From positions 448,001-512,000 of the forward strand of contig CAVYJM010000006.1 of the NCBI GenBank assembly GCA_963768855.1: a stretch of 64,000 nucleotides of DNA, given 5' to 3'. The position numbers were made by a program, and so were the translations under genes. The notes below the pieces were generated by a model that saw only the letters and a program-made list of their open reading frames with translations, had not been told where the DNA came from and did no database searches. This DNA comes from an uncultured Thermoplasmata archaeon. Lineage in GTDB: Archaea; Thermoplasmatota; Thermoplasmata; RBG-16-68-12. This document shows positions 1 through 64,000 of the stretch, one piece after another (positions within the stretch are counted from its first letter, which is position 1; each line of letters opens with the position of its first letter).

Positions 1-228
1 CGCCGGGGTCGCGGCGTCCTCCTGCGCATAGGTGTTGCAGTGGTAGCAGTAGAATCGGTTGTACTGGGTGACGAACGAAAGGACTCCGCCGCATGTCACG
101 CAGCGCCTGGCCCCTCGGTCCCCGTAGCCTTCCGGGGCGTACTGCCCGCACCGGAGGCAGTAGTGCCGTTGGTACTGCTCCAGGAAGGACAGGGGACTCC
201 CGCAGTTCGGGCAGGGGAGATCGGCCAC
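1..228 (-). CDS. Tandem zinc-ribbon repeat protein (3' end runs off the window)
   Basis: Manual translation from GTG at 228: MADLPCPNCGSPLSFLEQYQRHYCLRCGQY...CVTCGGVLSFVTQYNRFYCYHCNTY, two CxxCG-x-L-x-F-xx-QY-x-R-x-YCxxC units. Not in the ORF track. TTTATC box about 25 nt upstream. Confidence 0.8.
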   Translation of the reverse strand, partial: MADLPCPNCGSPLSFLEQYQRHYCLRCGQYAPEGYGDRGARRCVTCGGVLSFVTQYNRFYCYHCNTYAQEDAATPA

Positions 229-252
229 GTCGGTTGGAGCTTGAGCGGGCGG

Positions 253-265
253 GATAAAGGCTTTT
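253..265 (-). promoter_or_regulatory. BRE/TATA promoter of the leaderless Zn-ribbon gene
   Basis: Minus strand AAAAGCCTTTATC, 25-30 nt upstream of the GTG at 228; the same geometry recurs for several genes in the window. Confidence 0.5.
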
Positions 266-354
266 CCGTAGTTCCCGATTTTGAGAGTATGGCCCGAGAA
301 TCGTTGCCGCTCGGCGGCAAATCCTTTTACAGATGGCGACGATGGGCCGGCCGC

Positions 355-427
355 GCCACCCTAGCTCAGTCGGTAGAGCAGCCGCCTTGTAAGCGGCAGG
401 TCGGGAGTTCAATTCTCCCGGGTGGCT
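355..427 (+). tRNA. tRNA-Thr(TGT), intronless, CCA not encoded
   Basis: Cloverleaf GCCACCC/GGGTGGC, D arm GCTC/GAGC, anticodon arm GCCGC-CTTGTAA-GCGGC, T arm GGGAG-TTCAATT-CTCCC. Confidence 0.97.
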
Positions 428-447
428 TCTTCCGATGCGGCGCGGAC

Positions 448-1041
448 TCAATCGTGGTTGCCGTTCCCGCGCATCGCGTTGTGGACCACGCGCGCGCCGA
501 GGCGGCGGAAGGCCTCTTCGACGTTCGAGCCCGACTTCGCGGACGTCAGGAAGAGATCCGCGCCGAGCGTCTCCGCGGCCTGCACGGCCTCCGCGGTCGT
601 GAACTGGGCCTCCCCGGTCAGGTCGGCCTTGTTCACCGCGACGACGATGGGCACCTTGCCCGTGACGCCCTCGACGGCCCGGATCCAGTTCCTCAGGTCC
701 TCGAGCGTGTCCTTGCGCGTGAGGTCGGCAACCGCGAGCACGCCCTTCGCGTCGAAGAAGTAGGCGTCCTTGAGCATCTCCCGGAAGCCGGGCTGTCCCA
801 TGATGTCCCAGATCATGAGGTCGATGTCCGCGTCGAGGTCCTGGGACGGGTCCGTCACGCGGACGGGCTTCTTGGACACCTTCGTGCCCACCGTCGTCAG
901 GTAGCGGTCGTCAAAGGCGTTCGTCACGTAGCGGCGCACGAGGGACGTCTTTCCCACGGCGGGGTTTCCGACGAGGCAGACCTTCGCCTTGAAGTGCTTT
1001 CGGGCCCTCATCGCGGCCTCTTGCGGGATCGTCGCGCTCAT
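448..1041 (-). CDS. Rab/Roc-like small GTPase
   Basis: G1 GNPAVGKTS, G2 YLTTVG, G3 WDIMGQ, G4 NKAD, G5 SAK. Start set at MSATIP after a GAGGT Shine-Dalgarno. Confidence 0.92.
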   Translation of the reverse strand: MSATIPQEAAMRARKHFKAKVCLVGNPAVGKTSLVRRYVTNAFDDRYLTTVGTKVSKKPVRVTDPSQDLDADIDLMIWDIMGQPGFREMLKDAYFFDAKGVLAVADLTRKDTLEDLRNWIRAVEGVTGKVPIVVAVNKADLTGEAQFTTAEAVQAAETLGADLFLTSAKSGSNVEEAFRRLGARVVHNAMRGNGNHD

Positions 1042-1082
1042 GGCACCAACCTCTTCACCGTTTCCCCGAGCGTCCATGCGAA

Positions 1083-1280
1083 TCACTCGCCTTGGGACGC
1101 CGCCGGGGGCGTCAGCTGCAGGGACATGTACACCCACATCAGCTCCTCCCGCTCGAATTCTCCGAGTCGGGCGTCGCTCAGGTAGGCTTCGTAGAGCGGG
1201 GTGATGTCATTGTCCGCGCGGGCGCTTATGGACAGGTTCAGGACGTACTCCGTGAGTAGGTGCACGTTCTCCGACTTCAC
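1083..1280 (-). CDS. Small hypothetical protein (65 aa) upstream of the GTPase
   Basis: Coding-like GC3 usage from GTG-AAG-TCG; GGCGGTG SD-like element 5 nt upstream; 41 nt from the GTPase start on the same strand. Confidence 0.55.
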   Translation of the reverse strand: MKSENVHLLTEYVLNLSISARADNDITPLYEAYLSDARLGEFEREELMWVYMSLQLTPPAASQGE

Positions 1281-1481
1281 CCGTACACCGCCGGATACCT
1301 CGACCTGTGCAGGTCCGCGCAGGAACCGCATGACTACACCTGGCTCCTGAGGGAGTCGTCACCGGAGGAGCACTTAACGGTTCCTCCGCGGTTCCTCGCC
1401 GTGAAAATACAAACACCGGGGGTCGGGCGTGGTTCCCGGGCGCAGGATTAAGGCCGGCGCACGCCTCCGGTCCCCGAGACC

Positions 1482-2429
1482 ATGGCTCCTGCCGTCGCCT
1501 CTGCCATCCAGACCGGGTCCACCCCTCGGGAGTCCGCCGGACGCGTGCACGTGATCTGGTACACGGACCCGATCAACGTGTGGTGCTGGGGCTGCGAACC
1601 CGCGATCCGCCGCGTCCAGGTGCGGTACGCCGGGCAGGTCGAGGTGGAGGTCGTCATGGGCGGGCTGTTCGAGGACTTCAGCCCGGTCCGCGAGAACTGG
1701 GCGCGGATGTCCGGCGGACGGTGGCAGGACTCCGTGAGGGCGTTCCTCGAGGCGGTCGCGGCCCACCACCGGATGCCCATGGACGTCGCGAGGATGATGG
1801 CGTCCGTCGAGGACCTGACGTCCACCTGGCCGTCCTGCATCGCGGTGAAGGCCGCGGGTCTCCAAGGGAGAGCTCGGGAGTACCCGTACCTGCGCCGGTT
1901 CCGCGAGGCGATGTACCTCGAAGGCCGTGCGACGACCACGCGGGAGGTCCAGGTCCAGCTCGCGTCCGAGATCGGGATCGAGCCCGACGCGTTCGAGCAC
2001 GCCCTGGAGGACGGCACGGCGGAGGCCGCGTTCCATGCGGACCTCGATCGTTGCCGCTCGACGGGCGTGACGGGCTTCCCCACGTTCGAGTTGCGACGCG
2101 ATTCGGCCACAGCGCGGCTCGATGGCTGGCAACCCTGGGATGCGTTCGAGGAGGCGCTCCAGGAATTCGCCCCGGATGTCCACGCGGCGGCGATGGACGC
2201 GACGCCCGAGAGCGTGCGCACGTTACTCCGTCGGTTCGACCGGTGCGCGACCCTCGAGGTCGCGGCCGTGCTGGGCGTGACGGACGACGAGGCGGAGATT
2301 CTCCTCGAGGACCTGGAGGCTCAGGGGGCGGTCGTGCGTCGCGAGGTCGGCACGGGCCTCTTCTGGGAAGTCGACACCGGGGCGCGGACCGGCGTGGACC
2401 TGGAGAAGGAAGGGGCGCCGGAACGCTGA
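1482..2429 (+). CDS. DsbA/FrnE/YjbH-like thioredoxin-fold protein with C-terminal winged helix
   Basis: YTDP-x-x-x-WCWGCEP, GVTGFPTF cis-Pro loop, C-terminal EVAAVLGV...LEDLEAQGAV helix-turn-helix. Confidence 0.8.
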   Translation: MAPAVASAIQTGSTPRESAGRVHVIWYTDPINVWCWGCEPAIRRVQVRYAGQVEVEVVMGGLFEDFSPVRENWARMSGGRWQDSVRAFLEAVAAHHRMPMDVARMMASVEDLTSTWPSCIAVKAAGLQGRAREYPYLRRFREAMYLEGRATTTREVQVQLASEIGIEPDAFEHALEDGTAEAAFHADLDRCRSTGVTGFPTFELRRDSATARLDGWQPWDAFEEALQEFAPDVHAAAMDATPESVRTLLRRFDRCATLEVAAVLGVTDDEAEILLEDLEAQGAVVRREVGTGLFWEVDTGARTGVDLEKEGAPER

Positions 2430-2530
2430 TACTCTCCGCGGCGGCGTACTCCCTGCCGATTCGAAAATCGTCACGGTTAAATACAGCGTTATACAGTAGG
2501 ACGTCTGGCCTTGCCTTCCCGGCCCTTTCC

Positions 2531-2917
2531 ATGCAGCAACCTCAAGAAGTCATCGTGGCCAAACTCTTGCCGACGATCCGTGCGCGGCTCGCGAAGGAGC
2601 TCCTGCGGGAATACAAGATGAAGCAGGTCGACGTCGCGAAGGCCATGGGGATCACCCAGGCGGCGGTCAGCCACTACAACACCCAGAGCCGCGGCGTGGA
2701 TCAGGACATGCTGCGCCGCTTCCCGGAGATCAAGGCTTTCGTGGACGAGCTCGCGGACCGGATCGCCCACGGCATGTCCATGTCCAAGCAGATTTCCACG
2801 ATCAACGAGTTCTGCGCGGGCCTCATGCAGACCGCCCGGTTCTGCGACTACCACAAGAGCCTCGGAGACATCGATCCGACCTGCACGGCCTGCTTCGAGG
2901 CGCCGCCGCGACCGTGA
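2531..2917 (+). CDS. Archaeal HTH transcriptional regulator (COG2522-like) with C-terminal Cys/His cluster
   Basis: PQEVIVAKLLPTIRARLAKEL...MKQVDVAKAMGITQAAVSHY and C-terminal FC..FCDYH..CTAC; TTAAATA box upstream. Confidence 0.85.
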   Translation: MQQPQEVIVAKLLPTIRARLAKELLREYKMKQVDVAKAMGITQAAVSHYNTQSRGVDQDMLRRFPEIKAFVDELADRIAHGMSMSKQISTINEFCAGLMQTARFCDYHKSLGDIDPTCTACFEAPPRP

Positions 2918-2983
2918 TGGTCCGCGACTGCCGAGTCGGTCCAGAGCCGGCCGTGGGAGACCGCCGCCGCACTTGGCGCGTCG

Positions 2984-5152
2984 TCATGCGTGCCGTTCGA
3001 TTGCCGCGCGCATCTTCTCGACGAACACGTCCTCATCGAACTCCCGGGCCCGGGCGACGCACGCCTCCCGCATGGCGTTCAGGGTCGTGTCGTCGAGCTG
3101 GCGGATCGTGCCCGCGAACGCCTCGGCGCTCGGCGGAAGGAGGTAGCCGGTCTTCGCATGGACCACGGTCTCGCGGTACCCGCCCTCGTTCGTCGCGAGG
3201 ACGATCTTCCCGGCCGCCATGGCCTCCACGGGCGTGAGCCCGAAATCCTCGTCGACCGCCGTCGTCACGAACCCGCGGCACCGGCCGTACAGGTCGACGA
3301 GCTCGTCGTCCGAGACCTCGCCGAGCATCGTGACGTTCTGCGGAACATGGAGGTTCGCGACGTACCGCTCCGTCAGGTCCCCTCTCGAGTATCCCCCCAC
3401 GATGACCAGCTTCTCCGATGGCAATTGACGGAACGCCTCGAGTTGGAGCTCGATCCGCTTCTCCGGATACAGGCGGCTCACGCTGAGCCAGAAGTCGCCG
3501 AGCTCCTTGAACTGCAGGCGAGACGTGCTCACCGGCGGATAGATGACGTCGGCCTCGCGACCGTAGTAGCGCCGGACGCGGTCGCGCACGTTCTCGCTGA
3601 TGGCGATAACGCGATCGCATCGGCGCACCGCCCGTTGGTCGAGCGCCGCGTGTCCGTGGATCCACGTCGCACCCAGGATTCGCCGCATCAGGGGCTGCCG
3701 TGCCAGCGTGGCGGCCCGCTGGTCGTAGAACATCCGCGTGGGCGTGAGGCAGTAGTACAGGTTGGGACGATGGCGCTTCGCGGCGAAATGCGCCCAGTTC
3801 CCGGTGAAGATGTAGAAGTCGTAACCGGAGAGGCGGGCTCGCATGAACCGCCAGGTCGCGTGGACCTGCTTCGCGGGCGGGCCCGGCCGCAACGGGCCGA
3901 GGGAGATCACGCGGACTCCCTCGAACCCCGCGCGGGCGGGCAGGCTCGGATCGAACTCCGTGGTGACGATGTCGGCCCCGAGCCGCTTCGCCAGGGTGAG
4001 GGCGACGCGTTCCCCGCCGCCGACGGTCTGGAGGTAGTCGTAGAAGACCGCAATCTTCCTGCCGTCCTTCGGGACACCCCGGTCCCGCGGGGCGACCGGG
4101 GGGGCACCCACTCCACTCGGTCCCTCGGAGGACGCTTCCGTCATCTGCCGAAGGGGCGCTCCGTAGCTCCGGAGCCACCGGCCGACCGCGGCCGCGTCCT
4201 CCGTCGCGGTCGCGTAGCGCTGCGCCCGTTTCTCCAGGGCCCGCCCGAGTCCAGCGTAGGCGTCGAGCCGTGCGCGCGCGGTTGCGCGGGCCATGGTTCC
4301 GAGGCCCACCGACCCGGGCCCGACGCTGCCCCCCGCAGGCGGGCGGCGTCGTCCGAGGGCTTCGAGGAGCTTCATCGCGTTCCACGAGGCTCCGCTCGCC
4401 ACGAACCGCCAGGGATAGTTCTGGATGAGCGTCCAGATCCGGTTCCTCTCGCACATGTACGTCTTCCACGCGTTCCGGACTCCGATGGACGCGGAATACT
4501 TGTGGTAGACGACGGCCCGGGGCGCGAAGCGCGCGGTCCACCCGACGAGGCGAGCCCGCCATGCGTGGTCGAGATCCTCGCCATACGCGACGAAGTCCCC
4601 GTCGTAGAGGCCCACGTTCTCCAGGAGCTCCCGGCGGTACAGCGCCGCGCCGCCGGACGGGCCGAAGACGTCGGTCTGGGAATCGGCGCGGCCGTCGTCC
4701 GGTTCGTTCCAGTCGCGGTCCATCCCGCCCCCATCCGGCGCGGGGGAGAGGCCCGTGGAGTTCAGGACCGTCGGCCGGTCCATGAACAGCATCTTGGATG
4801 CGACCATGCCCACCCGGGGTGCGTCCGCCGCGGCGACTAAGGAGGCCACCCACTCCGGGTCCACGCGGACGTCGTTGTTCAGCGCGAGGACAAACGCCGC
4901 GTTCGGGTCTTCGAGCGCCCTCGCGAATCCTGCGTTCATCCCGCGGGCGAAGTGCAGGTTCTCGCTCATGCGGAGCAGCGCGGCCTCGGGGAACTCCTCC
5001 TGAACGATCCGCCAGGATTCGTCGGGCGAGGCGTTGTCCACGACGAGGACCTTCGTGTCGGGGTACGTCTGGGCGAAGAGGGACCGGAGGCATTCGCGGA
5101 GGTAGTCGCGCCCGTTCCAGTTCAGCACGACCACCGTGGCCTGGGAGGCCAT
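2984..5152 (-). CDS. Fused GT2 + GT4 (WbaZ-like) glycosyltransferase
   Basis: N-terminal VVLNWNG...VVDNAS...LNND (GT-A/GT2); C-terminal GGGERV...EDFGLTPVEAMAAGK (GT4); one uninterrupted 722-aa ORF. Confidence 0.88.
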   Translation of the reverse strand: MASQATVVVLNWNGRDYLRECLRSLFAQTYPDTKVLVVDNASPDESWRIVQEEFPEAALLRMSENLHFARGMNAGFARALEDPNAAFVLALNNDVRVDPEWVASLVAAADAPRVGMVASKMLFMDRPTVLNSTGLSPAPDGGGMDRDWNEPDDGRADSQTDVFGPSGGAALYRRELLENVGLYDGDFVAYGEDLDHAWRARLVGWTARFAPRAVVYHKYSASIGVRNAWKTYMCERNRIWTLIQNYPWRFVASGASWNAMKLLEALGRRRPPAGGSVGPGSVGLGTMARATARARLDAYAGLGRALEKRAQRYATATEDAAAVGRWLRSYGAPLRQMTEASSEGPSGVGAPPVAPRDRGVPKDGRKIAVFYDYLQTVGGGERVALTLAKRLGADIVTTEFDPSLPARAGFEGVRVISLGPLRPGPPAKQVHATWRFMRARLSGYDFYIFTGNWAHFAAKRHRPNLYYCLTPTRMFYDQRAATLARQPLMRRILGATWIHGHAALDQRAVRRCDRVIAISENVRDRVRRYYGREADVIYPPVSTSRLQFKELGDFWLSVSRLYPEKRIELQLEAFRQLPSEKLVIVGGYSRGDLTERYVANLHVPQNVTMLGEVSDDELVDLYGRCRGFVTTAVDEDFGLTPVEAMAAGKIVLATNEGGYRETVVHAKTGYLLPPSAEAFAGTIRQLDDTTLNAMREACVARAREFDEDVFVEKMRAAIERHA

Positions 5153-5180
5153 GGTCCCGGCCGGGTAGGGAGGGAGAGCA

Positions 5181-6287
5181 TTAGAACTTCGCGGGGGTCG
5201 GGATGTTGCTCGACCCGACCTCGGCGACGAGCGCCTTCATCCGAGCCGCGAACACGGACGTGTCGAACGCCCTCGCCCGCTCTTCGCACGCGCCGCGCAT
5301 GGCCGCAAGGGTCTCTTGGGGGGCCTTCCGCACGGCGGTGGCGACGGCCGTCGCGGTCGCGGGGACCAGCCAGCCGGTCCGTCCCGGGACCACGGTCTCG
5401 CGGTACCCGCCTTCGTCCACCGCCACGACCGCCTTCCCGGAGGCCATCGCCTCGACGGGCGTGAGCCCGAAGTCCTCGTCCTGGGACGTTGCCACGAAGC
5501 CGCGGCAGGTCGCGTAGAGCTCGCGCAGCTTCGTCTCCTCCACCTCGCCGACGAACTCGACGTTGGACGGCGCCTTCAGGGAGCGCTGAAACGCATGAGC
5601 GTCCACCCCGACCTGAGGGCCTCCCGCGATCAAGAGTCGTTCCTCCGGCAGCTTTCGGAAGGCCTCGATCTGGAGCCCGATCCGCTTCTCGTGGCTCAGC
5701 CGGTTCACGGAGAGCCAGAACTCCCCGACCCGGGCGAAGCGGTATCGGGCCACGTCGACGGGCGGATACACGACCTCCGCGGTCCGGTGGAGGTACCGCC
5801 GGACCCGGTCCGCGACGTTCCGGCTGTTCGCCACGATCCGCTGGACATCCGCGACGTTCGCCTCGTACTTCGGGCGGGTGCGTCGGATCCAGGCCCGGGC
5901 CGCAACGCGCTTCGCGGGACTCAGCCCCGCCAGGAAGGTCGCCTCAAGGTCATAGAACACCCGCGCAGGGGTGTGGCAGTACCAGAGGTTGGGCTTGTGC
6001 GTCGCCGCGGCAGCGATCGCCCAGTTTCCGGAGAAGACGTACGCGTCGTACGCCGGGATTTCGGCGTGGTGGAACGCCTTCGCCTGCCGCGTCTGACGGA
6101 TCAGCGGAGTCTTCGGGGCCTTCTTCAGCTCCGTCACGCGGACGTCCGCGAAGCCTGCCTTCCGCGGGATCTCGGGGTCGAGGTCCGTGACGTACACGTC
6201 GGCATCGAGCGCACGCGCGAGGGTGAGGACGAGGCGCTCGCCCCCGCCGATGAAGCTCATGTGATCATGGAGGATCGCGACGTGCAT
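5181..6287 (-). CDS. GT4 family glycosyltransferase (WbaZ-like)
   Basis: GGGERLV, SVNRLSHEKRI, EDFGLTPVEAMASGK; leaderless ATG about 28 nt after TTTATG. Confidence 0.92.
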   Translation of the reverse strand: MHVAILHDHMSFIGGGERLVLTLARALDADVYVTDLDPEIPRKAGFADVRVTELKKAPKTPLIRQTRQAKAFHHAEIPAYDAYVFSGNWAIAAAATHKPNLWYCHTPARVFYDLEATFLAGLSPAKRVAARAWIRRTRPKYEANVADVQRIVANSRNVADRVRRYLHRTAEVVYPPVDVARYRFARVGEFWLSVNRLSHEKRIGLQIEAFRKLPEERLLIAGGPQVGVDAHAFQRSLKAPSNVEFVGEVEETKLRELYATCRGFVATSQDEDFGLTPVEAMASGKAVVAVDEGGYRETVVPGRTGWLVPATATAVATAVRKAPQETLAAMRGACEERARAFDTSVFAARMKALVAEVGSSNIPTPAKF

Positions 6288-6329
6288 GGGTCGCGGCCGG
6301 ATGAGGCGGTGGACCATAAAGGGTTGGCC

Positions 6330-8024
6330 TCAGCAGGTCCCGTCGCAGCCCCAGGCGATCCAGTAGGCCTGGGCGTAGCCGTCGTCGTACAACTTGATGA
6401 ACGGCGACTCCCCGAACTTGGCGATGGCGGCCGGCGACATGGGCATCGCGGGCTCCCACACGCGCAGCTCGACGCCCTGCGTCTCCGTCTGGTCCAGCCA
6501 GACGACGCTCACGTTCTGCACGCCGGACGGCGCGCCCACGCCCACGAGCCCGGGTCTCGCGTCCGCGAACGTCGCCGCGAAGAACGGAGCCACGGTGGTG
6601 TCCCAGGTCGCGTTCACTCCACTGAACCCGAAGAGGTTCGTGGAGGCCATGTGGTCCGCCGCCACGAGGCCCGCCAGGTGTCCGTCTGCCCAGTAGACCC
6701 CGTTCATCGCCATCGGCTCCGTGGACTCGTTCCACCCTGCCACGAAGCTTGGCGGCGGGATGGCAAACGCGAAGTTCCCCGCGAGGAGGGCGCAGCCCGC
6801 GGCGACCGCCGCCATGCGGCGCAGTCGTGTCGGTGAGGCGAGGTCCAGGATCCGGAAGAACCCGACGCCCGCGAGGATCGCGACGGGGACGACGAGGTAT
6901 TCGACGTGGCGGTAGGGGATGAGGACCCGCGTCGCGACGACGCTCCCCGCCAGCGCGGAGGCCGAGAGGACGAGGAACCAGGCCGGGGTCGCGCTGCCGG
7001 TCGACAGGAAGTCGAAGAACTTCCGGCCCGCCGAGGAGAAGGCGACGAGGATGAGAAGCGGGGCGAAGTCGACGAGGACGACGGGCGGGAGGGCGACCGA
7101 AGTTCCCGGCACCGCACCGAAGATGGTCGCCGCGGCGAGTCCATAGACGAAGGCCAGCGCGAGGCCGAACATGGTCACGGAGTGTCGCAGGTCCGGATAC
7201 CGCGGCCGATACCGCCACGCCACGCGGCGGCGTGCGATTACGAGGAGCGCGAGGAGCATTAGGAGTCCCGCGAACGCGACGAACAGGAGCCACCAAGGCT
7301 GGATGTTCACATCCACCAGGATGTTGTCGCGGAACGGAATCGCGTATCCGAACCAGCATGCGAACGTGGCGACCAGGAGGAACCCGGCGTATCCGACCTC
7401 CCTCCGGGCTGCGGCGTTCCATTCGAACGGCCGGATCAGGCCCCGGAGCACGAGCGTGCTGAGGACCATGAGGATGAGGAAGTACGTGCTCAGATGGTGG
7501 GTCGTGACGAGCGCGGCCGTGACGAGGACGAGCGGCAGCATGACGCGCGGGTCCCGGCGGAGCCGGACGAACAGGAGGAGCGCTGTGAACGCCAGGAGGT
7601 CCCCCAGCGTGGCGGGAGCCGTGTGGGAGGTCGCGTAGACGTGCGGCATGACGCCCGCGACGAACGCGGCGACAAAGAGGGCGACCCGGTCATCGCGGAG
7701 GACCTCCCCGGTGAGCAGGAAGAGGGGGAGGATCGCGAGCGCGCCGAGAATCGGGACGAGGAGGTTCAGGACGGTCGGCAGGTCGAGCCCGCCCAGCTGG
7801 ACGAGCGCGTCTTGGGCGAAGAACATCCCGGGGAACCAGGGGTAGGTGCTTCCCCATCCGACGTAGTGGGTGGGCACGGCACCGCGGAGCGAGAGGGTGC
7901 GGAGAATTCCAAAGTACTCCCCGAAGTCGGAGCCCCAGTAGAGGGACGTCAGCAGCGGCGAGAGCCGGATCACGATCGCGGCGACGACGATCGCCGCGAG
8001 GGCGAGGGCCGTGGACCTCCTCAC
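6330..8024 (-). CDS. Polytopic membrane protein, GT-C-like (predicted lipid-linked sugar transferase)
   Basis: About 12 hydrophobic segments, GSDFGEY in the first outer loop, TTHHLS motif, soluble C-terminal domain; lies in the glycosyltransferase cluster. Confidence 0.6.
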   Translation of the reverse strand: MRRSTALALAAIVVAAIVIRLSPLLTSLYWGSDFGEYFGILRTLSLRGAVPTHYVGWGSTYPWFPGMFFAQDALVQLGGLDLPTVLNLLVPILGALAILPLFLLTGEVLRDDRVALFVAAFVAGVMPHVYATSHTAPATLGDLLAFTALLLFVRLRRDPRVMLPLVLVTAALVTTHHLSTYFLILMVLSTLVLRGLIRPFEWNAAARREVGYAGFLLVATFACWFGYAIPFRDNILVDVNIQPWWLLFVAFAGLLMLLALLVIARRRVAWRYRPRYPDLRHSVTMFGLALAFVYGLAAATIFGAVPGTSVALPPVVLVDFAPLLILVAFSSAGRKFFDFLSTGSATPAWFLVLSASALAGSVVATRVLIPYRHVEYLVVPVAILAGVGFFRILDLASPTRLRRMAAVAAGCALLAGNFAFAIPPPSFVAGWNESTEPMAMNGVYWADGHLAGLVAADHMASTNLFGFSGVNATWDTTVAPFFAATFADARPGLVGVGAPSGVQNVSVVWLDQTETQGVELRVWEPAMPMSPAAIAKFGESPFIKLYDDGYAQAYWIAWGCDGTC

Positions 8025-8130
8025 TGCGCCGCCAACCGAGGCCGGCTACTTGAGCGTTGGCTCAGCCGTTTCCCGAGGCGGCTCCCGCGGACGAAAGGTA
8101 TTTGTCGGTCCGTCTTCTAGCCCGGCCCGC

Positions 8131-8460
8131 ATGACGCGCCGCTGCCCGCGCTGCTCCGCGGAACTCCCGGAGGACGCGGTCTGGGTCTGCCCGAGCTGCG
8201 ACTACACCCTCCGCACCCCGGCGGTCTCCAAGGTCGGAATCCTGTTCATGCTCCTCGGCCTCGTCCTCGTCGGCGCCTACGTCACCGGTCCGGACAGCCT
8301 CGGCCTGACGTCGGGCCTCATGCCCACCGACCTCGCGAAGCTCCTCATCGCGAACTTCGCCGCGATGGTCGTCGGCACGTTCGCCTTCGGGATGTTCCTC
8401 ATGTTCGTGGGGGCGCTCTTCGTGCGCCGCGAACGGAACCGGGTCGAGGCCGCCGCCTAG
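8131..8460 (+). CDS. Zinc-ribbon protein with two TM helices
   Basis: CPRC...CPSC followed by two hydrophobic segments. Confidence 0.75.
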   Translation: MTRRCPRCSAELPEDAVWVCPSCDYTLRTPAVSKVGILFMLLGLVLVGAYVTGPDSLGLTSGLMPTDLAKLLIANFAAMVVGTFAFGMFLMFVGALFVRRERNRVEAAA

Positions 8461-11400
8461 AAGAAGTCGTCGAGCTTCAGGTCCTGCGTCTTGTCGTTCG
8501 TGAAGAGCGAGGCGATCGCGTCCTCGATGAGGTCGATCCGCTGTCGCAGGTAGTTCGACACCTCGAACTGGCTGCTGATTTTCTTCGAGATCTCGAGGTA
8601 CTTCTTCACGGAGCTCTCGTGGACCGTCAGGGTGAGGTTGCCCCCGCACGCGAGGCATTTCCCGCGGAGGGGGATCCGGCGGAACTTCTCGCCGCACTTC
8701 GTGCAGCGCACGGACTGGCTCGAGAACGCCTTCAGGTTCCCGATCAGGTCGGGGAGGAAGTGGTGCACCACGATCCGGGCGACCACGTCGTTCGGGTCGA
8801 CCGCGCGGATCTTCAGCGCGAGCTCGAGCTGCTTGTCGATCTTCTCGACCATGGATCCCTCGCCGTACGCCGAGGCGAGCGGGCCCGCGGCCACGTTCGA
8901 GGTCTCATGCGTGTAGGAGAACCCCTCATACTGCAGGACCGTCCCGATCCGCTTGCTCACCGTGTCGATCAGGGGCTCGACCTCCTTCGGGTGCGCGAAG
9001 CGCTCGGCGGCCTGGTAGAGCGCGAGCGGATACATCGACATGAGATCGAGGTTGTGGGCCTCCTTGTCGATCTCGTTCGGATCGATGCGCATCGTGAGGA
9101 CGAGGGGCGCGTCCATGAGTCCGCCTCGCTTGTCCGGGAGGAACGAGCGGGAGAAGTTGATCAGGCTGTCCAGGAGGAGGATGAGGGAATCCTCGTCCCC
9201 GTCGCAGTTACGGCGGCGGGCGGCGATCATGTAGGGATGCGCGAAGCACGCCTGGGCCTTCGTGAAGCCGACGATCCGCGCGAGGACGCCTCCGCTCGTG
9301 TGCGGGGCGAGGGTCACGACGAGCTGGCCCAGGAGGTCCTCGAGGGTCTGCGCGTTGTAGAACCGCGGGAGCCCGTAGTACTTCTCGAGGAGATCGTCTA
9401 CGAAGGCGGCGACCTGCAGGAGGTAGGTCCCGCAGCTGTCCGCGATGAGCACGTCCTGGGTCCGGAGCTCGAGCACTTGGTCTTCCCGCTCCAGCGGATT
9501 CCCGTGGGTGTCCCGCTCGTAGCCAAGCCTGCGCGCGCTCTCCACCGTGATGGCCGCCTCGGCAGGGGTGAAGTGCGTGAGGGGAAGGTTCGTCATGTCG
9601 TACCGGGTCGTGCCGTCCTTGAAGACGAAAATCTCGTGCTTCGCGCGGAGGATGCCCTTCTCGAGGGGCTCGGGCGTCTTCTGCCGCGAGATCATCCCCA
9701 TGACCGCCTTGATCTCCGGGGCCTTCGTCTCGCCGAGCCGGTCTAGGGCGAGCCGAAGCACATCGGCGAGGGGGATCTTCTGGCGCGCGGGCAGGCCCCG
9801 CGGGACCGTGTGGCCCCCGCAGGAGCACTCGGGGAGGAACCAGCGCTTGCCGCAGCGCGTGCACACGCGCAGGCCGACCTCGACCTCGAGGGCGCCCTTC
9901 TCGACCGCTTCGGAGACGAGGCGCTGGGCGCCGCCCTCATGCCCAATCGGGAACAGGGAGTGCGGCGCGGGCTGCATCTTCCGAGGGGCGGCCTTCTCGG
10001 GACGGGCCATGCGGGCGCCGATCCGCGTCGGGCCCCGGGCCTTCACTGGGAAGCCCGCGAGGGACGACACGAACGCGAGCGGGTCCGCCGCCGTGGGGTC
10101 GTCCCGCAGGACGAGTTGTGCCTCCTTCTTGTCGATGCCAAGGCACGCGAGGACCGGTTCGGAGTGGCGTTCCAGGACCACGCGGCCTTCCTTCAGGGAG
10201 AAGGGCGCGCCGAGGCGCACGAGGAGCTCTCGCATGTCCTCGTCCGGCGGGAGGCTGATTCGGTCGCCGACCCACGTGGCCTGGCCCGCGATGAATCGCC
10301 GCAGGGTGCGGAGCTCTTCGATCGTCAGGTCGTGCCAGAACAGGTTGTACCGGGGATGGAGGGGGATGCCATGGCGGCGCGACCAGTCCAGCGCCTGGGC
10401 CGCATCCACATCCGTCCACCCCTCCGGGAGGGCGGTGAGCTTCTCCTGGAGCAGCTGCCCGTACCACTCGAGGGAGAACGCCCCGGGCATCAGCACGTGG
10501 TTGTTCTCGAGAAACTCGCCGAACGGGATCAGGATCTCTCCCAGGTCCGCGATGACACGGACCTCCGGCGCGAGGCGCTTCGCCGTCGCCGCGTCGTCAA
10601 CCTCGACGAAGTCTCCGGACTTCAGGACCACGAGGGGTCCCTCCAGCCGGTCGCACGAGGTGATTGCGCCGGCCTTGCCCGGCCGTTCCGTCTTGACCTG
10701 CGTGCCGATGGCGATGAAGTCATCGAGGATGTGCATCGTTGCGGGGTGCATTGCGAGGGCCGCGAGCCCGGTCGCGCGCGTCCGGCCGTAGCGGAGCCGG
10801 AGCCCCCCCGCGCGGCTGGGATGGCACAGGACCGGGCGGCCCGCGATGATGTTCTGGATGAACTTCTCGTTCGGCTCCACGCCGATGTCGTCCTTCATGT
10901 CCTCCGGATGGGTCGCCTTGCCGGTCAGGTAGGCGTCGATGAACTCCCAGCCATCGATCTTTAGTTTCTTCACATGTTTCTGGATCTTGGGCGCCTTGAG
11001 ACACAGGCCGTCTGCGATGACGAGGCACGCGCCGCCCCGGATCCGGTTCGTCTCGATCCGCGGGAGATCGCGGTAGCCGCTGATCTCGGCCTCCTCGGTC
11101 CCTTCGCCGTTGAGGCCCACAGGGCAGTTCGACACGATGAGGGTGATTTCCTCGTCGGAGGGCGTGTACTGCAGGTGTTGGATCTGCTTGTAGAGCGGGA
11201 TCTCCTCCTTGAAACGCTCGACCTCCTCGCGGGTCGGCTGGTAGCGTCCGATGCCGAGCTCGCGGCGGACGATGTCCGCGATGAGCACGCTCAGAGCCTG
11301 CCCCGTCCCGCCCGCGGACCGGATCGGTCCGGCGTAGAACAGGTCCACGTAGCTCGAGCCGTCGCGATTCTTCTTCACCTTCACGCCCGCGAGGCCTTCG

Positions 11401-11765
11401 AGGGGCGCGACGAGGATCCCTTCCGTCAGGATCGCGAGCCCGACGCGGACCGCGCGGTCCACGGCCTTCTCTTTGTTCGGGGCGGGCCGCTGGGCCATCT
11501 CCTTGGCGACCAGGATCGCGAGCTCCTCCCGGTCGTGGCGCTTCGCGAGTTCCCGGATGCGCCGCGCGACCCCTTCGACGTCGTACTCGTGCAGGAGCCG
11601 CTCCACGCGGGAGGCGAGGTCGTCCGTCAGGGGGATCTCCACGTCGAGTTCCGGGTCGAACCCCTTGGCCCGAGCTGCGCGGGCGACGCGGTAACTCGAC
11701 TCGACGCCGTCCTGCAGCTTTTGGAAGTAGGACCGCACGTCTTCCGATGCAATCGGAGAACTCAT
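8457..11765 (-). CDS. polC: DNA polymerase D large subunit DP2
   Basis: GPIRSAGGTGQALSVL, RRNCDGDED, DKRGGLMDAPLVL, C-terminal Zn fingers; 1102 aa from MSSPIAS; no intein. Confidence 0.98.
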   Translation of the reverse strand: MSSPIASEDVRSYFQKLQDGVESSYRVARAARAKGFDPELDVEIPLTDDLASRVERLLHEYDVEGVARRIRELAKRHDREELAILVAKEMAQRPAPNKEKAVDRAVRVGLAILTEGILVAPLEGLAGVKVKKNRDGSSYVDLFYAGPIRSAGGTGQALSVLIADIVRRELGIGRYQPTREEVERFKEEIPLYKQIQHLQYTPSDEEITLIVSNCPVGLNGEGTEEAEISGYRDLPRIETNRIRGGACLVIADGLCLKAPKIQKHVKKLKIDGWEFIDAYLTGKATHPEDMKDDIGVEPNEKFIQNIIAGRPVLCHPSRAGGLRLRYGRTRATGLAALAMHPATMHILDDFIAIGTQVKTERPGKAGAITSCDRLEGPLVVLKSGDFVEVDDAATAKRLAPEVRVIADLGEILIPFGEFLENNHVLMPGAFSLEWYGQLLQEKLTALPEGWTDVDAAQALDWSRRHGIPLHPRYNLFWHDLTIEELRTLRRFIAGQATWVGDRISLPPDEDMRELLVRLGAPFSLKEGRVVLERHSEPVLACLGIDKKEAQLVLRDDPTAADPLAFVSSLAGFPVKARGPTRIGARMARPEKAAPRKMQPAPHSLFPIGHEGGAQRLVSEAVEKGALEVEVGLRVCTRCGKRWFLPECSCGGHTVPRGLPARQKIPLADVLRLALDRLGETKAPEIKAVMGMISRQKTPEPLEKGILRAKHEIFVFKDGTTRYDMTNLPLTHFTPAEAAITVESARRLGYERDTHGNPLEREDQVLELRTQDVLIADSCGTYLLQVAAFVDDLLEKYYGLPRFYNAQTLEDLLGQLVVTLAPHTSGGVLARIVGFTKAQACFAHPYMIAARRRNCDGDEDSLILLLDSLINFSRSFLPDKRGGLMDAPLVLTMRIDPNEIDKEAHNLDLMSMYPLALYQAAERFAHPKEVEPLIDTVSKRIGTVLQYEGFSYTHETSNVAAGPLASAYGEGSMVEKIDKQLELALKIRAVDPNDVVARIVVHHFLPDLIGNLKAFSSQSVRCTKCGEKFRRIPLRGKCLACGGNLTLTVHESSVKKYLEISKKISSQFEVSNYLRQRIDLIEDAIASLFTNDKTQDLKLDDFF

Positions 11766-11907
11766 CCCGATCCCTTCAAGAAGGCGACGCGGGCGGCCGT
11801 ATCCCCGGGTCGTGTATATCTCTTTTGTACGTGCGTTGCGCCTGGCCGTCGGCAGTCGCCGTGAACGGCCGAGCAAGTTTATTCCCGACGACGGTGTGCC
11901 ACAAACC

Positions 11908-12246
11908 GTGCTCGAGGTGAAGGACGCGAAGGCGTTCCGGGCCCAAGTCCTCGAGGCGAAGGAGCCGACGGTCGTCCTGTTCTGGGCGACCTGGTGCCCG
12001 TTCTGTCGAAGGTACAAGCCCGAGTTCGACAAGCTCGCGGCCCAGCGACCGTGGCGCTTCGCGAGCGTCTACCTCGACGACGAGTCGAACCCCCTCTGGG
12101 ACGACTACGCGGTCGACGTGGTCCCGACCCTCGCTCTGTTCCGCGCCGGCCAACTCGTCGACCGGCAGGATGGCATCCTCGGATACGGCATCGACCGCAA
12201 GGCGACGGACGCCTTCGCGACGCGCGTCGCCCCCGGGCTCTCCTGA
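11908..12246 (+). CDS. trxA: Thioredoxin
   Basis: FWATWCPFC active site, VVPT cis-Pro loop; start chosen by TTTATT promoter spacing. Confidence 0.9.
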   Translation: MLEVKDAKAFRAQVLEAKEPTVVLFWATWCPFCRRYKPEFDKLAAQRPWRFASVYLDDESNPLWDDYAVDVVPTLALFRAGQLVDRQDGILGYGIDRKATDAFATRVAPGLS

Positions 12247-12313
12247 GCCATGCCTCTCAACCCCGATTCTCAGGTCGGCACGCTTTTAATGCACATCCCT
12301 CGATGGAAACGCC

Positions 12314-13183
12314 GTGCGCAAGATTAAGAGCGGAATCTATGGGCTGAACCCGCTCTTGGACGGCGGCATGAACGAGAACTCGACCACCGTCGTGATCGGC
12401 CGCTCGGGCGCGGGCAAGACGACGCTCGCGACGCAGTTCATCCGCCGCGGACTGCAGGACGGCCAGGAAGGCGTGTTCGTCTCTCTCGACGAGAACAAGG
12501 ACCAAATCATCCGCGAAGCGGTCGAGATGGGCTGGTCCGACATCCTCGATTTCCTGGACGACGAGCTCCTCGTCTTCATCGACGCCTCGGGCCGCGAGTT
12601 CTCCAACTTCATCCGCAAGGAACTCCCGGCGTTCGTCGCGGACTGGAAGGGGAGCAACGCGCGGATCGCGATCGACCCGCTCACCCCGGTCATGTGGGCC
12701 ACGAAGGACCTGTACGAGCAGCGCGATCTGATCGGGTTCATGCTCAAGGAGACCCGCAAGGTCGGCACGGTCCTCTGCACCCTCGAGGAACACGGCGCCA
12801 CGGACCTCACCGGCCCGGAGACCGTGATCCCAATGTACCTCGCGGACTGCGTGATCCACCTTCGGTTCGACCACGGGGCCACGAAGCATACGCGGGAGCT
12901 GCAGATCATCAAGTGCCGGAACAGCCGACACGACCAGGAACCCCATCCCTACGAGATCCTCCGGGGCCTCGGGATCGTCCTCGAGGGCGTCGAGGCGCGC
13001 CGCCCCGCGACGGCCAAGGTGCCGTCCCAGCTCCGCCAGATGCTCCTGACTCGCGCCCTCCCCAAGGACGTGCGCGAGCGGCTCGAGAAGTCGCTCGACG
13101 GGCTCACGGACCAGGACTTCCAGGCCCTCAAGCCCGAACAGGTCCTCGAGCTGATCCTCCAGGAGTATCAGACGGGAGGCTGA
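12314..13183 (+). CDS. KaiC/RAD55-like RecA-superfamily ATPase
   Basis: IKSGIYGLNPLLDGG, intact Walker A GRSGAGKT, FVSLDE, IAIDPL, RELQIIKCR; helical C-terminal extension. Confidence 0.9.
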   Translation: MRKIKSGIYGLNPLLDGGMNENSTTVVIGRSGAGKTTLATQFIRRGLQDGQEGVFVSLDENKDQIIREAVEMGWSDILDFLDDELLVFIDASGREFSNFIRKELPAFVADWKGSNARIAIDPLTPVMWATKDLYEQRDLIGFMLKETRKVGTVLCTLEEHGATDLTGPETVIPMYLADCVIHLRFDHGATKHTRELQIIKCRNSRHDQEPHPYEILRGLGIVLEGVEARRPATAKVPSQLRQMLLTRALPKDVRERLEKSLDGLTDQDFQALKPEQVLELILQEYQTGG

Positions 13184-13184
13184 C

Positions 13185-13880
13185 ATGGCGCGGGGGTTGG
13201 GGCGGGCCCTCCAGACCGTGCTCGCGCAGGAGGGACCTGCCGAGAATCTGGAGATCGAGGGACCGAGCCTCGCGAACGCGAGGCGCCGGCAGGTCTTCCG
13301 GTACCTCTGTCTCCGCCCATGCGCCCGCGTCGGGGAGATCGGCCGGGTCCTCGGTATGTCCCACGCGACGGTCCGGTGGCACGAGCGGGACCTCCTCGAG
13401 AACGGCTACCTCGAGTTCGACACATCGCGCGTATTCCCCCGAGGGCTCATCGATCCGGAGGACGCGGGTCTCTTCGCGCTCCTGGCCGCACCGGGCCGTT
13501 CCCGCCTCCTGATGGCCTGTTACTCGGAGCCCGGGATCTCCCTCCTTGAGCTCGCGAAGGTCGTCGACCTCTCCCGGCAGAGCTCGAGCAAGATCGCCTC
13601 GGAATTCGGCGACGCCGGGCTCGTGACGCTCGTGGAGGACGGACGGTTCCGGCGGCACTATCCGACGGACCTCCTCGCACGGAAGCGCGTGGCGAACCGG
13701 CCCCGCGCCAAGGCGTTCGCCGAGGCATTCGTGAGGCGGCTCACAGACGAGGGTTTGTCGCCGGAGCCGCTTCGCGCGGACGAGTCCGTGATGATCGTTC
13801 GGTTCGGCTCGACCGCGAAGCGCGTCGTCTTGGATGTCCCGCTCGACCCGTACGTCACCGCGTGGAACGCCGAGCGTTGA
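13185..13880 (+). CDS. Double winged-helix transcriptional regulator (COG3398-like)
   Basis: Two HTH units (RVGEIGRVLGMSHATVRWH and SLLELAKVVDLSRQSSSK); 1 nt after the KaiC-like gene. Confidence 0.8.
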   Translation: MARGLGRALQTVLAQEGPAENLEIEGPSLANARRRQVFRYLCLRPCARVGEIGRVLGMSHATVRWHERDLLENGYLEFDTSRVFPRGLIDPEDAGLFALLAAPGRSRLLMACYSEPGISLLELAKVVDLSRQSSSKIASEFGDAGLVTLVEDGRFRRHYPTDLLARKRVANRPRAKAFAEAFVRRLTDEGLSPEPLRADESVMIVRFGSTAKRVVLDVPLDPYVTAWNAER

Positions 13881-13965
13881 GCGAGACATGGTAACGGATT
13901 CGATACTAACCATGATACGCAGGATACAACGCCCTTAATGAGGGACGCCCAACGACTTGTCGAAC

Positions 13966-16900
13966 ATGGACGAGAGCTACCTCGAGTGGCTACGAGTTCT
14001 CCCCGGCTTCTCGACGGAGAAGGCCCGGAAGGTCGCGGAGCGGTTCCCGACCTTCGAGCACCTCCGCGCCGCCATGCCCGAGGAGCTCGCGTCCGTGGAG
14101 GGCCTCACCGCCTACGACCTCGAGGCCCTCCACCGCCTCGTGCGCGATCCCCGGGGCCGCGACGCGGACGGGCATCTCTTCCTCTGTCCGGAGTGCGGCT
14201 CCTTCGCCGGGCCGGCGTCCACGGAGTGCCCCTTCTGCGGCGTCTCCTTCGACGAGGCGGAGCAGGACGCCTCCGTCGAGGAGATCGATGCCTTCCTCAA
14301 GGACGAGGCGGACCCCGCCCTCCTCTGCACGGGCTGCGGCGCGGTCATGGCGCGCGGGTCCACCCGGTGCGACGTCTGCGGGCGCACCTACACCCCGCAG
14401 GAGGCGGCGATCCTTCCCGGCGTCGCCCCCGAGCTCGAGTCGCCTTCCCGGTTCTGCCCCCATTGCGGGGCCTACCTCTCCGCGGAGGTCCCGGAGTGCA
14501 GCGTCTGCGGATTCGACCGCCTCAAAGCTCCCGACGTGGCCGTGAACGGCCACAACGGCAAGGGCCTCGCGGAGGGCTTCCTGAGCCGCTGGCAGCGGGT
14601 CGCGGAGACGCCTGCGTGCACGGAGATGGACCGCCTCGGCGAAGAACTCCTGCAGTACGAGAAGATCCTCGAGGCGGACCCGGCCCTCGAGAAAGTCTGG
14701 GCGAAGCGCGGGCGCGTCCTCGCGAGGATGGGACGCGCGATCGAGGCGGCGGAGAGCCTCTCGAAGGCAGCGGAGCTGGAGCCCGCGAAGGACGAAGAAT
14801 ACCGCCTCGAGGTCCTGGACATACTGAAGGCCAAGGGCGACCTGTCCTTCCTGCCGCCCCGCTGGGGCGAGCCCCGCGCGACCGCCGCCCCGTCCGTCGG
14901 GGATGCGCGCCTGATCGAGGCGCTCCGCCACTACGAGGTCCTCCTCGAGCGGGACCCCGGGATTGTGGTCGCATGGCGGACGAAGGGCGAGATCCTCGAG
15001 CGCCTTGGGCGCGCGGACGAAGCCCGCGTCTGCTTGGAGCGGGCGGATTCCCTCGAGCGCCGGGAAGGCGACCTCCTGAAGGCCCGCGTCTCCGGCCTCC
15101 AGGCGCAAGGCATCGCCCCTTCCGCCTTCTCCCTCTCCGGCCGCACGAACGGCCTCGGTGCGGGTCACGTGAACGGCCGCACGAACGGTCGAACGAACGG
15201 GCGGGTCAACGGGCTCGCGGAAGGGCGCGTGAACGGCCTGACGAACGGCGCCGTGAACGGACTCGGCATGGGCCGCGGGGCGACGAACGGACTCGGTGGC
15301 TTCACGAACGGCCGGACGAACGGGCTCGTGAACGGGAACGGATTCACGAACGGCCGCCGCGGCCGGTACGGGCCCACGCGGATTCCCGCCCAGCCCCACT
15401 GGGCCCGGTCCCTCGTCGGGATCGCGGCGGTCGTGGCCCTCATGGTCCTCGTCCCCGTCCTCGCGAGCATCCTGTCCCCCTCCCCCGGCGCGTACGCGCC
15501 GATCGCGATCGACCACAACTTCGGCGAGTGGAACCGCTTCACGGCGTACGCGAACGCGCCCCCCACGAACCTGAACAACCCGGACATCAACCTCCTCGCG
15601 GTCAAGGTCACCACGGATCCCTCGAACCTCTACGTATACGCGAGGGTCCAGGGGCTCTTCTTCCAGGCCCCGTGGACGAACGGGACGGAGAGCCTCCTCG
15701 TCTTCGTCGACGCTGACCACAACCCGAACACAGGCTACCCCGTCGGGGGCCTGGGCGCGGACCTCCTGGCCGTGGTCACGGGCTGGGATGGCCAGATTCA
15801 GACCATGGGCCGCTACGTGTTCAACGAGACGGGCGTGGTCCGCTCGAACGACTTCCGTCGCTTCCTCTCCGCGGGCTCCGTGGACGCGGCGTTCCTCGGC
15901 GACCAGTCCGAGATGCGCATCCCCCTGGACACGGATCCGGCCCAGGCCCGCTTCCTCGTGTACGCGGCGGACAACCTCGGCAACCGGGACAGCATGGTCG
16001 GTCTGATCCAGCCCGCGCGGCCGACGATCGTCGTGTCCCAGACCACCGTGGCGCCCGACACGGTTCGCAGCCTCTCGAACCCCGTCCTCCGGGTCTCCCT
16101 CTCCGGGATGGGCGGCTCGCCCTCCCTCACCGCGCTCTCCCTCCTGCGACAGGGCACCTCCGCGGACCCCGCTAACGTCTCCCTGTACCAGGATGACGGG
16201 AGCGGGACCTTCAGCGCGAACGACCCGCTCCTCGCCACGGCCTCCTTGTCCACCCCGCTCACGCGCATCCCCCTGAACCTGAGCCTCGTCCGACCCGTGA
16301 CCATGTGGGCGGTCGTTAACTGGACGACCCTCACCGCCAACCGGACGTTCGGGCTCCAGGTCGCCGCGGCCGCGGGCAACGGCACGTCGAGCCTGACGCC
16401 TCCCGACACGAAGCTCGTGTACCTCGGTGGGGCGCCCGCGACGCCCACCGTGGACGGAGCCTTCGGGGACTGGAGCGGCCGGCCCTACGGCGTGGATCCG
16501 CTCGGTGATGTCGTGAACGGCACGAACAGCTACGTCTACAATGCGAACGTGGACCTGCTCGCCGTGGCCGTGGACCGCGCGGCGAACGTGACGGGCTATG
16601 CCCAGGTGGACGGCCGCATGCTCGGCGGCGAGGACATCCCGAACGAGGCGCAGCGGCCGAACCCGACCCCGCCGAACGGGACCCTCAGCAACGTGACCCC
16701 ACCGTACGTCCCCCAGGTCGGGTATGACGTCCTATACGCGTACATCGACGCGGACAACTCCTCCCTTACAGGCCTCCCGGCGTCCTCGGGGACCGCGGAC
16801 TTCGGGTTCGACTACGCCCTCGCGATCACCGGTCGGAACGGCACGGTCTCCTCGAGCGCTCTCTACCGCTACGCCCCAACTGCGAACGCGACGTGGCAGT

Positions 16901-18336
16901 ACGTCCGCCCGATCGCCGCCGCCCTGGACGCGCACCGCGTCGAGTTCGGCGTGGACGCGAGCGCGATGAACCCGTCGGCCGCCTACCGGGTCGTGTTCTA
17001 CTCCACGGACTGGCGGCTCCAGTATGACGTCGCCCTGCCGGACGCCGCCGTGCGCTTCTTCGCCCTCGCGACCCAGGCCGTCGCGAACTCGGTCGTGCTC
17101 AACGAGATCTCCCCGCAGCCGAACCCGGAGTGGGTTGAGGTTGCGAATCCGACTTCCTCGAGCGTGAGTCTGCAAGGGTGGACATTGAACGTCGTGAAGG
17201 CGGGCAAGTTCTCGGTCATCTACACGTTCGGTAACGTCGTCCTAGGTCCCTTCGGATCGGGAACGGAGTACTTCGCCCCACAAGTGGACAAGAACTCCCT
17301 CCCGAACGGACAGAACACGGTCTCTCTGAATAACGGCCCGGTGGTTATGGACCAGACGACGTACGACTCGAGTGTCGGTGGTGCCAAGACGTGGTCCCGC
17401 CTCAAAGACCCAGCCACGGGTCAGCCCATGTCCTCCTACAATGGTGGGAGCGCGTGGTACGTTTCCGCCCTCCCGACGCAAGGCCGGCCAAACGACCGCA
17501 CCCGCCCGATCGTCTCCATCGCAAAGACGGTCAGTGCGGCTCGCGGTACGCCGGGCGATCTGCTGACCTACACGATCTACTTCAACAACACGGGTGACGG
17601 AGTCGCGAAGCTCGTCTGGCTGAACGACACGATGCCGAGCGGCCTCACCTACGTCTCGTCGAGCGTCGCCCCGGCCACGGTCGTCGGTTCCACGGTGAAC
17701 TGGGTCCTGACGAACGTCGCCCCGGGGGCGCACAGCCTCACGGTCTCCGCGGAGATCAACGGCAACGGGGCCGACGGATCGCTCCAGGTGAACCGGGTCG
17801 CCATGACGTATACGGACCAGATCCGGCGGGTCCTCGGGAGCGGCCAGGCGTGGGCGAACGTCACGGTGACGCGGCCCCAGATCACGATCGTGAAGACGGT
17901 CACCCCGGCGAGCGCGACGGCCGGCCAGACGGTCACCTACACGATCTACTACAACAACACGGGCTCGTCCAATGCGGGGACGGTCCACATCGTCGACATC
18001 CTCCCGAGCGGGCTCACGTACACGGGCAGCAACCCGGCCCCGACCGCCGTCAGCAATCGCACCTACTACTGGAACTTCTCGGACGTGACGCCGGGTTCCC
18101 ACAGCATCACGCTGACCGCGGTCGTGAACGCGGGCACGCCCACGGGCAACCTCGTGAACTGGGCGTTCCTGAACTACACGTCCATCCGGGGGTTCGTGCT
18201 CGGAGGCAGCGCCGCGTCCGCGATCGTCGCCATCCCCGAGCTCAGCGACTTCCTCTTCGTCCTTGCGGTGCCCACCCTGATCCTCGGGATGCGGTGGCGG
18301 ATTCGCCGCTCGAAGGGAGAGAGCAAGAAAGGGTGA
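13966..18336 (+). CDS. Giant membrane-spanning protein 1: HhH + Zn ribbons + TPR + (T/V)NG repeats + TM + extracellular DOMON/CBM9-like x2 + lamin-tail-like + DUF11 x2 + PEF-CTERM-like tail
   Basis: 1456 aa from MDESYLEW. LPGFSTEKARK HhH, three CxxC pairs, TPR-like helices, TM about 15409-15474, IDxxFxxW and DxDxxxxTG motifs twice, VVLNEI..PEWVEVAN, two IxKTV..TYTIYxNNTG units, IPEL-hydrophobic-RWRIRR tail. Confidence 0.85.
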   Translation: MDESYLEWLRVLPGFSTEKARKVAERFPTFEHLRAAMPEELASVEGLTAYDLEALHRLVRDPRGRDADGHLFLCPECGSFAGPASTECPFCGVSFDEAEQDASVEEIDAFLKDEADPALLCTGCGAVMARGSTRCDVCGRTYTPQEAAILPGVAPELESPSRFCPHCGAYLSAEVPECSVCGFDRLKAPDVAVNGHNGKGLAEGFLSRWQRVAETPACTEMDRLGEELLQYEKILEADPALEKVWAKRGRVLARMGRAIEAAESLSKAAELEPAKDEEYRLEVLDILKAKGDLSFLPPRWGEPRATAAPSVGDARLIEALRHYEVLLERDPGIVVAWRTKGEILERLGRADEARVCLERADSLERREGDLLKARVSGLQAQGIAPSAFSLSGRTNGLGAGHVNGRTNGRTNGRVNGLAEGRVNGLTNGAVNGLGMGRGATNGLGGFTNGRTNGLVNGNGFTNGRRGRYGPTRIPAQPHWARSLVGIAAVVALMVLVPVLASILSPSPGAYAPIAIDHNFGEWNRFTAYANAPPTNLNNPDINLLAVKVTTDPSNLYVYARVQGLFFQAPWTNGTESLLVFVDADHNPNTGYPVGGLGADLLAVVTGWDGQIQTMGRYVFNETGVVRSNDFRRFLSAGSVDAAFLGDQSEMRIPLDTDPAQARFLVYAADNLGNRDSMVGLIQPARPTIVVSQTTVAPDTVRSLSNPVLRVSLSGMGGSPSLTALSLLRQGTSADPANVSLYQDDGSGTFSANDPLLATASLSTPLTRIPLNLSLVRPVTMWAVVNWTTLTANRTFGLQVAAAAGNGTSSLTPPDTKLVYLGGAPATPTVDGAFGDWSGRPYGVDPLGDVVNGTNSYVYNANVDLLAVAVDRAANVTGYAQVDGRMLGGEDIPNEAQRPNPTPPNGTLSNVTPPYVPQVGYDVLYAYIDADNSSLTGLPASSGTADFGFDYALAITGRNGTVSSSALYRYAPTANATWQYVRPIAAALDAHRVEFGVDASAMNPSAAYRVVFYSTDWRLQYDVALPDAAVRFFALATQAVANSVVLNEISPQPNPEWVEVANPTSSSVSLQGWTLNVVKAGKFSVIYTFGNVVLGPFGSGTEYFAPQVDKNSLPNGQNTVSLNNGPVVMDQTTYDSSVGGAKTWSRLKDPATGQPMSSYNGGSAWYVSALPTQGRPNDRTRPIVSIAKTVSAARGTPGDLLTYTIYFNNTGDGVAKLVWLNDTMPSGLTYVSSSVAPATVVGSTVNWVLTNVAPGAHSLTVSAEINGNGADGSLQVNRVAMTYTDQIRRVLGSGQAWANVTVTRPQITIVKTVTPASATAGQTVTYTIYYNNTGSSNAGTVHIVDILPSGLTYTGSNPAPTAVSNRTYYWNFSDVTPGSHSITLTAVVNAGTPTGNLVNWAFLNYTSIRGFVLGGSAASAIVAIPELSDFLFVLAVPTLILGMRWRIRRSKGESKKG
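15139..15354 (+). repeat. (T/V)NG tetrapeptide repeat tract in giant protein 1
   Basis: GRTNGLGAGHVNGRTNGRTNGRVNGLAEGRVNGLTNGAVNG...FTNGRTNGLVNGNGFTNG, about 13 copies just before the TM helix. Confidence 0.95.
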
Positions 18337-18401
18337 GTGGCTGACAGCGTTCCATGGATCGGCGGCCGTTAGAGCGGCACGGTTCGTCGTCCACCACAAG
18401 G

Positions 18402-18563
18402 ATGGACGGCTAGCGTACCTAGGTCGCCGGCCCAAGCCCCGGTCAGGCCGGGGCGGGCTTCCCACGGGCTCGCGCACCGTAGTACCGCAGGGAACGTGGG
18501 CGGGCTTAACTTCCGGGTTCGGGATGGGACCGGGTGTATCCCCGCCGCTTTGGCCGTCAAACC
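18402..18563 (-). rRNA. rrf: 5S rRNA, stand-alone, with a 36-nt expansion segment
   Basis: Conserved CCCGGTCCCATCCCGAACCCGGAAGTTAAGCCCGCC core, helix I GACGGC/GCCGTC, loop E GGTAC/GGGAA; about 160 nt instead of about 122; ends approximate. Confidence 0.95.
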
Positions 18564-18609
18564 ACTGCTGACGACGCCCAGAGTAAACGCGCTATATCAG
18601 GGTTTTGGT

Positions 18610-19566
18610 CTATGGGTGCGGCAGGACGGCCGTCAGGAAGCCGAGCATCACGTTCCCGACGAAGAACGCGAGGAGGAACCCCGCGAACAGGGGCACGAGG
18701 AACGGGACCTTGGGCTGGACCCACACCCGGTCCGCGCCGGCCGCCCGCAGCTTCGCGACCTCCTCGGACTCGTCCTTCGCGCGGGAGGGGAAGAGAACCG
18801 TCACCCGCTCCCCGTGGCGGTCCACGCGCTCCATGAGCCAGACGTGGGGTGGGAGATGGTCCAGGGGCGCCTTGGTCCCGAACAGCGCCTGCGGGAGCTC
18901 GAAGTCACCCCGGATCGCATTCACGAGCAGATACGCCACGGGGATGGCGAGGAAGAGGACCGCGGCGTTGACGAACACAACCAGGGAGAAGGGGAACAGG
19001 GTCCCCATGGCGTTCGCGACGTTCGAGGGCAGGACGAGGACCGGGAAGGGTGCCAGGTCCGGATAGTAGGGCACGAGCAGGGTTAGGGCCATCATCGCCT
19101 TCGTATCCGCTCCACCCCGGAGCAGGCCCAGTTGGAAGAATCCTTGGTAGACGACGAGCAGGACGGGCATGGATGCCAAGGCCGACAACGGAATCGTTCG
19201 ACTTGGGAGGCCGGCATGCGGGAGGAAGGGGAGTGGGTTCTCCGGGAGCAGCAGCGCCACGACGAAGGAGACGGTCGCGACGCCCAGGACGAGGACCCGG
19301 ACGGGCCGGAGATGGATCCCGTCCTCGTCGAGGATGGGCTTCCCGTAGAACACGGCGAAGAACAGGATGGCCGCAGAGCCCAGCAGAAGCCACCGGTTCA
19401 GACCCGCTTCCATCGCCACGAGGTCGACGGCGAGGACCGCGAGCCCCACGCTCCCGAGCGCGATCCAGACCGGATCCCGGACCCGACGTGTGCGCACGTC
19501 GAGCACCGCCGCGATGGCGAGGAACCCCGCGCCCACGACGAGGCGTGCGACGGAGAACGCGTCCAC
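18610..19566 (-). CDS. A24 family prepilin/preflagellin peptidase (FlaK/PibD-like)
   Basis: AVLDVRTRRV (first Asp), GGADTKAMM (second Asp), C-terminal WVQPKVPFLVPL. Confidence 0.9.
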   Translation of the reverse strand: MDAFSVARLVVGAGFLAIAAVLDVRTRRVRDPVWIALGSVGLAVLAVDLVAMEAGLNRWLLLGSAAILFFAVFYGKPILDEDGIHLRPVRVLVLGVATVSFVVALLLPENPLPFLPHAGLPSRTIPLSALASMPVLLVVYQGFFQLGLLRGGADTKAMMALTLLVPYYPDLAPFPVLVLPSNVANAMGTLFPFSLVVFVNAAVLFLAIPVAYLLVNAIRGDFELPQALFGTKAPLDHLPPHVWLMERVDRHGERVTVLFPSRAKDESEEVAKLRAAGADRVWVQPKVPFLVPLFAGFLLAFFVGNVMLGFLTAVLPHP

Positions 19567-19779
19567 GCGCGCGCATCGGGCGCTCCTTATTTCAAGCGTT
19601 CGACTCGAGAATCTGGCGCGGGGTCGAAGTGATCGTGAAAGCGCGTCCGCTTCGCCTCGTCCCGCGCGGCTGGCATGAGGTCCATCCTCGCGATTCAGTC
19701 GCAAACGACTAAATACCGCCTGTCGAATTGCATCCCGCATCGGGAGGAATCGCGCGGTCCTCCCTGCGGTCCCACTGCC

Positions 19780-20331
19780 ATGAGCGAGCCCCGACGGATG
19801 AAGGTGAAGATCTGCCTCGTCGGCGAGCACGCCGTCGGCAAGACGTCCCTCATCAAGCGGTACGTCCTGAACGAGTACGACGACCGGTACATCGTCACCC
19901 TCGGAGCGAAGGTCTCCAAGAAGGAGATGCTCCTGCAGCCGAAGGGCCGCGACGCCGTCCAGATGGACATGACGATCTGGGACATCATGGGTTCCAAGGG
20001 CTTCCGCGAGCTCCTGCGGGAGGCCTATTTCCACGGCGCCCAGGGAATCCTGGCCGTCGCGGACATCACGCGCTACGACACCCTGGAGGACCTCGACTCG
20101 TGGGTCGAGTCCGTCTTCCGCACGGTCGGGGAGATCCCCGTCGTCTTCACGATCAACAAGATGGACCTGAAGGACCAGGCCGCGTTCAGCGAGGAGCAGG
20201 TCAAGCAGGCCACGGAGGCCTTCGACGCCCCGTACTTCTACGCGTCCGCGAAGACGGGCGAGAATGTGGAGTCCGTGTTCCGCATCCTCGGCGAGACGAT
20301 CGTCAAGGGCGGTCCGTCGGCCGAGGACTGA
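19780..20331 (+). CDS. Rab/Roc-like small GTPase (second paralog)
   Basis: GEHAVGKTS, YIVTLG, WDIMGS, NKMD, SAK. Confidence 0.92.
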   Translation: MSEPRRMKVKICLVGEHAVGKTSLIKRYVLNEYDDRYIVTLGAKVSKKEMLLQPKGRDAVQMDMTIWDIMGSKGFRELLREAYFHGAQGILAVADITRYDTLEDLDSWVESVFRTVGEIPVVFTINKMDLKDQAAFSEEQVKQATEAFDAPYFYASAKTGENVESVFRILGETIVKGGPSAED

Positions 20332-20373
20332 GGCGTTCCATAGCCTCAAGTATCCGCCGCAAATTCTCCGGGC

Positions 20374-22680
20374 GTGGCTTCTGCACCCCGGGACGCCGGC
20401 CCGGTCCGCGTGCGCGTCACCCGTGACCTGGGGCTCTTCGATGTCACGATGGCCGCGGTCGGCGGCATGGTGGGCGCCGCGGCGTTCCTCCTAATCGGGG
20501 CGACGTTCCAGGTCGCGGGAGAGTGGTCCTTCGCGAGCGTGGGGGTCGCCGCCCTCGTGGCCCTTTTCGCCGGGATGGCCTACGGCGAGCTGGCCTCCGG
20601 GCGGCCCGATGCCTCGGGGGGCGCGTACGTCTGGGTGAAGTCCGCGCTGCCCCCGCCGAGCGGCTTCTTGAGCGGTTGGCTCTCGTGGAGCGGCGCGATG
20701 GCCACGGCCTCCCTCAGCGCCCTGGGCCTCGGCCTCTTCCTCCTGGAGCTCCTCGCTCCCGGCGACGCCTACTTCACCTCGAGCCCCGCGGCCGCTCCTG
20801 CCGTGGGGGCGATCGTGCTCGTCCTGGCGGCGGCGAGTCAGGTGGCCCGGGTGCACCTCTCCGCCCGGGCGCTCGGGCGGGTGACCTTCGCCAAGGTCGT
20901 GCTCATCGTGATCCTCCTCGGGGTCGGCCTGGCGGTCTTCCTGCCCGGAGGCACGTCGGGCCTCCCCGTAGCGGGCGGCGCGTCGCCCGGGGTCCTCGGG
21001 GTCATCCTGGGCGCGGGCATCTTCTTCATCGCGTTCCAGGGCTTTGAGACGGTCGCGCAGCTGTCGGACCAGGCGAAGCTCCCGGAGCGGACGGTCCCGC
21101 GCGGGATCTTCCTCGCGGTGGCCCTGTCCCTGAGTGTCTACCTCCTGTTCTTCCTGGTCGTTCTCGGCAACGCTCCCTCAGGCTACCTGAGCGGATGGCC
21201 CGCGTGCACGGCCTGCAGCGGCGCCTCGGAGGACCTGTTCTTCGCCGCCCTGGCCAACTTCGCGGCCGGCCAGCCGTGGATCCGCGTGGCCCTGCTCCTC
21301 CTCGGCATCGTCTCGATGTACGCCGCGCTCAACGCGAGCATCACGTCCGCGGTGCGCACCTCGTTCAGCATGGCCCGCGACGGCCTGCTGCCCGCCGTCG
21401 TCGCCCGGGTCGGGCCGCGGGAGGCGCCGCCTCTCGCGCTGATCCTCACCGCGGCCGGCGCGGGTGTCCTACTCATCCTGAACATCGAGACAATCGCGAT
21501 CCTGGCGGGCCTCTCCTTCCTGGGCCTCTTCTCCTTCGTCCACGGCTCCGTCGTCGCGCTCCGACGGAGGGAACGCCGGAGCCACCCGGGCTTCCGGATG
21601 CCGCTCGTGCCCGCCCTGCCCATCCTCGCCGTCGCGATCAACCTGGCCGTCGGGGCGCTCCTCGTGAACTACCCGGCGACGGGAGGCTCGATCGTCCCGC
21701 TCCCGACTGGCGACGTCGCGACCTACGTCGGTGCCCTATGGGTCGCGATGGGCCTCATCTATCACTACTTCGCCGGGGGTCGCCAGAGCCTCCGGACCCG
21801 CCCCACTCCGTCCCGCTCCGACGTGACGACGGTCCTCACGACGGCGGAGGACCACGTTGAGCTCGAACGGTACCGCGTCTTCCTGCCGCTCCGGGAGTTC
21901 GAGGACACGGAGCTCGTCGACTTCGGCGCGCGGGTGGCCCGTGCGCGGAACGGGGAGCTGAGCCTCCTGAACGTGGTCGAGATCCCCCGCAACCTTCCGC
22001 CGAAGGCGATCCGCTTCCGCTACGTCGATGACCGCATCCGAGGGCTCCAGCATCTCGCGAAGATCGGCGCGGACTACGGGGTCGACACCCGCCCCGTCGT
22101 GAAGATCGGATACAAGGTGTACGAGATCATCCTGGACACGATCCGCGAGGAGGCGGTGAACCTCCTCGTCATGGGATGGCGCGGGGAGCGGCTCGAGGGG
22201 GACCGCCGGATCCTCGGCAGCAACATCGACTACCTGATCGAGAACGCCCCGTGCGACATCGTCGTGTTCCGGACCAAGGGCCTCCAGCGCCCCCTGAAGC
22301 GGATCGTCCTCCTGACGTCACCCATCTGGAGCATTCGGGGGATCGGGGACCTCGCCTTGATCCTGGCCGAGGAGGACCGGCCCACGGTCGAGGTCGTGAG
22401 CCTCGTCAGCGAAGCGAGCGAGGCGGATCGCGTGAAGGCCGAGGCGATGTCCTTCCTCGACAAGTGCCACCAGATCGGGATCTCGGTCGATCACCGCATC
22501 CTGTACTCGCGCGCGTGGGAGCCCGTGGCGATCCAGGAGTCCTCCGAGGCGTCCCTCCTCCTGATCCAGGCCTCCTCGCCCGCCGGACTGCGGCGGTACT
22601 CCCTGAGTCCGGTCGAGGACCGCATCGTCAAGCTCGCAAAATGTCCGGTGCTGATCCTCCGGAAGGGCAGCACGCCCTAG
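20374..22680 (+). CDS. APC-family amino-acid permease fused to universal-stress (USP) domains
   Basis: About 12 TM APC core (GGMVG, FIAFQGFE) followed by USP-like region (IKIG..V.EIILD..EE.VNLLVMG..ILGSNIDYLIENAPCDI). Confidence 0.88.
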   Translation: MASAPRDAGPVRVRVTRDLGLFDVTMAAVGGMVGAAAFLLIGATFQVAGEWSFASVGVAALVALFAGMAYGELASGRPDASGGAYVWVKSALPPPSGFLSGWLSWSGAMATASLSALGLGLFLLELLAPGDAYFTSSPAAAPAVGAIVLVLAAASQVARVHLSARALGRVTFAKVVLIVILLGVGLAVFLPGGTSGLPVAGGASPGVLGVILGAGIFFIAFQGFETVAQLSDQAKLPERTVPRGIFLAVALSLSVYLLFFLVVLGNAPSGYLSGWPACTACSGASEDLFFAALANFAAGQPWIRVALLLLGIVSMYAALNASITSAVRTSFSMARDGLLPAVVARVGPREAPPLALILTAAGAGVLLILNIETIAILAGLSFLGLFSFVHGSVVALRRRERRSHPGFRMPLVPALPILAVAINLAVGALLVNYPATGGSIVPLPTGDVATYVGALWVAMGLIYHYFAGGRQSLRTRPTPSRSDVTTVLTTAEDHVELERYRVFLPLREFEDTELVDFGARVARARNGELSLLNVVEIPRNLPPKAIRFRYVDDRIRGLQHLAKIGADYGVDTRPVVKIGYKVYEIILDTIREEAVNLLVMGWRGERLEGDRRILGSNIDYLIENAPCDIVVFRTKGLQRPLKRIVLLTSPIWSIRGIGDLALILAEEDRPTVEVVSLVSEASEADRVKAEAMSFLDKCHQIGISVDHRILYSRAWEPVAIQESSEASLLLIQASSPAGLRRYSLSPVEDRIVKLAKCPVLILRKGSTP

Positions 22681-24034
22681 GCGGCGAGGTCCGCGCCGGG
22701 CGGCCGGATGCCGGCGCCGGCGAAGAGGTCTTGGATGTGGAAGACCAGGGCCGACTTGATCTCCTTCATCCGTTCGGGCTGGTCCGTGTACGCGAACAGC
22801 TGGTAGAGGATTGTTCGCCCCTGGAGCTCCTTGCCGAAGACCTCGGCGGGTCGCTCCTTGACGATGCCCTCCGTCTCCGAGGCAGCCTGGAGGAGCAGCT
22901 GCTGCACGCGGTCATGGCCGACCTCGAATCCGACGGCCACTTCGACGAAGATGGCGTAGGGTTTCGAGCGGGAGAAATTGACAATCGAGGTCTGGAGGAG
23001 GGTCGTGTTCGGGATCTGGACGACCTCGTTGCGCAGGGTGCGGACAGAGGTCAGGGAGAGGCTCATGGAGACCACGTCCCCGACGAGGTTCTCGCCGATC
23101 TTCACCCGGTTCCCGACGTCGAACGGGTCGGCCCGCATGAGCGTGAACCCTGCGAGAGCGTTCTGGACCGGGGCGAAGCCGAACAACGCCAGGACGATCA
23201 TGAGCCCCACGAAGCCGACGGCGAAGACGATTAGCCTGTCTCCCGAGAGCACGAGGGCCAGGATGATGAAGAGAAGGACGACCGCGCCGAGGATCCACAC
23301 CGCGTACCGCGCGGCGCTCTTCAGCTCGTCCACGGCGCGCGGGACGAACTTCGTGCTGTGCCGCTTCATGTCCTCGAAGATCGAGTCGACGAAGCGGTCG
23401 GCGACGGCGATGCCGAGGAGCCCGAACAGGATCCCGAGGACCGCGAGCGGCTCGATCCCCGGGATCACGCCGACCGTCTGCTGGATGTACGTCTGGTCGG
23501 CGGGCGGGAGGGCGCGCAGGCTCCCGAGGACGGCGATGACGAGCGAGACGATGTAGACGACGTACTTCAGGACGATCTCGGCGAAGGCCAGGGCGCCCGC
23601 GGGGCGACCCGCTTCGGCTTTGTCTTCAGCTCCCCTCGGAGGAACGCTCCGAACCGATGGAGCACCCGCACCACGATGGCCCCCGCGAAGAGCACGAAGA
23701 CGAACACGAAGATCGCGGGGACCCGGAGCACGAAGGCCACCAGGACCGCGTGCAGCGCGTCCGACTGGGTCTGAGCGGCGGCGAGGATGATGATCGCGAT
23801 GAAGGCGATCCACACGCTCTCGAGGACGCGCCGGACGAAGTCGAGCGTCTTCTGGTCGAGCCAGGCGTTCTCGATCGTCTTCAGGTACTCGAAGTAGCGG
23901 CCCACGAGCCCGAGGACCCACATCATGACGCCCGCGAGGACGACGATGAGCACGATGAGCGGCAGGATGTTGATGAAGACGGACAACGCGTCGCCCCCGA
24001 GCTGGAACGGGAAGACGGTCAAAAGCGGCTCCAC
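22677..24034 (-). CDS. mscS: MscS-family mechanosensitive channel, one apparent frameshift at 23601-23604
   Basis: N-part in ORF 23567..24034, C-part (PFDVGNRVKIG, IPNTTLL, IVNFSR) in ORF 22677..24044. Adding one C to the C4 run joins them as ..KRVAP-AGALAF.. (452 aa). Confidence 0.85.
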
Positions 24035-24129
24035 ACCGCGGCAACCAGACGGCGCCGATATAGCTTTGATGGCGGGCCTTGAAATAGGTCGCCCCTCGGG
24101 TTTATACCCGCCTGCGAATTCCCGTCGCC

Positions 24130-25026
24130 ATGGCCTCGGGCGACATCACGAGATCGCCGCCGCCGTTCCCGCGATTCGCCCTGCAGTGGCGCGTCGCCTT
24201 TGCCCTTGCCGCGGTGCTCATCGTCGCGGGCCTCGCCTTCTCCGTCCAGTCGCAGACGGCCTCGTCGATCCTCCTCGCGACCACGACGAGCACCCGCGAC
24301 ACCGGACTCCTCGACTTCCTCGACCCGCTGTTCCAGGCGGACACGGGCATCCAGGTGCAGTACGTCGCGGTGGGCACGGGTCAGGCGCTCGACATGGCGG
24401 CCCGCGGCGACGCGGATGTCGCCATGGTCCACGCTCCGTCCCTCGAGCTCACCTTCATGGCGCAGGGGGAGGGCCTCTGCCGGAGTTCCCTCATGTACAA
24501 CCGCTTCCTGATTGTTGGACCCGCATCCGATCCGGCGGGCATCCGGGGGCTCACGAACGCCACGGACGCCTTCCGGCGGATCTGGCAGACGAACTCGACC
24601 TTCCTCTCCCGCGGGGACAACTCCGGCACGAACGTCAAGGAGCTCGCGATCTGGGCCCTCGTCGGCCACATCCCCTCGACGACGAACGACTCGTGGTACC
24701 TGGAGACGGGCCAGGGGATGGGCGCGACGCTCACCGTGGCGTCGGAGAAAGGTGCCTACACGCTGAGCGACGACGGAACGTTCTACGCCCTTGAATCCTC
24801 GCTGAGTCTACAGATTCTGGTGGCAGGAGACCCGTTCCTGTTTAACCAGTACCACATCATCGTGGTGAACCCCGTCCAGCATCCGAACGTCCGAGTGAAC
24901 GCTTCACTTGAATACGCGCACTGGCTCGTTTCTCCACGGGGGCAAGCCCTCATCGCCGGCTACGAGGTCGCAGGGCACCGCCTCTTCACGCCGAACTACA
25001 ACCCGAACGATTCCGGGGTGTGCTGA
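24130..25026 (+). CDS. tupA: Tungstate ABC transporter substrate-binding protein
   Basis: LATTTSTRDTGLLD, VGTGQAL, SRGDNSGT, GQGMGATL, LSDDGTF motifs. Confidence 0.92.
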   Translation: MASGDITRSPPPFPRFALQWRVAFALAAVLIVAGLAFSVQSQTASSILLATTTSTRDTGLLDFLDPLFQADTGIQVQYVAVGTGQALDMAARGDADVAMVHAPSLELTFMAQGEGLCRSSLMYNRFLIVGPASDPAGIRGLTNATDAFRRIWQTNSTFLSRGDNSGTNVKELAIWALVGHIPSTTNDSWYLETGQGMGATLTVASEKGAYTLSDDGTFYALESSLSLQILVAGDPFLFNQYHIIVVNPVQHPNVRVNASLEYAHWLVSPRGQALIAGYEVAGHRLFTPNYNPNDSGVC

Positions 25027-25674
25027 CTGGACTGGAACGCGTTGCTGCAGATTGTCGCCCTGAGCCTCTTCGTGGCCGGCACCTCCACCCTGATCGGGGC
25101 CGTGCTCGGCGTGCCCCTGGGTACGATGATCGCCCTCCGCAGGTTCCGAGGGCGGAACTTCGTCCGGACGCTCGCGTTCACCTTCTACGGCTTCCCGCCC
25201 GTGCTCGCGGGCCTCCTCGTCTACCTCGTCCTGTCGCACTCCGGGCCGCTCGGATTCCTGGGGTGGCTCTACACGCCTCTCGGGATGATCCTCGCCCAGG
25301 CCGTCCTCGTCGTGCCGATCGTGGCGGGCGTGACGATCTCCGCGGTCCAGGTGGTCGAGAAGCGGCTCCATGAGACGGCCCTGACCCTCGGGGCGGACGA
25401 GCGCCAGTGGCGGTCCACCGCGGTCCACGAGGCGCGGCTCGGGGTGCTGACCGCGATCATGGTCGGATTCGGGCGCGCAATCTCTGAGGTCGGCGCCGTG
25501 CTCATCGTGGGCGGGAACATCGCGGGGCAGACCCGCGTCCTGACAACCGCGATCGTCCTCGACACCTCGGAGGCGAACTACCTCGAGGCGACGGTGCTCG
25601 GGATCATCCTGTTCGTGATCGCCTTCATCGTGTTCGCCGCGCTCCAGCGGCTGCAGGCGGAGGGGGTCGTGTGA
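25027..25674 (+). CDS. tupB: Tungstate ABC transporter permease
   Basis: FGRAISEVGAVLIVGGNI..TRVLTTAIVL. Start uncertain: CTG at 25027 (behind GGGGTG) or TTG at 25042. Confidence 0.9.
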   Translation: MDWNALLQIVALSLFVAGTSTLIGAVLGVPLGTMIALRRFRGRNFVRTLAFTFYGFPPVLAGLLVYLVLSHSGPLGFLGWLYTPLGMILAQAVLVVPIVAGVTISAVQVVEKRLHETALTLGADERQWRSTAVHEARLGVLTAIMVGFGRAISEVGAVLIVGGNIAGQTRVLTTAIVLDTSEANYLEATVLGIILFVIAFIVFAALQRLQAEGVV

Positions 25675-26405
25675 CGGTCCCCCTGGCCCTCGCCGGGGTC
25701 CGGAAGTCCTTCGCCGGGAAGGCGGTGCTGAAGGACCTCGATCTCCGCGTCGAGGCGGGAGAGATCTTCGGGGTCGTCGGGCCGAGCGGGGCAGGGAAGA
25801 CGACGGTCCTGCGTGTCCTCGATCTCCTCGAGGCTCCGGACGGAGGGCAGGTGCTCTTCGAGGACCGGGCGCTCGTTCCGGATTCGCGGGAGGCGCTCGC
25901 CCAGCGGCGACGCATGTGCCTGATCGCGCAGAACCCCTCCGTCTTCCGGGCGAGCGTGTTCGACAACGTCGCGTACGGCCTCCGGTTGAGGGGGGTCCCG
26001 CCCGAACTCGTCCGAGGCCGCGTCTTCTCCGCCCTGGAGTTTGTGGGCCTGCTCGACCGCGCGGACGAGGTCGCGGCCCGCCTCAGCGGCGGCGAGCAGC
26101 AGCGGGTCGCGTTCGCCCGGGCCACCGTGCTCCGGCCTGACGTCCTCCTCCTCGACGAATTCACCTCGAACCTCGACCCCGCGAACGTCCGGCTGCTCGA
26201 GTCGGCGACCCGGCGGTACCGCCTGGAGAGCGGCTGCACCGTCGTAATCGTGACGCACAACTTGTTCCAGGCCAAGCGGCTTGCCGATCGGGTGGGGCTC
26301 CTCTTGGACGGGAAGTTCCTCGAGGTGGCACCCACCCACGGATTCTTCGAAAACCCCTCGCGCCCCGAGACGCAGGCGTTCCTGAGCGGGGAGATGGCGT
26401 ACTGA
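25671..26405 (+). CDS. tupC: Tungstate ABC transporter ATPase
   Basis: GPSGAGKTT, LSGGEQQR, LLLDEFTSNLD. Confidence 0.9.
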   Translation: MTVPLALAGVRKSFAGKAVLKDLDLRVEAGEIFGVVGPSGAGKTTVLRVLDLLEAPDGGQVLFEDRALVPDSREALAQRRRMCLIAQNPSVFRASVFDNVAYGLRLRGVPPELVRGRVFSALEFVGLLDRADEVAARLSGGEQQRVAFARATVLRPDVLLLDEFTSNLDPANVRLLESATRRYRLESGCTVVIVTHNLFQAKRLADRVGLLLDGKFLEVAPTHGFFENPSRPETQAFLSGEMAY

Positions 26406-26408
26406 GCC

Positions 26409-26669
26409 TCAGATCAGGGTGACGTCGATCGCCTCGACGCTGCCGACCCCAGGGATCCCGGACAGCGCGCTCTCGATCTTCTCCCCTGCGCCGGAGGCGT
26501 CGTCCACGACGGCCAGGGCGAGGATCGCGCGGAGTCCGAAGGCCACATCCTTCACCTGCATCCCCTTCAGGGCGGGCCCGACCGCCTTTCGGATCCCCTC
26601 GCGGATGGGCTCCAGGTCTGTGGACACGTCCTCGGGCATGATGCGGTAGGTGATCGCGACGGATCCCAT
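26409..26669 (-). CDS. ef1b: Translation elongation factor 1-beta
   Basis: IMPEDVSTDL...DVAFGLRAI...IPGVGSVEAIDVTLI; conserved pairing with the upstream Zn finger gene. Confidence 0.95.
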   Translation of the reverse strand: MGSVAITYRIMPEDVSTDLEPIREGIRKAVGPALKGMQVKDVAFGLRAILALAVVDDASGAGEKIESALSGIPGVGSVEAIDVTLI

Positions 26670-26678
26670 GGGACTCCC

Positions 26679-26849
26679 TCACGGGCCGACGAAGCTGCAG
26701 GTGGGGCAGTGATACGCGACGGACTGGTCGCGGCAGCGGGTGCAGCGGCCGATCTTGGTCTGGCCGCAGCTCGGGCAGGGGAACATCGTCGTGCCCTTGC
26801 CCAGCAGGACCGCGCCGCAGGAGGTGCAGCGGCTCTCCTCAGGGCTCAC
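26679..26849 (-). CDS. Small zinc-finger protein (HVO_2753/COG2888 family)
   Basis: CTSCG..FPCPSCG..IGRCTRCR..YHCPTCSFVGP; GTG start at 26849. Confidence 0.92.
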   Translation of the reverse strand: MSPEESRCTSCGAVLLGKGTTMFPCPSCGQTKIGRCTRCRDQSVAYHCPTCSFVGP

Positions 26850-27060
26850 GTCGCCTCGGAAGCAACGGGGTCTATAAAACGTTGTGGTCGCCCTCGAGTG
26901 GCCCGATTTCCATTCGCGGACATGGATAATTATCGACGGTCCGTCCGGACGGTCAAAAGCCGGACGGGCCGGGCCGCCGGGGTTCAACCTCCGACCGCCG
27001 CAAAGTTTAACTACACCCGCGGTTTTGGCAACGGTCCGCATGTCGCCGCCGCTAGCCCGA

Positions 27061-27224
27061 GGGCCCGTAGCTCAGCTAGGTAGGATGGCGATCCAGCCGT
27101 CCCTAGAAAGAGCATCCGGCTTTTAACCGCTTTTCGTCAAGAAGAGCGGAAAGAAACCGGGTGGTCCGGGGTTCGAACGGGCCCCGCGGCCCGCGCCGGG
27201 TCCCCGAAAATCCCCGCGGGCCCG
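27061..27224 (+). tRNA. tRNA-Lys(TTT) with three introns (27082-27108, 27126-27155, 27178-27210)
   Basis: Removing the three segments gives a perfect 74-nt cloverleaf GGGCCCGTAGCTCAGCTAGGTAGAGCATCCGGCTTTTAACCGGGTGGTCCGGGGTTCGAATCCCCGCGGGCCCG; each intron has a 4-bp central helix and two 3-nt bulges. Confidence 0.95.
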
Positions 27225-27283
27225 TAGGGCTCCCGCGCGCGTGACATGCCAGGTCGAGAGAGGTCGCCCAGGGAGGAACCCCG

Positions 27284-27535
27284 TTGAGGTTCAATGTGCT
27301 GGAGCACCAGCTTGTACCAGAGCACCGCCTCGTCGCGGAGGAAGAGGCAGTGGAAGTCCTGAAGAAACTCCGGATCACGAAGGACCAGCTCCCCAAGATC
27401 CACCGGAGCGATCCCGTGATCCAGGTCCTCGAGCGAATCGAGGGCCCGATCGAGGAAGGGCGGATCATCAAGGTCACCCGCATGAGCGGGACCGCCGGAG
27501 TGTCCGTAGCGTATCGGTTGGTCATCGGGAGGTAG
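27284..27535 (+). CDS. rpoH: RNA polymerase subunit H (Rpo5)
   Basis: FNVLEHQLVPEH, LPKIHRSDPV, YRLVI; TTG start behind GGAGG. Confidence 0.97.
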   Translation: MRFNVLEHQLVPEHRLVAEEEAVEVLKKLRITKDQLPKIHRSDPVIQVLERIEGPIEEGRIIKVTRMSGTAGVSVAYRLVIGR

Positions 27536-27538
27536 AGC

Positions 27539-30500
27539 ATGCGAGAGCTGATTGACGCGTTCTTCAGAGAACGCTCTATTGTGAACCATCACATTGCGTC
27601 GTTCGACGACTTCCTTCCGACGATTGACAACCCGAGCTCCCGGATGCAGCGGATCGTCGACAACCTACGGTCCTCGCCGGAGGACGACCGCCGTGGGATC
27701 ATCAAGCTCGACGAAGACCGGACGGAAGGGGACGTGATCGAGATCCGGATCGGCCGGAAGCGCGACGAACGCGGGCGGATTGACCTCGAGGCCAAGCCGA
27801 CGATCACCCTCGGCCTCCCCGTGGTCAAGGAGGCCAACGGCGCGACGCACCCTCTGACCCCCATGGAGGCGCGCCTCCGGAACCTGAACTACACGGCCCC
27901 GATCTACCTCGACTTCACCGTCATCGAGAACGGGATCGAGCGCGAGCCCGAACGCGTCCACATCGGCAACCTGCCGATCATGGTGAAGTCGAAACGCTGC
28001 CTCCTCTACAAGGAGAACATGGAGACGGAGGGGGAACTGACCCTCGAGGAGTACAAGCGGAAGCTGATCGAGGCGGGGGAGGATCCCTACGACCCCGGCG
28101 GCTATTTCATCATCGGGGGCACGGAGCGCGCCCTGATCTCCCTCGAGGATCTCGCCCCGAACCGGGTGCTCGTCGAGTTCAACGAGCGCTACGGGCGGAA
28201 GGTCGAGGTCGCGAAGGTCTTCTCGCAGAAGGAAGGGTACCGCGCCCTCACGCTCATGGAGAAGCGGAAGGACGGCCAGCTCATCGTCTCCGTCCCGACC
28301 GCCTCCGGCCAGATCCCGCTGATCATCCTGATGAAGGCCCTGGGCATGGAGAAGGACGAGGAGATCTACAACGCGATCGTCTCCACGCCCGAGATGGCCA
28401 ACATCGTCTACGCGAATATCGAGGAGTGCCAGAACAAGAAGAACTACCCGCCCAACGGGATCTTCACGAAGGACGACGCAATCAACTACCTCGAGAAGAA
28501 GTTCGCCACGGGCCAGGCGAAGGAATACCGGATCAAGAAGGTCGAGTCGATCCTGGACCGTTCCCTGCTCCCCCACCTGGGCGACACCCGCGAGGACCGC
28601 ATCAAGAAGGCGATCTTCCTCGGCCGCGTCGCGCGCACGATCCTGGAGCTGTCCCTCGGCAAGCGGCGCGAGGACGACAAGGACCACTACGCTAACAAGC
28701 GACTCAAGCTCGCGGGGGACCTCATGGAAGACCTCTTCCGCGTCGCCTTCGCGAACGTGATCAAGGACCTGAAGTACCAGCTCGAGCGGTCCTACGCCCG
28801 GCACCGGGAGCTCAAGATCTCCTCTGCGATCCGCCCGGACCTCCTGACCCAGCGGCTCCTGCACGCCCTCGCGACGGGGAACTGGGTCGGCGGCCGCGCC
28901 GGTGTGAGCCAGCTCCTCGACCGCACGTCGAACATGTCCGCCCTGAGCCACCTCCGCCGGGTCACGTCCCCGCTCACCCGGTCCCAGCCCCACTTCGAGG
29001 CGCGGGACCTCCATCCGACCCAGTGGGGCCGGCTCTGCCCGAACGAGACCCCGGAAGGGCAGAACTGCGGCCTCGTGAAGAACTGCGCCCTCGTAATCGA
29101 CGTGTCGGAGGGGTTCCCGGAGGACGAGGTCAAGCTCCTCCTGTCCGACCTGGGCACGAAGCAGGTGAAGGGCCAGCAGACCCAGCTCACCCGCGTCTAC
29201 GTGAACGGCGACCTGGTCGGCCTGCATGAGGACCCGAAGATGCTCGTCGCGGAGATCCGCGAACGGCGCCGCTCCGGCCTCCTCAGCCACGAGGTCAACG
29301 TCCGCCTCGACGAGAACATGGGAGAGATCATCCTGAACTGCGACGAAGGCCGGATCCGCCGGCCCCTGCTCGTCGCGAAGGATGGCCACCTCGTCCTGTC
29401 GCGCAAGCACACGGAAGACCTCAAGCTCGGTCGCCTCCGCTTCTCCGACCTCGTCCGCAACGGCGTCGTCGAGTGGGTCGACGCGGAGGAGGAAGAGGAC
29501 ACGTTCATCGCGGTCTACCCCTACGACGTCCCGGCGCGCTGCAAGGAGTGCAAGCACCCTCTGAGCCGGAACGACGTCACGTGGGTCAACATGGGGAGCC
29601 GCGACGAGGACAATGAGCTCGAGTGCAAGTTCTGCCACAAGACGTTCCACGTCAAGGGCTACATCTCGAAGGAGACGACCCACCTCGAGGTCGACCCGAT
29701 GATCATCTTGGGCGTGGCCTCGGGGGTGATCCCGTACCCGGAGCACAACGCGTCCCCGCGGGTCACGATGGGCTCGGGCATGGCGAAGCAGTCGCTCGGC
29801 CTCGGCCAGAGCAACTACCGCCTCCGCCCCGACACGCGGAGCCACCTCCTGCACTACCCGCAGCAGCCGCTCGTTCAGACCGACTCGATGAAGTACGTCT
29901 CGTTCAACGAGCGTCCGGCGGGGCAGAACTTCGTCGTGGCCGTCCTCTCGTACCACGGATACAACATGGAGGACGCGATCGTCATGAACAAGGCGTCCAT
30001 CGACCGGGGCCTCGGCCGCTCCTCGTTCATGCGGACGTACCGGGCGGAGGAACGCCGCTACCCCGGCGGCCAGGAAGACCACTTCGAGATCCCCTCTCCC
30101 GACGTGCGCGGCGCGCGCGCCGACCTGTCCTACGCGAACCTGACGCCCGATGACGGGCTGATCTCCCCCGAGGTCAAGGTCATGGGCGGGGAGGTCCTCA
30201 TCGGGAAGACGAGCCCGCCGCGGTTCCTCGAGGAGGAGACGGACTTCCTGACGCCGCAGAAGCGGCGCGAGACCTCCGTCACGGTCCGCCACGGCGAGGA
30301 GGGCTGGGTCGACTCCGTCATGCTCACGGAGTCGGAGAACGGCTCGAAGCTCGCCAAGGTCAAGGTGCGCGACCTCCGTATCCCCGAGCTCGGCGACAAG
30401 TTCGCCTCGCGGCACGGGCAGAAGGGCGTTATCGGTCTCATCGCGGAACAGGTGGAGATGCCCTTCACGGCCAACGGCATCATTCCGGACCTCGTCATCA

Positions 30501-31128
30501 ACCCCCACGCCATCCCGTCGCGGATGACCGTCGCCCACGTCCTGGAGCAGATCGGCGGAAAGGTCGGCTCCATGGAGGGACGGCCGATCGACGGCACGCC
30601 CTTCAGCGGCGAGCGGGAAGAGGCGCTCCGGAAGGGGCTCGAGGAGAACGGGTTCCGGTCGAACGGCAAGGAGATCCTGTACGACGGAATGACGGGGCAG
30701 ATGATCCCCGCGGAGATCTTCGTCGGCGTCATCTACTACCAGAAGCTCCACCACATGGTCTCCGGGAAGCTGCATGTCCGGAGCCGCGGACCGGTACAGA
30801 TCCTGACGCGGCAGCCGACGGAAGGGCGGTCTCGCCAGGGCGGTCTGCGGTTCGGCGAGATGGAGCGCGACTGCCTCATCGGGCACGGCGCGGCGATGGT
30901 GATCAAGGATCGCCTGCTCGACGAGTCCGACGGGACGATCCAATACGTGTGCGGGAACCCGGAGTGCGGCCACTTCGCGATCAAGGACCGCAAGGGCAAC
31001 CTTCGCTGCCCCGTCTGCGAGAACACGTCCAAAATCTACCCCGTGCAGACATCCTATGCGTTCAAGCTGCTGCTGGACGAGCTCCTGTCCTTGGGCGTCG
31101 TCATGCGGCTCCAACTGGAGGACATGCG

Positions 31129-31132
<4 letters not shown>
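27539..31132 (+). CDS. rpoB: RNA polymerase subunit B (unsplit Rpo2)
   Basis: [24 protein letters not shown]-terminal Zn finger. Confidence 0.99.
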
Positions 31133-35788
<4,656 letters not shown>

Positions 35789-35795
35789 GTGCCGC

Positions 35796-36221
35796 ATGGC
35801 GGAAGTCACCTTCGATGAGAAGACGATCAAATACGTGGCTCTCTTTCAGGACCTCACCCGCACGACCGTCGTGGACTGCGTCGATGCGCAGGACCGGCTC
35901 ATCTTCGTCGTGAAGGAAGGCGACATCGGCAAGGCGATTGGGAAGAAGGGTGAGAACGTCGCGAAGCTGAAGCGCCTGTTCAACAAGGACATCCACGTCG
36001 TCGAGTTCTCCGAGCAGCCCGAGAAGTTCGTGGCGAACGTCTTCCGGAACTACGACGTGAAAGGCGTCCAAATCGAGCAGCGCGGGGACGTCACCCACGC
36101 CACGGTGACGGTCGACTCGAGCAAGAAGGGCCGCGCGATCGGGAAGGAAGGCCGGAACCTGCGCGTGTCGCGGGACCTGATCGCCCGCCACCACCCGATC
36201 CAGAGCGTCAGCGTCGCCTGA
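35796..36221 (+). CDS. nusA: Archaeal NusA (KH domains)
   Basis: GKAIGKKGEN and GRAIGKEGRN KH motifs. Confidence 0.96.
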   Translation: MAEVTFDEKTIKYVALFQDLTRTTVVDCVDAQDRLIFVVKEGDIGKAIGKKGENVAKLKRLFNKDIHVVEFSEQPEKFVANVFRNYDVKGVQIEQRGDVTHATVTVDSSKKGRAIGKEGRNLRVSRDLIARHHPIQSVSVA

Positions 36222-36356
36222 GCCCGCGCCCTCGGGGTGCCTTCGGTCGCCCGTTCCGCAGTTCGCCGCCGACTACCGAAAGCTTACATATCAGCACCGA
36301 ATCGGCGCGTCACGCAGAACGGCACGGAGCATCCCTGTCGCCGCTGAGGTGTTCCC

Positions 36357-37817
36357 ATCCAATACAAATGGACGGTCCTCCTCGTCACCACCGTCGGCGT
36401 GATCATGGCGGGGATCGACTCCCGCATCGTGATCATCGGGCTGCCCCAGGTCGCGGCCGGGATCCACGCGGATGCGGAACAGGCCATCTGGATCACCCAG
36501 GCCTACGTCCTCGGGAGCACGGTCGCCCTCCTCCTGATCGGTCGCGTGTCCGACGTGGTCGGCCGGGTCAAGATGTACTCGAGCGGGTTCGCGGTCTTCA
36601 CGGTCGGCTCCCTCCTCACGAGCCTCGCGCTGGATCCGACCCAGGTCATCATCTTCCGGTTCATCCAGGGACTCGGCTCCGCGATCCTATTCACGAACAG
36701 CGCCGCGATGATCGTGGACGCGACGCCGGACACCGAGCTCGGCTACTTCCTCGGCATTAACCAGGTCGCATTCCGGATGGGCGCCATGGCTGGCCTCACC
36801 CTGAGCGGGATCATCCTCACGGTCCTCGTGGACTGGCGCGCGCTGTTCTACATCAATGTGCCCATCGGGATCTTCGGCACCCTCTGGGCGCAGCGCAAAC
36901 TGAAGGAGATCGCGAAGCTCGAGAAAGGCGCGCCGATCGATTGGGCCGGCTTCGCCACCTTCACCGTCTTCATCTCCGCGACGTTGCTCGCCCTCACGCT
37001 GGCCGCCTACGGCATCGGGGAGGAGCTCATTGTCGCCACCCTGGCCGTCACTGCGGTCGTCTTCCTGGTGGCGTTCGTGCTCCTCGAGCTACGGACGAAG
37101 TACCCGCTGCTCGACCTCAAGCTCCTCCGGATCCGCGAGTTCTCCGGAGGCGTCGTGGCCCAGCTCCTGAACGCCGTCGCGTTCGGCGCCGTCCTGCTGC
37201 TCCTGAGCCTCTACTTCCAGCTCGTACTGGGCATGGACCCCTTGGCCGCGGGCCTCATCATCATTCCGCTGGACGTCGTCACGGTGCTCCTGGGGCCCTT
37301 GAGCGGGAAGCTCTCGGACCGCTACGGCCATCTCCCCTTCACCACGGGCGGGCTCGCGCTCGTGAGCCTTTCCTTGTTCCTCTTCGCCACGACGGACGTC
37401 AACACGAACATCTACCTGTTGATCCTGTACATGGTCATCTTCGGGGGTGGCCTGGGGATCTTCGCCTCGCCCAACATGAGCTCGATCATGGGCTCCGTCC
37501 CGTCGGAGCGGCGCGGGATCGCGTCCGCCTTCCGAGCGACCTTCTTCAACATGGGATTCGTGATCAGCCTGAACCTGGCGATCCTGATCATGACCTTCAC
37601 GATTCCCTACGGGCTCGTGTCCCAGATCATCTCGTCCACGAACCCGGTCGCGATCACCGCGGCGGACAAGATTCTCTTCGCGGACTCCCTCAAGAGCACG
37701 TACTTCTGGATGGGGGTCCTGAACACGATCGCGATCGTCCCCTCGATGCTCCGCGGCCGACGGAACCGCGCGAACGGCGAGATGGAGTCCAAGCCGACTC
37801 CCACCCTCGAGATGTGA
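36357..37817 (+). CDS. MFS transporter, DHA2-like (14 TM)
   Basis: QYKWTVL..MAGIDSRIV, GRVSDVVGRVK motif A, SGKLSDRYG. Start anomalous (see findings). Confidence 0.9.
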   Translation: MQYKWTVLLVTTVGVIMAGIDSRIVIIGLPQVAAGIHADAEQAIWITQAYVLGSTVALLLIGRVSDVVGRVKMYSSGFAVFTVGSLLTSLALDPTQVIIFRFIQGLGSAILFTNSAAMIVDATPDTELGYFLGINQVAFRMGAMAGLTLSGIILTVLVDWRALFYINVPIGIFGTLWAQRKLKEIAKLEKGAPIDWAGFATFTVFISATLLALTLAAYGIGEELIVATLAVTAVVFLVAFVLLELRTKYPLLDLKLLRIREFSGGVVAQLLNAVAFGAVLLLLSLYFQLVLGMDPLAAGLIIIPLDVVTVLLGPLSGKLSDRYGHLPFTTGGLALVSLSLFLFATTDVNTNIYLLILYMVIFGGGLGIFASPNMSSIMGSVPSERRGIASAFRATFFNMGFVISLNLAILIMTFTIPYGLVSQIISSTNPVAITAADKILFADSLKSTYFWMGVLNTIAIVPSMLRGRRNRANGEMESKPTPTLEM

Positions 37818-37885
37818 CGCCGATTTCGATCCGCCTTCGAACGGTGGACCCTTCCTTTCCTGCTCCCCCCGGGAACGCGAGTCGC

Positions 37886-38119
37886 ATGTCGGGAATCGCC
37901 TCGGGCGCCGGCGCGGCCTGCAGGCTGCCCCTCGGGGACCGGGTCATCGCCATCGGATCGATTCGTGGGGCCGTGGGCGTCGCCCACGACGGACTCCTGC
38001 GACGGCTCGGCATCGCGGGGGACGACCTCACGGAGGTCCTCGACCGGCTCCGCGGGCGAGGTCTCGTCCCCCTTCACGGGTCCTCCATGGACTCGTCCTG
38101 CGTGTTCAACACGGCATGA
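37886..38119 (+). CDS. Possible small winged-helix-like protein
   Basis: LLRRLGIAGDDLTEVLDRLRGRGLV resembles a wHTH recognition helix; otherwise weak support. Confidence 0.3.
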   Translation: MSGIASGAGAACRLPLGDRVIAIGSIRGAVGVAHDGLLRRLGIAGDDLTEVLDRLRGRGLVPLHGSSMDSSCVFNTA

Positions 38120-38211
38120 ATCCCTCCCGGAAGAGAGCCTGCACAAGGGTTATGTGAGGCCGCGGACATGGGCCGGGTGCCTGCGGTGGCAGGCGAAGGG
38201 ACCCCCACTCC

Positions 38212-39978
38212 ATGTCCACCACCGTGAGCGAGGCCTCGCCTTCGGCCGGCTCGCCGCTCTCCCTGCTCTTCGATGATGCGGACCGGGCTCTGCTGGCCTC
38301 GGTCGCCCGCGGGCCCGGCGACGGCCCGCGTGCCTGGCGTCTGAACGCCGAGGCTCACCGGCTCTCCCTCGTCCAGGGGTTCGACCGGCTCGTCAGCTGG
38401 CCCTCGCTCCGCGGCGTGTCCCGGTACGAGCACCAGGAACGCACCGCCCTCCGCGTCCTCCGGGAGATGCGCGGCCGCGCGCTCCTGGCCGACGAGGTCG
38501 GCTTGGGGAAGACCGTGGAGGCGGGCCTCATCCTCAAGGAGTACGCGATCCGGGGGCTCGTCCGCCGCGCCCTGATCCTGACCCCGCCCGCGCTCCGCAC
38601 GCAGTGGCAGGAGGAGATGCGGGAGAAGTTCTCCCTGTCCTTCGAGGTCCTCCGGTCCACACGGGATTGGGAGCGGTCGCCGTTCCTGCTCGCGTCCCTG
38701 GACACCGCGAAGCGCGAGCCCCACGCGACCCTGGCCCGCGGCATCCGCTGGGACCTCGTGATCGTGGACGAGGCGCACCGCCTGAAGAACAGTTTGAGCC
38801 GGAACTGGCGGTTCGTCGCGGGCCTCCGCAAGCGGTACATGCTCCTGCTGACCGCCACGCCGATTCAGAACGACCTGGACGAGCTGTTCAACCTGGTCAG
38901 TCTCCTCAAGCCGGGCCAGCTCCACACGTACGACGAGTACCTCGCGCGGTACGTCGCGACCCTGGACCACCGCGTGCCCGCGCGGGTCACGGAGCTCCGT
39001 GGGCGCCTCCGCGACGTCATGGTGAGGAACCGCCGCGGGGTCTCCTTCACGCTCCCTCCGAGGCGGGTACACTCGCTCCCCGTGCGGCTGACCTCGGAGG
39101 AGCGTCGTCTGTACGACGATGTCACCGGGTTCGTCCGGGACGCCTGGGGCACCTCGTCCGGCCGGCTGCCGCTCCCCGCGCGGCTCACCCTCATGGTCCT
39201 CCAGAGGGAGATCGGCAGTAGCACGTTCGCGACGGCCCAGACCCTCGCGAAGCTGGAGCACAGCCCTCTCTTCGGGCGGGAGGAGCAGGACCGACTCGCG
39301 GCCCTCCGTCGGGAGGCCGAGGCGATCCGGGACAACGTCAAGGCGACCCACCTCCGCTCCTTCCTCCGCTCATCGGACGAGAAGGTCCTCGTCTTCACGC
39401 AGTACCTACGGACCCTCGAGTACCTCCGTGGCGTACTCGAGGCGGACGGGTATTCGATCGCCGCGTACCATGGCGGCCTCTCGTCGCGTGCGAAGGACGA
39501 GGCCGTGCGCGCGTTCCGTGCGGACCGCCGGATCTTCCTCAGCACGGAGGCGGGCGGCGAGGGCCGGAACCTCCAGTTCGCCCGGACCCTCGTGAACTAC
39601 GACCTGCCGTGGAACCCGCTGCGGATCGAGCAGCGCATCGGCCGCGTCCACCGCCTGGGCCAGGAGAAGGAGGTCCACGTCGTGAACCTCTGGGCGACGG
39701 ACACCGTCGAGGAGTACCTGATCGAACTCCTCGACCGCAAGATCCACATGTTCGAGCTCGTCGTGGGGGAGCTCGATCTCATCCTGGGAGATCTCGGGTC
39801 CCGCAAGTCCTTCGAGGACCTCCTCATGGACATCTGGACCCTCAGGGAGGCGGAGGAGCGCCGCTTGGCCCTCGGCCGCCTCGGCGATTCCCTCGTGAAG
39901 GCCCGCGCCCAGTACGAGACCGTGAAGGAGAGGAACGACGCGGTGTTCAAGGACGCAAGCGAGGAGGCGGTTGCATGA
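38212..39978 (+). CDS. SNF2-family helicase, YqhH-like
   Basis: LADEVGLGKTVEAGLILKEY..RGL, DEAH, LLTATPIQN, STEAGGEGRNLQ, EQRIGRVHRLGQ. Confidence 0.9.
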   Translation: MSTTVSEASPSAGSPLSLLFDDADRALLASVARGPGDGPRAWRLNAEAHRLSLVQGFDRLVSWPSLRGVSRYEHQERTALRVLREMRGRALLADEVGLGKTVEAGLILKEYAIRGLVRRALILTPPALRTQWQEEMREKFSLSFEVLRSTRDWERSPFLLASLDTAKREPHATLARGIRWDLVIVDEAHRLKNSLSRNWRFVAGLRKRYMLLLTATPIQNDLDELFNLVSLLKPGQLHTYDEYLARYVATLDHRVPARVTELRGRLRDVMVRNRRGVSFTLPPRRVHSLPVRLTSEERRLYDDVTGFVRDAWGTSSGRLPLPARLTLMVLQREIGSSTFATAQTLAKLEHSPLFGREEQDRLAALRREAEAIRDNVKATHLRSFLRSSDEKVLVFTQYLRTLEYLRGVLEADGYSIAAYHGGLSSRAKDEAVRAFRADRRIFLSTEAGGEGRNLQFARTLVNYDLPWNPLRIEQRIGRVHRLGQEKEVHVVNLWATDTVEEYLIELLDRKIHMFELVVGELDLILGDLGSRKSFEDLLMDIWTLREAEERRLALGRLGDSLVKARAQYETVKERNDAVFKDASEEAVA

Positions 39979-41033
39979 GCGAGGCGGAGTCGCTCCGTGC
40001 CTTCGTCACCGCGCTCCTCGAGGACGTCGGCACGGACGTGCGGGACGACGGCACGTTCCTCTGGTTGCGGGTCCCCAACGCGATCCAGGCGAGCCTGGAC
40101 CTACCCGCCCAGGCCTGCCTCACGTTCGACCCCGATCGCGCCGGCGAGTTCGATGCGGAGCTCGTCGCGCCGGGGAGCTACCTCCTGGAGAAACTCCTCG
40201 GACTGGCCACGCGCCGGGGACGGTGGGATGTGGCGCGGGTCGCGACGCCGCCCGAGGATTGGGTCCTGGAGGCCTTGGGAGATTCTCCGGGGATCGGGCT
40301 CGACGGCGCACGAGACGTCGTCCCCTCGCAGCCGGAGCAGCTGCTCTTCCTGTTCGCCTTCCGGACCGCCCTCACGTCGGACGAGAAGCGCGAGGGGTTC
40401 CATCTGATCGCGGTCACGCCGGACGGATCGGAGGGATGGACGGTCCCCTGGCCGTTGCAGGAACAGGGGTTGGTCCCCGCGATCCTTCCCGGGTTCTCCC
40501 CGGACCTCGGATCCGCCTACCGGACGGCCCAGGAGATCCTCGGACGCGGAATCCGGGAGGACATGGAGATCTTCCGCCATTCCTGTCTCACTTCCCTCGA
40601 AGAGGAGGTCCGCCGCATCTTCCGGTACTTCGATGGGACCGTGGCCGAGGTGAAGGAGGCCGCCCCGTCCGGAGCGCAGGACGTCGTCCGCGCCATCGAG
40701 GCCGAGCGCGATCGTCGCCTCGCGGAGGCGCTCGAACGGTTCGAGCCCCACGCGGTCGCCTCCCTTTGCAGCGTGCGCATCCTCCTCGTGCCGACCGTCC
40801 ACGTGACGTTGGACCAGGGGACGGGCCCCTTTGCAGTGACCATCGACGCGCTCACACGCCATGTCCGAGGGCTTCCCGCCTCGATCAAGGAAGCCGGACC
40901 CGTTCCACTTCCAGCGGATCCGCGGTCGGGTACTCCTCGACGACGAACGACGGCCGGCCGAGCGCCGGGGCGATCTCCTCGAGGATCCACGGGGCGATCT
41001 CGATCCGCCGCCTCGCGGCGTCCAGGGTCATGA
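39975..41033 (+). CDS. YqhG-like helicase partner protein
   Basis: GCATGA overlap with the helicase; LTFD..ELVAPGSYLL motif and helical C-part. The last about 50 codons overlap the convergent radical SAM gene. Confidence 0.6.
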   Translation: MSEAESLRAFVTALLEDVGTDVRDDGTFLWLRVPNAIQASLDLPAQACLTFDPDRAGEFDAELVAPGSYLLEKLLGLATRRGRWDVARVATPPEDWVLEALGDSPGIGLDGARDVVPSQPEQLLFLFAFRTALTSDEKREGFHLIAVTPDGSEGWTVPWPLQEQGLVPAILPGFSPDLGSAYRTAQEILGRGIREDMEIFRHSCLTSLEEEVRRIFRYFDGTVAEVKEAAPSGAQDVVRAIEAERDRRLAEALERFEPHAVASLCSVRILLVPTVHVTLDQGTGPFAVTIDALTRHVRGLPASIKEAGPVPLPADPRSGTPRRRTTAGRAPGRSPRGSTGRSRSAASRRPGS

Positions 41034-41955
41034 GCTTCTTCGGGACGCGGTGGCGCTTCGCGAGGTCCCGCAGGAGATCGTCCAGCCCGTCGCCCTCGAT
41101 CACGCCCTTGACGAGGGTGCCATCCTCCGTGACCACATCCCAGGGCTGCGCGATGTTTTCGGCGCGCCGTTTGATCCGCGTGCGGAGCTGCCACGCGTCC
41201 TTGTAGCCGCTCGTGCAGTAGTGGACCGTCGTCGTCCAGGAGCGCTCGAGGAGGCGGACGGCGACCTGGTCCGCCCCCTTCACGCCGTACGCGAGCTCGT
41301 GCTTGACCTCGTACCCGCGCGTCTTCATCCTCGCAAAGTTCGCGTCGCTGTACTCCATCTCGTCCAGGTTGACGAAGGCGATCCCCTCGGACTCCGCCCA
41401 TTCGATCAGGGTCACGAGGTCGCCCTCGCGCTCCGGGATCAGGGGCACCTCGAGGCCCACGGTCATCCCGAGCTCCTTGGAGAGGCGCACCGCGGCGGGG
41501 AACCCCATCGCCTGCGGATGGGACCAGAGCCCCGGCGGGACGTGGAAGCGGATCTCGTCGAGGCCCGCGGCGGCCAGCTTGCGGATCTTCCCCGGGTCCG
41601 TGGACATCGTGTAGAGGTGCGTGTGGAACTGCGGGCCGAACTCCTTCTTCAGGAGCTGGATGTAGTGGGCCGTGCGGTCGACGGCCTCGAGCGGGTCGCC
41701 GCCGGTGATCCCCGCACCCTTCGCGCGGATCGCCCGCGCCTCCTCGATCACGTCGGCATCGGACTCGACGCGCTTCTCGTCCGCGAAGACAACGTCCCGA
41801 TACATCTTCTCGTCCGAGACAGGGCAGTAGAAGCAGTGGAACGAGCAGAGGCCCGTGACGAAGAGGACCATCTTGGCCCCTTCCGTGCACTGGACGCAGC
41901 CCACGGGCAGCGTGCCTTGGATCAGGGAACCGCAGGGCCGCTCGGCCACACTCAT
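40885..41955 (-). CDS. Archaeal radical SAM protein (COG2108-like)
   Basis: CSFHCFYC, GITGGDPL, GLDEIRFH, EEYPTAD. Confidence 0.88.
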   Translation of the reverse strand: MSVAERPCGSLIQGTLPVGCVQCTEGAKMVLFVTGLCSFHCFYCPVSDEKMYRDVVFADEKRVESDADVIEEARAIRAKGAGITGGDPLEAVDRTAHYIQLLKKEFGPQFHTHLYTMSTDPGKIRKLAAAGLDEIRFHVPPGLWSHPQAMGFPAAVRLSKELGMTVGLEVPLIPEREGDLVTLIEWAESEGIAFVNLDEMEYSDANFARMKTRGYEVKHELAYGVKGADQVAVRLLERSWTTTVHYCTSGYKDAWQLRTRIKRRAENIAQPWDVVTEDGTLVKGVIEGDGLDDLLRDLAKRHRVPKKLMTLDAARRRIEIAPWILEEIAPALGRPSFVVEEYPTADPLEVERVRLP

Positions 41956-42031
41956 GGAGCGCGACCATTTCGGCGAGGGGAGATAAAGGTTCGCAGAGCG
42001 GCTGCCGCGCGGGAAGACCGCCCCTTCCGCG

Positions 42032-42053
42032 CATACCTCTAAGCAGAGGTACG
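42032..42053. repeat. Palindromic 22-bp direct repeat, left copy
   Basis: CATACCTC-TAAGCA-GAGGTACG; extends to 13-6-13 at 42027-42058 with one mismatch. Confidence 0.9.
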
Positions 42054-42296
42054 CGCGGCCTGTGCGATGGCGGCCTCCGCGGCCCGCCGACGCCGTCCGA
42101 AATCCTGCTCCGCGCGCCGGTGGTAGGCGGCCATCCTGCGGAGGAGCTCCTGCCGCGCCCGCTCGGAGTCGATGCGTCCCACGTAGTCCTCCCTCCGCCG
42201 CGAGTGATCGTCCTCCCGCTCGTAGTGCCAGAAGTACCAGTACCTCCGTCCGGCGAAATCACGGACGCGGGCGCCGCACCCGATCTCCATCTTCAT
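42039..42296 (-). CDS. Small basic orphan protein with RRYWY...YVG motif
   Basis: 85 aa; start and stop codons fall inside the two palindromic repeats; alternative start ATG at 42290 has GAGGT 6 nt upstream. Confidence 0.7.
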   Translation of the reverse strand: MKMEIGCGARVRDFAGRRYWYFWHYEREDDHSRRREDYVGRIDSERARQELLRRMAAYHRRAEQDFGRRRRAAEAAIAQAARTSA

Positions 42297-42315
42297 ACCT
42301 CTAAGTAGAGGTATG
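42294..42315. repeat. Palindromic 22-bp direct repeat, right copy
   Basis: CATACCTC-TAAGTA-GAGGTATG, perfect inverted arms; 20/22 identical to the left copy, 262 bp away. Confidence 0.9.
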
Positions 42316-42366
42316 GCCCGGATAGAGAAGTCCTTTCCCGGGGGAGGTCTCCGAAACTACTCGGCC

Positions 42367-42663
42367 TCACACCGGCCGCTTGCACGTCGAGCAGACGAGC
42401 CGGCAGTCCCTCTTGCATTCCTGGCACACGCCGTGCAGGAACTCTTCTCGGACGGGGGCGTGGTGGCAGTCGCTCACGGCGGTCACGAGGCGTCCGCAGT
42501 AGCGGCACAGGTGCTGCACGGGCCGTTTCTTCGCGACATACCGCTGATACGCCATCAGGATCGCGAGGACGAGGACGAGGAGACCGATGATGATCGCGAC
42601 GGCGAAGCACTGGAGGCTTCCCTCGACCGCCTGGTAGGGGAGGGAGGCCCAGGGGACGCCCAC
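42367..42663 (-). CDS. Small membrane-anchored Cys/His-rich protein
   Basis: One TM helix then CRYC..CHH..CQEC..C..CSTC; leaderless GTG about 25 nt after TTTTAC. Confidence 0.75.
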   Translation of the reverse strand: MGVPWASLPYQAVEGSLQCFAVAIIIGLLVLVLAILMAYQRYVAKKRPVQHLCRYCGRLVTAVSDCHHAPVREEFLHGVCQECKRDCRLVCSTCKRPV

Positions 42664-42740
42664 GGCCCGGCATGGGACGACATCGGTAAAAGGGTTGGCG
42701 CAGGGACAAGGATAAATCGGGACGGGACTCTCTCGCCCTC

Positions 42741-43553
42741 GTGGCGGCGGAGGATCCGCGTTCCGTCCTGCGCGAGCTGGGCGTCCGTCCGAGCAAGTCC
42801 CGGGGTCAGCATTTCCTCGTCGACACCCGGGTGGCGGCGCGCCAGCTCGGCTACGCGGACCTGCATCCGTCGGATGTGGTCCTGGAGATCGGACCCGGCC
42901 TGGGCGTGCTCACCCGGGGCCTGGTCGAGCGGGTCCGGCGGGTGATCGCGATCGAATCGGATCGTCGGTTCGCGGAATACCTGCGGAAGGCCGTCCCCGC
43001 GGCGGAGATCCTGCACGCGGACGCGCTGAAGGTCGAGTGGCCGGACTTCGACGTGATGGTCTCGAACCTCCCGTATCAGATCTCGTCCCCGCTCACCTTC
43101 CGCCTCCTGGCGATGCCGTTCGATCATGCGGTCCTCATGTACCAGTGGGAGTTCGCGAGGCGGATGGTTGCTGCCCCCGGGACGGCGGACTACTCCCGCC
43201 TGAGCGTCGGCGTGTACGTGCGCGCGGCCTGCACGATCCTCGAGCGCGTGCCCCGGAACGCCTTCCAGCCGCAGCCCAAGGTGAACTCCGCCCTCGTCCG
43301 CCTGGAGCCGCGGCCGAGCCCCTTCCCGATCGCCGATCCGGACCGCTTCGATGCGGTGGTCACGGCCCTGTTCGTGCACCGCCGCAAGATCGTGGAGAAC
43401 GGCCTTCGCCTCGCGTGGCGGTCCTTCGCCGACTCCCCGCAGGCTCTCGAGGCCGCCCTCACCGACCTCCCGTTCCGCGGGCGGCGGGTCGAGGAGCTGA
43501 GGCCCGAAGACGTCGAACAGATAGCCGAAGCGATGATACGGGCGAAAAGTTAA
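42741..43553 (+). CDS. ksgA: 16S rRNA dimethyladenosine transferase
   Basis: GQHFL, LEIGPGLG, VSNLPYQISSP, FQPQPKVNS. Confidence 0.96.
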   Translation: MAAEDPRSVLRELGVRPSKSRGQHFLVDTRVAARQLGYADLHPSDVVLEIGPGLGVLTRGLVERVRRVIAIESDRRFAEYLRKAVPAAEILHADALKVEWPDFDVMVSNLPYQISSPLTFRLLAMPFDHAVLMYQWEFARRMVAAPGTADYSRLSVGVYVRAACTILERVPRNAFQPQPKVNSALVRLEPRPSPFPIADPDRFDAVVTALFVHRRKIVENGLRLAWRSFADSPQALEAALTDLPFRGRRVEELRPEDVEQIAEAMIRAKS

Positions 43554-43598
43554 TGGCTCCACCCCAAATAGCGCCCCCTCGCTTCCCTGGGGGGCGCA

Positions 43599-44465
43599 AT
43601 GGTCCGGAAGAAGACCTTTTCTGAGCTGCAGCAGGCCGAGATCAAGCTGGAATCCCTGCTCGAGAAGCGGGACGCCCTGAACCAGGAAGCCCAACTCGCC
43701 CGCCAGGAACGGGACATGGTCCATGACAAGAAGCGGGAGATGTCCGCGGCGTTGCGGGAGATTAAGGACCGTCGCGGAACCCTCGCGGCCGAGGCCCGCG
43801 CCCACCGCGCGAAGCGCGACGAGTACCAGGGCAAGGCGAAGGCCCTCATCGAGCTGAAGCGGAAGCTCCGCTCCCAGGGCGGCCTCTCCGCGTCCGAGGA
43901 GCTTCGGAGCCTGAAGCGGCGCACCCAGGCGATGGAGCTCAAGCAGCAGACCGCCTCTCTCACCCTCGCCGAGGAGAACGAGCTCATCGACGAGATCAAG
44001 GAGCACGTCAAGCGCGTGAAGGAGCTCCAATCCTTGAAGGAGGAGCAGGACAAGATCACGAAAGAGGTCAAGGACCTCGACGGGACGATCACGGACCTCT
44101 TCGCGAAGGCGGACGCGGAGCACAAGATCGCGTCGGAGCTCAGCGACCAGGCCCAGGCGGTCCACCAGGAGACTCTCGAGCTCGTCCAAGGGATCTCGGC
44201 CCTGATCGTCGAAGGCAACCAGAAGCACGAGGCCTACCTCGAGGCGCGGTCGAAGGCGGACGAGGTCCATGCGAAGGTCGTCGAGCTGCGCGAGAAGGTC
44301 CTCTCGATTCGGGGCGCGCAGCGCGCGGAGCAGCGCGAGTCGCGCGAGCTCCTCCGCAATCAGAACCGCTCCGTGCGGCGGGCGCTCTACGACGAGAAGA
44401 AGCTCGAGGAGGCGGCCGACCAGGCCGTCAAGGCCCTCCTGCAGAAGGGCCGCGTGGAGATCTGA
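43599..44465 (+). CDS. Archaeal coiled-coil protein (COG1340-like)
   Basis: Heptad-rich throughout; QQTASLTLAEENELI signature; C-terminal LLQKGRVEI. Confidence 0.8.
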   Translation: MVRKKTFSELQQAEIKLESLLEKRDALNQEAQLARQERDMVHDKKREMSAALREIKDRRGTLAAEARAHRAKRDEYQGKAKALIELKRKLRSQGGLSASEELRSLKRRTQAMELKQQTASLTLAEENELIDEIKEHVKRVKELQSLKEEQDKITKEVKDLDGTITDLFAKADAEHKIASELSDQAQAVHQETLELVQGISALIVEGNQKHEAYLEARSKADEVHAKVVELREKVLSIRGAQRAEQRESRELLRNQNRSVRRALYDEKKLEEAADQAVKALLQKGRVEI

Positions 44466-44467
44466 CG

Positions 44468-45538
44468 ATGAAGGCGGTCGTCCTGGCGGGCGGGGAGGGG
44501 ACGCGCCTCAAGCCCCTGACGTACAAGCGGCCGAAACCGCTCATGCCCGTCGCGGGGCGGCCGTGCATCGAATACGTGATCCGGTCCCTCGTCGCCTCCG
44601 GATTCCAGGAGATCATCACGACGACTGCGTACCTCAGCGACACCCTGATCAAGAGCATCGGGGACGGCGTCGACTACAACGCGTCCATCCTGTACAGCTT
44701 CGAGGCGAACCCGGCGGGAACCGCGGGCGCGGTGCGGCGGGTCGCGAACTTCATCGACGACACGTTCGTGGTCGCGATGGGCGACATCCTCGCCGACGTG
44801 GACTTCCGTGCGTTGTACGACTTCCACAAGCGCAAGGGAGGCATCGTGACGATCGCCCTGACCGAGGTCGAGGACCCGACCCAGTATGGGATCGTGGGGC
44901 TCGACGCGCGAGGGCGGATCATCAAATTCAAGGAGAAGCCGCCGAAGGAGGAGGCGTTCTCCAACCTCGCGAACGCGGGGATCTACGTCTGCGAACCGGA
45001 CATCCTCGACTTCATCCCCGCGGATCAGAAGTTCGACTTCTCCAAGGACCTGTTTCCCAAGCTCCTCTCCAAAGGGCTCGTCCTGTACGGGCAGAAGATC
45101 GAGGGCACCTGGATGGACATCGGGCGGCCGCACGACCTGTGGAAGGCGTCCATGGAGGTCGTGCGCCGCGAGGGCAAGCCCTTGCGCCGCGCTGGGATCG
45201 TCAGTGAAGGTCCGGTGATCTTGGACCCGAGCGCGGTCCTCGAGGCTGGCGTCACGCTGACGGGCCCCTGCTACGTCGGACCCGGCGCCACCCTTCGTCG
45301 GGAGAGCGTCGCGGACAACGCCTGCCTCTATGAAGCCACGCGGCTCGAGGGAAGGGCGGTCGTCCGGAAGAGCATCGTCCTCGAGGGCAGCATCGTGGGC
45401 CCGGGGGCCGAGATCCTGGACAGCGTCGTCTCCCAGAACTGCGTGATCGGGGAGGGCGCCCACATCTCGGGCAGCATCATCGGGGACGACATGACCGTCC
45501 GCGCGGGGTCTCGCCTCGAGAATGCGACGGTCTCCTGA
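44468..45538 (+). CDS. NDP-sugar pyrophosphorylase (mannose-1-P guanylyltransferase-like)
   Basis: LAGGEGTRLKPLT, GTAGAV, FKEKP, WMDIG, C-terminal hexapeptide repeats. Confidence 0.9.
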   Translation: MKAVVLAGGEGTRLKPLTYKRPKPLMPVAGRPCIEYVIRSLVASGFQEIITTTAYLSDTLIKSIGDGVDYNASILYSFEANPAGTAGAVRRVANFIDDTFVVAMGDILADVDFRALYDFHKRKGGIVTIALTEVEDPTQYGIVGLDARGRIIKFKEKPPKEEAFSNLANAGIYVCEPDILDFIPADQKFDFSKDLFPKLLSKGLVLYGQKIEGTWMDIGRPHDLWKASMEVVRREGKPLRRAGIVSEGPVILDPSAVLEAGVTLTGPCYVGPGATLRRESVADNACLYEATRLEGRAVVRKSIVLEGSIVGPGAEILDSVVSQNCVIGEGAHISGSIIGDDMTVRAGSRLENATVS

Positions 45539-45574
45539 GTCACGCAGGCCCGTCCGAGACCGCCCCATCACGAC

Positions 45575-46891
45575 CTAACGGGTGAGAGCCCGTCCCTTGC
45601 GGATCCGACCGCGTTTCACGACGGCTTCCGCCGAGTCGCCGCCCAGGCGGTAGCCGAGATGATGGTACGTGGGGGCATCCAACACCACCAGGTCCGCGAG
45701 CTTGCCCCGCTCGATTGAACCGACCTCGTCGCCGCGACCGATCGCGCATGCGGCGTTCATCGTGGCCGCGACGATGGCCTCCGCGGGCAGGAGGCGGTTG
45801 TGGTGGCATGCGAGGGCGATCACGAACTGCATCGACTCGCACCAGGCGTTCGGGTTGAAGTCCGTCCCCAGCGCGACGGGCACCCCGGCCGCGATCCATC
45901 GGCGGCCGTCCACGTAGGGCACCCGCGAAGCGAGCGAGGTGGCGGGGAGCACGGTGGCGATGACCCCTGTGCGGGCCATGGCCTCCATGCCCGCGTCCGA
46001 GGTGTGGAGGAGATGATCTGCGGACACGGCCCGGACGTCCGCCGCGACGGCGGCGCCCCCGGAGTCCCCCAGTTCATCGGCATGGATCTTCGGCCGCAAC
46101 CCGAGGGAGGCTGCCTTCCCCAGGAGGCGTCGCGCCTGCTCGGCCGAGAAGTATCCTTCGTCCACGAAGATGTCGCAGAACGTCGCGGCCCGGGCCAGGG
46201 ATACGGCCGGGAGGCTCTCCGAGAGCAGGAGCTCGATGTATGCATCCGAGCGGCCCTCGAACTCGGGCGGGATCGCGTGCGCCCCCAGGAACGTAGGCAC
46301 CACGTCCACGCCGGCCACGCGGCCCGCCTCGGCCGCGGCGCGGAGCATCTTCAGCTCGTCCGCCGTGCGCAGGCCATACCCGCTCTTGACCTCGACGGTC
46401 GTGGTGCCGAAGGAGACGAAGGTCAGGAGCCGGTCAAGGGCCAGGCGCACGAGCGCGGACTCCTCGGCCTCGCGCGTCGCCCGCACCGTGTGCAGGATGC
46501 CGCCGCCCCTCGCTGCGATCTCCGCGTAGGACAGCCCCTGGGCCTTCCACTCGACCTCCCGTTCGCGGGAGCCTGCGAAGACGGTATGGGTGTGCGCGTC
46601 GACGAGCCCGGGCAGCACGACCTTGCCGGATGCGTCCAGCGTGGTCGCGGCCCGCGGGTGCCGAGACAGGATCTCCGGGGTCGTCCCGAGGTCCACGATC
46701 CGCTCCCCCTCGACGTACACGGCCCCGTCCTCGATGATGCCGAGCTGGGAGGCGGCCTCCCGGATGCGAGGACCGCGGGGACCGCGGAGGGTGAGCAGCT
46801 CGCTCGCGTGAACGACGAGCAGGGACCGGGGCGCCACCGCGGCCTCGCCGCGGACCGCGCGGATCTTGTGCGCCTGTGCGGCGGGTCTCAT
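45575..46891 (-). CDS. hutI: Imidazolonepropionase
   Basis: LVDAHTHTVFAGSR, EVKSGYGL, TFLGAH, IHADE, ALGTDFNP; ATGA overlap with mvk. Confidence 0.93.
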   Translation of the reverse strand: MRPAAQAHKIRAVRGEAAVAPRSLLVVHASELLTLRGPRGPRIREAASQLGIIEDGAVYVEGERIVDLGTTPEILSRHPRAATTLDASGKVVLPGLVDAHTHTVFAGSREREVEWKAQGLSYAEIAARGGGILHTVRATREAEESALVRLALDRLLTFVSFGTTTVEVKSGYGLRTADELKMLRAAAEAGRVAGVDVVPTFLGAHAIPPEFEGRSDAYIELLLSESLPAVSLARAATFCDIFVDEGYFSAEQARRLLGKAASLGLRPKIHADELGDSGGAAVAADVRAVSADHLLHTSDAGMEAMARTGVIATVLPATSLASRVPYVDGRRWIAAGVPVALGTDFNPNAWCESMQFVIALACHHNRLLPAEAIVAATMNAACAIGRGDEVGSIERGKLADLVVLDAPTYHHLGYRLGGDSAEAVVKRGRIRKGRALTR

Positions 46892-47811
46892 GGGAGCCTC
46901 CGCACGCCGTCCGGGTCCGAGCGGACCAGGAAGGGCTTCCCGCCCGCCTCACGGATCGCGCGGGCCGTCTTCTCCGGGTCATCCGTCAGGGCGAACATGC
47001 TCCCGCCACCCCCGGCCCCCGTGAGCTTCGCCCCGTAGCTCGAGCCGCGCGCGGCGTAGACGAGTCGGTCGAGGAGCGGGTGGCCGACCCCGAGCGCATT
47101 GAGGAGCTCGTGGTCCCGGTCCATGAGGCGCCCGGCGGCCTCGAAGTCCTTGCGGCGGAGCGCGTCGAGCCCGTCCACGGCGATCTGGCCGATCTCCTTC
47201 ACCATGGCCGCCGCATCGGGCGAGGCATCCACGCGTTTCTTGACGCCCGCGACGAGCGGCCCCGTCGCGGCGCTGAGACCGGTGTTCCCGATCACGAGCG
47301 TGAGCTCGGGCAGGCGGCAGCGGTGGAGGGACCATGCACGCGCGTCGCGGCGGATGGTCCACAGGAGGTCGTCGCCCTCATCCGGTCGGACGAGCACGCC
47401 GCCTCCCGCGGTCGCCGTCGTCGTGTCGATCGGGCTGGCCCGGCCCTGCACCTCGTGCTCGATCTCGAACGCCTCGCGGGCGATACCCTCCCGGTTGAGA
47501 TCCCCCTCCGCCGCGGACACGGCGGCGAGGGTGGCCACGGTCACGGCCGCGGACGATCCGAGCCCCGCGGCGGTGGGGATCATGGATCGGATCTCGATCC
47601 AGAGGGGCCCGCCTTTCCACGACCGTTGCAGGGCCGCCTTCACGTATCGGTACTTCGGCGCGTCCAGGGACGCCCCGTCCACGAGCCACTCGCGGTTCGG
47701 CCGCGCGAAAACCTCCGTCCGCAGGTGAATTGCGGTGCTCAGGGCGGGCTCCCCAAAGACCACCGCGTGCTCTCCGAACAGGATGAGCTTCCCCGGTGCG
47801 GAGGCGGCCAT
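46888..47811 (-). CDS. mvk: Mevalonate kinase (GHMP)
   Basis: PGKLILFGEHAVVFGEPA, IPTAAGLGSSAA, ASPIDT, AKLTGAGGGG. Confidence 0.9.
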   Translation of the reverse strand: MAASAPGKLILFGEHAVVFGEPALSTAIHLRTEVFARPNREWLVDGASLDAPKYRYVKAALQRSWKGGPLWIEIRSMIPTAAGLGSSAAVTVATLAAVSAAEGDLNREGIAREAFEIEHEVQGRASPIDTTTATAGGGVLVRPDEGDDLLWTIRRDARAWSLHRCRLPELTLVIGNTGLSAATGPLVAGVKKRVDASPDAAAMVKEIGQIAVDGLDALRRKDFEAAGRLMDRDHELLNALGVGHPLLDRLVYAARGSSYGAKLTGAGGGGSMFALTDDPEKTARAIREAGGKPFLVRSDPDGVRRLP

Positions 47812-47850
47812 GCGGCCGGCCATTGCTGCAGCCCCGACTTAACCCTATCC

Positions 47851-50052
<2,202 letters not shown>

Positions 50053-50155
50053 TCAGGGGTTCGGGTCGTTCCGCCACGGAGACGGCGACCCATCTCATGA
50101 CTCGGGATAAGCTTCGTGTTGTTCTCCCTCCGTACAGAAAGGGAAAGGGGCCGGG

Positions 50156-50680
50156 TCATTCGACCCGGACCTGCACGGGCTCGCGCGCGTGGTCCGGCTC
50201 CTTCTTGGGGAGGCGGACCTCGAGCACGCCGTCCTTCAGCTTCGCGTCCACCCGATCCGCGACGACTTCCGCGGGGAAGGCGATGCGGCGGTGGAAGGAC
50301 TCATACGCCCGTTCGCGGTACGCGTAGTCCCGTCCGTTCTCCTCTTTCTCGCGGCTCGTCTGCGCCGCCAGCTCGAGGCCGTCCGGGGTCACGCGGAGGT
50401 CAAGGTCCTCCTTCCGGACGCCGGGGAGTTCGGCCGTCAGGACGTACTCCGAGCCGCGGTCCGCGAGGTCCATGAGGGGCCGGCGAACCGCGAGTCCCGC
50501 CTCGCGGTCGAAGGGCGTGAGCGGGACCCCGAGCTTGCGTTCGAACTCCGTGCGGAGGTCGTCGAACCAGCGGTCCAAGTCCTGGAACCAATCCCACGAG
50601 TCGCGGGAGACCAGGCTCGGTCCCGACACGCCCTCCGCGGGCTTCGCAGCGAGATCCGTCTTCTTCTGCTTGCGCATCAT
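50156..50680 (-). CDS. Small heat-shock protein Hsp20
   Basis: AELPGVRKEDL, AKLKDGVLEVRLPK alpha-crystallin motifs; GGAGG SD; TTTATATA box at 50734-50741. Confidence 0.95.
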   Translation of the reverse strand: MMRKQKKTDLAAKPAEGVSGPSLVSRDSWDWFQDLDRWFDDLRTEFERKLGVPLTPFDREAGLAVRRPLMDLADRGSEYVLTAELPGVRKEDLDLRVTPDGLELAAQTSREKEENGRDYAYRERAYESFHRRIAFPAEVVADRVDAKLKDGVLEVRLPKKEPDHAREPVQVRVE

Positions 50681-50833
50681 GTTCGATTCCTCCTGGTGGA
50701 AGACCATTCTGACCAATAATGTGTTTGCAGTTCTATATAAACATTGTTAATTCGGTCCCCCCCGCGTACGTTGCCGCGGCTGGACAACCGCGGCCCTCAA
50801 AGTTCTTAGGCCGGAGGAATCCTGCCTCGCTGG

Positions 50834-51484
50834 TTGCCCGACCCCAGTCCCGACGAGATGCACGGTCCGGTCCGGGAGACATCCCTGGAGGCTCCGTGCC
50901 CGGTCTGCGGCCACAGTCCCCTCTCCGTGCGGTCCCTGCAGATGAACCTGCCCTACTTCGGCGACGCCCTCCAGACCACTCTGGTCTGTCTCGCGTGCGG
51001 CTACCGCCACGGCGACCTGCTCCTGACGCGCCACGGGGAGCCGATGCGCGTCACCCTCCGCGTCGAGCGGCCTGACGCGCTCTCGGCCCGGGTCGCCCGC
51101 TCCTCCTCCGCGACAATCCGAATCCCGGAGCTGGGTGCTTCGATGGAGCCGGGGCCGCGCGCGGAGGCGTTCGTGAGCAACGTCGAAGGCGTCCTCCGCA
51201 AGTTCCTGGACGTCGTCCAGGGCCAGGAGGCGGTCGCCGATTCCCGCTCCCGGCGCGCGACCCTCGCCGCGGTCCGCCGTCGAATCGGCGGCATGATCGA
51301 GGGCAAGGAGCCGTTCACGTTCATCCTGGAGGACCCCACGGGGAACAGCGACGTGCAGCACGAGGATGCCGTGCGGGAAGTGCTTTCCAAAGAGGAGGCG
51401 GCGCGGCTCAAGTCCTCCGAGATGAGCATCGACCTGTCGGACCTCGCGCGGGCCGATGAGGACAGACCGGGGCGTCCCGCCTAG
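50834..51484 (+). CDS. ZPR1-type zinc-finger protein
   Basis: [48 protein letters not shown]. Confidence 0.92.
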
Positions 51485-51654
51485 AGTTCCCGCTTGACCG
51501 TGATCGGGATCGCCTCCGCGTTGAACTCCGTCCAAGCGATCTCGATGGGGTCCACCATACCCACGGGGACGTCCAGCACGATCGGCGCCCCCATGCTGAT
51601 CTGCAGGGCTCGCGCTCCGATGATACGGGCCTTCTCGAAACGGGTGTAACGCAA
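51481..51654 (-). CDS. rpoK: RNA polymerase subunit K (Rpo6)
   Basis: [22 protein letters not shown]; TTG start behind GAGGGAG gives a typical 57 aa. Confidence 0.95.
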
Positions 51655-51660
51655 GGGGCT

Positions 51661-51920
51661 CCCTCGCCAGGTGGCGGGCTGGAGGTCACCCTGGTGCTCG
51701 GGACAGGGCGGCCGTGGCGGCTCGGTAGTGATAGCATCTACTTCAATCTTCGCCATCGGTCCGGGGCGATGCGGCCCGGGCACGGCCCCTGGAGGGTAGC
51801 GGGGGTCGCGTAGCCTGGTGGTTCTGCGCGTAGAGAATCTCTCGTGAGAATTGGACGGGACGCTTCTTGACCCCCCAGGTCTACGACGGTTAGACTTCCC
51901 ACCCCCTTCGAGCCCATCCG
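51661..51920. ncRNA. Candidate structured RNA or leader of unknown identity
   Basis: About 260 nt without a credible ORF, with several 5-9 bp complementary segments (see findings); strand unresolved. Confidence 0.3.
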
Positions 51921-51932
51921 CTAGAGGTTCCC

Positions 51933-52553
51933 ATGGATACCGAGACGTTCCGACAGGCCGCCACCCTCCTTTCCGGCGAGTACAGCCTCTCAATCCTGCG
52001 GGAGCTCCGGGACGGGGGGTGGCACCTCTCGAGCGAGGTCGCCCGGGCGCTGAACATCCACGTGTCCACGGCGTCCCGGTTCCTCCAGCGCCTCGCGGAG
52101 CTCGGCCTCGTGGAGCGGCGGCGGCACGACGCCCGGACGTCGGAGTACCGCGTCCGCTCCGCCCGGGTGTCCCTCGAGGTCGACCTGACGGACGACTCCG
52201 GCCCGTTGCGCGAGGCGGTCGACTTCTATGTCGCGTACTTCCAGTTCCTCTTCCAGGAGATTCGCCATCTCGGACTCCCCAAGATCGAGGGCGAGCTGGA
52301 GCACACCCTGGTCGCGGAACACCAGGAGCTCCGCTCCGTCGTGTTCGAGCAGATGATCGCGGGCAGCCAGGGCGGCATCGACCACCTGCGCGACCTCATG
52401 GCCGCGTTGCACCGAGACCTCTGGGACGTGTGCGCCCAGAGCCTCGGCCGGCCGACGGCCCGCAGGGTGTTCCAGACGGCCCTCCAGGAGGCGATCGGCG
52501 TCCACCCCGACCTCGCCCTCCGCTGCGGACTCGCGCGTCCCCTTGAGGCGTGA
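51933..52553 (+). CDS. ArsR-like winged-helix regulator with helical C-terminal domain
   Basis: [44 protein letters not shown]; stop overlaps the SD of the next gene. Confidence 0.85.
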
Positions 52554-52558
52554 TCCCC

Positions 52559-55500
52559 ATGGTGCGGCTGGCCAGCGGGATTGAGGGATTCGACGACCTC
52601 GTGTCCGGGGGTCTCCCGGCCGACGCGAGCGTCATCTTGCAGGGCCCCCCCGGTCAGGAGAAGCTCGCATTCGCGCTCGCCTTCCTGGCGGAGGGGCTCC
52701 GCACGGGCGGGTCGGGCTTGGCGGTCGTTGCCTCCCAGTCCCCTGAATCATTCCTCCGGACGCTCCGCGGCCTCGGGGTCGACGTGGACCTCGTGCTCCG
52801 GGAGAACCGGCTCCGAGTCGTGGATTGGTATTCGTGGGGTGAGGAGACCGTCACGGAGGTCGAGGAACGCGGGGTCATCCTTCGGTCCTCGGTGGACCTG
52901 GCAAACGCCGGCGCTGCGGTGAGCCGGGCGATTGCGGGTCTTCCCGGAGAAGGCCCGAAGCGCGCGATCGTCGAAATGCTCTCTCCCGCATTGAACATCT
53001 ACGAGCTGAGTCAGGTCTTCGCGTTTGCTCAATCTACGAAGCGCAAGTTCGACCGCTTCCACCTCACCGCTCTGTTCCTCGTAGAGAAGGAGATGCACAC
53101 CGCGTCCGTCCTGTCGACACTCCACCAGCCGTTCGACGGGGTTGTCGAGATGGAGCGGACCCGGAGCGGGGACCGCATCCTGCGGAAGATCGGCGTGCTC
53201 CATTTGAGGGACACTCGCCCCCCATCCGACTTCGTCCCGTTCGAGTTCACGGAGCAAGGCATCCGCGTGGGCCTCCGGCCGCCTGCCCCCGTCTCAACTC
53301 CCCCCGTCGGTCCCTCGCCCGTGCCTCGTCCCACCCCCCCGCGGCCCCGTCCCCTGGAGGGAACCTCGAACCGCGTGCGCTTGATCATGGAGATCGCGCG
53401 GGAGCGGCTTCGCCAAGACCCCGAAGACTGCGACGCGCTGTTCTCCCTCGCCGCCGCCCTCGCGACCGTGGACGATCCGCGGGATGCGGTCCGGACTCTC
53501 GAGCGCCTAGAGACGATCAACCCGAACTACCCGGGACTCTGGGCGTTCGAGATGAAGCTCTTCGCCCGCCTGGGCGACGCGGAACGGTGGCAGCGGAGCC
53601 GGAAGAAGGCGCTCGCCGAGTCGCCCATTTCGGACAGCGTCGGGTCGCCCCCGTGTCCCTTCTGTCACGAACCTGTCTCCGCCGGGAGCGCGCAGTGCCC
53701 GCACTGCATGGCGGACCTCCGAGAGGAAACGGACATGCTCCACGGGCTCGAGAAGCTCGTCCGGGATACGGTTCAGGAAACGGTGCCGGAAGCGGGAGAG
53801 GCGAAACCGCCCGCCCCCCAAGCGCCGCCGGTCCCCTTGCGCCCGGTGCCACAGTCGCCGGCGCTGAGACCCGTCCCTCGAGCGAAGGGAATGACGAACG
53901 GCCTCGTCTTGGAGCGGCGGCCGGTGCGACCCGTCCCCGTCACCAAGCGCGGCCGGACGAATGGACTGACGAACGGTCTCGGCGGTCGTACGAACGGGTT
54001 GACGAACGGACTCCGCGATCGAACGAACGGACTAACGAACGGCCTGGGACGCACGAACGGCTTGACGAATGGGGTGGGCCGGACCAATGGTCTCACGAAC
54101 GGCGTGGGCCGGACGAACGGGCTCTCGAAGGGACTCGAGAAGGCGGCGCGCTCCCGTGGATTCCTCGGGAACACCGGCATGCCGAAATGGCAGCGGGTCG
54201 CCCTGCCCGCCGCGCTCGTCGCCCTCTTGGTGCTCCTCCCGCTGGTCTTCCTGTGGAGCTCCCCGGTCACGCCGCGCCCCATCCAGATTGACGGCAACTT
54301 CGCCGACTGGACGGCCCAGTCCCTCGTCAGCGTCCCGTCGTCGGTATCGCCGAACCCGAACATCCAGATCGCCCGGATCGGGGTCGCCGACAACCTGGGC
54401 GACCTTGCCTCTACGTGGAGGTCACGGGCACGATCCTCGAGGGCGGCGGCCCCTCCCCCGGGCTCATGGACGCGGCCCGTATCTTCCTGGACACGGACAA
54501 TTCGAGTTCGACCGGATATCGGATCGGAGGCATCGGAGCAGATCGGCTCCTCGAGGCGTCGGGATACGGGGGTCATGTGCTGTCGAGCATCCTCTACGAG
54601 TTCGACGCGAATCGGGATGCCCGCGACTGGAGCGGCTGGATCAAGGGAACGCCGGTCCCAGCGGCCGCCTCCGGCTCCCGACTCGAGGCCCAGGCTTCGT
54701 GGATCGAGCTTGGAGGCGGGTCGGTCCCCGTCCGCGCGACGGTCGACACGCAGGCATGGGACGGCCAGACGGACACCTCCTCCCTGATCGTCTCACCCTC
54801 TGAGGGCACACTCGCGATCGACCAGGCGTCCGTCGCCCCGGCGGTCCTCTCCGGTGCGGACGTGCCTCTCCTGACCCTCAACGCCACGGCCCTCGGAAAG
54901 GGGGCGGCGTTCAACTCCCTCACCGTCGAGCTCCAGGGCACGGCCCCGTTCAGCGCCGTCTCCTCGCTCCGGCTCGTTGCCGCGGGCGGCATCGACTTGG
55001 TCCAGGCCAACCCCGCGGGCCGCGATGTGACCTTCCGGTTCGCGACGCAGACGATCGACCCCGCGACCCCGCGATCCTACACGATTCTCGGGGACGTCGC
55101 GGGTTCGAGCGGAGACACCTTCGGCGTGCGGGTCGCCTCGCCGGATGCGATCGGAATGTTGGATGGCGTCGCCTGCGTGCGCAGCCTGCCCTCGACCGCC
55201 TCGTTGAGCTACCTGGGTGCGATCCCGGGGGTGCCCCGAATCGACGGGGGGTTCGCCGAGTGGTCGTCCACGATTCCCGACGCGGTCGGCGAGGCGTCAA
55301 CCCGCGGGAACGCGAACATCGACGTGGCCCACCTCGGCGCCATCCCGAACGCCCCTTCGCTCTACCTCTATATGGATGTCTCGGGGCGAATGTTCGCAGG
55401 GACGAGCCAGCCGGATGCTCCCCAGCCCGCCCCCCTGACGAACGCGACGCCTGTGGCCGACACGGATCGCGACACGGTCCCGGATACCCTCGATCCAATG

Positions 55501-58500
55501 CCCTTCGACTTCAACAACGACGGCACCCCTGACGCGCGAACGAACGGGGACTACGACGGGGACGGCATCACCGACTACGGGTTCCCGGGCGGGACGGATG
55601 CCTGGCTGAACACCACGCTGCCCGCCAGCTTCCCCGCCCCGTACGCAGGGCTGAGCGTGAGCGTATACATCGGGCCGACGGTACGGCCGCCCGCGCTCGG
55701 CGAGGACGTCCTCCGGTTCTTCCTCGACATCGACAACCGCACGTCGACCGGCTTCTCGATTGGCGGAATCGGCGCGGACCGGCTCGTCGAGATCCACGGG
55801 AAGGACGCCCAGGTGTCCCAGTCCGCCCTGCTCGCGTTCACGGGCTCCTATCCGGGAGAATGGTCGTGGAGCGCGATCTCCCCCGTGACGGTCGCCACGG
55901 GCGCCCGCGCGGTCGAACTCGCGGTGAACCTTAGCGCATCCCGGGTCTACCTGGAGATGGGAGACTTCTGGGGCGGCGTGGACGCATCGAGCCCAGTTTC
56001 CCCCGCGACCCTGGCTGTCGCATCCCTCTCATCGATGACGTCGTCTTCGTTCCGCCAGGCCCCCGCCACATCGGCCTTGGCCGTTCCGTGGTACCAGGAT
56101 GGTCCCCAGGCGTCCGCGACCCTGATCGATCCTGGATCGAGCTCGTCGACCTCCCTCTACAACCAACAGCGGAAAGTGGTCCGCGCGCCCGACGTCGCCG
56201 GCCAGACCGGCCTGCGATGCGACGAACGCGGACGGATGCTGGTACGTCGTCCTGAACGATCAGCTGAGCGAGGACACGTTCACGTCCGCTCCATCCACGG
56301 AGACCGTCGCCACCGGCACGAAGGTGTCCGGGACGTTCTTCCTCCGGCGTCGATTCGAGCAACAACGCGTACATCCAGTACCGCGAGGCGAACACAGGCA
56401 CCACGACGGTCACGGCCAAGAACCCGACCGCAGCGGGGACGAACCCGGTATGCGACTGGGCGACCTGCGCGAGCGGCGAGACCTCGGACAACGCATACAC
56501 GACCTCGAGCCAGAACAACCAGATACTTTCGTTCAAGTCCTTCGGCTTCGCCGTCCCGAGCGGGGCCGCGATTACCCAGGTCCGAATCGGCATCGAGGCG
56601 TTCCAGGCGGCGGGCGGAGACGACCAGATCACCGGCATCAAGCTTTCGTGGAACGCCGGGACGCCGAGCTGCAGCAACACGCTCGCGGGCGACCCGTTCG
56701 TCCCGGTGACTCCGAACGATCCAAACACGTACTCGTACTTCGACTCGACCGCCTGTACGGGCCACACTTGGGCTCAAGCCGACTTCGCCACCGGAACCGA
56801 CAACATCGCCTTCCAGGCCACGTACAAGAGGTCCGGAGGCGTGGCAACCGTGATCTCGGTCGATGCAGTCGTCGTCGAGGTCTCCTACGTTCCCGGCTCG
56901 TACCAGATGTCCGTCCGGTACGACTGGACCTCCGTCCCCGCAGGCGATGCGGTCACCCTGAACGTCGAGGCCTATCACGGCTCGGACGAGAACGTCAACA
57001 TTCAGGTCCTCACGCCTCCGTCCACCTGGAACACCCGGATCACGGTCACGGCCACGACCGATTCGAACCTGGCGCAGACCTACGCCCTCACCACGATCGA
57101 GTTCAACGCAGGCTCGCCCTCCATCCGCTTCGTCGACAGCCTCGGTGCGGACACGACCCAGACGGACCTCTGGGTCGATACGGCCGTCCTTGTGACCACC
57201 ATGACGAGGTCGCCCGGCACGGAGACGCTCACGACAGGTTCGCGCGTGAGCGGAACGTTCCCCACAGGCATCGGTGCCGCGGATGGCACTTACATCCAGT
57301 ACCGCGAGGCGAACACCGGGACCACAACGGTCACGGCCAAGAACCCGACGGCGGTGGGCACGGCCCCCGCGTGTACGGCCGGGGCATGTGCCAGCGGCGG
57401 AGCCTCGGACAACGCGTACGCCACGGTGAACAACAATCAACTCCTCTCCCTGAAGACTTTCGGCTTCGCCGTCCCGAGCGGGGCCACGATCACCCTAGTC
57501 CGCATCGGGATGGAAGCGTTCCAGGTTGCGGGCGGAGACGACCAGATCGCCGGGATCAAGCTGTCGTGGAACGCCGGCGCTTCCCCTTGTGGCAACACGC
57601 TCTCGGGCGATCCTTACACGCCGGTGAACACAGGCGACCCCAACACGTACCACTATTTCGACACGACGACGTGCACAGGGCACACGTGGGCCGCGGCGGA
57701 CTTCGCGAGCGGCACGGACAACGTCGCGTTCCAGGCCTCGTATTCGAAGGTCGGGTCCCCGACTCAGATCTCGGTGGACGCCGTAGCCGTGGAGGTCACA
57801 TACCTTCCGGCCACCTACCAGGTCTCCGTCCGGTATGACTGGACGGGCGTGCCGGCCGGGGACGCGCATACGCTGACCGTCCAAGGCTACCGCCAGGACG
57901 AGGACATCAGTGTTCAGGTGCTCACCCCGCCCTCCACCTGGACCACTCGGCTCACGATCTCCTCGGCGTCCAACGCTCTCTACACTTACCCCCTCACCAC
58001 GACGGAGTACAACGCCGGTTCGCCAGCGGTTCGGTTCGTCGACGCGGCCGGCGCAGACACCACGCAGTCCGACTTCTGGCTCGACCAAGTCGTCGTCACG
58101 ACCCGGACCGTGTGGGACCGCGTGATCCTGATGCGCAGCGCGGACGTGGGAGGTACGATCTGGGGATCCCAGGTCATCCTGGCCTCCGGGCGGACCGGGG
58201 ACGATCCGCTCCTCCACGCGTACGATTCCTCGGTACCGGCCCTCGCAATGGACTCGGCTGGCTTCCTCCACATCGTCTGGGTCTCCTCCGCGAGCCCGGG
58301 CAACCAGGCCACGATGGACCGGGTCCGGTATGTGAAGAGCACGGTGGCCTACCCGAACCAGGGCCAGATCGCGCTCGCGTCCACCTGGCAGGCTGTGACC
58401 TCGGTGGACGCTGCGAACCCGGGCACCATGCCGACCGTCTCGACGGACAGCTCGAACTACCCGCACATCGCGTGGAGCGGCTCGAAGACGAGCGGATCCG

Positions 58501-59300
58501 TCTTCTACAAGAACCAGTACGGGGGCTCGTGGCGGCCGACGGTCACCTGGGGGACGACCTACACCGGGATCTCCGTGGACGTATCGCCGACGACCAACTA
58601 CGTGAGCCTTGGGCGCTACTACGAGGCGGCCCCGAACGAGATTCAGTATACGGCGTGCAAGAACGTGGCCGTGAGCAACTGCGACGCATCCGCGGAGTTC
58701 ACCAAGTGGGACGGGACCGCAGGATACGACACGGTGGCGACCGGGGTCGAGAGCCACGTCTATCCGAGCCTCGCGACCACGTACGATGCGAACGGGGATC
58801 TCTGGATCGCGTACGCCAAGGACGTGGACGGGAGCACCCGCGCGATCTACGCGCGCCTCCTCGACTACCCGAGCGCAGGGTTTGCGGCCCCGGAGACGGT
58901 GGACGCCCTGACGGGCACGATCTTCACGCGGCCCGTGATCGGCGTGGACAGCTCGAACCGCGTCCACGCGCTCTACGTGGCCACGGCGGGGCCCCAGCTG
59001 TACTACAAGATGCGGTCGGGCGGAGTATGGGGATCGCGCCAGCTGATGGACGCATCCTCCGACGATCCGTCGATCATGGTCCGCGCCCCCAACGACGCGA
59101 CGTACGGATCCACGCCCGGGGCGATCTACTGGAAGTCGACCACATCCGGGACGTACTTCGTGGCGATCCCCGAGTTCGAGTCGGTCGCCCTGCCGATCGT
59201 CGCCATCCTGGGTCTCGTCCTCGTGCTCCGCCGCAGGGCTTCGAGAAAGACCGGCTCCTGCGATGCGGGTGCGGAGACGTCCCGCAACCGACCGCGCTAG
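52559..59300 (+). CDS. Giant membrane-spanning protein 2: degenerate KaiC-like domain + TPR + Zn ribbon + TNG repeats + TM + DOMON/CBM9-like x2 + two 307-aa repeats + PEF-CTERM; three apparent frameshifts
   Basis: Joined from ORFs 52550..54787, 54415..56709 and 56706..59300 plus a short frame-2 segment 56213-56338. Needs +1 nt at 54410, -1 at 56209 and -1 at 56340, giving 2246 aa. Ends VAIPEFESVALPIVAILGLVLVLRRR. Confidence 0.8.
53888..54121 (+). repeat. TNG tetrapeptide repeat tract in giant protein 2
   Basis: GMTNG...GRTNGLTNGLGGRTNGLTNGLRDRTNGLTNGLGRTNGLTNGVGRTNGLTNGVGRTNG, 12 copies. Confidence 0.95.
56297..58110 (+). repeat. Two tandem about 307-aa extracellular repeats
   Basis: Units start at about 56297 and 57219; both contain YIQYREANTGTTTVTAKNPTA, FGFAVPSGA, GGDDQI.GIKLSWNAG, CTGHTWA, VLTPPSTW. 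Confidence 0.9.
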
Positions 59301-59612
59301 AGCCCGAGGACGGGATGTCCCTCGGCATTAACAGCGCGTTTCATGGCCAAGCTCTGCTCACTCGACGCCCTGACCCATGCCGAGGGATTGTTGGACGCCG
59401 CGTTGTCCCCCTGTCACGGTGCGCCCCGTCCCGGGGCTATCGAGGAGGGACCCATGCGGCGTTCTCTCCCGGCTTGCATCGCGCGTCACGGTTCGGCGCG
59501 ACCATACGCGGGAGCAAGCTATCCATGGACCGGCGAGGGGATAAACGTTCGCCCCGTCCGCACGTTTAATTAGGCCCCGCCCCTTCGCACGCCCTCAGCC
59601 TTCGGGAACCCC

Positions 59613-60083
59613 ATGGACGACCTGCGCTACGCGATCGCTCTCCTCTTCAAGAGGAAGGGCCGCGACGAGCTCACGGAGCGGGAGTTCGTCCTGTCGGCCT
59701 CGATGGACCTCCGCTGGTTCCCGCCCCGCGACGCCCAGCGCCTCCTGCAGCTCGGCCTCGCGACGAGCCTCCTCGAGTCCCACGGCGGAAACATCCGCCC
59801 GGCCTTCCCGATCGACTCGGTCGAAGTCCCGCGGGACTTCGTCCCGACCGCGAAGACCCTCGAGGTCGCCACACCCGCCTCGGAGGACACGTTCCTCCGC
59901 ATCGTGGACGCGATCGTGACGCACACGAAGTCGGATCGACGGGGCGTGATCGCCTCCGTGAACGCGGTCCAGGAGAAGATGGACGTCGACGTGGAAGTCG
60001 CGGCGCTCGTCGCGGCTCGCCAGGCCGGCCTCGATGTCACCCCGTTCCTCGCCCCGGTGAAGGCCCACCTCGGGCTTCCCTGA
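59613..60083 (+). CDS. DUF2240 family archaeal protein
   Basis: IALLFKRKG..ELTEREFVLSASMDLRWFPP. Confidence 0.85.
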   Translation: MDDLRYAIALLFKRKGRDELTEREFVLSASMDLRWFPPRDAQRLLQLGLATSLLESHGGNIRPAFPIDSVEVPRDFVPTAKTLEVATPASEDTFLRIVDAIVTHTKSDRRGVIASVNAVQEKMDVDVEVAALVAARQAGLDVTPFLAPVKAHLGLP

Positions 60084-60581
60084 TCACTCGTCCTTGTCCT
60101 GCATCTTGATCAGGTCGCCCAGGGTCAGGCTTCCCGAGGCGGCCTGCTTCTTCATCGCGACGGGCTCCACCTTCTCCTTGAGCTTGATGCCGAGCGTGTG
60201 CTCGAGCTTCCGCACGAGGCTGTCCCCCGGGGAGATCGCACCGGACTCGAGCTGGGAGATGACGCTGACCTTCTCGTTGATCTTCGCCCCGAGGTCCGCC
60301 TGCTTCCATCCCCTCTCCTCGCGCGCGCGACGTATGCGCTGCGGGAAGTCCTCCGCCAGTTCCATCTCCCCGGCCTCGGCGTACACGTCGCGGGGTGTCT
60401 GACGCCGTTTCCGGGCCTCGAGCCGCTGGGCGATGACCGGGGGCATGTTCCCGCGTCGGACAACGGGAGTGGAGACCTCGTCCCCGAACTTCGCGCAGTT
60501 GCTGCAGACGGCCAGGATCGTGCTCTCGATGGCCACGTTCTTCGTGTGGGGAACGTCCGCGCCGCACAATTCGCAGATCAC
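60084..60581 (-). CDS. mbf1: Archaeal multiprotein bridging factor aMBF1
   Basis: CELCG..VCSNCAKFG Zn ribbon, IRRAREERGWKQADLG HTH, SLTLGDLI tail; next to pan. Confidence 0.93.
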   Translation of the reverse strand: MICELCGADVPHTKNVAIESTILAVCSNCAKFGDEVSTPVVRRGNMPPVIAQRLEARKRRQTPRDVYAEAGEMELAEDFPQRIRRAREERGWKQADLGAKINEKVSVISQLESGAISPGDSLVRKLEHTLGIKLKEKVEPVAMKKQAASGSLTLGDLIKMQDKDE

Positions 60582-60661
60582 GATTTCAAGTCCGCAACCG
60601 CTAAATAAAAGGTGTTGGGTATATAGGCTTCGTCCTCCGCCGGCCCACCGGACGAGATTGC

Positions 60662-61873
60662 ATGGACGAAGAACAGATCCGAGAATTCTCGGAGAAACTC
60701 TCTGAGCGAATCGCCTCGCTCGAAGATCGGAACGACAAACTCCTGGAGACCGCGCGCCGCGTGGAGGGTGAGAAGCGGTACGTGGAGACGGAGCTGATCC
60801 GGCTCCAGAAGGAGATCAAGAGGCTCAAGCAGGAGCTCGACCGCCTGAAGAGCCCGCCCTTGATTATCGGGAACATCCGCGATGTCCTCGCGGACGGCCG
60901 GGTCGTGGTGAAGTCGTCGACCGGTCCGGACTTCATCGTGAACGCGGCGGACTACATCACGAAGGAGAACCTGCTCGTCGGCGCGCGGGTCGCGCTCAAC
61001 AAGCAGACGCTCGCCGTGATGGGCGTGCTGCCGCCGTCCTACGATCCGATCGTCACGGGCGCGGAGATCATCGACAAGCCCGACGTCACCTACACGGAGA
61101 TCGGCGGCCTCGACCAGCAGATCCTCGAGCTCAAGGAGGCGGTGGAGGACCCGCTCCTCAAGCCGGACCTCTATCGAAAGGTGGGCATCGAGCCGCCGAA
61201 GGGCGTTCTCCTCGTCGGTCCGCCGGGCACGGGCAAGACGCTCCTCGCCAAGGCGGTCGCGAACCGCACGAAGGCCACGTTCATCCGGTTCGTCGGTTCC
61301 GAGCTGGTCCAGAAATACATCGGCGAGGGCGCGCGTCTCGTGCGGGAGCTGTTCGAGCTGGCCCGGAAGAAGTCGCCCTCGATCGTGTTCATCGACGAAC
61401 TGGACAGCGTGGGCGCGAAGCGCCTCGAGGTCGCGACGTCCGGGGACCGGGAGGTCCAGCGGACCCTGATGCAGTTGCTCGCGGAGCTCGACGGGTTCAA
61501 CCCGCTCGGCGAGGTCAAGATCATCGGGGCCACGAACCGTCCGGACATCCTCGACGACGCGCTCCTCCGGCCGGGCCGCTTCGACCGCATCATCGAGATT
61601 CCGATCCCCAGCTACGAGGGCCGCCTGTCCATCTTCAAGATCCATACGCACAAGATGAGCATCGGGACCGAGGTCGACTTCGACACCCTCGCCCAGCGCA
61701 CGGACGGCGCGACGGGCGCGGACCTCAAGGCGATGTGCACGGAGGCGGGCATGTTCGCGATCCGGGAAGACCGGGACTCCGTGACCATGACCGACTTCGA
61801 GCTCGCGGTGGACAAGGTCCTCGGGGAGAGCCGCGTGCGGCACGAGACCGCGAGCGGCGCGATGTACGCGTGA
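60662..61873 (+). CDS. pan: Proteasome-activating nucleotidase
   Basis: N-terminal coiled coil, [37 protein letters not shown]-terminal HbYX (MYA). Confidence 0.98.
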
Positions 61874-61954
61874 AACCCGCATCCGCAATGTGCGACGCCC
61901 TCCGAGCGTCGCACCATAACCTTTATTCGGACCTCTAGATTAGCCCGGCCGGTC

Positions 61955-62830
61955 ATGGTTCGTTCCCTAGCCAGGGACGACTCCGCCCTCAGCGACTGGA
62001 TCGTCCTGCTGGCCCTCGTCGTCGCTGCCGCTGTCGTCCTCGGCGCCTACTACGTCGTCTTCACGCCGACGAGACCCGGCTCGCCCCCGCTCGCCCAGCT
62101 CGGCGACACGGTCTACATCGACTACATCGGCACCTTCCAGAATGACAACCTCGTGTTCGACACGAGCATCCAGTCCGTCGCGGCGGACAACGCGACCTAT
62201 CCGAAGGCGTTCAGCTTCAGCTGGCGGGCCACGTACTCGAACCTGCAGTTCGTGATCGGCGACGGGTCCGTGGTCCAGGGCTTCGACCAGGGCGTCCGAG
62301 GCCTGGCCGCGGGACAGACCACGACGGTCGTCGTGCCCCAGGACATGGGGTACGGCCCCGCGGATGCGAGCAAGATCCACACCTACCCGCTCGTCCAGAC
62401 CTTCCCCATCCGGGTCACGATGAACGAGACCGCCTTCACGAGCTACTACGGCGAGACCGCGGTCTCCGCCACGAACGTCTCCGATCCCATCTACGGATGG
62501 AGTGTGACGGTCGCGATCCTGAATGGCCTCGTTGTCGTGACGAACAGCCCCTATCCCTCCCAGGTCATCCATCCGTACGGATTGTGGAAGGCGACGGTCC
62601 TCAGCGTCGATGATGCGGCGAACAACGGCACGGGCCTCATCACGATCCAGAACCGCATCGACCCGACCCTCGTGGACAAGATCGGCGGGACGCTTTCGAG
62701 CGGGGGCACGTTCTACCTGTCCGCCGTGGACCTCAACGCAGGGACGTATACGCTGAACTTCAACCGACAGGTCGTCGGCCGGACCTTGGTGTTCCAGGTG
62801 ACCCTCGTTCGACTCTCGAGCCTCGCCTGA
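61955..62830 (+). CDS. Membrane-anchored FKBP-type peptidyl-prolyl isomerase with long insert
   Basis: GDTVYIDYIG..VFDTSI, VVQGFDQGVRGL..GQT..VVVP..MGYG, C-terminal VGRTLVFQVTLV; N-terminal TM helix. Confidence 0.85.
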   Translation: MVRSLARDDSALSDWIVLLALVVAAAVVLGAYYVVFTPTRPGSPPLAQLGDTVYIDYIGTFQNDNLVFDTSIQSVAADNATYPKAFSFSWRATYSNLQFVIGDGSVVQGFDQGVRGLAAGQTTTVVVPQDMGYGPADASKIHTYPLVQTFPIRVTMNETAFTSYYGETAVSATNVSDPIYGWSVTVAILNGLVVVTNSPYPSQVIHPYGLWKATVLSVDDAANNGTGLITIQNRIDPTLVDKIGGTLSSGGTFYLSAVDLNAGTYTLNFNRQVVGRTLVFQVTLVRLSSLA

Positions 62831-62841
62831 GGGCCGCCGCC

Positions 62842-63462
62842 ATGGCCTCCGTGGCGGACTGGCTCTCCGGGCTGTTCGCATTCCTCGGTCCCGCGGGCAC
62901 CCTCCTCGCGCTCTTCTTCGTCTTCGTGATCGACGCGGCGGTCATCCCCGCCCTCCCCGAGCTTGCCGTCGTGCTGAGTTTCCTCTACCGCGCGCCCGGC
63001 GAGGACCCGTTCACCTGGGCCCTGCTCCTGCTCGGGATGGCGATCGGCGGGGAGGCCGTCGGCAACACGCTGATGTACCTCTGGGTCCGGAAGCTCGTGG
63101 TCGACCGGGGCCATCTTCCGAAGTTCGTGAACCGGTTGATGAAGGGCTGGACCCAGCTCCTCCTGGTCCGGGACGAGCGCATCATCCTGCTGAACCGGGT
63201 CGCCCCCGTCGTCCCGTTCGTCGGGGCGTTCATCGCGGTCGTCGGCTGGAACTACACGAAGTCCCTCGCGTACATCGTCCTCGGCGCGGCGGTGAAGTAC
63301 AGCCTGTTGATCGTCCTCGTCGGCTACCTCGGCGTGGCGTACGACCCGAACACGGCGACGCTGATCACGGTCGGAGCCATCGTGGTGCTCGTGGCCGCAT
63401 CCCTCGGCGCATCGATCCTCTTGCGACGTCGGATGGCCGCCCCGCCCTCCGGGTCGTCCTAG
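62842..63462 (+). CDS. DedA/VTT-like membrane protein
   Basis: FVIDAAVIPALPE, ILLNRVAPVVPF..FIAVVGW.Y.K. Confidence 0.7.
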   Translation: MASVADWLSGLFAFLGPAGTLLALFFVFVIDAAVIPALPELAVVLSFLYRAPGEDPFTWALLLLGMAIGGEAVGNTLMYLWVRKLVVDRGHLPKFVNRLMKGWTQLLLVRDERIILLNRVAPVVPFVGAFIAVVGWNYTKSLAYIVLGAAVKYSLLIVLVGYLGVAYDPNTATLITVGAIVVLVAASLGASILLRRRMAAPPSGSS

Positions 63463-64000
63463 TACTCCTGGCGGGCGTACTCCTTCGCTTCGATCGATTG
63501 GCCCGCGAGGAGCTTGAGGTCTCCCTGGAGCCACAGGAAGAGGGTCCGCAGGTATCCGTTCTTCTCGAGCCGCCGCACGCTGAGCTCGACGTAGAGGCGG
63601 GCATCGTAGACGATGCGCCCCTTCGCCTTGATGCGGATGCCCACGTCCACATCGTCCGAGTGCGGGAGGTTCCGGTAGCCGCCGATCTCGAGGAACGCGT
63701 CCTTCCGGAAGGCCGAGTTCGTCCCGCCCGTGCCGTACAGCCCCGCGAGGGCCGCGAGGCGAATGATCCCGCGGACGAAGAAGTAGATGAACCGGGCCTT
63801 CCGCCCTCCGTCGAAGGGTCCGTCCGGGCCGCAGACGGCCACCACCTCCGGATCCCGGAAGTCCTCGACGATGTGCTCGAGCCAGTCCGGCGGTAGCCGG
63901 CAGTCCGCGTCCGTCGTGGCGATGATCTCCGCGTTCGCGATCCGCACCCCGTCGTTCCGTGCGCCCCCGATCCCTGGGGACGTCTGCACGATCACCCGAT
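63459..64000 (-). CDS. GT2 family glycosyltransferase (5' end outside the window)
   Basis: GIGGARNDG, IIATTDAD, NSAFRK..GGY..SDD. Confidence 0.88.
   Translation of the reverse strand, partial: RVIVQTSPGIGGARNDGVRIANAEIIATTDADCRLPPDWLEHIVEDFRDPEVVAVCGPDGPFDGGRKARFIYFFVRGIIRLAALAGLYGTGGTNSAFRKDAFLEIGGYRNLPHSDDVDVGIRIKAKGRIVYDARLYVELSVRRLEKNGYLRTLFLWLQGDLKLLAGQSIEAKEYARQEY

Follow-up and report, generated by a model that had tools for sequence, protein, structure and literature searches.

The two giant genes found in the 64,000-nucleotide stretch of DNA analysed here (the window), from an uncultured wetland archaeon of the Thermoplasmata, are best explained as two paralogs of a large, previously undescribed family of bitopic surface glycoproteins of Thermoplasmatota. 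Sequence comparison of their neighbourhoods supports a non-random association of these giants with KaiC-like ATPase modules and wHTH regulators, and through this gene set the cell surface is probably coupled to gene control. Unrelated housekeeping genes (RNA polymerase subunits, transporters, Cdc48 and others) fill the 33 kb that separate the two loci.

Locus A consists of a KaiC-like gene, a double-wHTH gene and giant 1 (13966-18336, a single open frame of 1456 aa), with all parts found where an earlier note on this DNA had placed them:

12314..13183, + strand: free single-domain KaiC-like ATPase, 289 aa (PF06745 match, 123.8 bits)
13185..13880, + strand: double winged-helix protein whA, 231 aa (HTH_24 at residues 33-77, MarR_2 at residues 106-157)
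13881..13965, + strand: whA-giant 1 spacer, 85 bp (alignment of 17 orthologous spacers)
13966..15138, + strand: giant 1 cytoplasmic head, with an HhH-like domain, three Zn ribbons and a TPR-like helical domain (DZR, Zn_Ribbon_1 and TPR matches)
15139..15408, + strand: giant 1 juxtamembrane segment, 13 (T/V)NG repeats and then a basic stretch
15409..15480, + strand: giant 1 single internal TM helix (AF2 helix 477-503), with an Arg-rich segment N-terminal to it
15493..17043, + strand: giant 1 membrane-proximal extracellular core, with a CBM9-like sandwich, an Ig/CBM-like sandwich and another CBM9-like copy that carries a loop insertion
17074..18228, + strand: giant 1 distal modules, a lamin-tail domain (PF00932, residues 1040-1126) and two DUF11 repeats (PF01345, 89.3 bits in two stretches; TIGR01451)
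18229..18336, + strand: giant 1 C-terminal sorting tail, with IPEL, a hydrophobic helix and a basic end (PEL variant of PEF-CTERM)

The motifs of the locus A KaiC are intact (Walker A GRSGAGKTT, SLDEN and IDPLT), and these motifs are kept in 28 orthologs of the host order and two of other classes. The protein ends in a helical extension of ~55 aa, and its PDB sequence matches are KaiC, PH0186 and SSO2452. A TATA-like CTTTTAATG lies ~24 nt 5' of its GTG start codon, and a gap of 1 bp separates its stop codon from the start of whA, a gene found upstream of the giant in 30 of 30 giant-1-type loci sampled. The spacer behind whA contains a GT(T/C)AACGG element, GATA-type repeats and a TATA-like CCCTTAAT ~24 nt before the giant 1 ATG; its length and blocks are conserved in 14 genus-level sequences (of the 17 aligned), pointing to a candidate operator together with a putative leaderless promoter of the giant's own.

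In the AF2 model of the giant 1 head, the helices at 3-60 have a pLDDT of 80-90 and the TPR-like region (202-379) exceeds 90. HHH_2 is sub-threshold in this head (21.8 bits), and HhH families are among the precomputed matches of orthologs. The TNG segment is predicted to be disordered (pLDDT ~30, model residues 379-476). For the TM helix we predict an N-terminus inside and a C-terminus outside, because of its Arg-rich N-terminal flank and the distribution of N-x-S/T sequons, with none before the helix (none in the head) and 21 after it. The AF2 model of the core (56 sequences) reaches a pLDDT of 88.9 and a pTM of 0.86; the second domain (191-338) resembles a sialidase N-terminal domain (VIA-align, Z 11.5). 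The tail does not reach the threshold in a TIGR03024 search; at its position, orthologs of other genera have IPEF or VPEF.

Locus B has the proposed order of a wHTH gene and a giant whose KaiC-like N-terminus begins at 52550, the whB stop and giant 2 start overlapping by 4 bp. Giant 2 had also been taken for one ORF, which did not hold, as single-base frame changes occur at ~54409, 56209 and 56339; once these are mended, the 6.7-kb gene encodes ~2250 aa. The features are:

51933..52553, + strand: wHTH protein whB, 206 aa (HTH_20, MarR and MarR_2 matches)
52550..53272, + strand: giant 2 N-terminal KaiC-like domain, apparently inactivated (iKaiC; PF06745, 85.7 bits)
53399..54289, + strand: rest of the giant 2 head and anchor, with TPR-like helices, a CPFC/CPHC Zn ribbon, a Pro-rich linker, TNG repeats and the TM helix (weak TPR_14 and DZR_2 matches)
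~53888-54124, + strand: 12 TNG repeats of giant 2 (repeat count)
~54215-54289, + strand: giant 2 TM helix (from sequence)
54290..55975, + strand: giant 2 extracellular core, homolog of the giant 1 core (BLASTP, tblastn), with frameshift 1 inside at ~54409
54405..54415, + strand: frameshift 1, one T missing (relatives' contigs from runs X1, X2 and X7 carry an extra T behind 54409)
56205..56213, + strand: frameshift 2, one extra base (relatives' contigs from runs X1 and X7 are without one base at 56209)
56290..59165, + strand: giant 2 distal modules, two repeats of ~300 aa each, then ~350 aa without family match
56335..56343, + strand: frameshift 3, one extra base (relatives' contigs from runs X1 and X7 are without one base at 56339)
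59166..59300, + strand: giant 2 PEF-CTERM sorting tail and stop codon (TIGR03024, 27.8 bits, cut-off 23)

In the iKaiC domain, Walker A reads GPPGQEKL (a dead P-loop), the catalytic Glu pair is replaced and the Walker B Asp is a Glu. A Pfam search of the distal modules gave no match, and an atlas feature search gave BNR_4 at low share only, leaving a BNR/propeller-like nature as a lead. The copy of giant 2 in the assembly may be either a recent pseudogene or a consensus error. We regard it as an even call whether the gene is dead, with the system present once only in the source strain: three independent single-base frameshifts in one 6.7-kb gene speak for this, as do the intact state of all other long genes of the window (PolD, RNA polymerase subunits B, A' and A'', Cdc48) and the intact reading at these sites in 95–99% identical strains from three wetland studies, compared as contigs only. 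On the other hand, the sites are all short homopolymers, the source genome is a metagenome bin with 7.7% contamination, and locus B is strain-variable, so that consensus errors are possible.

Both giants follow a common plan of a Zn-ribbon/TPR cytoplasmic head, TNG repeats, one TM helix, a core of CBM9-like, Ig-like and again CBM9-like domains, variable distal modules and a PEF/PEL-CTERM tail of the archaeosortase type. The layout put forward earlier was recovered in these elements, including the IPE tails, but not in the order of the head modules, which is HhH, Zn ribbons, TPR in giant 1 versus KaiC-like, TPR, Zn ribbon in giant 2. The TNG-type repeats (13 versus 12) stand directly before a basic stretch and the TM helix, and such repeats precede the TM helix in nearly all relatives sampled. 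Homology of the extracellular cores, likewise proposed before, is borne out by a BLASTP alignment over 346 residues (E 1e-20), with weaker matches for the second copy; the core HMM matches three times per giant, and the giant 2 core is the best match in the genome to the core family profile (E 3e-185). Each tail, IPEL or IPEF, continues with a hydrophobic helix and a basic end. A single archaeosortase-family gene is present in the genome, and no more than three of its proteins end in a PEF/PEL tail, among them the two giants; the giant 2 tail is the only TIGR03024 match of the genome at E 0.01 or better. The system as a whole had been described as present twice. The giants are paralogous; their partners are not orthologous between the loci, as whA and whB have no detectable sequence similarity (E 23) and the KaiC domains of the two loci are 28% identical over 65 residues.

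Loci of relatives were picked solely by similarity to the extracellular core. KaiC and double-wHTH genes were found directly upstream in all 29 assessable giant-1 orthologs, from genera at 48–71% GC, and in a reverse test starting from KaiC relatives a wHTH gene and a giant followed downstream in eight of eight assessable loci. The enrichment of KaiC and wHTH genes predicted by the earlier note is thus present, and the neighbours of the giants are not random. In the host order, each locus is embedded in a larger syntenic block that includes unrelated genes: PolD, along with thioredoxin, 5S rRNA and a Ras-like GTPase, around locus A, and Cdc48 and PAN, along with HSP20 and DUF2240, around locus B. 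The 29 cases therefore go back largely to a single inherited arrangement and do not count as 29 separate events. Two genomes of other classes have the triad as well, but lack the local synteny (no PolD or thioredoxin nearby). Outside the host order, only five of the 19 core-bearing loci sampled have KaiC nearby, and in complete small genomes the giant is found without it. Each of the 17 whB orthologs directly precedes either a giant with a fused KaiC domain or a free KaiC gene that is followed by such a giant; the locus B giant keeps its position, with lengths from 1544 to 2742 aa between genomes.

A fused KaiC domain is found in 28 of the 39 paralogous giants, often with a wHTH gene or free KaiC gene upstream; these giants occur in tandem arrays and in several genomic neighbourhoods that are unrelated to each other. 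The free-versus-fused (Rosetta-stone) pattern noted before is therefore real, but the fused domain is, judging from its motifs, an inactivated KaiC paralog in every case examined and not the free enzyme: all 27 fused domains examined (giant 2 and 26 relatives) have a dead P-loop with the same degenerate motifs. The free KaiC proteins examined beside giants all keep Walker A and the catalytic Glu, and look catalytically active. TPR-KaiC fusions are also present elsewhere in the genome.

We tentatively propose, at somewhat less than an even chance, that the giants work as a surface receptor or scaffold coupled to KaiC modules and a wHTH regulator. In type A (locus A), an intact single-domain KaiC and a double-wHTH protein encoded just upstream would work with the head; in type B (locus B), a dead KaiC domain would reside inside the head, with a different wHTH protein encoded just upstream. 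The giant would be a membrane-anchored receptor or scaffold with a flexible TNG tether of ~100 residues. Engagement or clustering of the ectodomains on a glycan or surface could raise the local concentration of tethered heads and so alter the assembly or the ATPase/phosphorylation state of KaiC-type oligomers; this in turn might change the amount of free wHTH regulator, including at the conserved promoter region before the giant gene. The signal relay through the TM helix suggested in the earlier note is weakened, since the tether of giant 1 is predicted to be disordered (pLDDT ~30), making a conformational piston or lever through the helix unlikely. The direction of information flow, glycan sensing and physical contact are what we infer, and the promoter/operator-like spacer fits equally well with the giant as a regulated output rather than a sensor.

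As such an output, the giant could be a surface adhesin or envelope glycoprotein, with KaiC and wHTH as a local expression switch that times the synthesis of a costly protein, and the head used for anchoring, quality control or feedback rather than for sensing (inside-out). This is consistent with the conserved promoter region that immediately follows the wHTH gene and contains operator-like repeats, the adhesin-like distal modules (LTD and DUF11), the variable length of the locus B giant at a fixed position, as in a diversifying surface protein, and the many relatives without any KaiC. We nevertheless consider it rather unlikely, as the KaiC-like domain inside 28 of 39 paralogs argues for post-translational coupling and not transcriptional control only, and an adhesin would not need conserved 400–550-residue heads of protein-interaction modules. 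Alternatively, in an archaeon without a cell wall, the giants could be the main proteins of the envelope or of cell-cell contact, anchored at each end, with heads that connect the envelope with nucleic acid or with structures in the cytoplasm and KaiC-type ATPases acting in assembly or remodelling, comparable to ArlH of the archaellum motor, a KaiC-like protein working in a membrane machine (PMC10983859, PMC8978795). The internal TM helix combined with a PEF-CTERM tail, the HhH-like domain and Zn ribbons of the head, and the small number of archaeosortase substrates encoded in the genome (two or three) agree with this structural role; it seems quite unlikely, however, because it leaves the constant wHTH regulator gene beside the KaiC module unexplained, the fused KaiC domains are predicted to be unable to hydrolyse ATP (degenerate motifs), and no further assembly or secretion genes are conserved alongside loci A and B. 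Very improbable, in our view, is an adjacency without function, produced by inherited synteny and many KaiC paralogs. PolD DP2 is as constant beside locus A as KaiC, many genomes have Cdc48 and PAN on the flanks of locus B, and ~25 KaiC-like domains occur in the genome (~1 per 110 kb); yet a gene picked at random would have a KaiC gene within 2.5 kb in ~2% of cases, KaiC-giant fusions occur in many separate contexts and tandem arrays, the triad is kept in other classes without synteny, and the genes are closely packed at both loci (the 1 bp gap and 4-bp overlap).

As putative receptors or scaffolds, the giants combine features of several known systems. The first core domain is CBM9-like by modelled fold: it matches CBM9 (1i82; VIA-align, Z 11.9, 149 residues, rmsd 3.5, model residues 11-186), Sas6 (7uwu, Z 11.0) and the ethylbenzene dehydrogenase gamma subunit (2ivf, Z 10.2) among CBM9/DOMON-like sandwiches, with 149-162 residues aligned, but the best identity is 19%, and a Pfam search of the giants gave no CBM9 match at E 0.01 or better. 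The module belongs here to a receptor-like protein anchored in the membrane rather than to a glycoside hydrolase.

In bacteria, some membrane-tethered regulators and single-pass receptors, for example anti-sigma factors, ToxR-like proteins and receptor kinases, use clustering or sequestration to signal. The giants resemble these in logic only: one TM helix connects a binding module outside the cell with a protein-interaction module in the cytoplasm, and a transcription factor gene lies alongside. The cytoplasmic partner of the giants, in contrast, is a KaiC-type module, and domain searches of the giants found no kinase, HAMP, anti-sigma or ToxR-type domain.

With the PEF-CTERM/archaeosortase C sorting system (TIGR03024, TIGR03762; Haft et al. 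2012, as cited in PMC5244752) the giants share a PEF (or PEL) motif near the C-terminus, followed by a hydrophobic helix and a basic end, alongside the single exosortase/archaeosortase-family gene of the genome, which matches the ArtC model below cut-off. Known substrates, however, use an N-terminal signal peptide, whereas the giants have a 480-550-residue cytoplasmic head and an internal TM helix, and would therefore stay anchored at both ends.

KaiC-like ATPases have been proposed as archaeal signalling hubs (Makarova, Galperin and Koonin, mBio 2017, as cited in PMC5847659, PMC10983859), and the KaiC-like protein CirA represses motility in Haloferax volcanii (PMC10983859). In line with the earlier note, a literature search found no published description of the giant, KaiC and wHTH architecture, and the 2017 proposal of KaiC hubs may list a related arCOG. 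As the hubs are outlined in the citing papers, the likeness lies in single-domain KaiC and iKaiC domains that are fused to wHTH regulators and to membrane or sensor proteins, or are encoded beside them. What differs is the partner, here a giant surface glycoprotein that has a PEF-CTERM tail, a core of CBM9-like fold, a tether of TNG repeats and a head with Zn ribbons and TPR; the giants with their KaiC modules would extend the proposed archaeal KaiC signalling hubs to giant surface glycoproteins.

Loci A and B both have the gene content and order that the earlier note had read from the sequence, namely a KaiC-like gene, a winged helix-turn-helix (wHTH) gene and giant 1 at locus A, and a wHTH gene followed by the KaiC-headed giant 2 at locus B. 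The features are as follows (window positions):

12314-13183: free, single-domain KaiC-like ATPase of 289 aa (PF06745, 123.8 bits)
13185-13880: whA, 231 aa with two winged-helix domains, starting 1 bp after the KaiC gene
13881-13965: whA-giant 1 spacer of 85 bp
13966-18336: giant 1, 1456 aa
51933-52553: whB, wHTH protein of 206 aa

The frame of giant 2 overlaps the whB stop by 4 bp and opens with a further KaiC-like domain (PF06745, 85.7 bits; the cut-off of this model is 26.6). The 33 kb separating the two loci encode RNA polymerase subunits, transporters, an SNF2 helicase, KsgA, Cdc48 and similar genes, all of which are intact and unrelated to the present finding. A 5S rRNA gene lies on the minus strand at 18442-18561, 105 bp past the giant 1 stop codon (Rfam, 120/120 model positions over 120 nt, 73 bits); this alignment shows no expansion segment of ~35 nt. 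At 27061-27224, a candidate site of a tRNA-Lys with three introns, ARAGORN and Rfam (gathering threshold) gave no match, which speaks neither for nor against such a gene. A gene for a Ras/Roc-family small GTPase (19675-20331) is syntenic with locus A in most of the order, at 76-89% identity, and may or may not be a member of the locus A module. The source bin comprises 2.87 Mb in 24 contigs with 67% GC and 7.7% contamination, and near-identical DNA is present in wetland metagenomes from three studies.

The head of giant 1 consists of an HhH-like start, three Zn ribbons and a TPR-like domain, and is followed by 13 (T/V)NG repeats, an Arg-rich stretch, a single transmembrane (TM) helix and a conserved core of ~540 residues. 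Its distal part contains a lamin-tail domain and two DUF11 repeats, and ends with IPEL, a hydrophobic helix and a basic tail. Giant 2 has a head with the KaiC-like domain, TPR-like helices and one Zn ribbon, then 12 TNG repeats and one TM helix, beyond which lie a core homologous to that of giant 1, two repeats of ~300 residues, ~350 residues without family match and a PEF-CTERM tail. The NG-repeat tether, TM helix, core and PEF tail are family-wide features. A topology with the head inside the cell and the remainder outside is supported by the Zn ribbons of the head, by positive charges ahead of the helix and by the distribution of N-x-S/T sequons, of which giant 1 has none in its 484-residue head and 21 in its 915-residue ectodomain. 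Compared with the latter, the last 820 residues of giant 2 (56706-59165) contain no sequon and have no family match; an atlas feature search with the last 350 residues gave a weak BNR-like lead and nothing else. Ordinary secreted S-layer or adhesin genes were considered as an identity for the giants and rejected on account of the fused KaiC domains and of the long heads, which are cytoplasmic and conserved.

Both the shared extracellular core and the variable distal modules, as claimed from inspection, were borne out. The two cores align significantly (BLASTP E 1e-20), and at the fixed site between Cdc48/HSP20 and DUF2240/PAN (51933-59300 in the window, fetched loci L061-L086) the giant ranges from 1544 to 2742 aa among related genomes, its distal modules being exchanged while head and core are retained. 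In an AF2 model of the giant 1 core (56 homologs; pLDDT 88.9, pTM 0.86), domain 1 resembles CBM9 and DOMON-like sandwiches (VIA-align: 1i82, Z 11.9, 149 residues aligned, rmsd 3.5, 19% identity; Sas6, Z 11.0), domain 2 is an Ig/CBM-like sandwich, and part 3 is a diverged second copy of domain 1 with an inserted loop. VIA-align was more informative than Foldseek, which with the whole 543-residue model returned only generic multi-sandwich matches (TM < 0.25; integrin legs, sialidases), and the Pfam CBM9 model had no match in the giants at E <= 0.01. The first domain of the core is CBM9-like in its modelled fold, and its carbohydrate binding is putative. The AF2 model of the giant 1 head is confident for the HhH-like and TPR-like domains; the TNG segment (residues 379-476) has a pLDDT of ~30, and this tether is predicted to be disordered.

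The free KaiC of locus A has a Walker A motif (GRSGAGKTT), the catalytic Glu (SLDEN) and the Walker B Asp (IDPLT), and is by these motifs an active-type, single-domain KaiC-family ATPase. The consensus GxSGxGKTT, SLDEN and (I/V)DPLT is kept in every free KaiC beside giant-1 orthologs (28 in the order, two in other classes, and the one in the window), and the free KaiC genes of loci with KaiC-fused giants (type B) likewise retain the P-loop lysine with Ser/Thr and the Glu pair. Walker A of the fused domain of giant 2 is degenerate (GPPGQEKL): its Ser/Thr and second Gly are missing, and Ser-rich residues stand in place of the Glu pair. The same holds for all 26 fused domains of relatives: the second P-loop Gly is replaced, mostly by Glu, and the Ser/Thr and the Glu pair are lost. 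Judged by these motifs, the N-terminal domain of giant 2 is an inactivated KaiC-like domain, plausibly serving for binding or oligomerisation rather than as an enzyme. The free-versus-fused arrangement, previously described as a Rosetta-stone pattern, is therefore real, but the link that it provides joins the giant to an inactivated KaiC paralog. TPR-KaiC and KaiC-GTPase fusions also occur elsewhere in the genome, indicating that KaiC domains join such scaffold modules independently of giants. Six or seven KaiC-like genes are clustered at G000:C6:934001-946000 (L121; same contig as the window), among them fusions of TPR with KaiC (702 aa) and of KaiC with an Arf/Ras GTPase (610 aa).

Among the 79 genomes of the order, 63 encode the core, frequently in many copies; of 401 genomes sampled across the phylum, 36 do. 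Sixty loci from the order were picked by core similarity only, and KaiC, the core and the two wHTH families were mapped in them with profiles from this genome and the fetched loci. The order KaiC, double wHTH, giant was found in 28 of the 30 best-hit giant-1 ortholog loci; of the two exceptions, one contig ends before the KaiC position and the other has a 100-N gap there, with the C-terminal tail of KaiC still present. Thus KaiC and the double wHTH lie upstream in 29/29 assessable giant-1 orthologs, from genera of 48-71% GC, and a reverse test starting from free KaiC relatives found a wHTH gene and a giant downstream in 8/8 assessable loci. The paralog set comprises 39 giants in 30 loci. A fused KaiC-like domain is present in 28 of these giants, many of which have a whB-type gene, a free KaiC gene or both ahead of them, and such giants form tandem arrays of up to four (L090). 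As for the others, three are second giants that directly follow a gene of these kinds, two are cut by contig ends, and five have no KaiC within reach. With ~25 KaiC-like domains in the genome, roughly one per 110 kb, chance adjacency would be ~2%.

These counts are weakened by synteny. Within the order, locus A always lies beside PolD DP2, usually with thioredoxin, and often has the 5S rRNA and Ras-family GTPase genes downstream; locus B is flanked by Cdc48/HSP20 and DUF2240/PAN in many genomes. Since both loci are embedded in larger syntenic blocks, the 29/29 reflects mostly one inherited arrangement. Independent support for the association comes from the fusions and from KaiC-fused giants in several other genomic contexts; the full triad also occurs, with neither PolD nor thioredoxin beside it, in two genomes from other classes. 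That KaiC and wHTH genes accompany the giants by mere synteny is very improbable. Outside the order, KaiC is nearby in 5/19 sampled loci, and three complete genomes of 1.4-1.7 Mb have a short-headed giant without KaiC. Heads of giants outside the order again contain Zn ribbons, TPR, HhH or DUF835; at locus L101 (G082:C10, 4724-8770), from another class of the phylum, a giant with an N-terminal DUF835 domain (108.8 bits) has a free KaiC gene directly upstream. The co-occurrence with KaiC and wHTH genes expected by the earlier note therefore holds for orthologs, reverse test and fusions within the order, with the reservations of inherited synteny and of the lower count outside it, and the link is a feature of a large subset of the giant family.

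The whA product (P0002) matches HTH_24 (32.8 bits, cut-off 21.9) and MarR_2 (31.6, cut-off 27), and the whB product (P0004) matches HTH_20 (30.8 bits, cut-off 27) and MarR (30.3, cut-off 24.6); by these domain matches, both are predicted MarR/ArsR-like wHTH transcription regulators. In 14 genus-level orthologs the whA-giant 1 spacer has retained its length of 85 bp together with several sequence blocks, namely a GT(T/C)AACGG element, GATA-type repeats and a TATA-like CCCTTAAT (at ~13941 in the window) ~24 nt ahead of the ATG. A similar TATA-like box (~12282) lies ~24 nt ahead of the start codon of the locus A KaiC gene, suggesting by inference two leaderless transcription units, KaiC-whA and giant 1, with the spacer as candidate operator and promoter of the latter. 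In the window itself the spacer reads GGTAACGG, and a scan for GTYAACGG accordingly found no copy ahead of either locus. Prediction of a complex between the dead KaiC domain of giant 2 and the whB protein scored 0.00 against a mark of 0.32, and carries no weight either way.

The reading of giant 2 switches frame at ~54409, ~56209 and ~56339. Comparison with contigs of 95-99% identical, related strains from wetland metagenome runs shows one extra T behind 54409 (X1, X2, X7) and one base fewer at both 56209 and 56339 (X1, X7), which are exactly the differences restoring a single frame of ~2250 residues. At the same locus of the closest genome in the collection, the frame is unbroken over 2098 residues, counted from stop to stop. 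Going by these intact frames, the gene of giant 2 is functional at the population level. The copy in this bin is a recent real pseudogene or has been broken by assembly or consensus error. The confinement of all three breaks to a single gene, with PolD, the RNA polymerase subunits and Cdc48 undamaged, speaks for the former; the strain-variable locus, the contamination of the bin and the short homopolymers at the breaks speak for the latter. A crude genome-wide frameshift scan based on codon-position GC returned 55 candidates and missed the three known sites, and consequently gives no error rate. Programmed frameshifting was rejected, in view of the plain intact frames in close relatives at all three sites.

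The giant 2 tail matches TIGR03024 (PEF-CTERM; 27.8 bits, cut-off 23); that of giant 1 (IPEL) falls below this model, its orthologs having IPEF or VPEF. Typical PEF-CTERM substrates have an N-terminal signal peptide for secretion, whereas the giants lack one and begin with a cytoplasmic head of 480-550 residues, so that the internal TM helix has to serve for their export; it is unusual for a PEF tail to occur on a protein that has such an anchor and lacks a signal peptide. PEF-CTERM signals have been assigned to archaeosortase C (PMC5244752). The sole exosortase/archaeosortase-family gene of the genome (G000:C6:634536-636119; TIGR04178, 50.4 bits, cut-off 23) has ArtC as its best subfamily, below cut-off (TIGR03762, 45.4 bits vs 100). 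PEF/PEL-type tails occur in three ORFs of the genome only, the two giants and a small ORF of 178 codons stop to stop (G000:C18:131754-132287, minus strand), the only other candidate archaeosortase substrate. The archaeosortase family model is found in 49/79 genomes of the order, including a family without giants, yet in just 15/37 incomplete genomes of the own genus, and its phyletic profile across the 79 genomes shows no usable correlation with that of the giants.

The architecture, the conserved gene association, the pattern of dead and active KaiC, and the CBM-like fold and disordered tether of the giant 1 models are features of the system as observed. We tentatively propose, with a little less than even confidence, that the giant serves as a receptor or scaffold and that its heads would recruit KaiC-type oligomers, which in turn would control the wHTH regulator. 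A signal relayed through the TM helix as a conformational push, as previously suggested, is not favoured, since a tether as flexible as predicted for giant 1 would convey any signal by clustering, recruitment or release. It is unlikely that the giant is mainly a regulated output of a KaiC-wHTH switch, a reading in which the candidate operator ahead of giant 1 would have its place, and distinctly unlikely that it has a structural or assembly role.

Developed further, the receptor or scaffold proposal would describe a new class of archaeal surface receptors, in which contact of a CBM-like ectodomain with a glycan or a neighbouring cell would cluster the flexibly tethered heads. Once clustered, the heads would either nucleate KaiC-type oligomers or poison them, thereby switching a dedicated wHTH transcription factor. 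In this form the proposal is somewhat doubtful. Heads of giants with a free KaiC (type A) would act on the active KaiC, and those of type B have the dead KaiC built in. If true, KaiC would take the place of kinases in a pathway from receptor to gene, and the extracellular modules of this pathway would be exchangeable. Asn-Gly is the most deamidation-prone dipeptide, and, more speculatively, the invariant Asn-Gly repeats might provide the tether with a slow chemical timer.

To our knowledge, few routes are recognised by which information passes from the archaeal cell surface to the genes, and the role of the many archaeal KaiC-like ATPases is largely untested. The giant family offers a concrete, widespread and well-delimited case of a receptor-like surface protein, an active/dead KaiC module and a regulator, in which natural split and fused forms indicate which parts should touch. 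The giants occur in abundant uncultured wetland and soil Thermoplasmata, in which attachment, contact between cells or interactions with viruses may be governed by surface glycoproteins whose outer modules can be exchanged, and they represent an unusual use of an archaeosortase signal, on proteins already anchored in the membrane.

In public records, members of the family are named hypothetical, 'lamin tail domain-containing', 'DUF11 domain-containing' or 'uncharacterized repeat protein'. Literature searches, including PEF-CTERM and iKaiC (inactivated KaiC), found no paper on this giant/KaiC architecture, in agreement with the view that it has no described counterpart. As represented in papers citing it (PMC5847659, PMC10983859), a computational proposal of 2017 assigned to KaiC-like ATPases and inactivated KaiC domains, beside wHTH and membrane proteins, a role as hubs of archaeal signalling. 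Studied KaiC-like proteins include CirA and ArlH (PMC10983859). The giants and their neighbours differ from classical signalling proteins such as histidine kinases, MCPs and Ser/Thr receptor kinases, in that no HisKA/HATPase, HAMP, MCP-signal or protein-kinase domain was found in them with Pfam and NCBIfam. Cyanobacterial circadian KaiC consists of two tandem domains, whereas the locus A KaiC has a single one and scores far below the cut-offs of NF006799 (105 bits vs 408) and TIGR02655 (56 vs 546), setting it apart from the circadian type.

What the first reader, a model, noticed from the sequence alone, without database searches (positions are those of the whole stretch)
18421..18456. 36-nt expansion segment in 5S rRNA at the E. 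coli 104/105-equivalent site
Seen in sequence: between the loop E 3' strand GGGAAGC and the resumed helix V strand AGGUACGCU lies CCGCCCCGGCCUGACCGGGGCUUGGGCCGGCGACCU. It forms a 7-bp hairpin GCCCCGG/CCGGGGC, extendable by GCCC/GGGC across a UU bulge. Removing it restores a roughly 124-nt 5S. Established: the 108-nt Halococcus morrhuae insertion lies at this position and 5S expansion segments are rare. Inference: an independent insertion at the same permissive site in a Thermoplasmatota-like lineage; it could be retained in the ribosome or excised.
Basis: partly seen in the sequence, partly recalled or inferred. Interest (0 to 1): 0.8.

Follow-up and report, generated by a model that had tools for sequence, protein, structure and literature searches.

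The report
Halococcus-type oversized 5S rRNA gene
This uncultured Thermoplasmata archaeon's only 5S ribosomal RNA gene is about 229 bases long because it carries a conserved, folded 103-base extra arm (not 36 bases), at the same place and with the same shape as the insertion so far described only in a few salt-loving archaea, and that arm is widespread in its phylum.

Summary
The 36 nt are real, and their hairpin is supported by covariation. They are only the first third of a 103-nt expansion segment (window 18354-18456, minus strand) in a 229-nt 5S rRNA gene (18337-18565).

The true helix I 3' strand lies about 65 nt further downstream and co-varies with the 5' strand.

The segment folds as a hairpin plus a long three-helix arm, which makes a four-way junction in helix V. 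It is the only 5S type found in this genome and in two single-contig relatives. It occurs in at least 22 family-level groups of Thermoplasmatota, patchily.

RNA-library contigs from four studies run unbroken through the segment, stop near the predicted gene ends and leave the flanks uncovered.

An insertion-only covariance model matches the 108-nt Halococcus insertion end to end (23.5 bits, E 0.0025). Both have the same boundaries and helix order and share junction motifs, so common origin is probable but unproven.

I found no paper describing this outside Halobacteria. This scan reached the same reading on other genomes (four earlier notes).

Verdict: a real new member of a known kind with a large taxonomic extension.

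The parts
18337..18565 (-). Complete expanded 5S rRNA gene, 229 nt (ends +/- 2 nt)
   Evidence: Coordinates. Helix I closure with compensatory changes. RNA-library contigs cover 18335/18339 to 18514-18543 and none covers the flanks.
18553..18565 (-). Helix I 5' strand, GUGGUUUGACGGC
   Evidence: Pairs with 18337-18348. 97.2% paired across 46 sequences; 4 pairs change on both sides.
18337..18348 (-). Helix I 3' strand, GCUGUCAGCCAC (the true 3' end of the gene)
   Evidence: Co-varies between families, for example GGGAAGGG.../...CCCUUCCC and GCGGUACGACGGC/GCCGUCGGCCGC.
18457..18463 (-). Loop E 3' strand plus upper helix V 3' strand, GGGAAGC. The insert starts right after it.
   Evidence: Rfam alignment. 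Pairs 84-115 and 85-114 of alignment A1.
18354..18456 (-). Expansion segment, 103 nt
   Evidence: Structure P1-P4 supported by covariation: 92.6% paired with 16 double-change pairs; 88.1% paired with 31 of 36 double-change pairs across 40 sequences from 12 family-level groups.
18421..18456 (-).
18436..18454 (-). P1 hairpin, GCCCCGG-CCUGA-CCGGGGC
   Evidence: helix 7: 94.9% paired, 4 pairs with changes on both sides.
18422..18434 (-). P2 5' strand, UGGGCCGGCGACC
   Evidence: Pairs with 18355-18367. 13 pairs, 9-10 of them with changes on both sides.
18355..18367 (-). P2 3' strand, GGCCGCCGAUCCA
18414..18419 (-). P3 5' strand, GGUACG.
   Evidence: Pairs with CGUGCC at 18376-18381. 98-100% paired.
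18376..18381 (-). P3 3' strand, CGUGCC
18386..18410 (-). P4 terminal hairpin.
   Evidence: 10 pairs, 4-7 of them with changes on both sides.
18349..18353 (-). Lower helix V 3' strand, GGAAC, pairing with GUUCC at 18491-18495
   Evidence: 97% paired; U-A changes to C-G in two sequences.
18593..18599 (-). TATA-like box UGAUAUA, preceded by a BRE-like A-rich stretch: candidate own promoter
   Evidence: The motif cGAAAnCCUGAWAUA is conserved at the same distance (about -28 to -36 from GUGG) in relatives. That it acts as a promoter is inferred.
18325..18330 (-). Pyrimidine/U-rich tract UUUCUU just after the 3' end: candidate archaeal terminator
   Evidence: Sequence. Similar U-rich tracts follow helix I in relatives. 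Function inferred.

Best explanation
Window 18337-18565 (minus strand) is a 229-nt 5S rRNA gene with its own promoter. A 103-nt expansion segment interrupts the 3' strand of helix V, two bases after the loop E GGGAA and five bases before the helix I 3' strand.

The segment folds on its own as a short hairpin (P1) and a long irregular arm (P2, P3, P4) with two conserved purine-rich internal loops. Together with the two halves of helix V it forms a four-way junction, and the canonical 5S core stays intact.

The segment stays in the RNA. By analogy with Halococcus, it most likely projects as a flexible arm from the central protuberance of the large subunit. It belongs to the same structural type as the 108-nt Halococcus insertion and probably shares its origin. 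It is old and widespread, though patchy, in Thermoplasmatota.

Shown here: the gene limits, the fold (by covariation), that it is the only 5S type found, its distribution, its presence in RNA libraries, and its likeness to Halococcus.

Inferred: retention in the mature ribosome, the position on the ribosome, any docking role of the conserved loops, and common descent with Halococcus.
For: Gene and fold:
- Rfam finds the 5S core, but with a mismatched helix I ending inside the insert. The real helix I and lower helix V lie downstream.
- The full structure on 46 distinct sequences is 94.4% paired, 30 pairs change on both sides, and slid controls give 30-46%.
- The insert alone is 92.6% paired. 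It is 88.1% paired, with 31 of 36 pairs compensatory, across 40 sequences from 12 family-level groups.

Only 5S type:
- One match in the window's genome.
- The single-contig genomes G097 and G190 have one 5S each, and it is expanded. G059 has two, both expanded.

Distribution:
- Six of the seven sampled families of the window's order by sequence (f5's single copy was read by eye only), six more families of the class, and nine more of other classes (f63 by the model match alone).
- A normal 5S of about 121 nt in many other families.

RNA:
- Contigs from metatranscriptome libraries of four studies run from 18335/18339/18353 through the whole insert to 18514-18543.
- They have 0-1 mismatches, no joint skipping the insert, and no cover of either flank.

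Likeness to Halococcus dombrowskii:
- Its 5S insert (L115 501-610) is matched end to end by insertion-only models built from Thermoplasmatota alone: R2 21.9 bits, R3 23.5 bits (E 0.0025 in 189 kb; best noise 15.2 bits).
- The score lies within the range of true Thermoplasmatota families left out of the model, which scored from below the 0.05 cutoff (four families) to 52 bits.
- Identity to the window's insert is 49%, like the 40-55% between distant Thermoplasmatota families. Ten of the 12 aligned columns that are at least 85% conserved are shared.
- An independent minimum-energy fold of the Halococcus RNA gives the same P1-P4 order.

Context: conserved BRE/TATA upstream. In Halococcus the insert is in the ribosome and forms a four-way junction (PMC7530397).
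Against: - No raw reads were laid, only contigs. Contigs cannot give true ends, strand or abundance, and an RNA library can hold DNA (caveats stated).
- The match to Halococcus is modest. A sequence-only profile finds nothing.
- Antisense strands of true members score up to 21.6 bits with R2. Much of the score could therefore come from shared architecture rather than descent.
- A5 and A6 are alignments fitted to the model, which favours the model's structure.
- No structure or biochemical data exist for this lineage.
Confidence: 0.85

Rival explanations
1. The segment has the same site and shape as the Halococcus insert but arose independently, by convergence at a permissive site.
For: A sequence-only search fails. 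The covariance-model score is only 8 bits above noise. Antisense hits show that architecture alone gives 15-21 bits. The two host lineages belong to different phyla, and the Halococcus 5S core is typically haloarchaeal.
Against: The boundaries are identical: two bases after GGGAA and five bases before helix I. The length is similar (103 against 108 nt) and the helices come in the same order. The junction motifs are shared (CC-YAGG-nnCGC-A and ACCGnnCCG-U..AACGGC). Ten of 12 conserved columns are shared. The score equals that of distant true members.
Confidence: 0.3
2. The segment is an intervening sequence removed after transcription, either a tRNA-type bulge-helix-bulge intron or an RNase-cut spacer. 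The ribosome would then hold a normal-length or two-piece 5S.
For: Stepanov and Fox raise the possibility that inserted fragments are excised before ribosome assembly (PMC7812874). An earlier scan note reports intron-like inserts in 5S genes of another archaeal group.
Against: RNA-library contigs of four studies are continuous across both junctions, and no joined form was seen. The junction has no pair of 3-nt bulges around a 4-bp helix; the insert begins with 2 unpaired bases and then P1, and ends with P2 and 1 base. The internal loops and helices are conserved far beyond what a spacer needs. The matching Halococcus insert is retained in ribosomes.
Confidence: 0.08
3. One reading: a 36-nt insert in a 5S of about 160 nt that ends near window 18400.
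For: GACGGC/GCCGUC and CCU/AGG can pair in this sequence, and both are 86-98% pairable in the order-level alignment.
Against: There is no compensatory change. The 6-bp pseudo-helix I breaks in other families. Both segments co-vary with other partners, in P3 and P4. The true helix I has 13 pairs with covariation. RNA contigs run on to 18335-18339.
Confidence: 0.02
4. The gene is a decaying pseudogene or an assembly artefact.
For: The genome is a metagenome bin with 7.7% contamination.
Against: The same architecture occurs in more than 80 independent genomes, including single-contig ones. It shows compensatory changes, a conserved promoter and cover in RNA libraries. It is the only 5S found.
Confidence: 0.01

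Closest known systems
Halococcus-type expanded 5S rRNA: the 108-nt insertion between core positions 104.1 and 105, in Halococcus, Halalkalicoccus, Halomarina and Halodesulfurarchaeum (Luehrsen 1981; Stepanov and Fox 2021, PMC7812874; Tirumalai 2020, PMC7530397)
   Same: The insertion point is the same relative to loop E and helix I. The length is about 100-110 nt and the 5S core is intact. A hairpin plus a long arm gives a four-way junction. Junction motifs are shared, it is the only 5S type in the genome, and covariance models match it end to end.
   Different: The host is Thermoplasmatota from sediment, soil and groundwater, not extreme halophiles. Sequence identity is only about 45-55%. The terminal hairpin P4 differs. 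The distribution is far wider and deeper, across many families and several classes, and includes reduced forms. Ribosome incorporation has not been shown here.
Bacterial 5S expansion segments (Thermoanaerobacterium, Desulfitobacterium and others; Stepanov and Fox 2021)
   Same: Extra helices are inserted into a conserved 5S core without disturbing it.
   Different: They use other insertion sites, other structures and other lengths, and often coexist with normal copies. No Rfam or profile likeness to this insert was seen.
Archaeal bulge-helix-bulge introns in tRNA and rRNA genes
   Same: A structured extra sequence lies inside a stable RNA gene of an archaeon.
   Different: There is no bulge-helix-bulge at the boundaries, the insert is continuous in RNA contigs, and the internal motifs are conserved.

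Membership tests
Halococcus-type 5S rRNA expansion segment | The insertion lies in the helix V 3' strand next to loop E (core positions 104.1/105) | tested here: met
   The insert starts two bases after GGGAA and ends five bases before the helix I 3' strand, both in the window and in Halococcus dombrowskii.
Halococcus-type 5S rRNA expansion segment | Length of about 108 nt, nearly doubling the 5S | tested here: met
   103 nt here, 97-115 nt in relatives, and about 108-110 nt in Halococcus dombrowskii.
Halococcus-type 5S rRNA expansion segment | The canonical 5S core is fully preserved | tested here: met
   RF00001 matches the core. Helices I-V are 94-100% paired with covariation.
Halococcus-type 5S rRNA expansion segment | [quoted passage not shown] | tested here: met
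   In secondary structure only: upper helix V, P1, P2 and lower helix V meet, and each is supported by covariation. The three-dimensional form cannot be tested with these tools.
Halococcus-type 5S rRNA expansion segment | Sequence and structure relatedness to the Halococcus insert | tested here: inconclusive
   Covariance model R3 gives 23.5 bits, E 0.0025, end to end, and 10 of 12 conserved columns are shared. A sequence-only profile finds nothing, and architecture alone can give about 20 bits.
Halococcus-type 5S rRNA expansion segment | The insert is retained in the mature 5S of the ribosome | tested here: inconclusive
   RNA-library contigs of four studies are continuous through the insert and limited to the gene. 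No raw reads, RNA ends or ribosome preparation were available.
Halococcus-type 5S rRNA expansion segment | The expanded form is the only 5S type in the genome | tested here: met
   One match in the window's genome. The single-contig relatives G097 and G190 have only the expanded gene.
Bulge-helix-bulge intron | Two 3-nt bulges flank a 4-bp helix at the two boundaries | tested here: not met
   The boundaries lie at a four-way junction with 2 and 1 unpaired bases and no central 4-bp helix.
Bulge-helix-bulge intron | A spliced form is present in RNA | tested here: not met
   No joint was seen in four RNA libraries, and the contigs bridge both boundaries. Contigs can miss rare forms.

The most novel reading that the evidence does not exclude
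The classic Halococcus 5S insertion is not a haloarchaeal invention. It would be a module that arose early in Thermoplasmatota, was lost or trimmed many times there, and was passed sideways into a few haloarchaeal genera by recombination into their own 5S core. Its two conserved UAG/GAA-type internal loops would make it a working docking arm for a protein or another RNA on the central protuberance, not a neutral passenger.
Probability: 0.3. Interest if true: 0.8.

Novelty: new member of a known kind. Interest (0 to 1): 0.65.

Why it matters
Large 5S rRNA expansions in Archaea are so far described only in four haloarchaeal genera. They are treated as a curiosity and linked to horizontal transfer among those genera.

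This work places the same module in many uncultured, non-halophilic Thermoplasmatota lineages, as their only 5S. That has several consequences:
- It changes the picture of the module's age and origin.
- It supplies dozens of diverged sequences that define its fold by covariation. The paper on the Halococcus ribosome stated that the insert's secondary structure was not known.
- It explains why standard annotation (Rfam/Infernal) truncates these genes and reports low scores.
- It identifies conserved unpaired bases that can be tested for binding.

Tried and rejected
It was not better than shuffles (z -0.96) and gave the wrong helix I.
- **First insertion model R1**, built on a plain MAFFT alignment. 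The hairpin and long helix were misaligned, only 12 pairs were kept, and the Halococcus score was 11.8 bits. I replaced it with structure-guided models.
- **Sequence-only profile** against the Halococcus insert and 2000 shuffles. No hit.
- **Alignment A4**. It contained three antisense matches, so I discarded it and made A5.
- **Rfam on the insert alone**. Only noise, with no 5S-like match, so an origin by duplication of part of the 5S is not supported.
- **K-turn reading of the internal loops.** By inspection the bases do not fit the tandem G-A consensus, so I dropped it.
- **Supplementary sequences of Stepanov and Fox**. Not held. The Halococcus gene came instead from two Halococcus dombrowskii plasmid records.
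- **First aEF-2 tree**. Four rows were mis-framed; I redid it.
- **Sigma-70 promoter scan**. Not relevant to archaea.

Full report
**What is at the coordinates**

The window holds one 5S rRNA gene, on the minus strand.

**The real gene limits**

I printed 260 nt downstream of the 5S core in the window and in 49 relatives. Every one carries a strand complementary to the helix I 5' strand about 220-230 nt after the start, preceded by GGAAC, which pairs with GUUCC of helix V.

In the window these are:
- helix I: GUGGUUUGACGGC (18553-18565) with GCUGUCAGCCAC (18337-18348);
- the gene: 229 nt;
- the insert: 103 nt, at 18354-18456.

Between families the two helix I strands change together. Examples are GGGAAGGGUUUGACGGC with GCUGUCAGCCCUUCCC, and GCGGUACGACGGC with GCCGUCGGCCGC.

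On 46 distinct sequences of the window's order the full structure is 94.4% paired, with 30 pairs changed on both sides. With the partners slid by one to three columns, pairing falls to 30-46%. Helix I is 97.2% paired and lower helix V 97%.

- The pseudo-helix I (GACGGC/GCCGUC) is 86% pairable, has no compensatory change, and breaks in 18 of 46 sequences at one pair.
- CCU/AGG is pairable but never co-varies, and its two Gs co-vary inside another helix.

The 36 nt are therefore the P1 hairpin plus the 5' strand of P2, that is, the first third of the insert.

**Fold of the insert**

A hand-set structure was scored on 22 close sequences:

| Helix | Insert positions |
|---|---|
| P1 | 3-9 with 15-21 |
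| P2 | 23-35 with 90-102 |
| P3 | 38-43 with 76-81 |
| P4 | 47-56 with 62-71 |

It is 92.6% paired, with 16 pairs changed on both sides. On a model-guided alignment of 40 sequences from 12 family-level groups it is 88.1% paired, and 31 of 36 pairs change on both sides. Slid controls give 33-46%. That alignment is fitted to the model, which favours it.

P1, P2 and the two halves of helix V meet in a four-way junction. Two internal loops keep nearly invariant bases: UAG on the 5' side and GAA or UAA on the 3' side.

**Organism, copy number and distribution**

Named relatives that carry the same gene next to the same upstream gene are Thermoplasmata / RBG-16-type MAGs: UBA8695, RBG_19FT_COMBO_69_17, RBG_16_67_27 and H43-bin133_1.

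The window's own genome has one 5S match. The single-contig relatives G097 and G190 have one 5S each, and it is expanded. G059 has two, both expanded.

The distance from the 5S start to the helix I closure falls into two groups, about 121 nt or 212-234 nt.

| 5S form | Where found |
|---|---|
| Expanded | the 7 sampled families of the window's order (f5's single copy read by eye only) |
| Expanded | six more families of the class: f10, f13, f14, f21, f22, f28 |
| Expanded | other classes: f40, f42, f44, f45, f53, f58, f60, f62, and f63 by the model match alone |
| Normal | many other families |

Families f45, f40 and f53 are mixed; in f40 the normal form is inferred from the RF00001 score only. 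One f53 genome has a reduced insert of about 30 nt at the same site.

On an aEF-2 tree of 80 genomes the trait needs 12-14 changes, and well-supported branches force at least 8. It is still clustered: none of 500 label shuffles needed as few changes. This is a single-gene tree without a root, so gains, losses and gene replacement cannot be told apart.

**RNA**

Twenty public runs from 13 studies of sediment, wetland, soil and groundwater hold the stretch; six of them are RNA libraries.

Contigs of four RNA libraries from four studies cover these spans, with 0-1 mismatches:
- 18335-18543
- 18339-18514
- 18339-18515
- 18353-18527

Each bridges both ends of the insert. No joint skips the insert. 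Nothing covers 18250-18334 or 18566-18650.

This fits a stable RNA of about the predicted limits with the insert in place. Contigs cannot prove ends, strand or abundance.

A conserved BRE/TATA motif sits about 28-36 nt before GUGG (window 18593-18599), and a U-rich tract follows 18337. That these act as promoter and terminator is inferred.

**Comparison with Halococcus**

The literature search found expanded archaeal 5S genes only in Halococcus, Halalkalicoccus, Halomarina and Halodesulfurarchaeum. All are of one type, 108 nt between positions 104.1 and 105. That survey covered RefSeq genomes and no MAGs (PMC7812874). Cryo-EM shows a four-way junction and a flexible arm, and the authors state that the insert's secondary structure was not known (PMC7530397). 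No paper found links such inserts to Thermoplasmata.

Two Halococcus dombrowskii plasmid records hold 5S genes. Their insert (L115 501-610) has the same boundaries as the window's insert.

Insertion-only covariance models built from Thermoplasmatota alone match it from first to last position:
- R2: 21.9 bits.
- R3: 23.5 bits, E 0.0025 in 189 kb; the best noise hit scored 15.2 bits.

True Thermoplasmatota families left out of the model score from below the 0.05 cutoff (four families, not listed) to 52 bits. Identity to the window's insert is 49%, the same as between distant Thermoplasmatota families. Ten of the 12 aligned highly conserved columns are shared. An independent fold of the Halococcus RNA gives the same helix order.

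Against common descent:
- A sequence-only profile finds nothing.
- Antisense strands of members reach 21.6 bits, so shared architecture explains much of the score.

I put common origin at about 0.6-0.65.

**Rivals**

- Excision as an intron or spacer is unlikely. There is no bulge-helix-bulge, the RNA contigs are continuous, the internal motifs are conserved, and the Halococcus insert is retained.
- A pseudogene or assembly artefact is excluded by covariation, by the single-contig genomes and by RNA cover.
- An origin by duplication of part of the 5S found no support.

**Earlier scan notes**

Four earlier notes of this scan reached the same reading on other genomes. I reproduced their central claims here independently.

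**Verdict**

This is a real Halococcus-type expanded 5S rRNA gene.

Noticed in passing
L161 (G229:C24, family f53) against L162 (G271, f53): One genome has only about 30 extra bases (two mini-hairpins) at the same 5S site where a relative in the same family has the full insert of about 100 nt. It looks like a trimmed-down form.
   Followed up: partly
L149, L150 against L151 (family f45); G215 against G205 (family f40): Expanded and normal-length 5S genes occur within one family, so the switch between forms can be recent. The G205 state is inferred from its RF00001 score only.
   Followed up: partly
window 18491-18489 with 18421-18419 (alignment A1 columns 81-83 with 152-154): The CCU of the helix V 5' strand can pair with the near-invariant AGG of the insert in 97.8% of cells. 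The two Gs also pair in P3. This could be an alternative or tertiary contact at the junction, or chance.
   Followed up: partly
window 18610-20349 (-) and loci L051-L057: The gene just upstream of the 5S is a 579-aa protein with an archaeal peptidase A24 C-terminal domain. It keeps this position next to the 5S gene in six named relatives.
   Followed up: partly
window 13957-18336 (+): A 1459-aa protein with zinc ribbons, TPR repeats, a lamin-tail domain and DUF11 repeats. Its stop codon abuts the 3' end of the 5S gene on the opposite strand.
   Followed up: no
window 355-427 (+): tRNA-Thr (anticodon UGU), the only tRNA in the window.
   Followed up: yes
L042 (G041:C87, family f6): This expanded 5S gene lacks 9 bases of the conserved loop C region (RF00001 score only 45 bits). 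It may be a damaged copy or an assembly error.
   Followed up: no
L080 (G189:C155): A bacterial-type 5S gene in a Thermoplasmata bin, probably a contaminating contig. The same bin also has an expanded archaeal 5S (L126).
   Followed up: no
aEF-2 genes of family f14 and of G093, G277, G303: Open frames of 1050-1270 aa against a profile of 720 positions, in most with the match starting at about position 30. This suggests an intein or another large insert near the N terminus of elongation factor 2.
   Followed up: no
L145 (G309:C128, family f63): Two insert-model matches lie 2.5 kb apart on one contig, so this genome may hold two expanded 5S genes. The cores are too diverged for my nhmmer probe.
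   Followed up: no

What the first reader, a model, noticed from the sequence alone, without database searches (positions are those of the whole stretch)
27061..27224. tRNA-Lys(UUU) interrupted by three BHB introns (20/21, 37/38, 59/60)
Seen in sequence: intron 1 is 27082-27108 (central helix CUAG/CUAG, bulges GUA and AAA, 7-bp inner stem GGAUGGC/GCCGUCC). Intron 2 is 27126-27155 (CUUU/AAAG, 9-bp inner stem, strict BHB). Intron 3 is 27178-27210 (UUCG/CGAA, bulges AAC and AAU, closed by the T stem). Cutting each bulge 2|1 yields a perfect 74-nt tRNA. Established: most archaeal introns are single and at 37/38; triple-intron tRNAs are best known from Thermoproteales (Thermofilum, Pyrobaculum), and Thermoplasma has a homodimeric splicing endonuclease that prefers strict BHB. 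Inference: the D-loop motif is relaxed (A14-G15 unpaired before the D stem), so this lineage may have a broad-specificity EndA. No promoter is evident between the tRNA and rpoH, so splicing may also process the RNAP operon transcript.
Basis: partly seen in the sequence, partly recalled or inferred. Interest (0 to 1): 0.85.

Follow-up and report, generated by a model that had tools for sequence, protein, structure and literature searches.

The report
Three-intron lysine tRNA gene, Thermoplasmata
This is a real, single-copy lysine tRNA gene cut into four pieces by three short protein-spliced introns, one in each loop of the cloverleaf; it is conserved across a soil archaeal order whose only splicing enzyme is of the type that papers describe as too strict for one of the three introns.

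Summary
Window 27061-27224 (+) encodes tRNA-Lys(UUU) in four exons, with introns at 27082-27108 (20/21), 27126-27155 (37/38) and 27178-27210 (59/60). The 74-nt spliced product is called tRNA-Lys(ttt) by ARAGORN. It aligns without gaps, 65-69 of 74 identical, with intron-free tRNA-Lys(UUU) genes from other families of the same class. ARAGORN and Rfam both miss the unspliced gene.

It is the only Lys-UUU gene I found in the genome. All three introns sit at the same sites in 38 relatives of the order; the exons barely change while the introns vary. The D-loop intron alone matches 152 of 401 genomes drawn from the class.

Introns 2 and 3 are strict bulge-helix-bulge motifs. Intron 1 is relaxed, because its 3' bulge faces unpaired A14-G15.

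The genome has one EndA. Co-transcription with rpoH is plausible. The leader-trailer helix holds no splice motif.

No mature RNA was seen: metatranscriptome contigs show only the unspliced form.

This scan has already reported the same gene type in other Thermoplasmata genomes. I found no paper that describes it.

The parts
26998..27013 (+). BRE/TATA-like promoter box (CCGCAAA + GTTTAACTA), about 50 nt upstream of the tRNA
   Evidence: Invariant AAA.TTTA block in 15 genus members, while the sequence further upstream is unconserved. Promoter function is inferred, not shown.
27038..27060 (+). Conserved 5' leader that pairs with the 3' trailer
   Evidence: Nearly invariant in the genus. The MFE fold pairs 27032-27058 with 27227-27256.
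27061..27081 (+). Exon 1: acceptor 5' strand, D stem 5' strand, D-loop up to nucleotide 20
27082..27108 (+). Intron 1 (27 nt, position 20/21), relaxed motif: 4-bp helix, two 3-nt bulges, 7-bp inner stem; the 3' bulge lies opposite unpaired A14-G15
   Evidence: The same site is occupied in 152 of 401 class genomes.
27109..27125 (+). Exon 2: A21, D stem 3' strand, anticodon stem 5' strand, anticodon loop up to A37 (anticodon TTT at 27122-27124)
27126..27155 (+). Intron 2 (30 nt, 37/38), strict hBHBh' with a 9-bp inner stem
27156..27177 (+). Exon 3: A38, anticodon stem 3' strand, variable loop, T stem 5' strand, T-loop up to A59
27178..27210 (+). Intron 3 (33 nt, 59/60), strict hBHBh' with the T stem as outer helix; the inner stem is GC-rich and imperfect
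27211..27224 (+). Exon 4: T60, T stem 3' strand, acceptor 3' strand, discriminator G73; no encoded CCA
27225..27256 (+). 3' trailer that pairs with the leader (GACATGC 27243-27249 with GCATGTC 27038-27044; GGGCT 27227-27231 with AGCCC 27054-27058)
   Evidence: One compensatory pair change (AGCCG/CGGCT) occurs in other genus members.
27284..27535 (+). rpoH (83 aa, TTG start, GGGAGG 27271-27276 as ribosome-binding site), followed by rpoB from 27539
   Evidence: No A/T-rich box lies between 27225 and 27283.

Best explanation
A functional, single-copy tRNA-Lys(UUU) gene interrupted by three archaeal protein-spliced introns. Each intron sits at the equivalent place in one of the three hairpin loops, one nucleotide before the 3' strand of the stem (20/21, 37/38, 59/60). 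The primary transcript probably starts about 25 nt upstream, from the conserved BRE/TATA box, and may run on into rpoH-rpoB. In it, each intron folds into a hairpin whose base forms a 4-bp helix flanked by 3-nt bulges. The genome's only splicing endonuclease is an alpha'2-type EndA (374 aa). It would cut each bulge after its second nucleotide, and RtcB would join the four exons into a 74-nt tRNA. Shown here: the gene anatomy, the motifs, the conservation, the colinearity with intron-free homologues, and the presence and type of EndA and RtcB. Inferred: that splicing happens, that this loop-less alpha'2 EndA tolerates the relaxed 3' site of the D-loop intron, and the co-transcription with rpoH.
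For: ARAGORN calls the spliced product tRNA-Lys(ttt). It is 69/74 and 65/74 identical, without gaps, to intron-free tRNA-Lys(UUU) genes of other families of the class. All three introns lie at the same sites in 38 relatives, with near-invariant exons and variable introns. RNAalifold recovers the three intron hairpins and central helices on its own, and so does the single-sequence MFE fold (z = -6.9). Inner-stem pairing is far above shuffles in 120 distinct precursors. No other Lys-UUU gene turned up among the 46 anticodons recovered from the genome. The same genome has six further genes with introns at 59/60 or 20/21. One EndA gene with two tandem units and one RtcB are present.
Against: No spliced RNA was observed. 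Contigs from four soil, peat and wetland metatranscriptome runs carry only the unspliced form and show no joints, and carry-over of DNA is not excluded. The D-loop motif is of the relaxed kind that A. fulgidus alpha'2 EndA failed to remove from M. kandleri pre-tRNA-Glu in vitro (PMC5829648), and this EndA has none of the inserts linked to broad specificity. The genome is a 93.6% complete, 7.7% contaminated MAG, so a second Lys-UUU gene cannot be fully excluded.
Confidence: 0.9

Rival explanations
1. The lineage removes the relaxed D-loop intron with an EndA that has acquired broad specificity through a dedicated structural insert, as in Crenarchaeota (CSL) or ARMAN-2 (ASL).
For: Relaxed motifs are common in this genome. 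The D-loop 3' site faces two unpaired bases. Two 59/60 introns have an A.G mismatch in the central helix, and one opens its inner stem with C.C.
Against: There is a single EndA. Its catalytic unit aligns to M. jannaschii EndA with no insertion. A. pernix and ARMAN-2 show 7-11 extra residues at the loop site that this protein lacks. A family of the class with an uninterrupted D-loop has the same full-length EndA architecture (42% identity).
Confidence: 0.07
2. Intron 1 is cut only in an alternative or later fold. For example, this could be after introns 2 and 3 are gone, or with help from the tRNA body, a protein or a modification. The alpha'2 enzyme would then never see a truly relaxed site.
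For: Both 3-nt bulges and the 4-bp helix are intact, and only the outer helix is offset by A14-G15. RNAalifold finds a competing 5-bp register for the central helix. PMC5829648 raises folding, helper proteins and polyamines as explanations for the analogous M. kandleri intron.
Against: I found no alternative pairing that absorbs A14-G15. The offset holds in every relative with this intron in which I read the D-loop.
Confidence: 0.15
3. The locus is a decaying pseudogene, and Lys-UUU function is supplied elsewhere or by tRNA-Lys(CUU).
For: AAA is a very rare codon here (2 AAA against 66 AAG in rpoB). One relative (G022) carries a copy that lacks exons 3 and 4.
Against: The exons are invariant or change only by compensation across an order, while the introns drift. 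The motifs are kept in 120 distinct precursors. No other TTT-anticodon gene was found.
Confidence: 0.03
4. EndA also releases the tRNA from a tRNA-rpoH co-transcript by cutting a bulge-helix-bulge in the leader-trailer helix, as it does in rRNA processing stems.
For: A conserved 24-bp leader-trailer helix flanks the tRNA. No promoter box lies between the tRNA and rpoH. RNA-library contigs bridge the two.
Against: The helix has only 1-2 nt bulges, all on one strand, and no 3-nt/4-bp/3-nt motif. RNase P and RNase Z sites lie in a 2x3 internal loop next to the acceptor stem, which suffices.
Confidence: 0.05

Closest known systems
Multiple-intron tRNA genes of Thermoproteales (Pyrobaculum, Thermofilum, Caldivirga; Sugahara et al. 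2007/2008, as cited in PMC4090602)
   Same: Up to three bulge-helix-bulge introns in one tRNA gene, at canonical and non-canonical positions. The genes are invisible to simple tRNA finders and are spliced by EndA plus ligase.
   Different: Those hosts have (alpha-beta)2 EndA with the Crenarchaea-specific loop. This host is a Thermoplasmata-class euryarchaeon with a loop-less alpha'2 EndA. Here the three introns occupy the homologous site of each of the three loops.
Methanopyrus kandleri pre-tRNA-Glu(UUC): HBh' intron at 20b/21 plus a canonical intron (PMC5829648)
   Same: A euryarchaeal tRNA with a relaxed D-loop intron at practically the same position plus a 37/38 intron. The host EndA lacks the specific loop. 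The best PDB match of this EndA is the fused M. kandleri enzyme 5x89 (E = 5e-37).
   Different: M. kandleri has separate alpha and beta subunits and a single such gene. Here the enzyme is one polypeptide, a third intron sits at 59/60, and the D-loop intron is spread over at least 40 genera.
ARMAN-2 (Ca. Micrarchaeum) tRNAs with 59/60 introns (PMC3239211, PMC5829648)
   Same: Introns at T-loop position 59/60, some of them relaxed.
   Different: ARMAN-2 uses a three-unit epsilon2 EndA with the ASL loop, which this protein lacks.
[quoted passage not shown]
   Same: One intron in each of the three arms of a single tRNA.
   Different: It is a eukaryotic nuclear gene with a different endonuclease complex, and there is no evidence of common origin.

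Membership tests
Archaeal protein-spliced (bulge-helix-bulge) tRNA intron | Two 3-nt bulges on opposite strands, separated by a 4-bp helix, with flanking helices h and h' | tested here: met
   Introns 2 and 3 have the full hBHBh' motif. Intron 1 has the helix, both bulges and h', but its outer helix is offset by two unpaired bases, so it is relaxed (BHL/HBh'-like).
Archaeal protein-spliced (bulge-helix-bulge) tRNA intron | Excision at the bulges restores a canonical cloverleaf tRNA | tested here: met
   ARAGORN calls tRNA-Lys(ttt) on the 74-mer. The 74-mer is colinear with intron-free homologues.
Archaeal protein-spliced (bulge-helix-bulge) tRNA intron | The host encodes EndA and an RtcB-type ligase | tested here: met
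   EndA is at G000:C17. RtcB is at G000:C6:311586-312893.
Archaeal protein-spliced (bulge-helix-bulge) tRNA intron | The spliced RNA exists in the cell | tested here: inconclusive
   Metatranscriptome contigs show only unspliced sequence and no joints. Contigs cannot show short modified tRNAs.
Functional tRNA-Lys(UUU) gene | Purifying selection on the exons, with compensatory change in the stems | tested here: met
   The exons are invariant in the genus. The anticodon-stem pair C-G changes to U-A in 7 of 25 sequences, while the introns vary in length and sequence.
Functional tRNA-Lys(UUU) gene | The only gene for this anticodon in the genome | tested here: met
   46 anticodons were recovered and only one has TTT. 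The MAG is 93.6% complete, so this is not absolute.
Thermoproteales-type multi-intron tRNA system | Heterotetrameric (alpha-beta)2 EndA with the Crenarchaea-specific loop | tested here: not met
   There is one two-unit polypeptide, and it lacks the insertion seen in A. pernix 3p1z_B.
alpha'2 (homodimeric two-unit) EndA | Two tandem N-domain plus catalytic-domain units in one chain, with only the C-terminal unit catalytic | tested here: met
   Pfam finds 2x PF02778 and 2x PF01974. By eye, the Tyr and His of the triad are replaced in the first unit (inference). Dimerisation was not tested.
Broad-specificity EndA (L1/CSL, L2/ASL, L3 inserts) | An insert near the catalytic His (L1, L2) or in the C-terminal region (L3) of the catalytic unit | tested here: not met
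   Residues 200-374 align with M. jannaschii 1a79 with no insertion in the query. The gaps fall in the query where A. pernix and ARMAN-2 have their loops.

The most novel reading that the evidence does not exclude
A plain alpha'2 splicing endonuclease with no CSL, ASL or L3 insert routinely removes relaxed, non-canonical and multiple introns in a large branch of Thermoplasmata. In this genome that would be 15 introns in 11 tRNA genes, 7 of them at 20/21 or 59/60. If so, the published rule that only loop-bearing (alpha-beta)2 and epsilon2 enzymes handle such introns would be wrong or incomplete. The D-loop intron of tRNA-Lys, present in at least 40 genera, would be a ready natural substrate to find the real determinant.
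Probability: 0.4. Interest if true: 0.7.

Novelty: new member of a known kind. Interest (0 to 1): 0.5.

Why it matters
Reviews and recent structural papers (PMC4090602, PMC5829648, PMC12397907) state two things. First, euryarchaea with alpha4 or alpha'2 EndA carry few tRNA introns, one per gene, strict and at 37/38. Second, relaxed or non-canonical introns need an EndA with a specific loop. This gene contradicts the first statement and strains the second. It carries three introns and one relaxed motif, sits in a Thermoplasmata order with a loop-less alpha'2 enzyme, and has six similarly interrupted neighbours in the same genome.

There is also a practical point. ARAGORN and Rfam miss the gene, so MAGs of this group will appear to lack tRNA-Lys(UUU) and several other tRNAs.

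The class holds the same gene with no introns, with the D-loop intron alone, with two introns, and with three. That makes it a clean series for dating intron gain and loss.

Tried and rejected
- **RNA evidence for splicing.** One run search and one laying of four metatranscriptome runs gave only unspliced contigs and no joints. This is neither support nor refutation.
- **A splice motif in the leader-trailer helix.** None is present.
- **Shared sequence among the five 59/60 introns of this genome, as a sign of intron transposition.** They are all 31-33 nt, but MAFFT shows no convincing common sequence.
Intron 3 has a 12-nt stretch one base away from the acceptor 3' strand. Other genus members do not keep this resemblance, so I treat it as GC-rich chance.
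- **ARAGORN with long introns allowed.** This gave many false tRNAs inside coding sequence, and I discarded them after local re-analysis.
- **A link between EndA architecture and the D-loop intron.** A family with an uninterrupted D-loop has the same full-length EndA. Another has a shortened 292-aa Thermoplasma-like form. No simple correlation emerges from five genomes.
- **Literature searches for multi-intron tRNAs in Thermoplasmata or Methanomassiliicoccales.** Nothing was found. GtRNAdb and tRNAscan-SE output could not be consulted.

Full report
**What is there**

The + strand at 27061-27224 reads as four exons of 21, 17, 22 and 14 nt, separated by introns of 27, 30 and 33 nt.

Joining the exons gives a 74-nt sequence that ARAGORN calls tRNA-Lys(ttt). 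It has a 7-bp acceptor stem, a 4-bp D stem, 5-bp anticodon and T stems, a TTCGAAT T-loop and discriminator G. ARAGORN finds nothing in the unspliced sequence, and neither does Rfam, either in the window or in the whole genome.

**Anatomy of the introns**

All three introns sit one nucleotide before the 3' strand of a hairpin stem, so they occupy the homologous site in the D, anticodon and T loops.

| Intron | Position | Central helix | Bulges | Inner stem | Outer helix | Class |
|---|---|---|---|---|---|---|
| 1 | 20/21 | CTAG/CTAG | GT\|A, AA\|A | 7 bp | D stem, offset by unpaired A14-G15 | relaxed (HBh'/BHL-like) |
| 2 | 37/38 | CTTT/AAAG | TA\|A, AA\|A | 9 bp | anticodon stem | strict hBHBh' |
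| 3 | 59/60 | TTCG/CGAA | AA\|C, AA\|T | GC-rich, imperfect | T stem | strict hBHBh' |

In intron 1 the D-loop holds two more nucleotides than the motif needs. The 3' bulge therefore lies in a 3x2 internal loop, which is what makes the motif relaxed.

An unconstrained MFE fold of 27028-27262 reproduces the three intron hairpins and the tRNA stems. Its energy is -128.6 kcal/mol, with z = -6.9 against shuffles.

**Comparative evidence**

The window is G000:C6:448001-512000 of a 2.87-Mb, 66% GC MAG.

- The precursor is found in 22 of 24 genomes of the same genus and in all 16 genomes drawn from six other families of the order.
- A spliced alignment shows all three introns at the same sites in 38 of these loci. 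The exons are almost invariant, and the introns differ in length and sequence.
- RNAalifold on 25 precursors recovers the intron helices and shows compensatory changes, for example C-G to U-A in the anticodon stem in 7 sequences.
- A pattern scan of species-representative genomes found the D-loop-intron form in at least 119 species. Nearly all are titled Thermoplasmata, Thermoplasmatota, Methanomassiliicoccales or Methanobacteriota MAGs.
- Among 120 distinct precursors parsed from these loci, 46 have all three introns, 52 have D+T, 7 have D+A and 15 have D only. The set is conditional on intron 1.
- In that set the central helices have 4 of 4 pairs in nearly all cases. Inner-stem runs average 5.1, 5.2 and 2.4 bp, against about 0.5 in shuffles.
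- In an even draw of 401 genomes of the class, the D-loop-intron pattern occurs in 152 genomes of 40 genera, including 57 of 63 genomes in the window's own order.
- In the same draw, 85 genomes carry the uninterrupted D-loop form. These belong to other families (44/48, 33/43, 6/7 and 2/3), and no family shows both forms.
- Intron-free genes from those families align to the spliced product without gaps, with 69/74 and 65/74 identities. This confirms all three junctions.

**The rest of the genome**

I anchored on acceptor and T-arm pairing, removed candidate introns and re-ran ARAGORN. Together with Rfam and plain ARAGORN, this recovered 46 anticodons and only one Lys-UUU gene.

Eleven genes carry 15 introns:

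- Three introns: Lys-UUU.
- Two introns (37/38 and 59/60): Lys-CUU, and one Met-CAU on contig C11.
- One intron at 59/60: a second CAU tRNA, and Leu-UAA.
- One intron at 20/21: Pro-GGG.
- One intron at 37/38: Gln-CUG, Ser-GGA, Tyr, Trp, and a third CAU tRNA.

Seven introns are therefore outside 37/38. Several are imperfect: two 59/60 introns have an A.G mismatch in the central helix, and one opens its inner stem with C.C. The earlier first-reader notes on this genome listed the same genes, and I re-derived each of them.

**The enzymes**

PF01974 hits the genome twice, both inside one ORF. The protein is 374 aa and has two N-domain plus catalytic-domain units, which is the alpha'2 layout.

Its best solved relative is the artificially fused beta-alpha enzyme of M. 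kandleri (5x89, E = 5e-37). Thermoplasma acidophilum EndA matches only the last 84 residues.

The catalytic unit (residues 200-374) aligns with M. jannaschii EndA without any insertion. A. pernix and ARMAN-2 show extra residues at the CSL/ASL site where this protein has gaps. So the enzyme has none of the L1, L2 or L3 inserts that PMC5829648 and PMC12397907 link to broad specificity.

RtcB is present.

Five other genomes of the class gave no simple link between EndA form and the D-loop intron. Two families that carry the intron, and one with an uninterrupted D-loop, have the same full-length architecture. Another family with an uninterrupted D-loop has a 292-aa Thermoplasma-like form, and the fifth gave a two-piece match in a 395-aa frame.

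**Comparison with the literature**

PMC4090602 states that euryarchaea with alpha4 or alpha'2 enzymes have only one intron per gene, with a strict motif at the canonical position. PMC5829648 states that only (alpha-beta)2 and epsilon2 enzymes remove relaxed introns. [quoted passage not shown] The D-loop intron here is the closest analogue of that substrate.

Searches for tRNA introns in Thermoplasmata or Methanomassiliicoccales found no description. The comparative genomics paper on Methanomassiliicoccales does not mention them. I could not consult GtRNAdb or run tRNAscan-SE, so silent database listing remains possible.

This scan has reported the same two- and three-intron tRNA-Lys(UUU) genes in other Thermoplasmata genomes. 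My results agree with those reports and were obtained independently on this genome.

**Surroundings**

Upstream, 15 genus members share an invariant BRE/TATA-like block (window 26998-27013) and a nearly invariant leader (27038-27060). Sequence further upstream is not conserved, which argues against the 120-aa minus-strand ORF that ends at 27041 being a gene.

Downstream, CATGCCAGGT (27245-27254) and a GGGAGG ribosome-binding site precede the TTG start of rpoH at 27284. No A/T-rich box lies between the tRNA and rpoH.

The leader and trailer form an imperfect 24-bp helix that extends the acceptor stem. It shows one compensatory pair change in relatives. It has only 1-2 nt bulges on one strand and no splice motif.

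Contigs from RNA libraries of three different studies bridge part of this region: 27044-27324, 27148-27474 and 26996-27184. That fits a tRNA-rpoH co-transcript but does not exclude DNA carry-over. Release of the tRNA by RNase P and RNase Z is the simplest reading.

**Verdict**

The gene is almost certainly functional. The kind of element is known, but its host lineage and enzyme type are not the expected ones. Whether this plain alpha'2 EndA really cuts the relaxed D-loop site is open and directly testable.

Noticed in passing
window 27032-27058 with 27227-27256: A conserved leader-trailer helix of about 24 bp extends the acceptor stem of the pre-tRNA. Both strands are nearly invariant in the genus and one pair changes compensatorily. 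It has no splice motif, and its function is unknown.
   Followed up: partly
window 26998-27013 and 27225-27283: The only BRE/TATA-like box lies upstream of the tRNA, with none before rpoH. tRNA-Lys(UUU) directly precedes rpoH in many Thermoplasmatota loci, and RNA-library contigs bridge the two genes. The RNA polymerase operon may therefore be transcribed from the tRNA promoter.
   Followed up: partly
G000:C6:954852-954987, C11:139916-140051, C6:1074410-1074515, C6:924364-924479 (-), C6:930241-930354 (-): Five further tRNA genes of this genome carry introns at 59/60 or 20/21: Lys-CUU, a Met-CAU, a second CAU tRNA, Leu-UAA and Pro-GGG. Two of them carry two introns. All five 59/60 introns are 31-33 nt long.
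   Followed up: yes
L039 (G022:C174:8969-9459): In one genome of the genus the gene breaks off inside intron 2 and continues directly with the sequence that normally precedes rpoH, so exons 3 and 4 are missing. This is either a real deletion or an assembly collapse in a 74% complete MAG.
   Followed up: no
G000:C6:589458-589635: tRNA-Trp(CCA) has an intron of about 104 nt at 37/38 with GTGATGA and CTGA boxes. It resembles the box C/D guide RNA known from the tRNA-Trp introns of other euryarchaea.
   Followed up: no
window 27539-31132 and 30949-33918: AAA is almost unused in the RNA polymerase genes (2 AAA against 66 AAG, and 1 against 52). The triply interrupted tRNA therefore serves a very rare codon in this 66% GC genome.
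   Followed up: no
G000:C16:1434-1539 and C6:1074410-1074515: Identical copies of the CAU tRNA with a T-loop intron lie on two contigs. This fits the 7.7% contamination or duplication estimate of the MAG.
   Followed up: no
L165 (G064:C6:427157-427399) versus L159: EndA comes in two forms within the class. One is a full two-unit form of about 366-420 aa (this genome and three other families). The other is a 292-aa form that matches only the catalytic C-terminal domain, like Thermoplasma acidophilum EndA.
   Followed up: partly
window 18442-18561 (-) and 355-427 (+): A stand-alone 5S rRNA gene and an intron-free tRNA-Thr(UGU) are the only RNAs in the window that standard tools detect.
   Followed up: no
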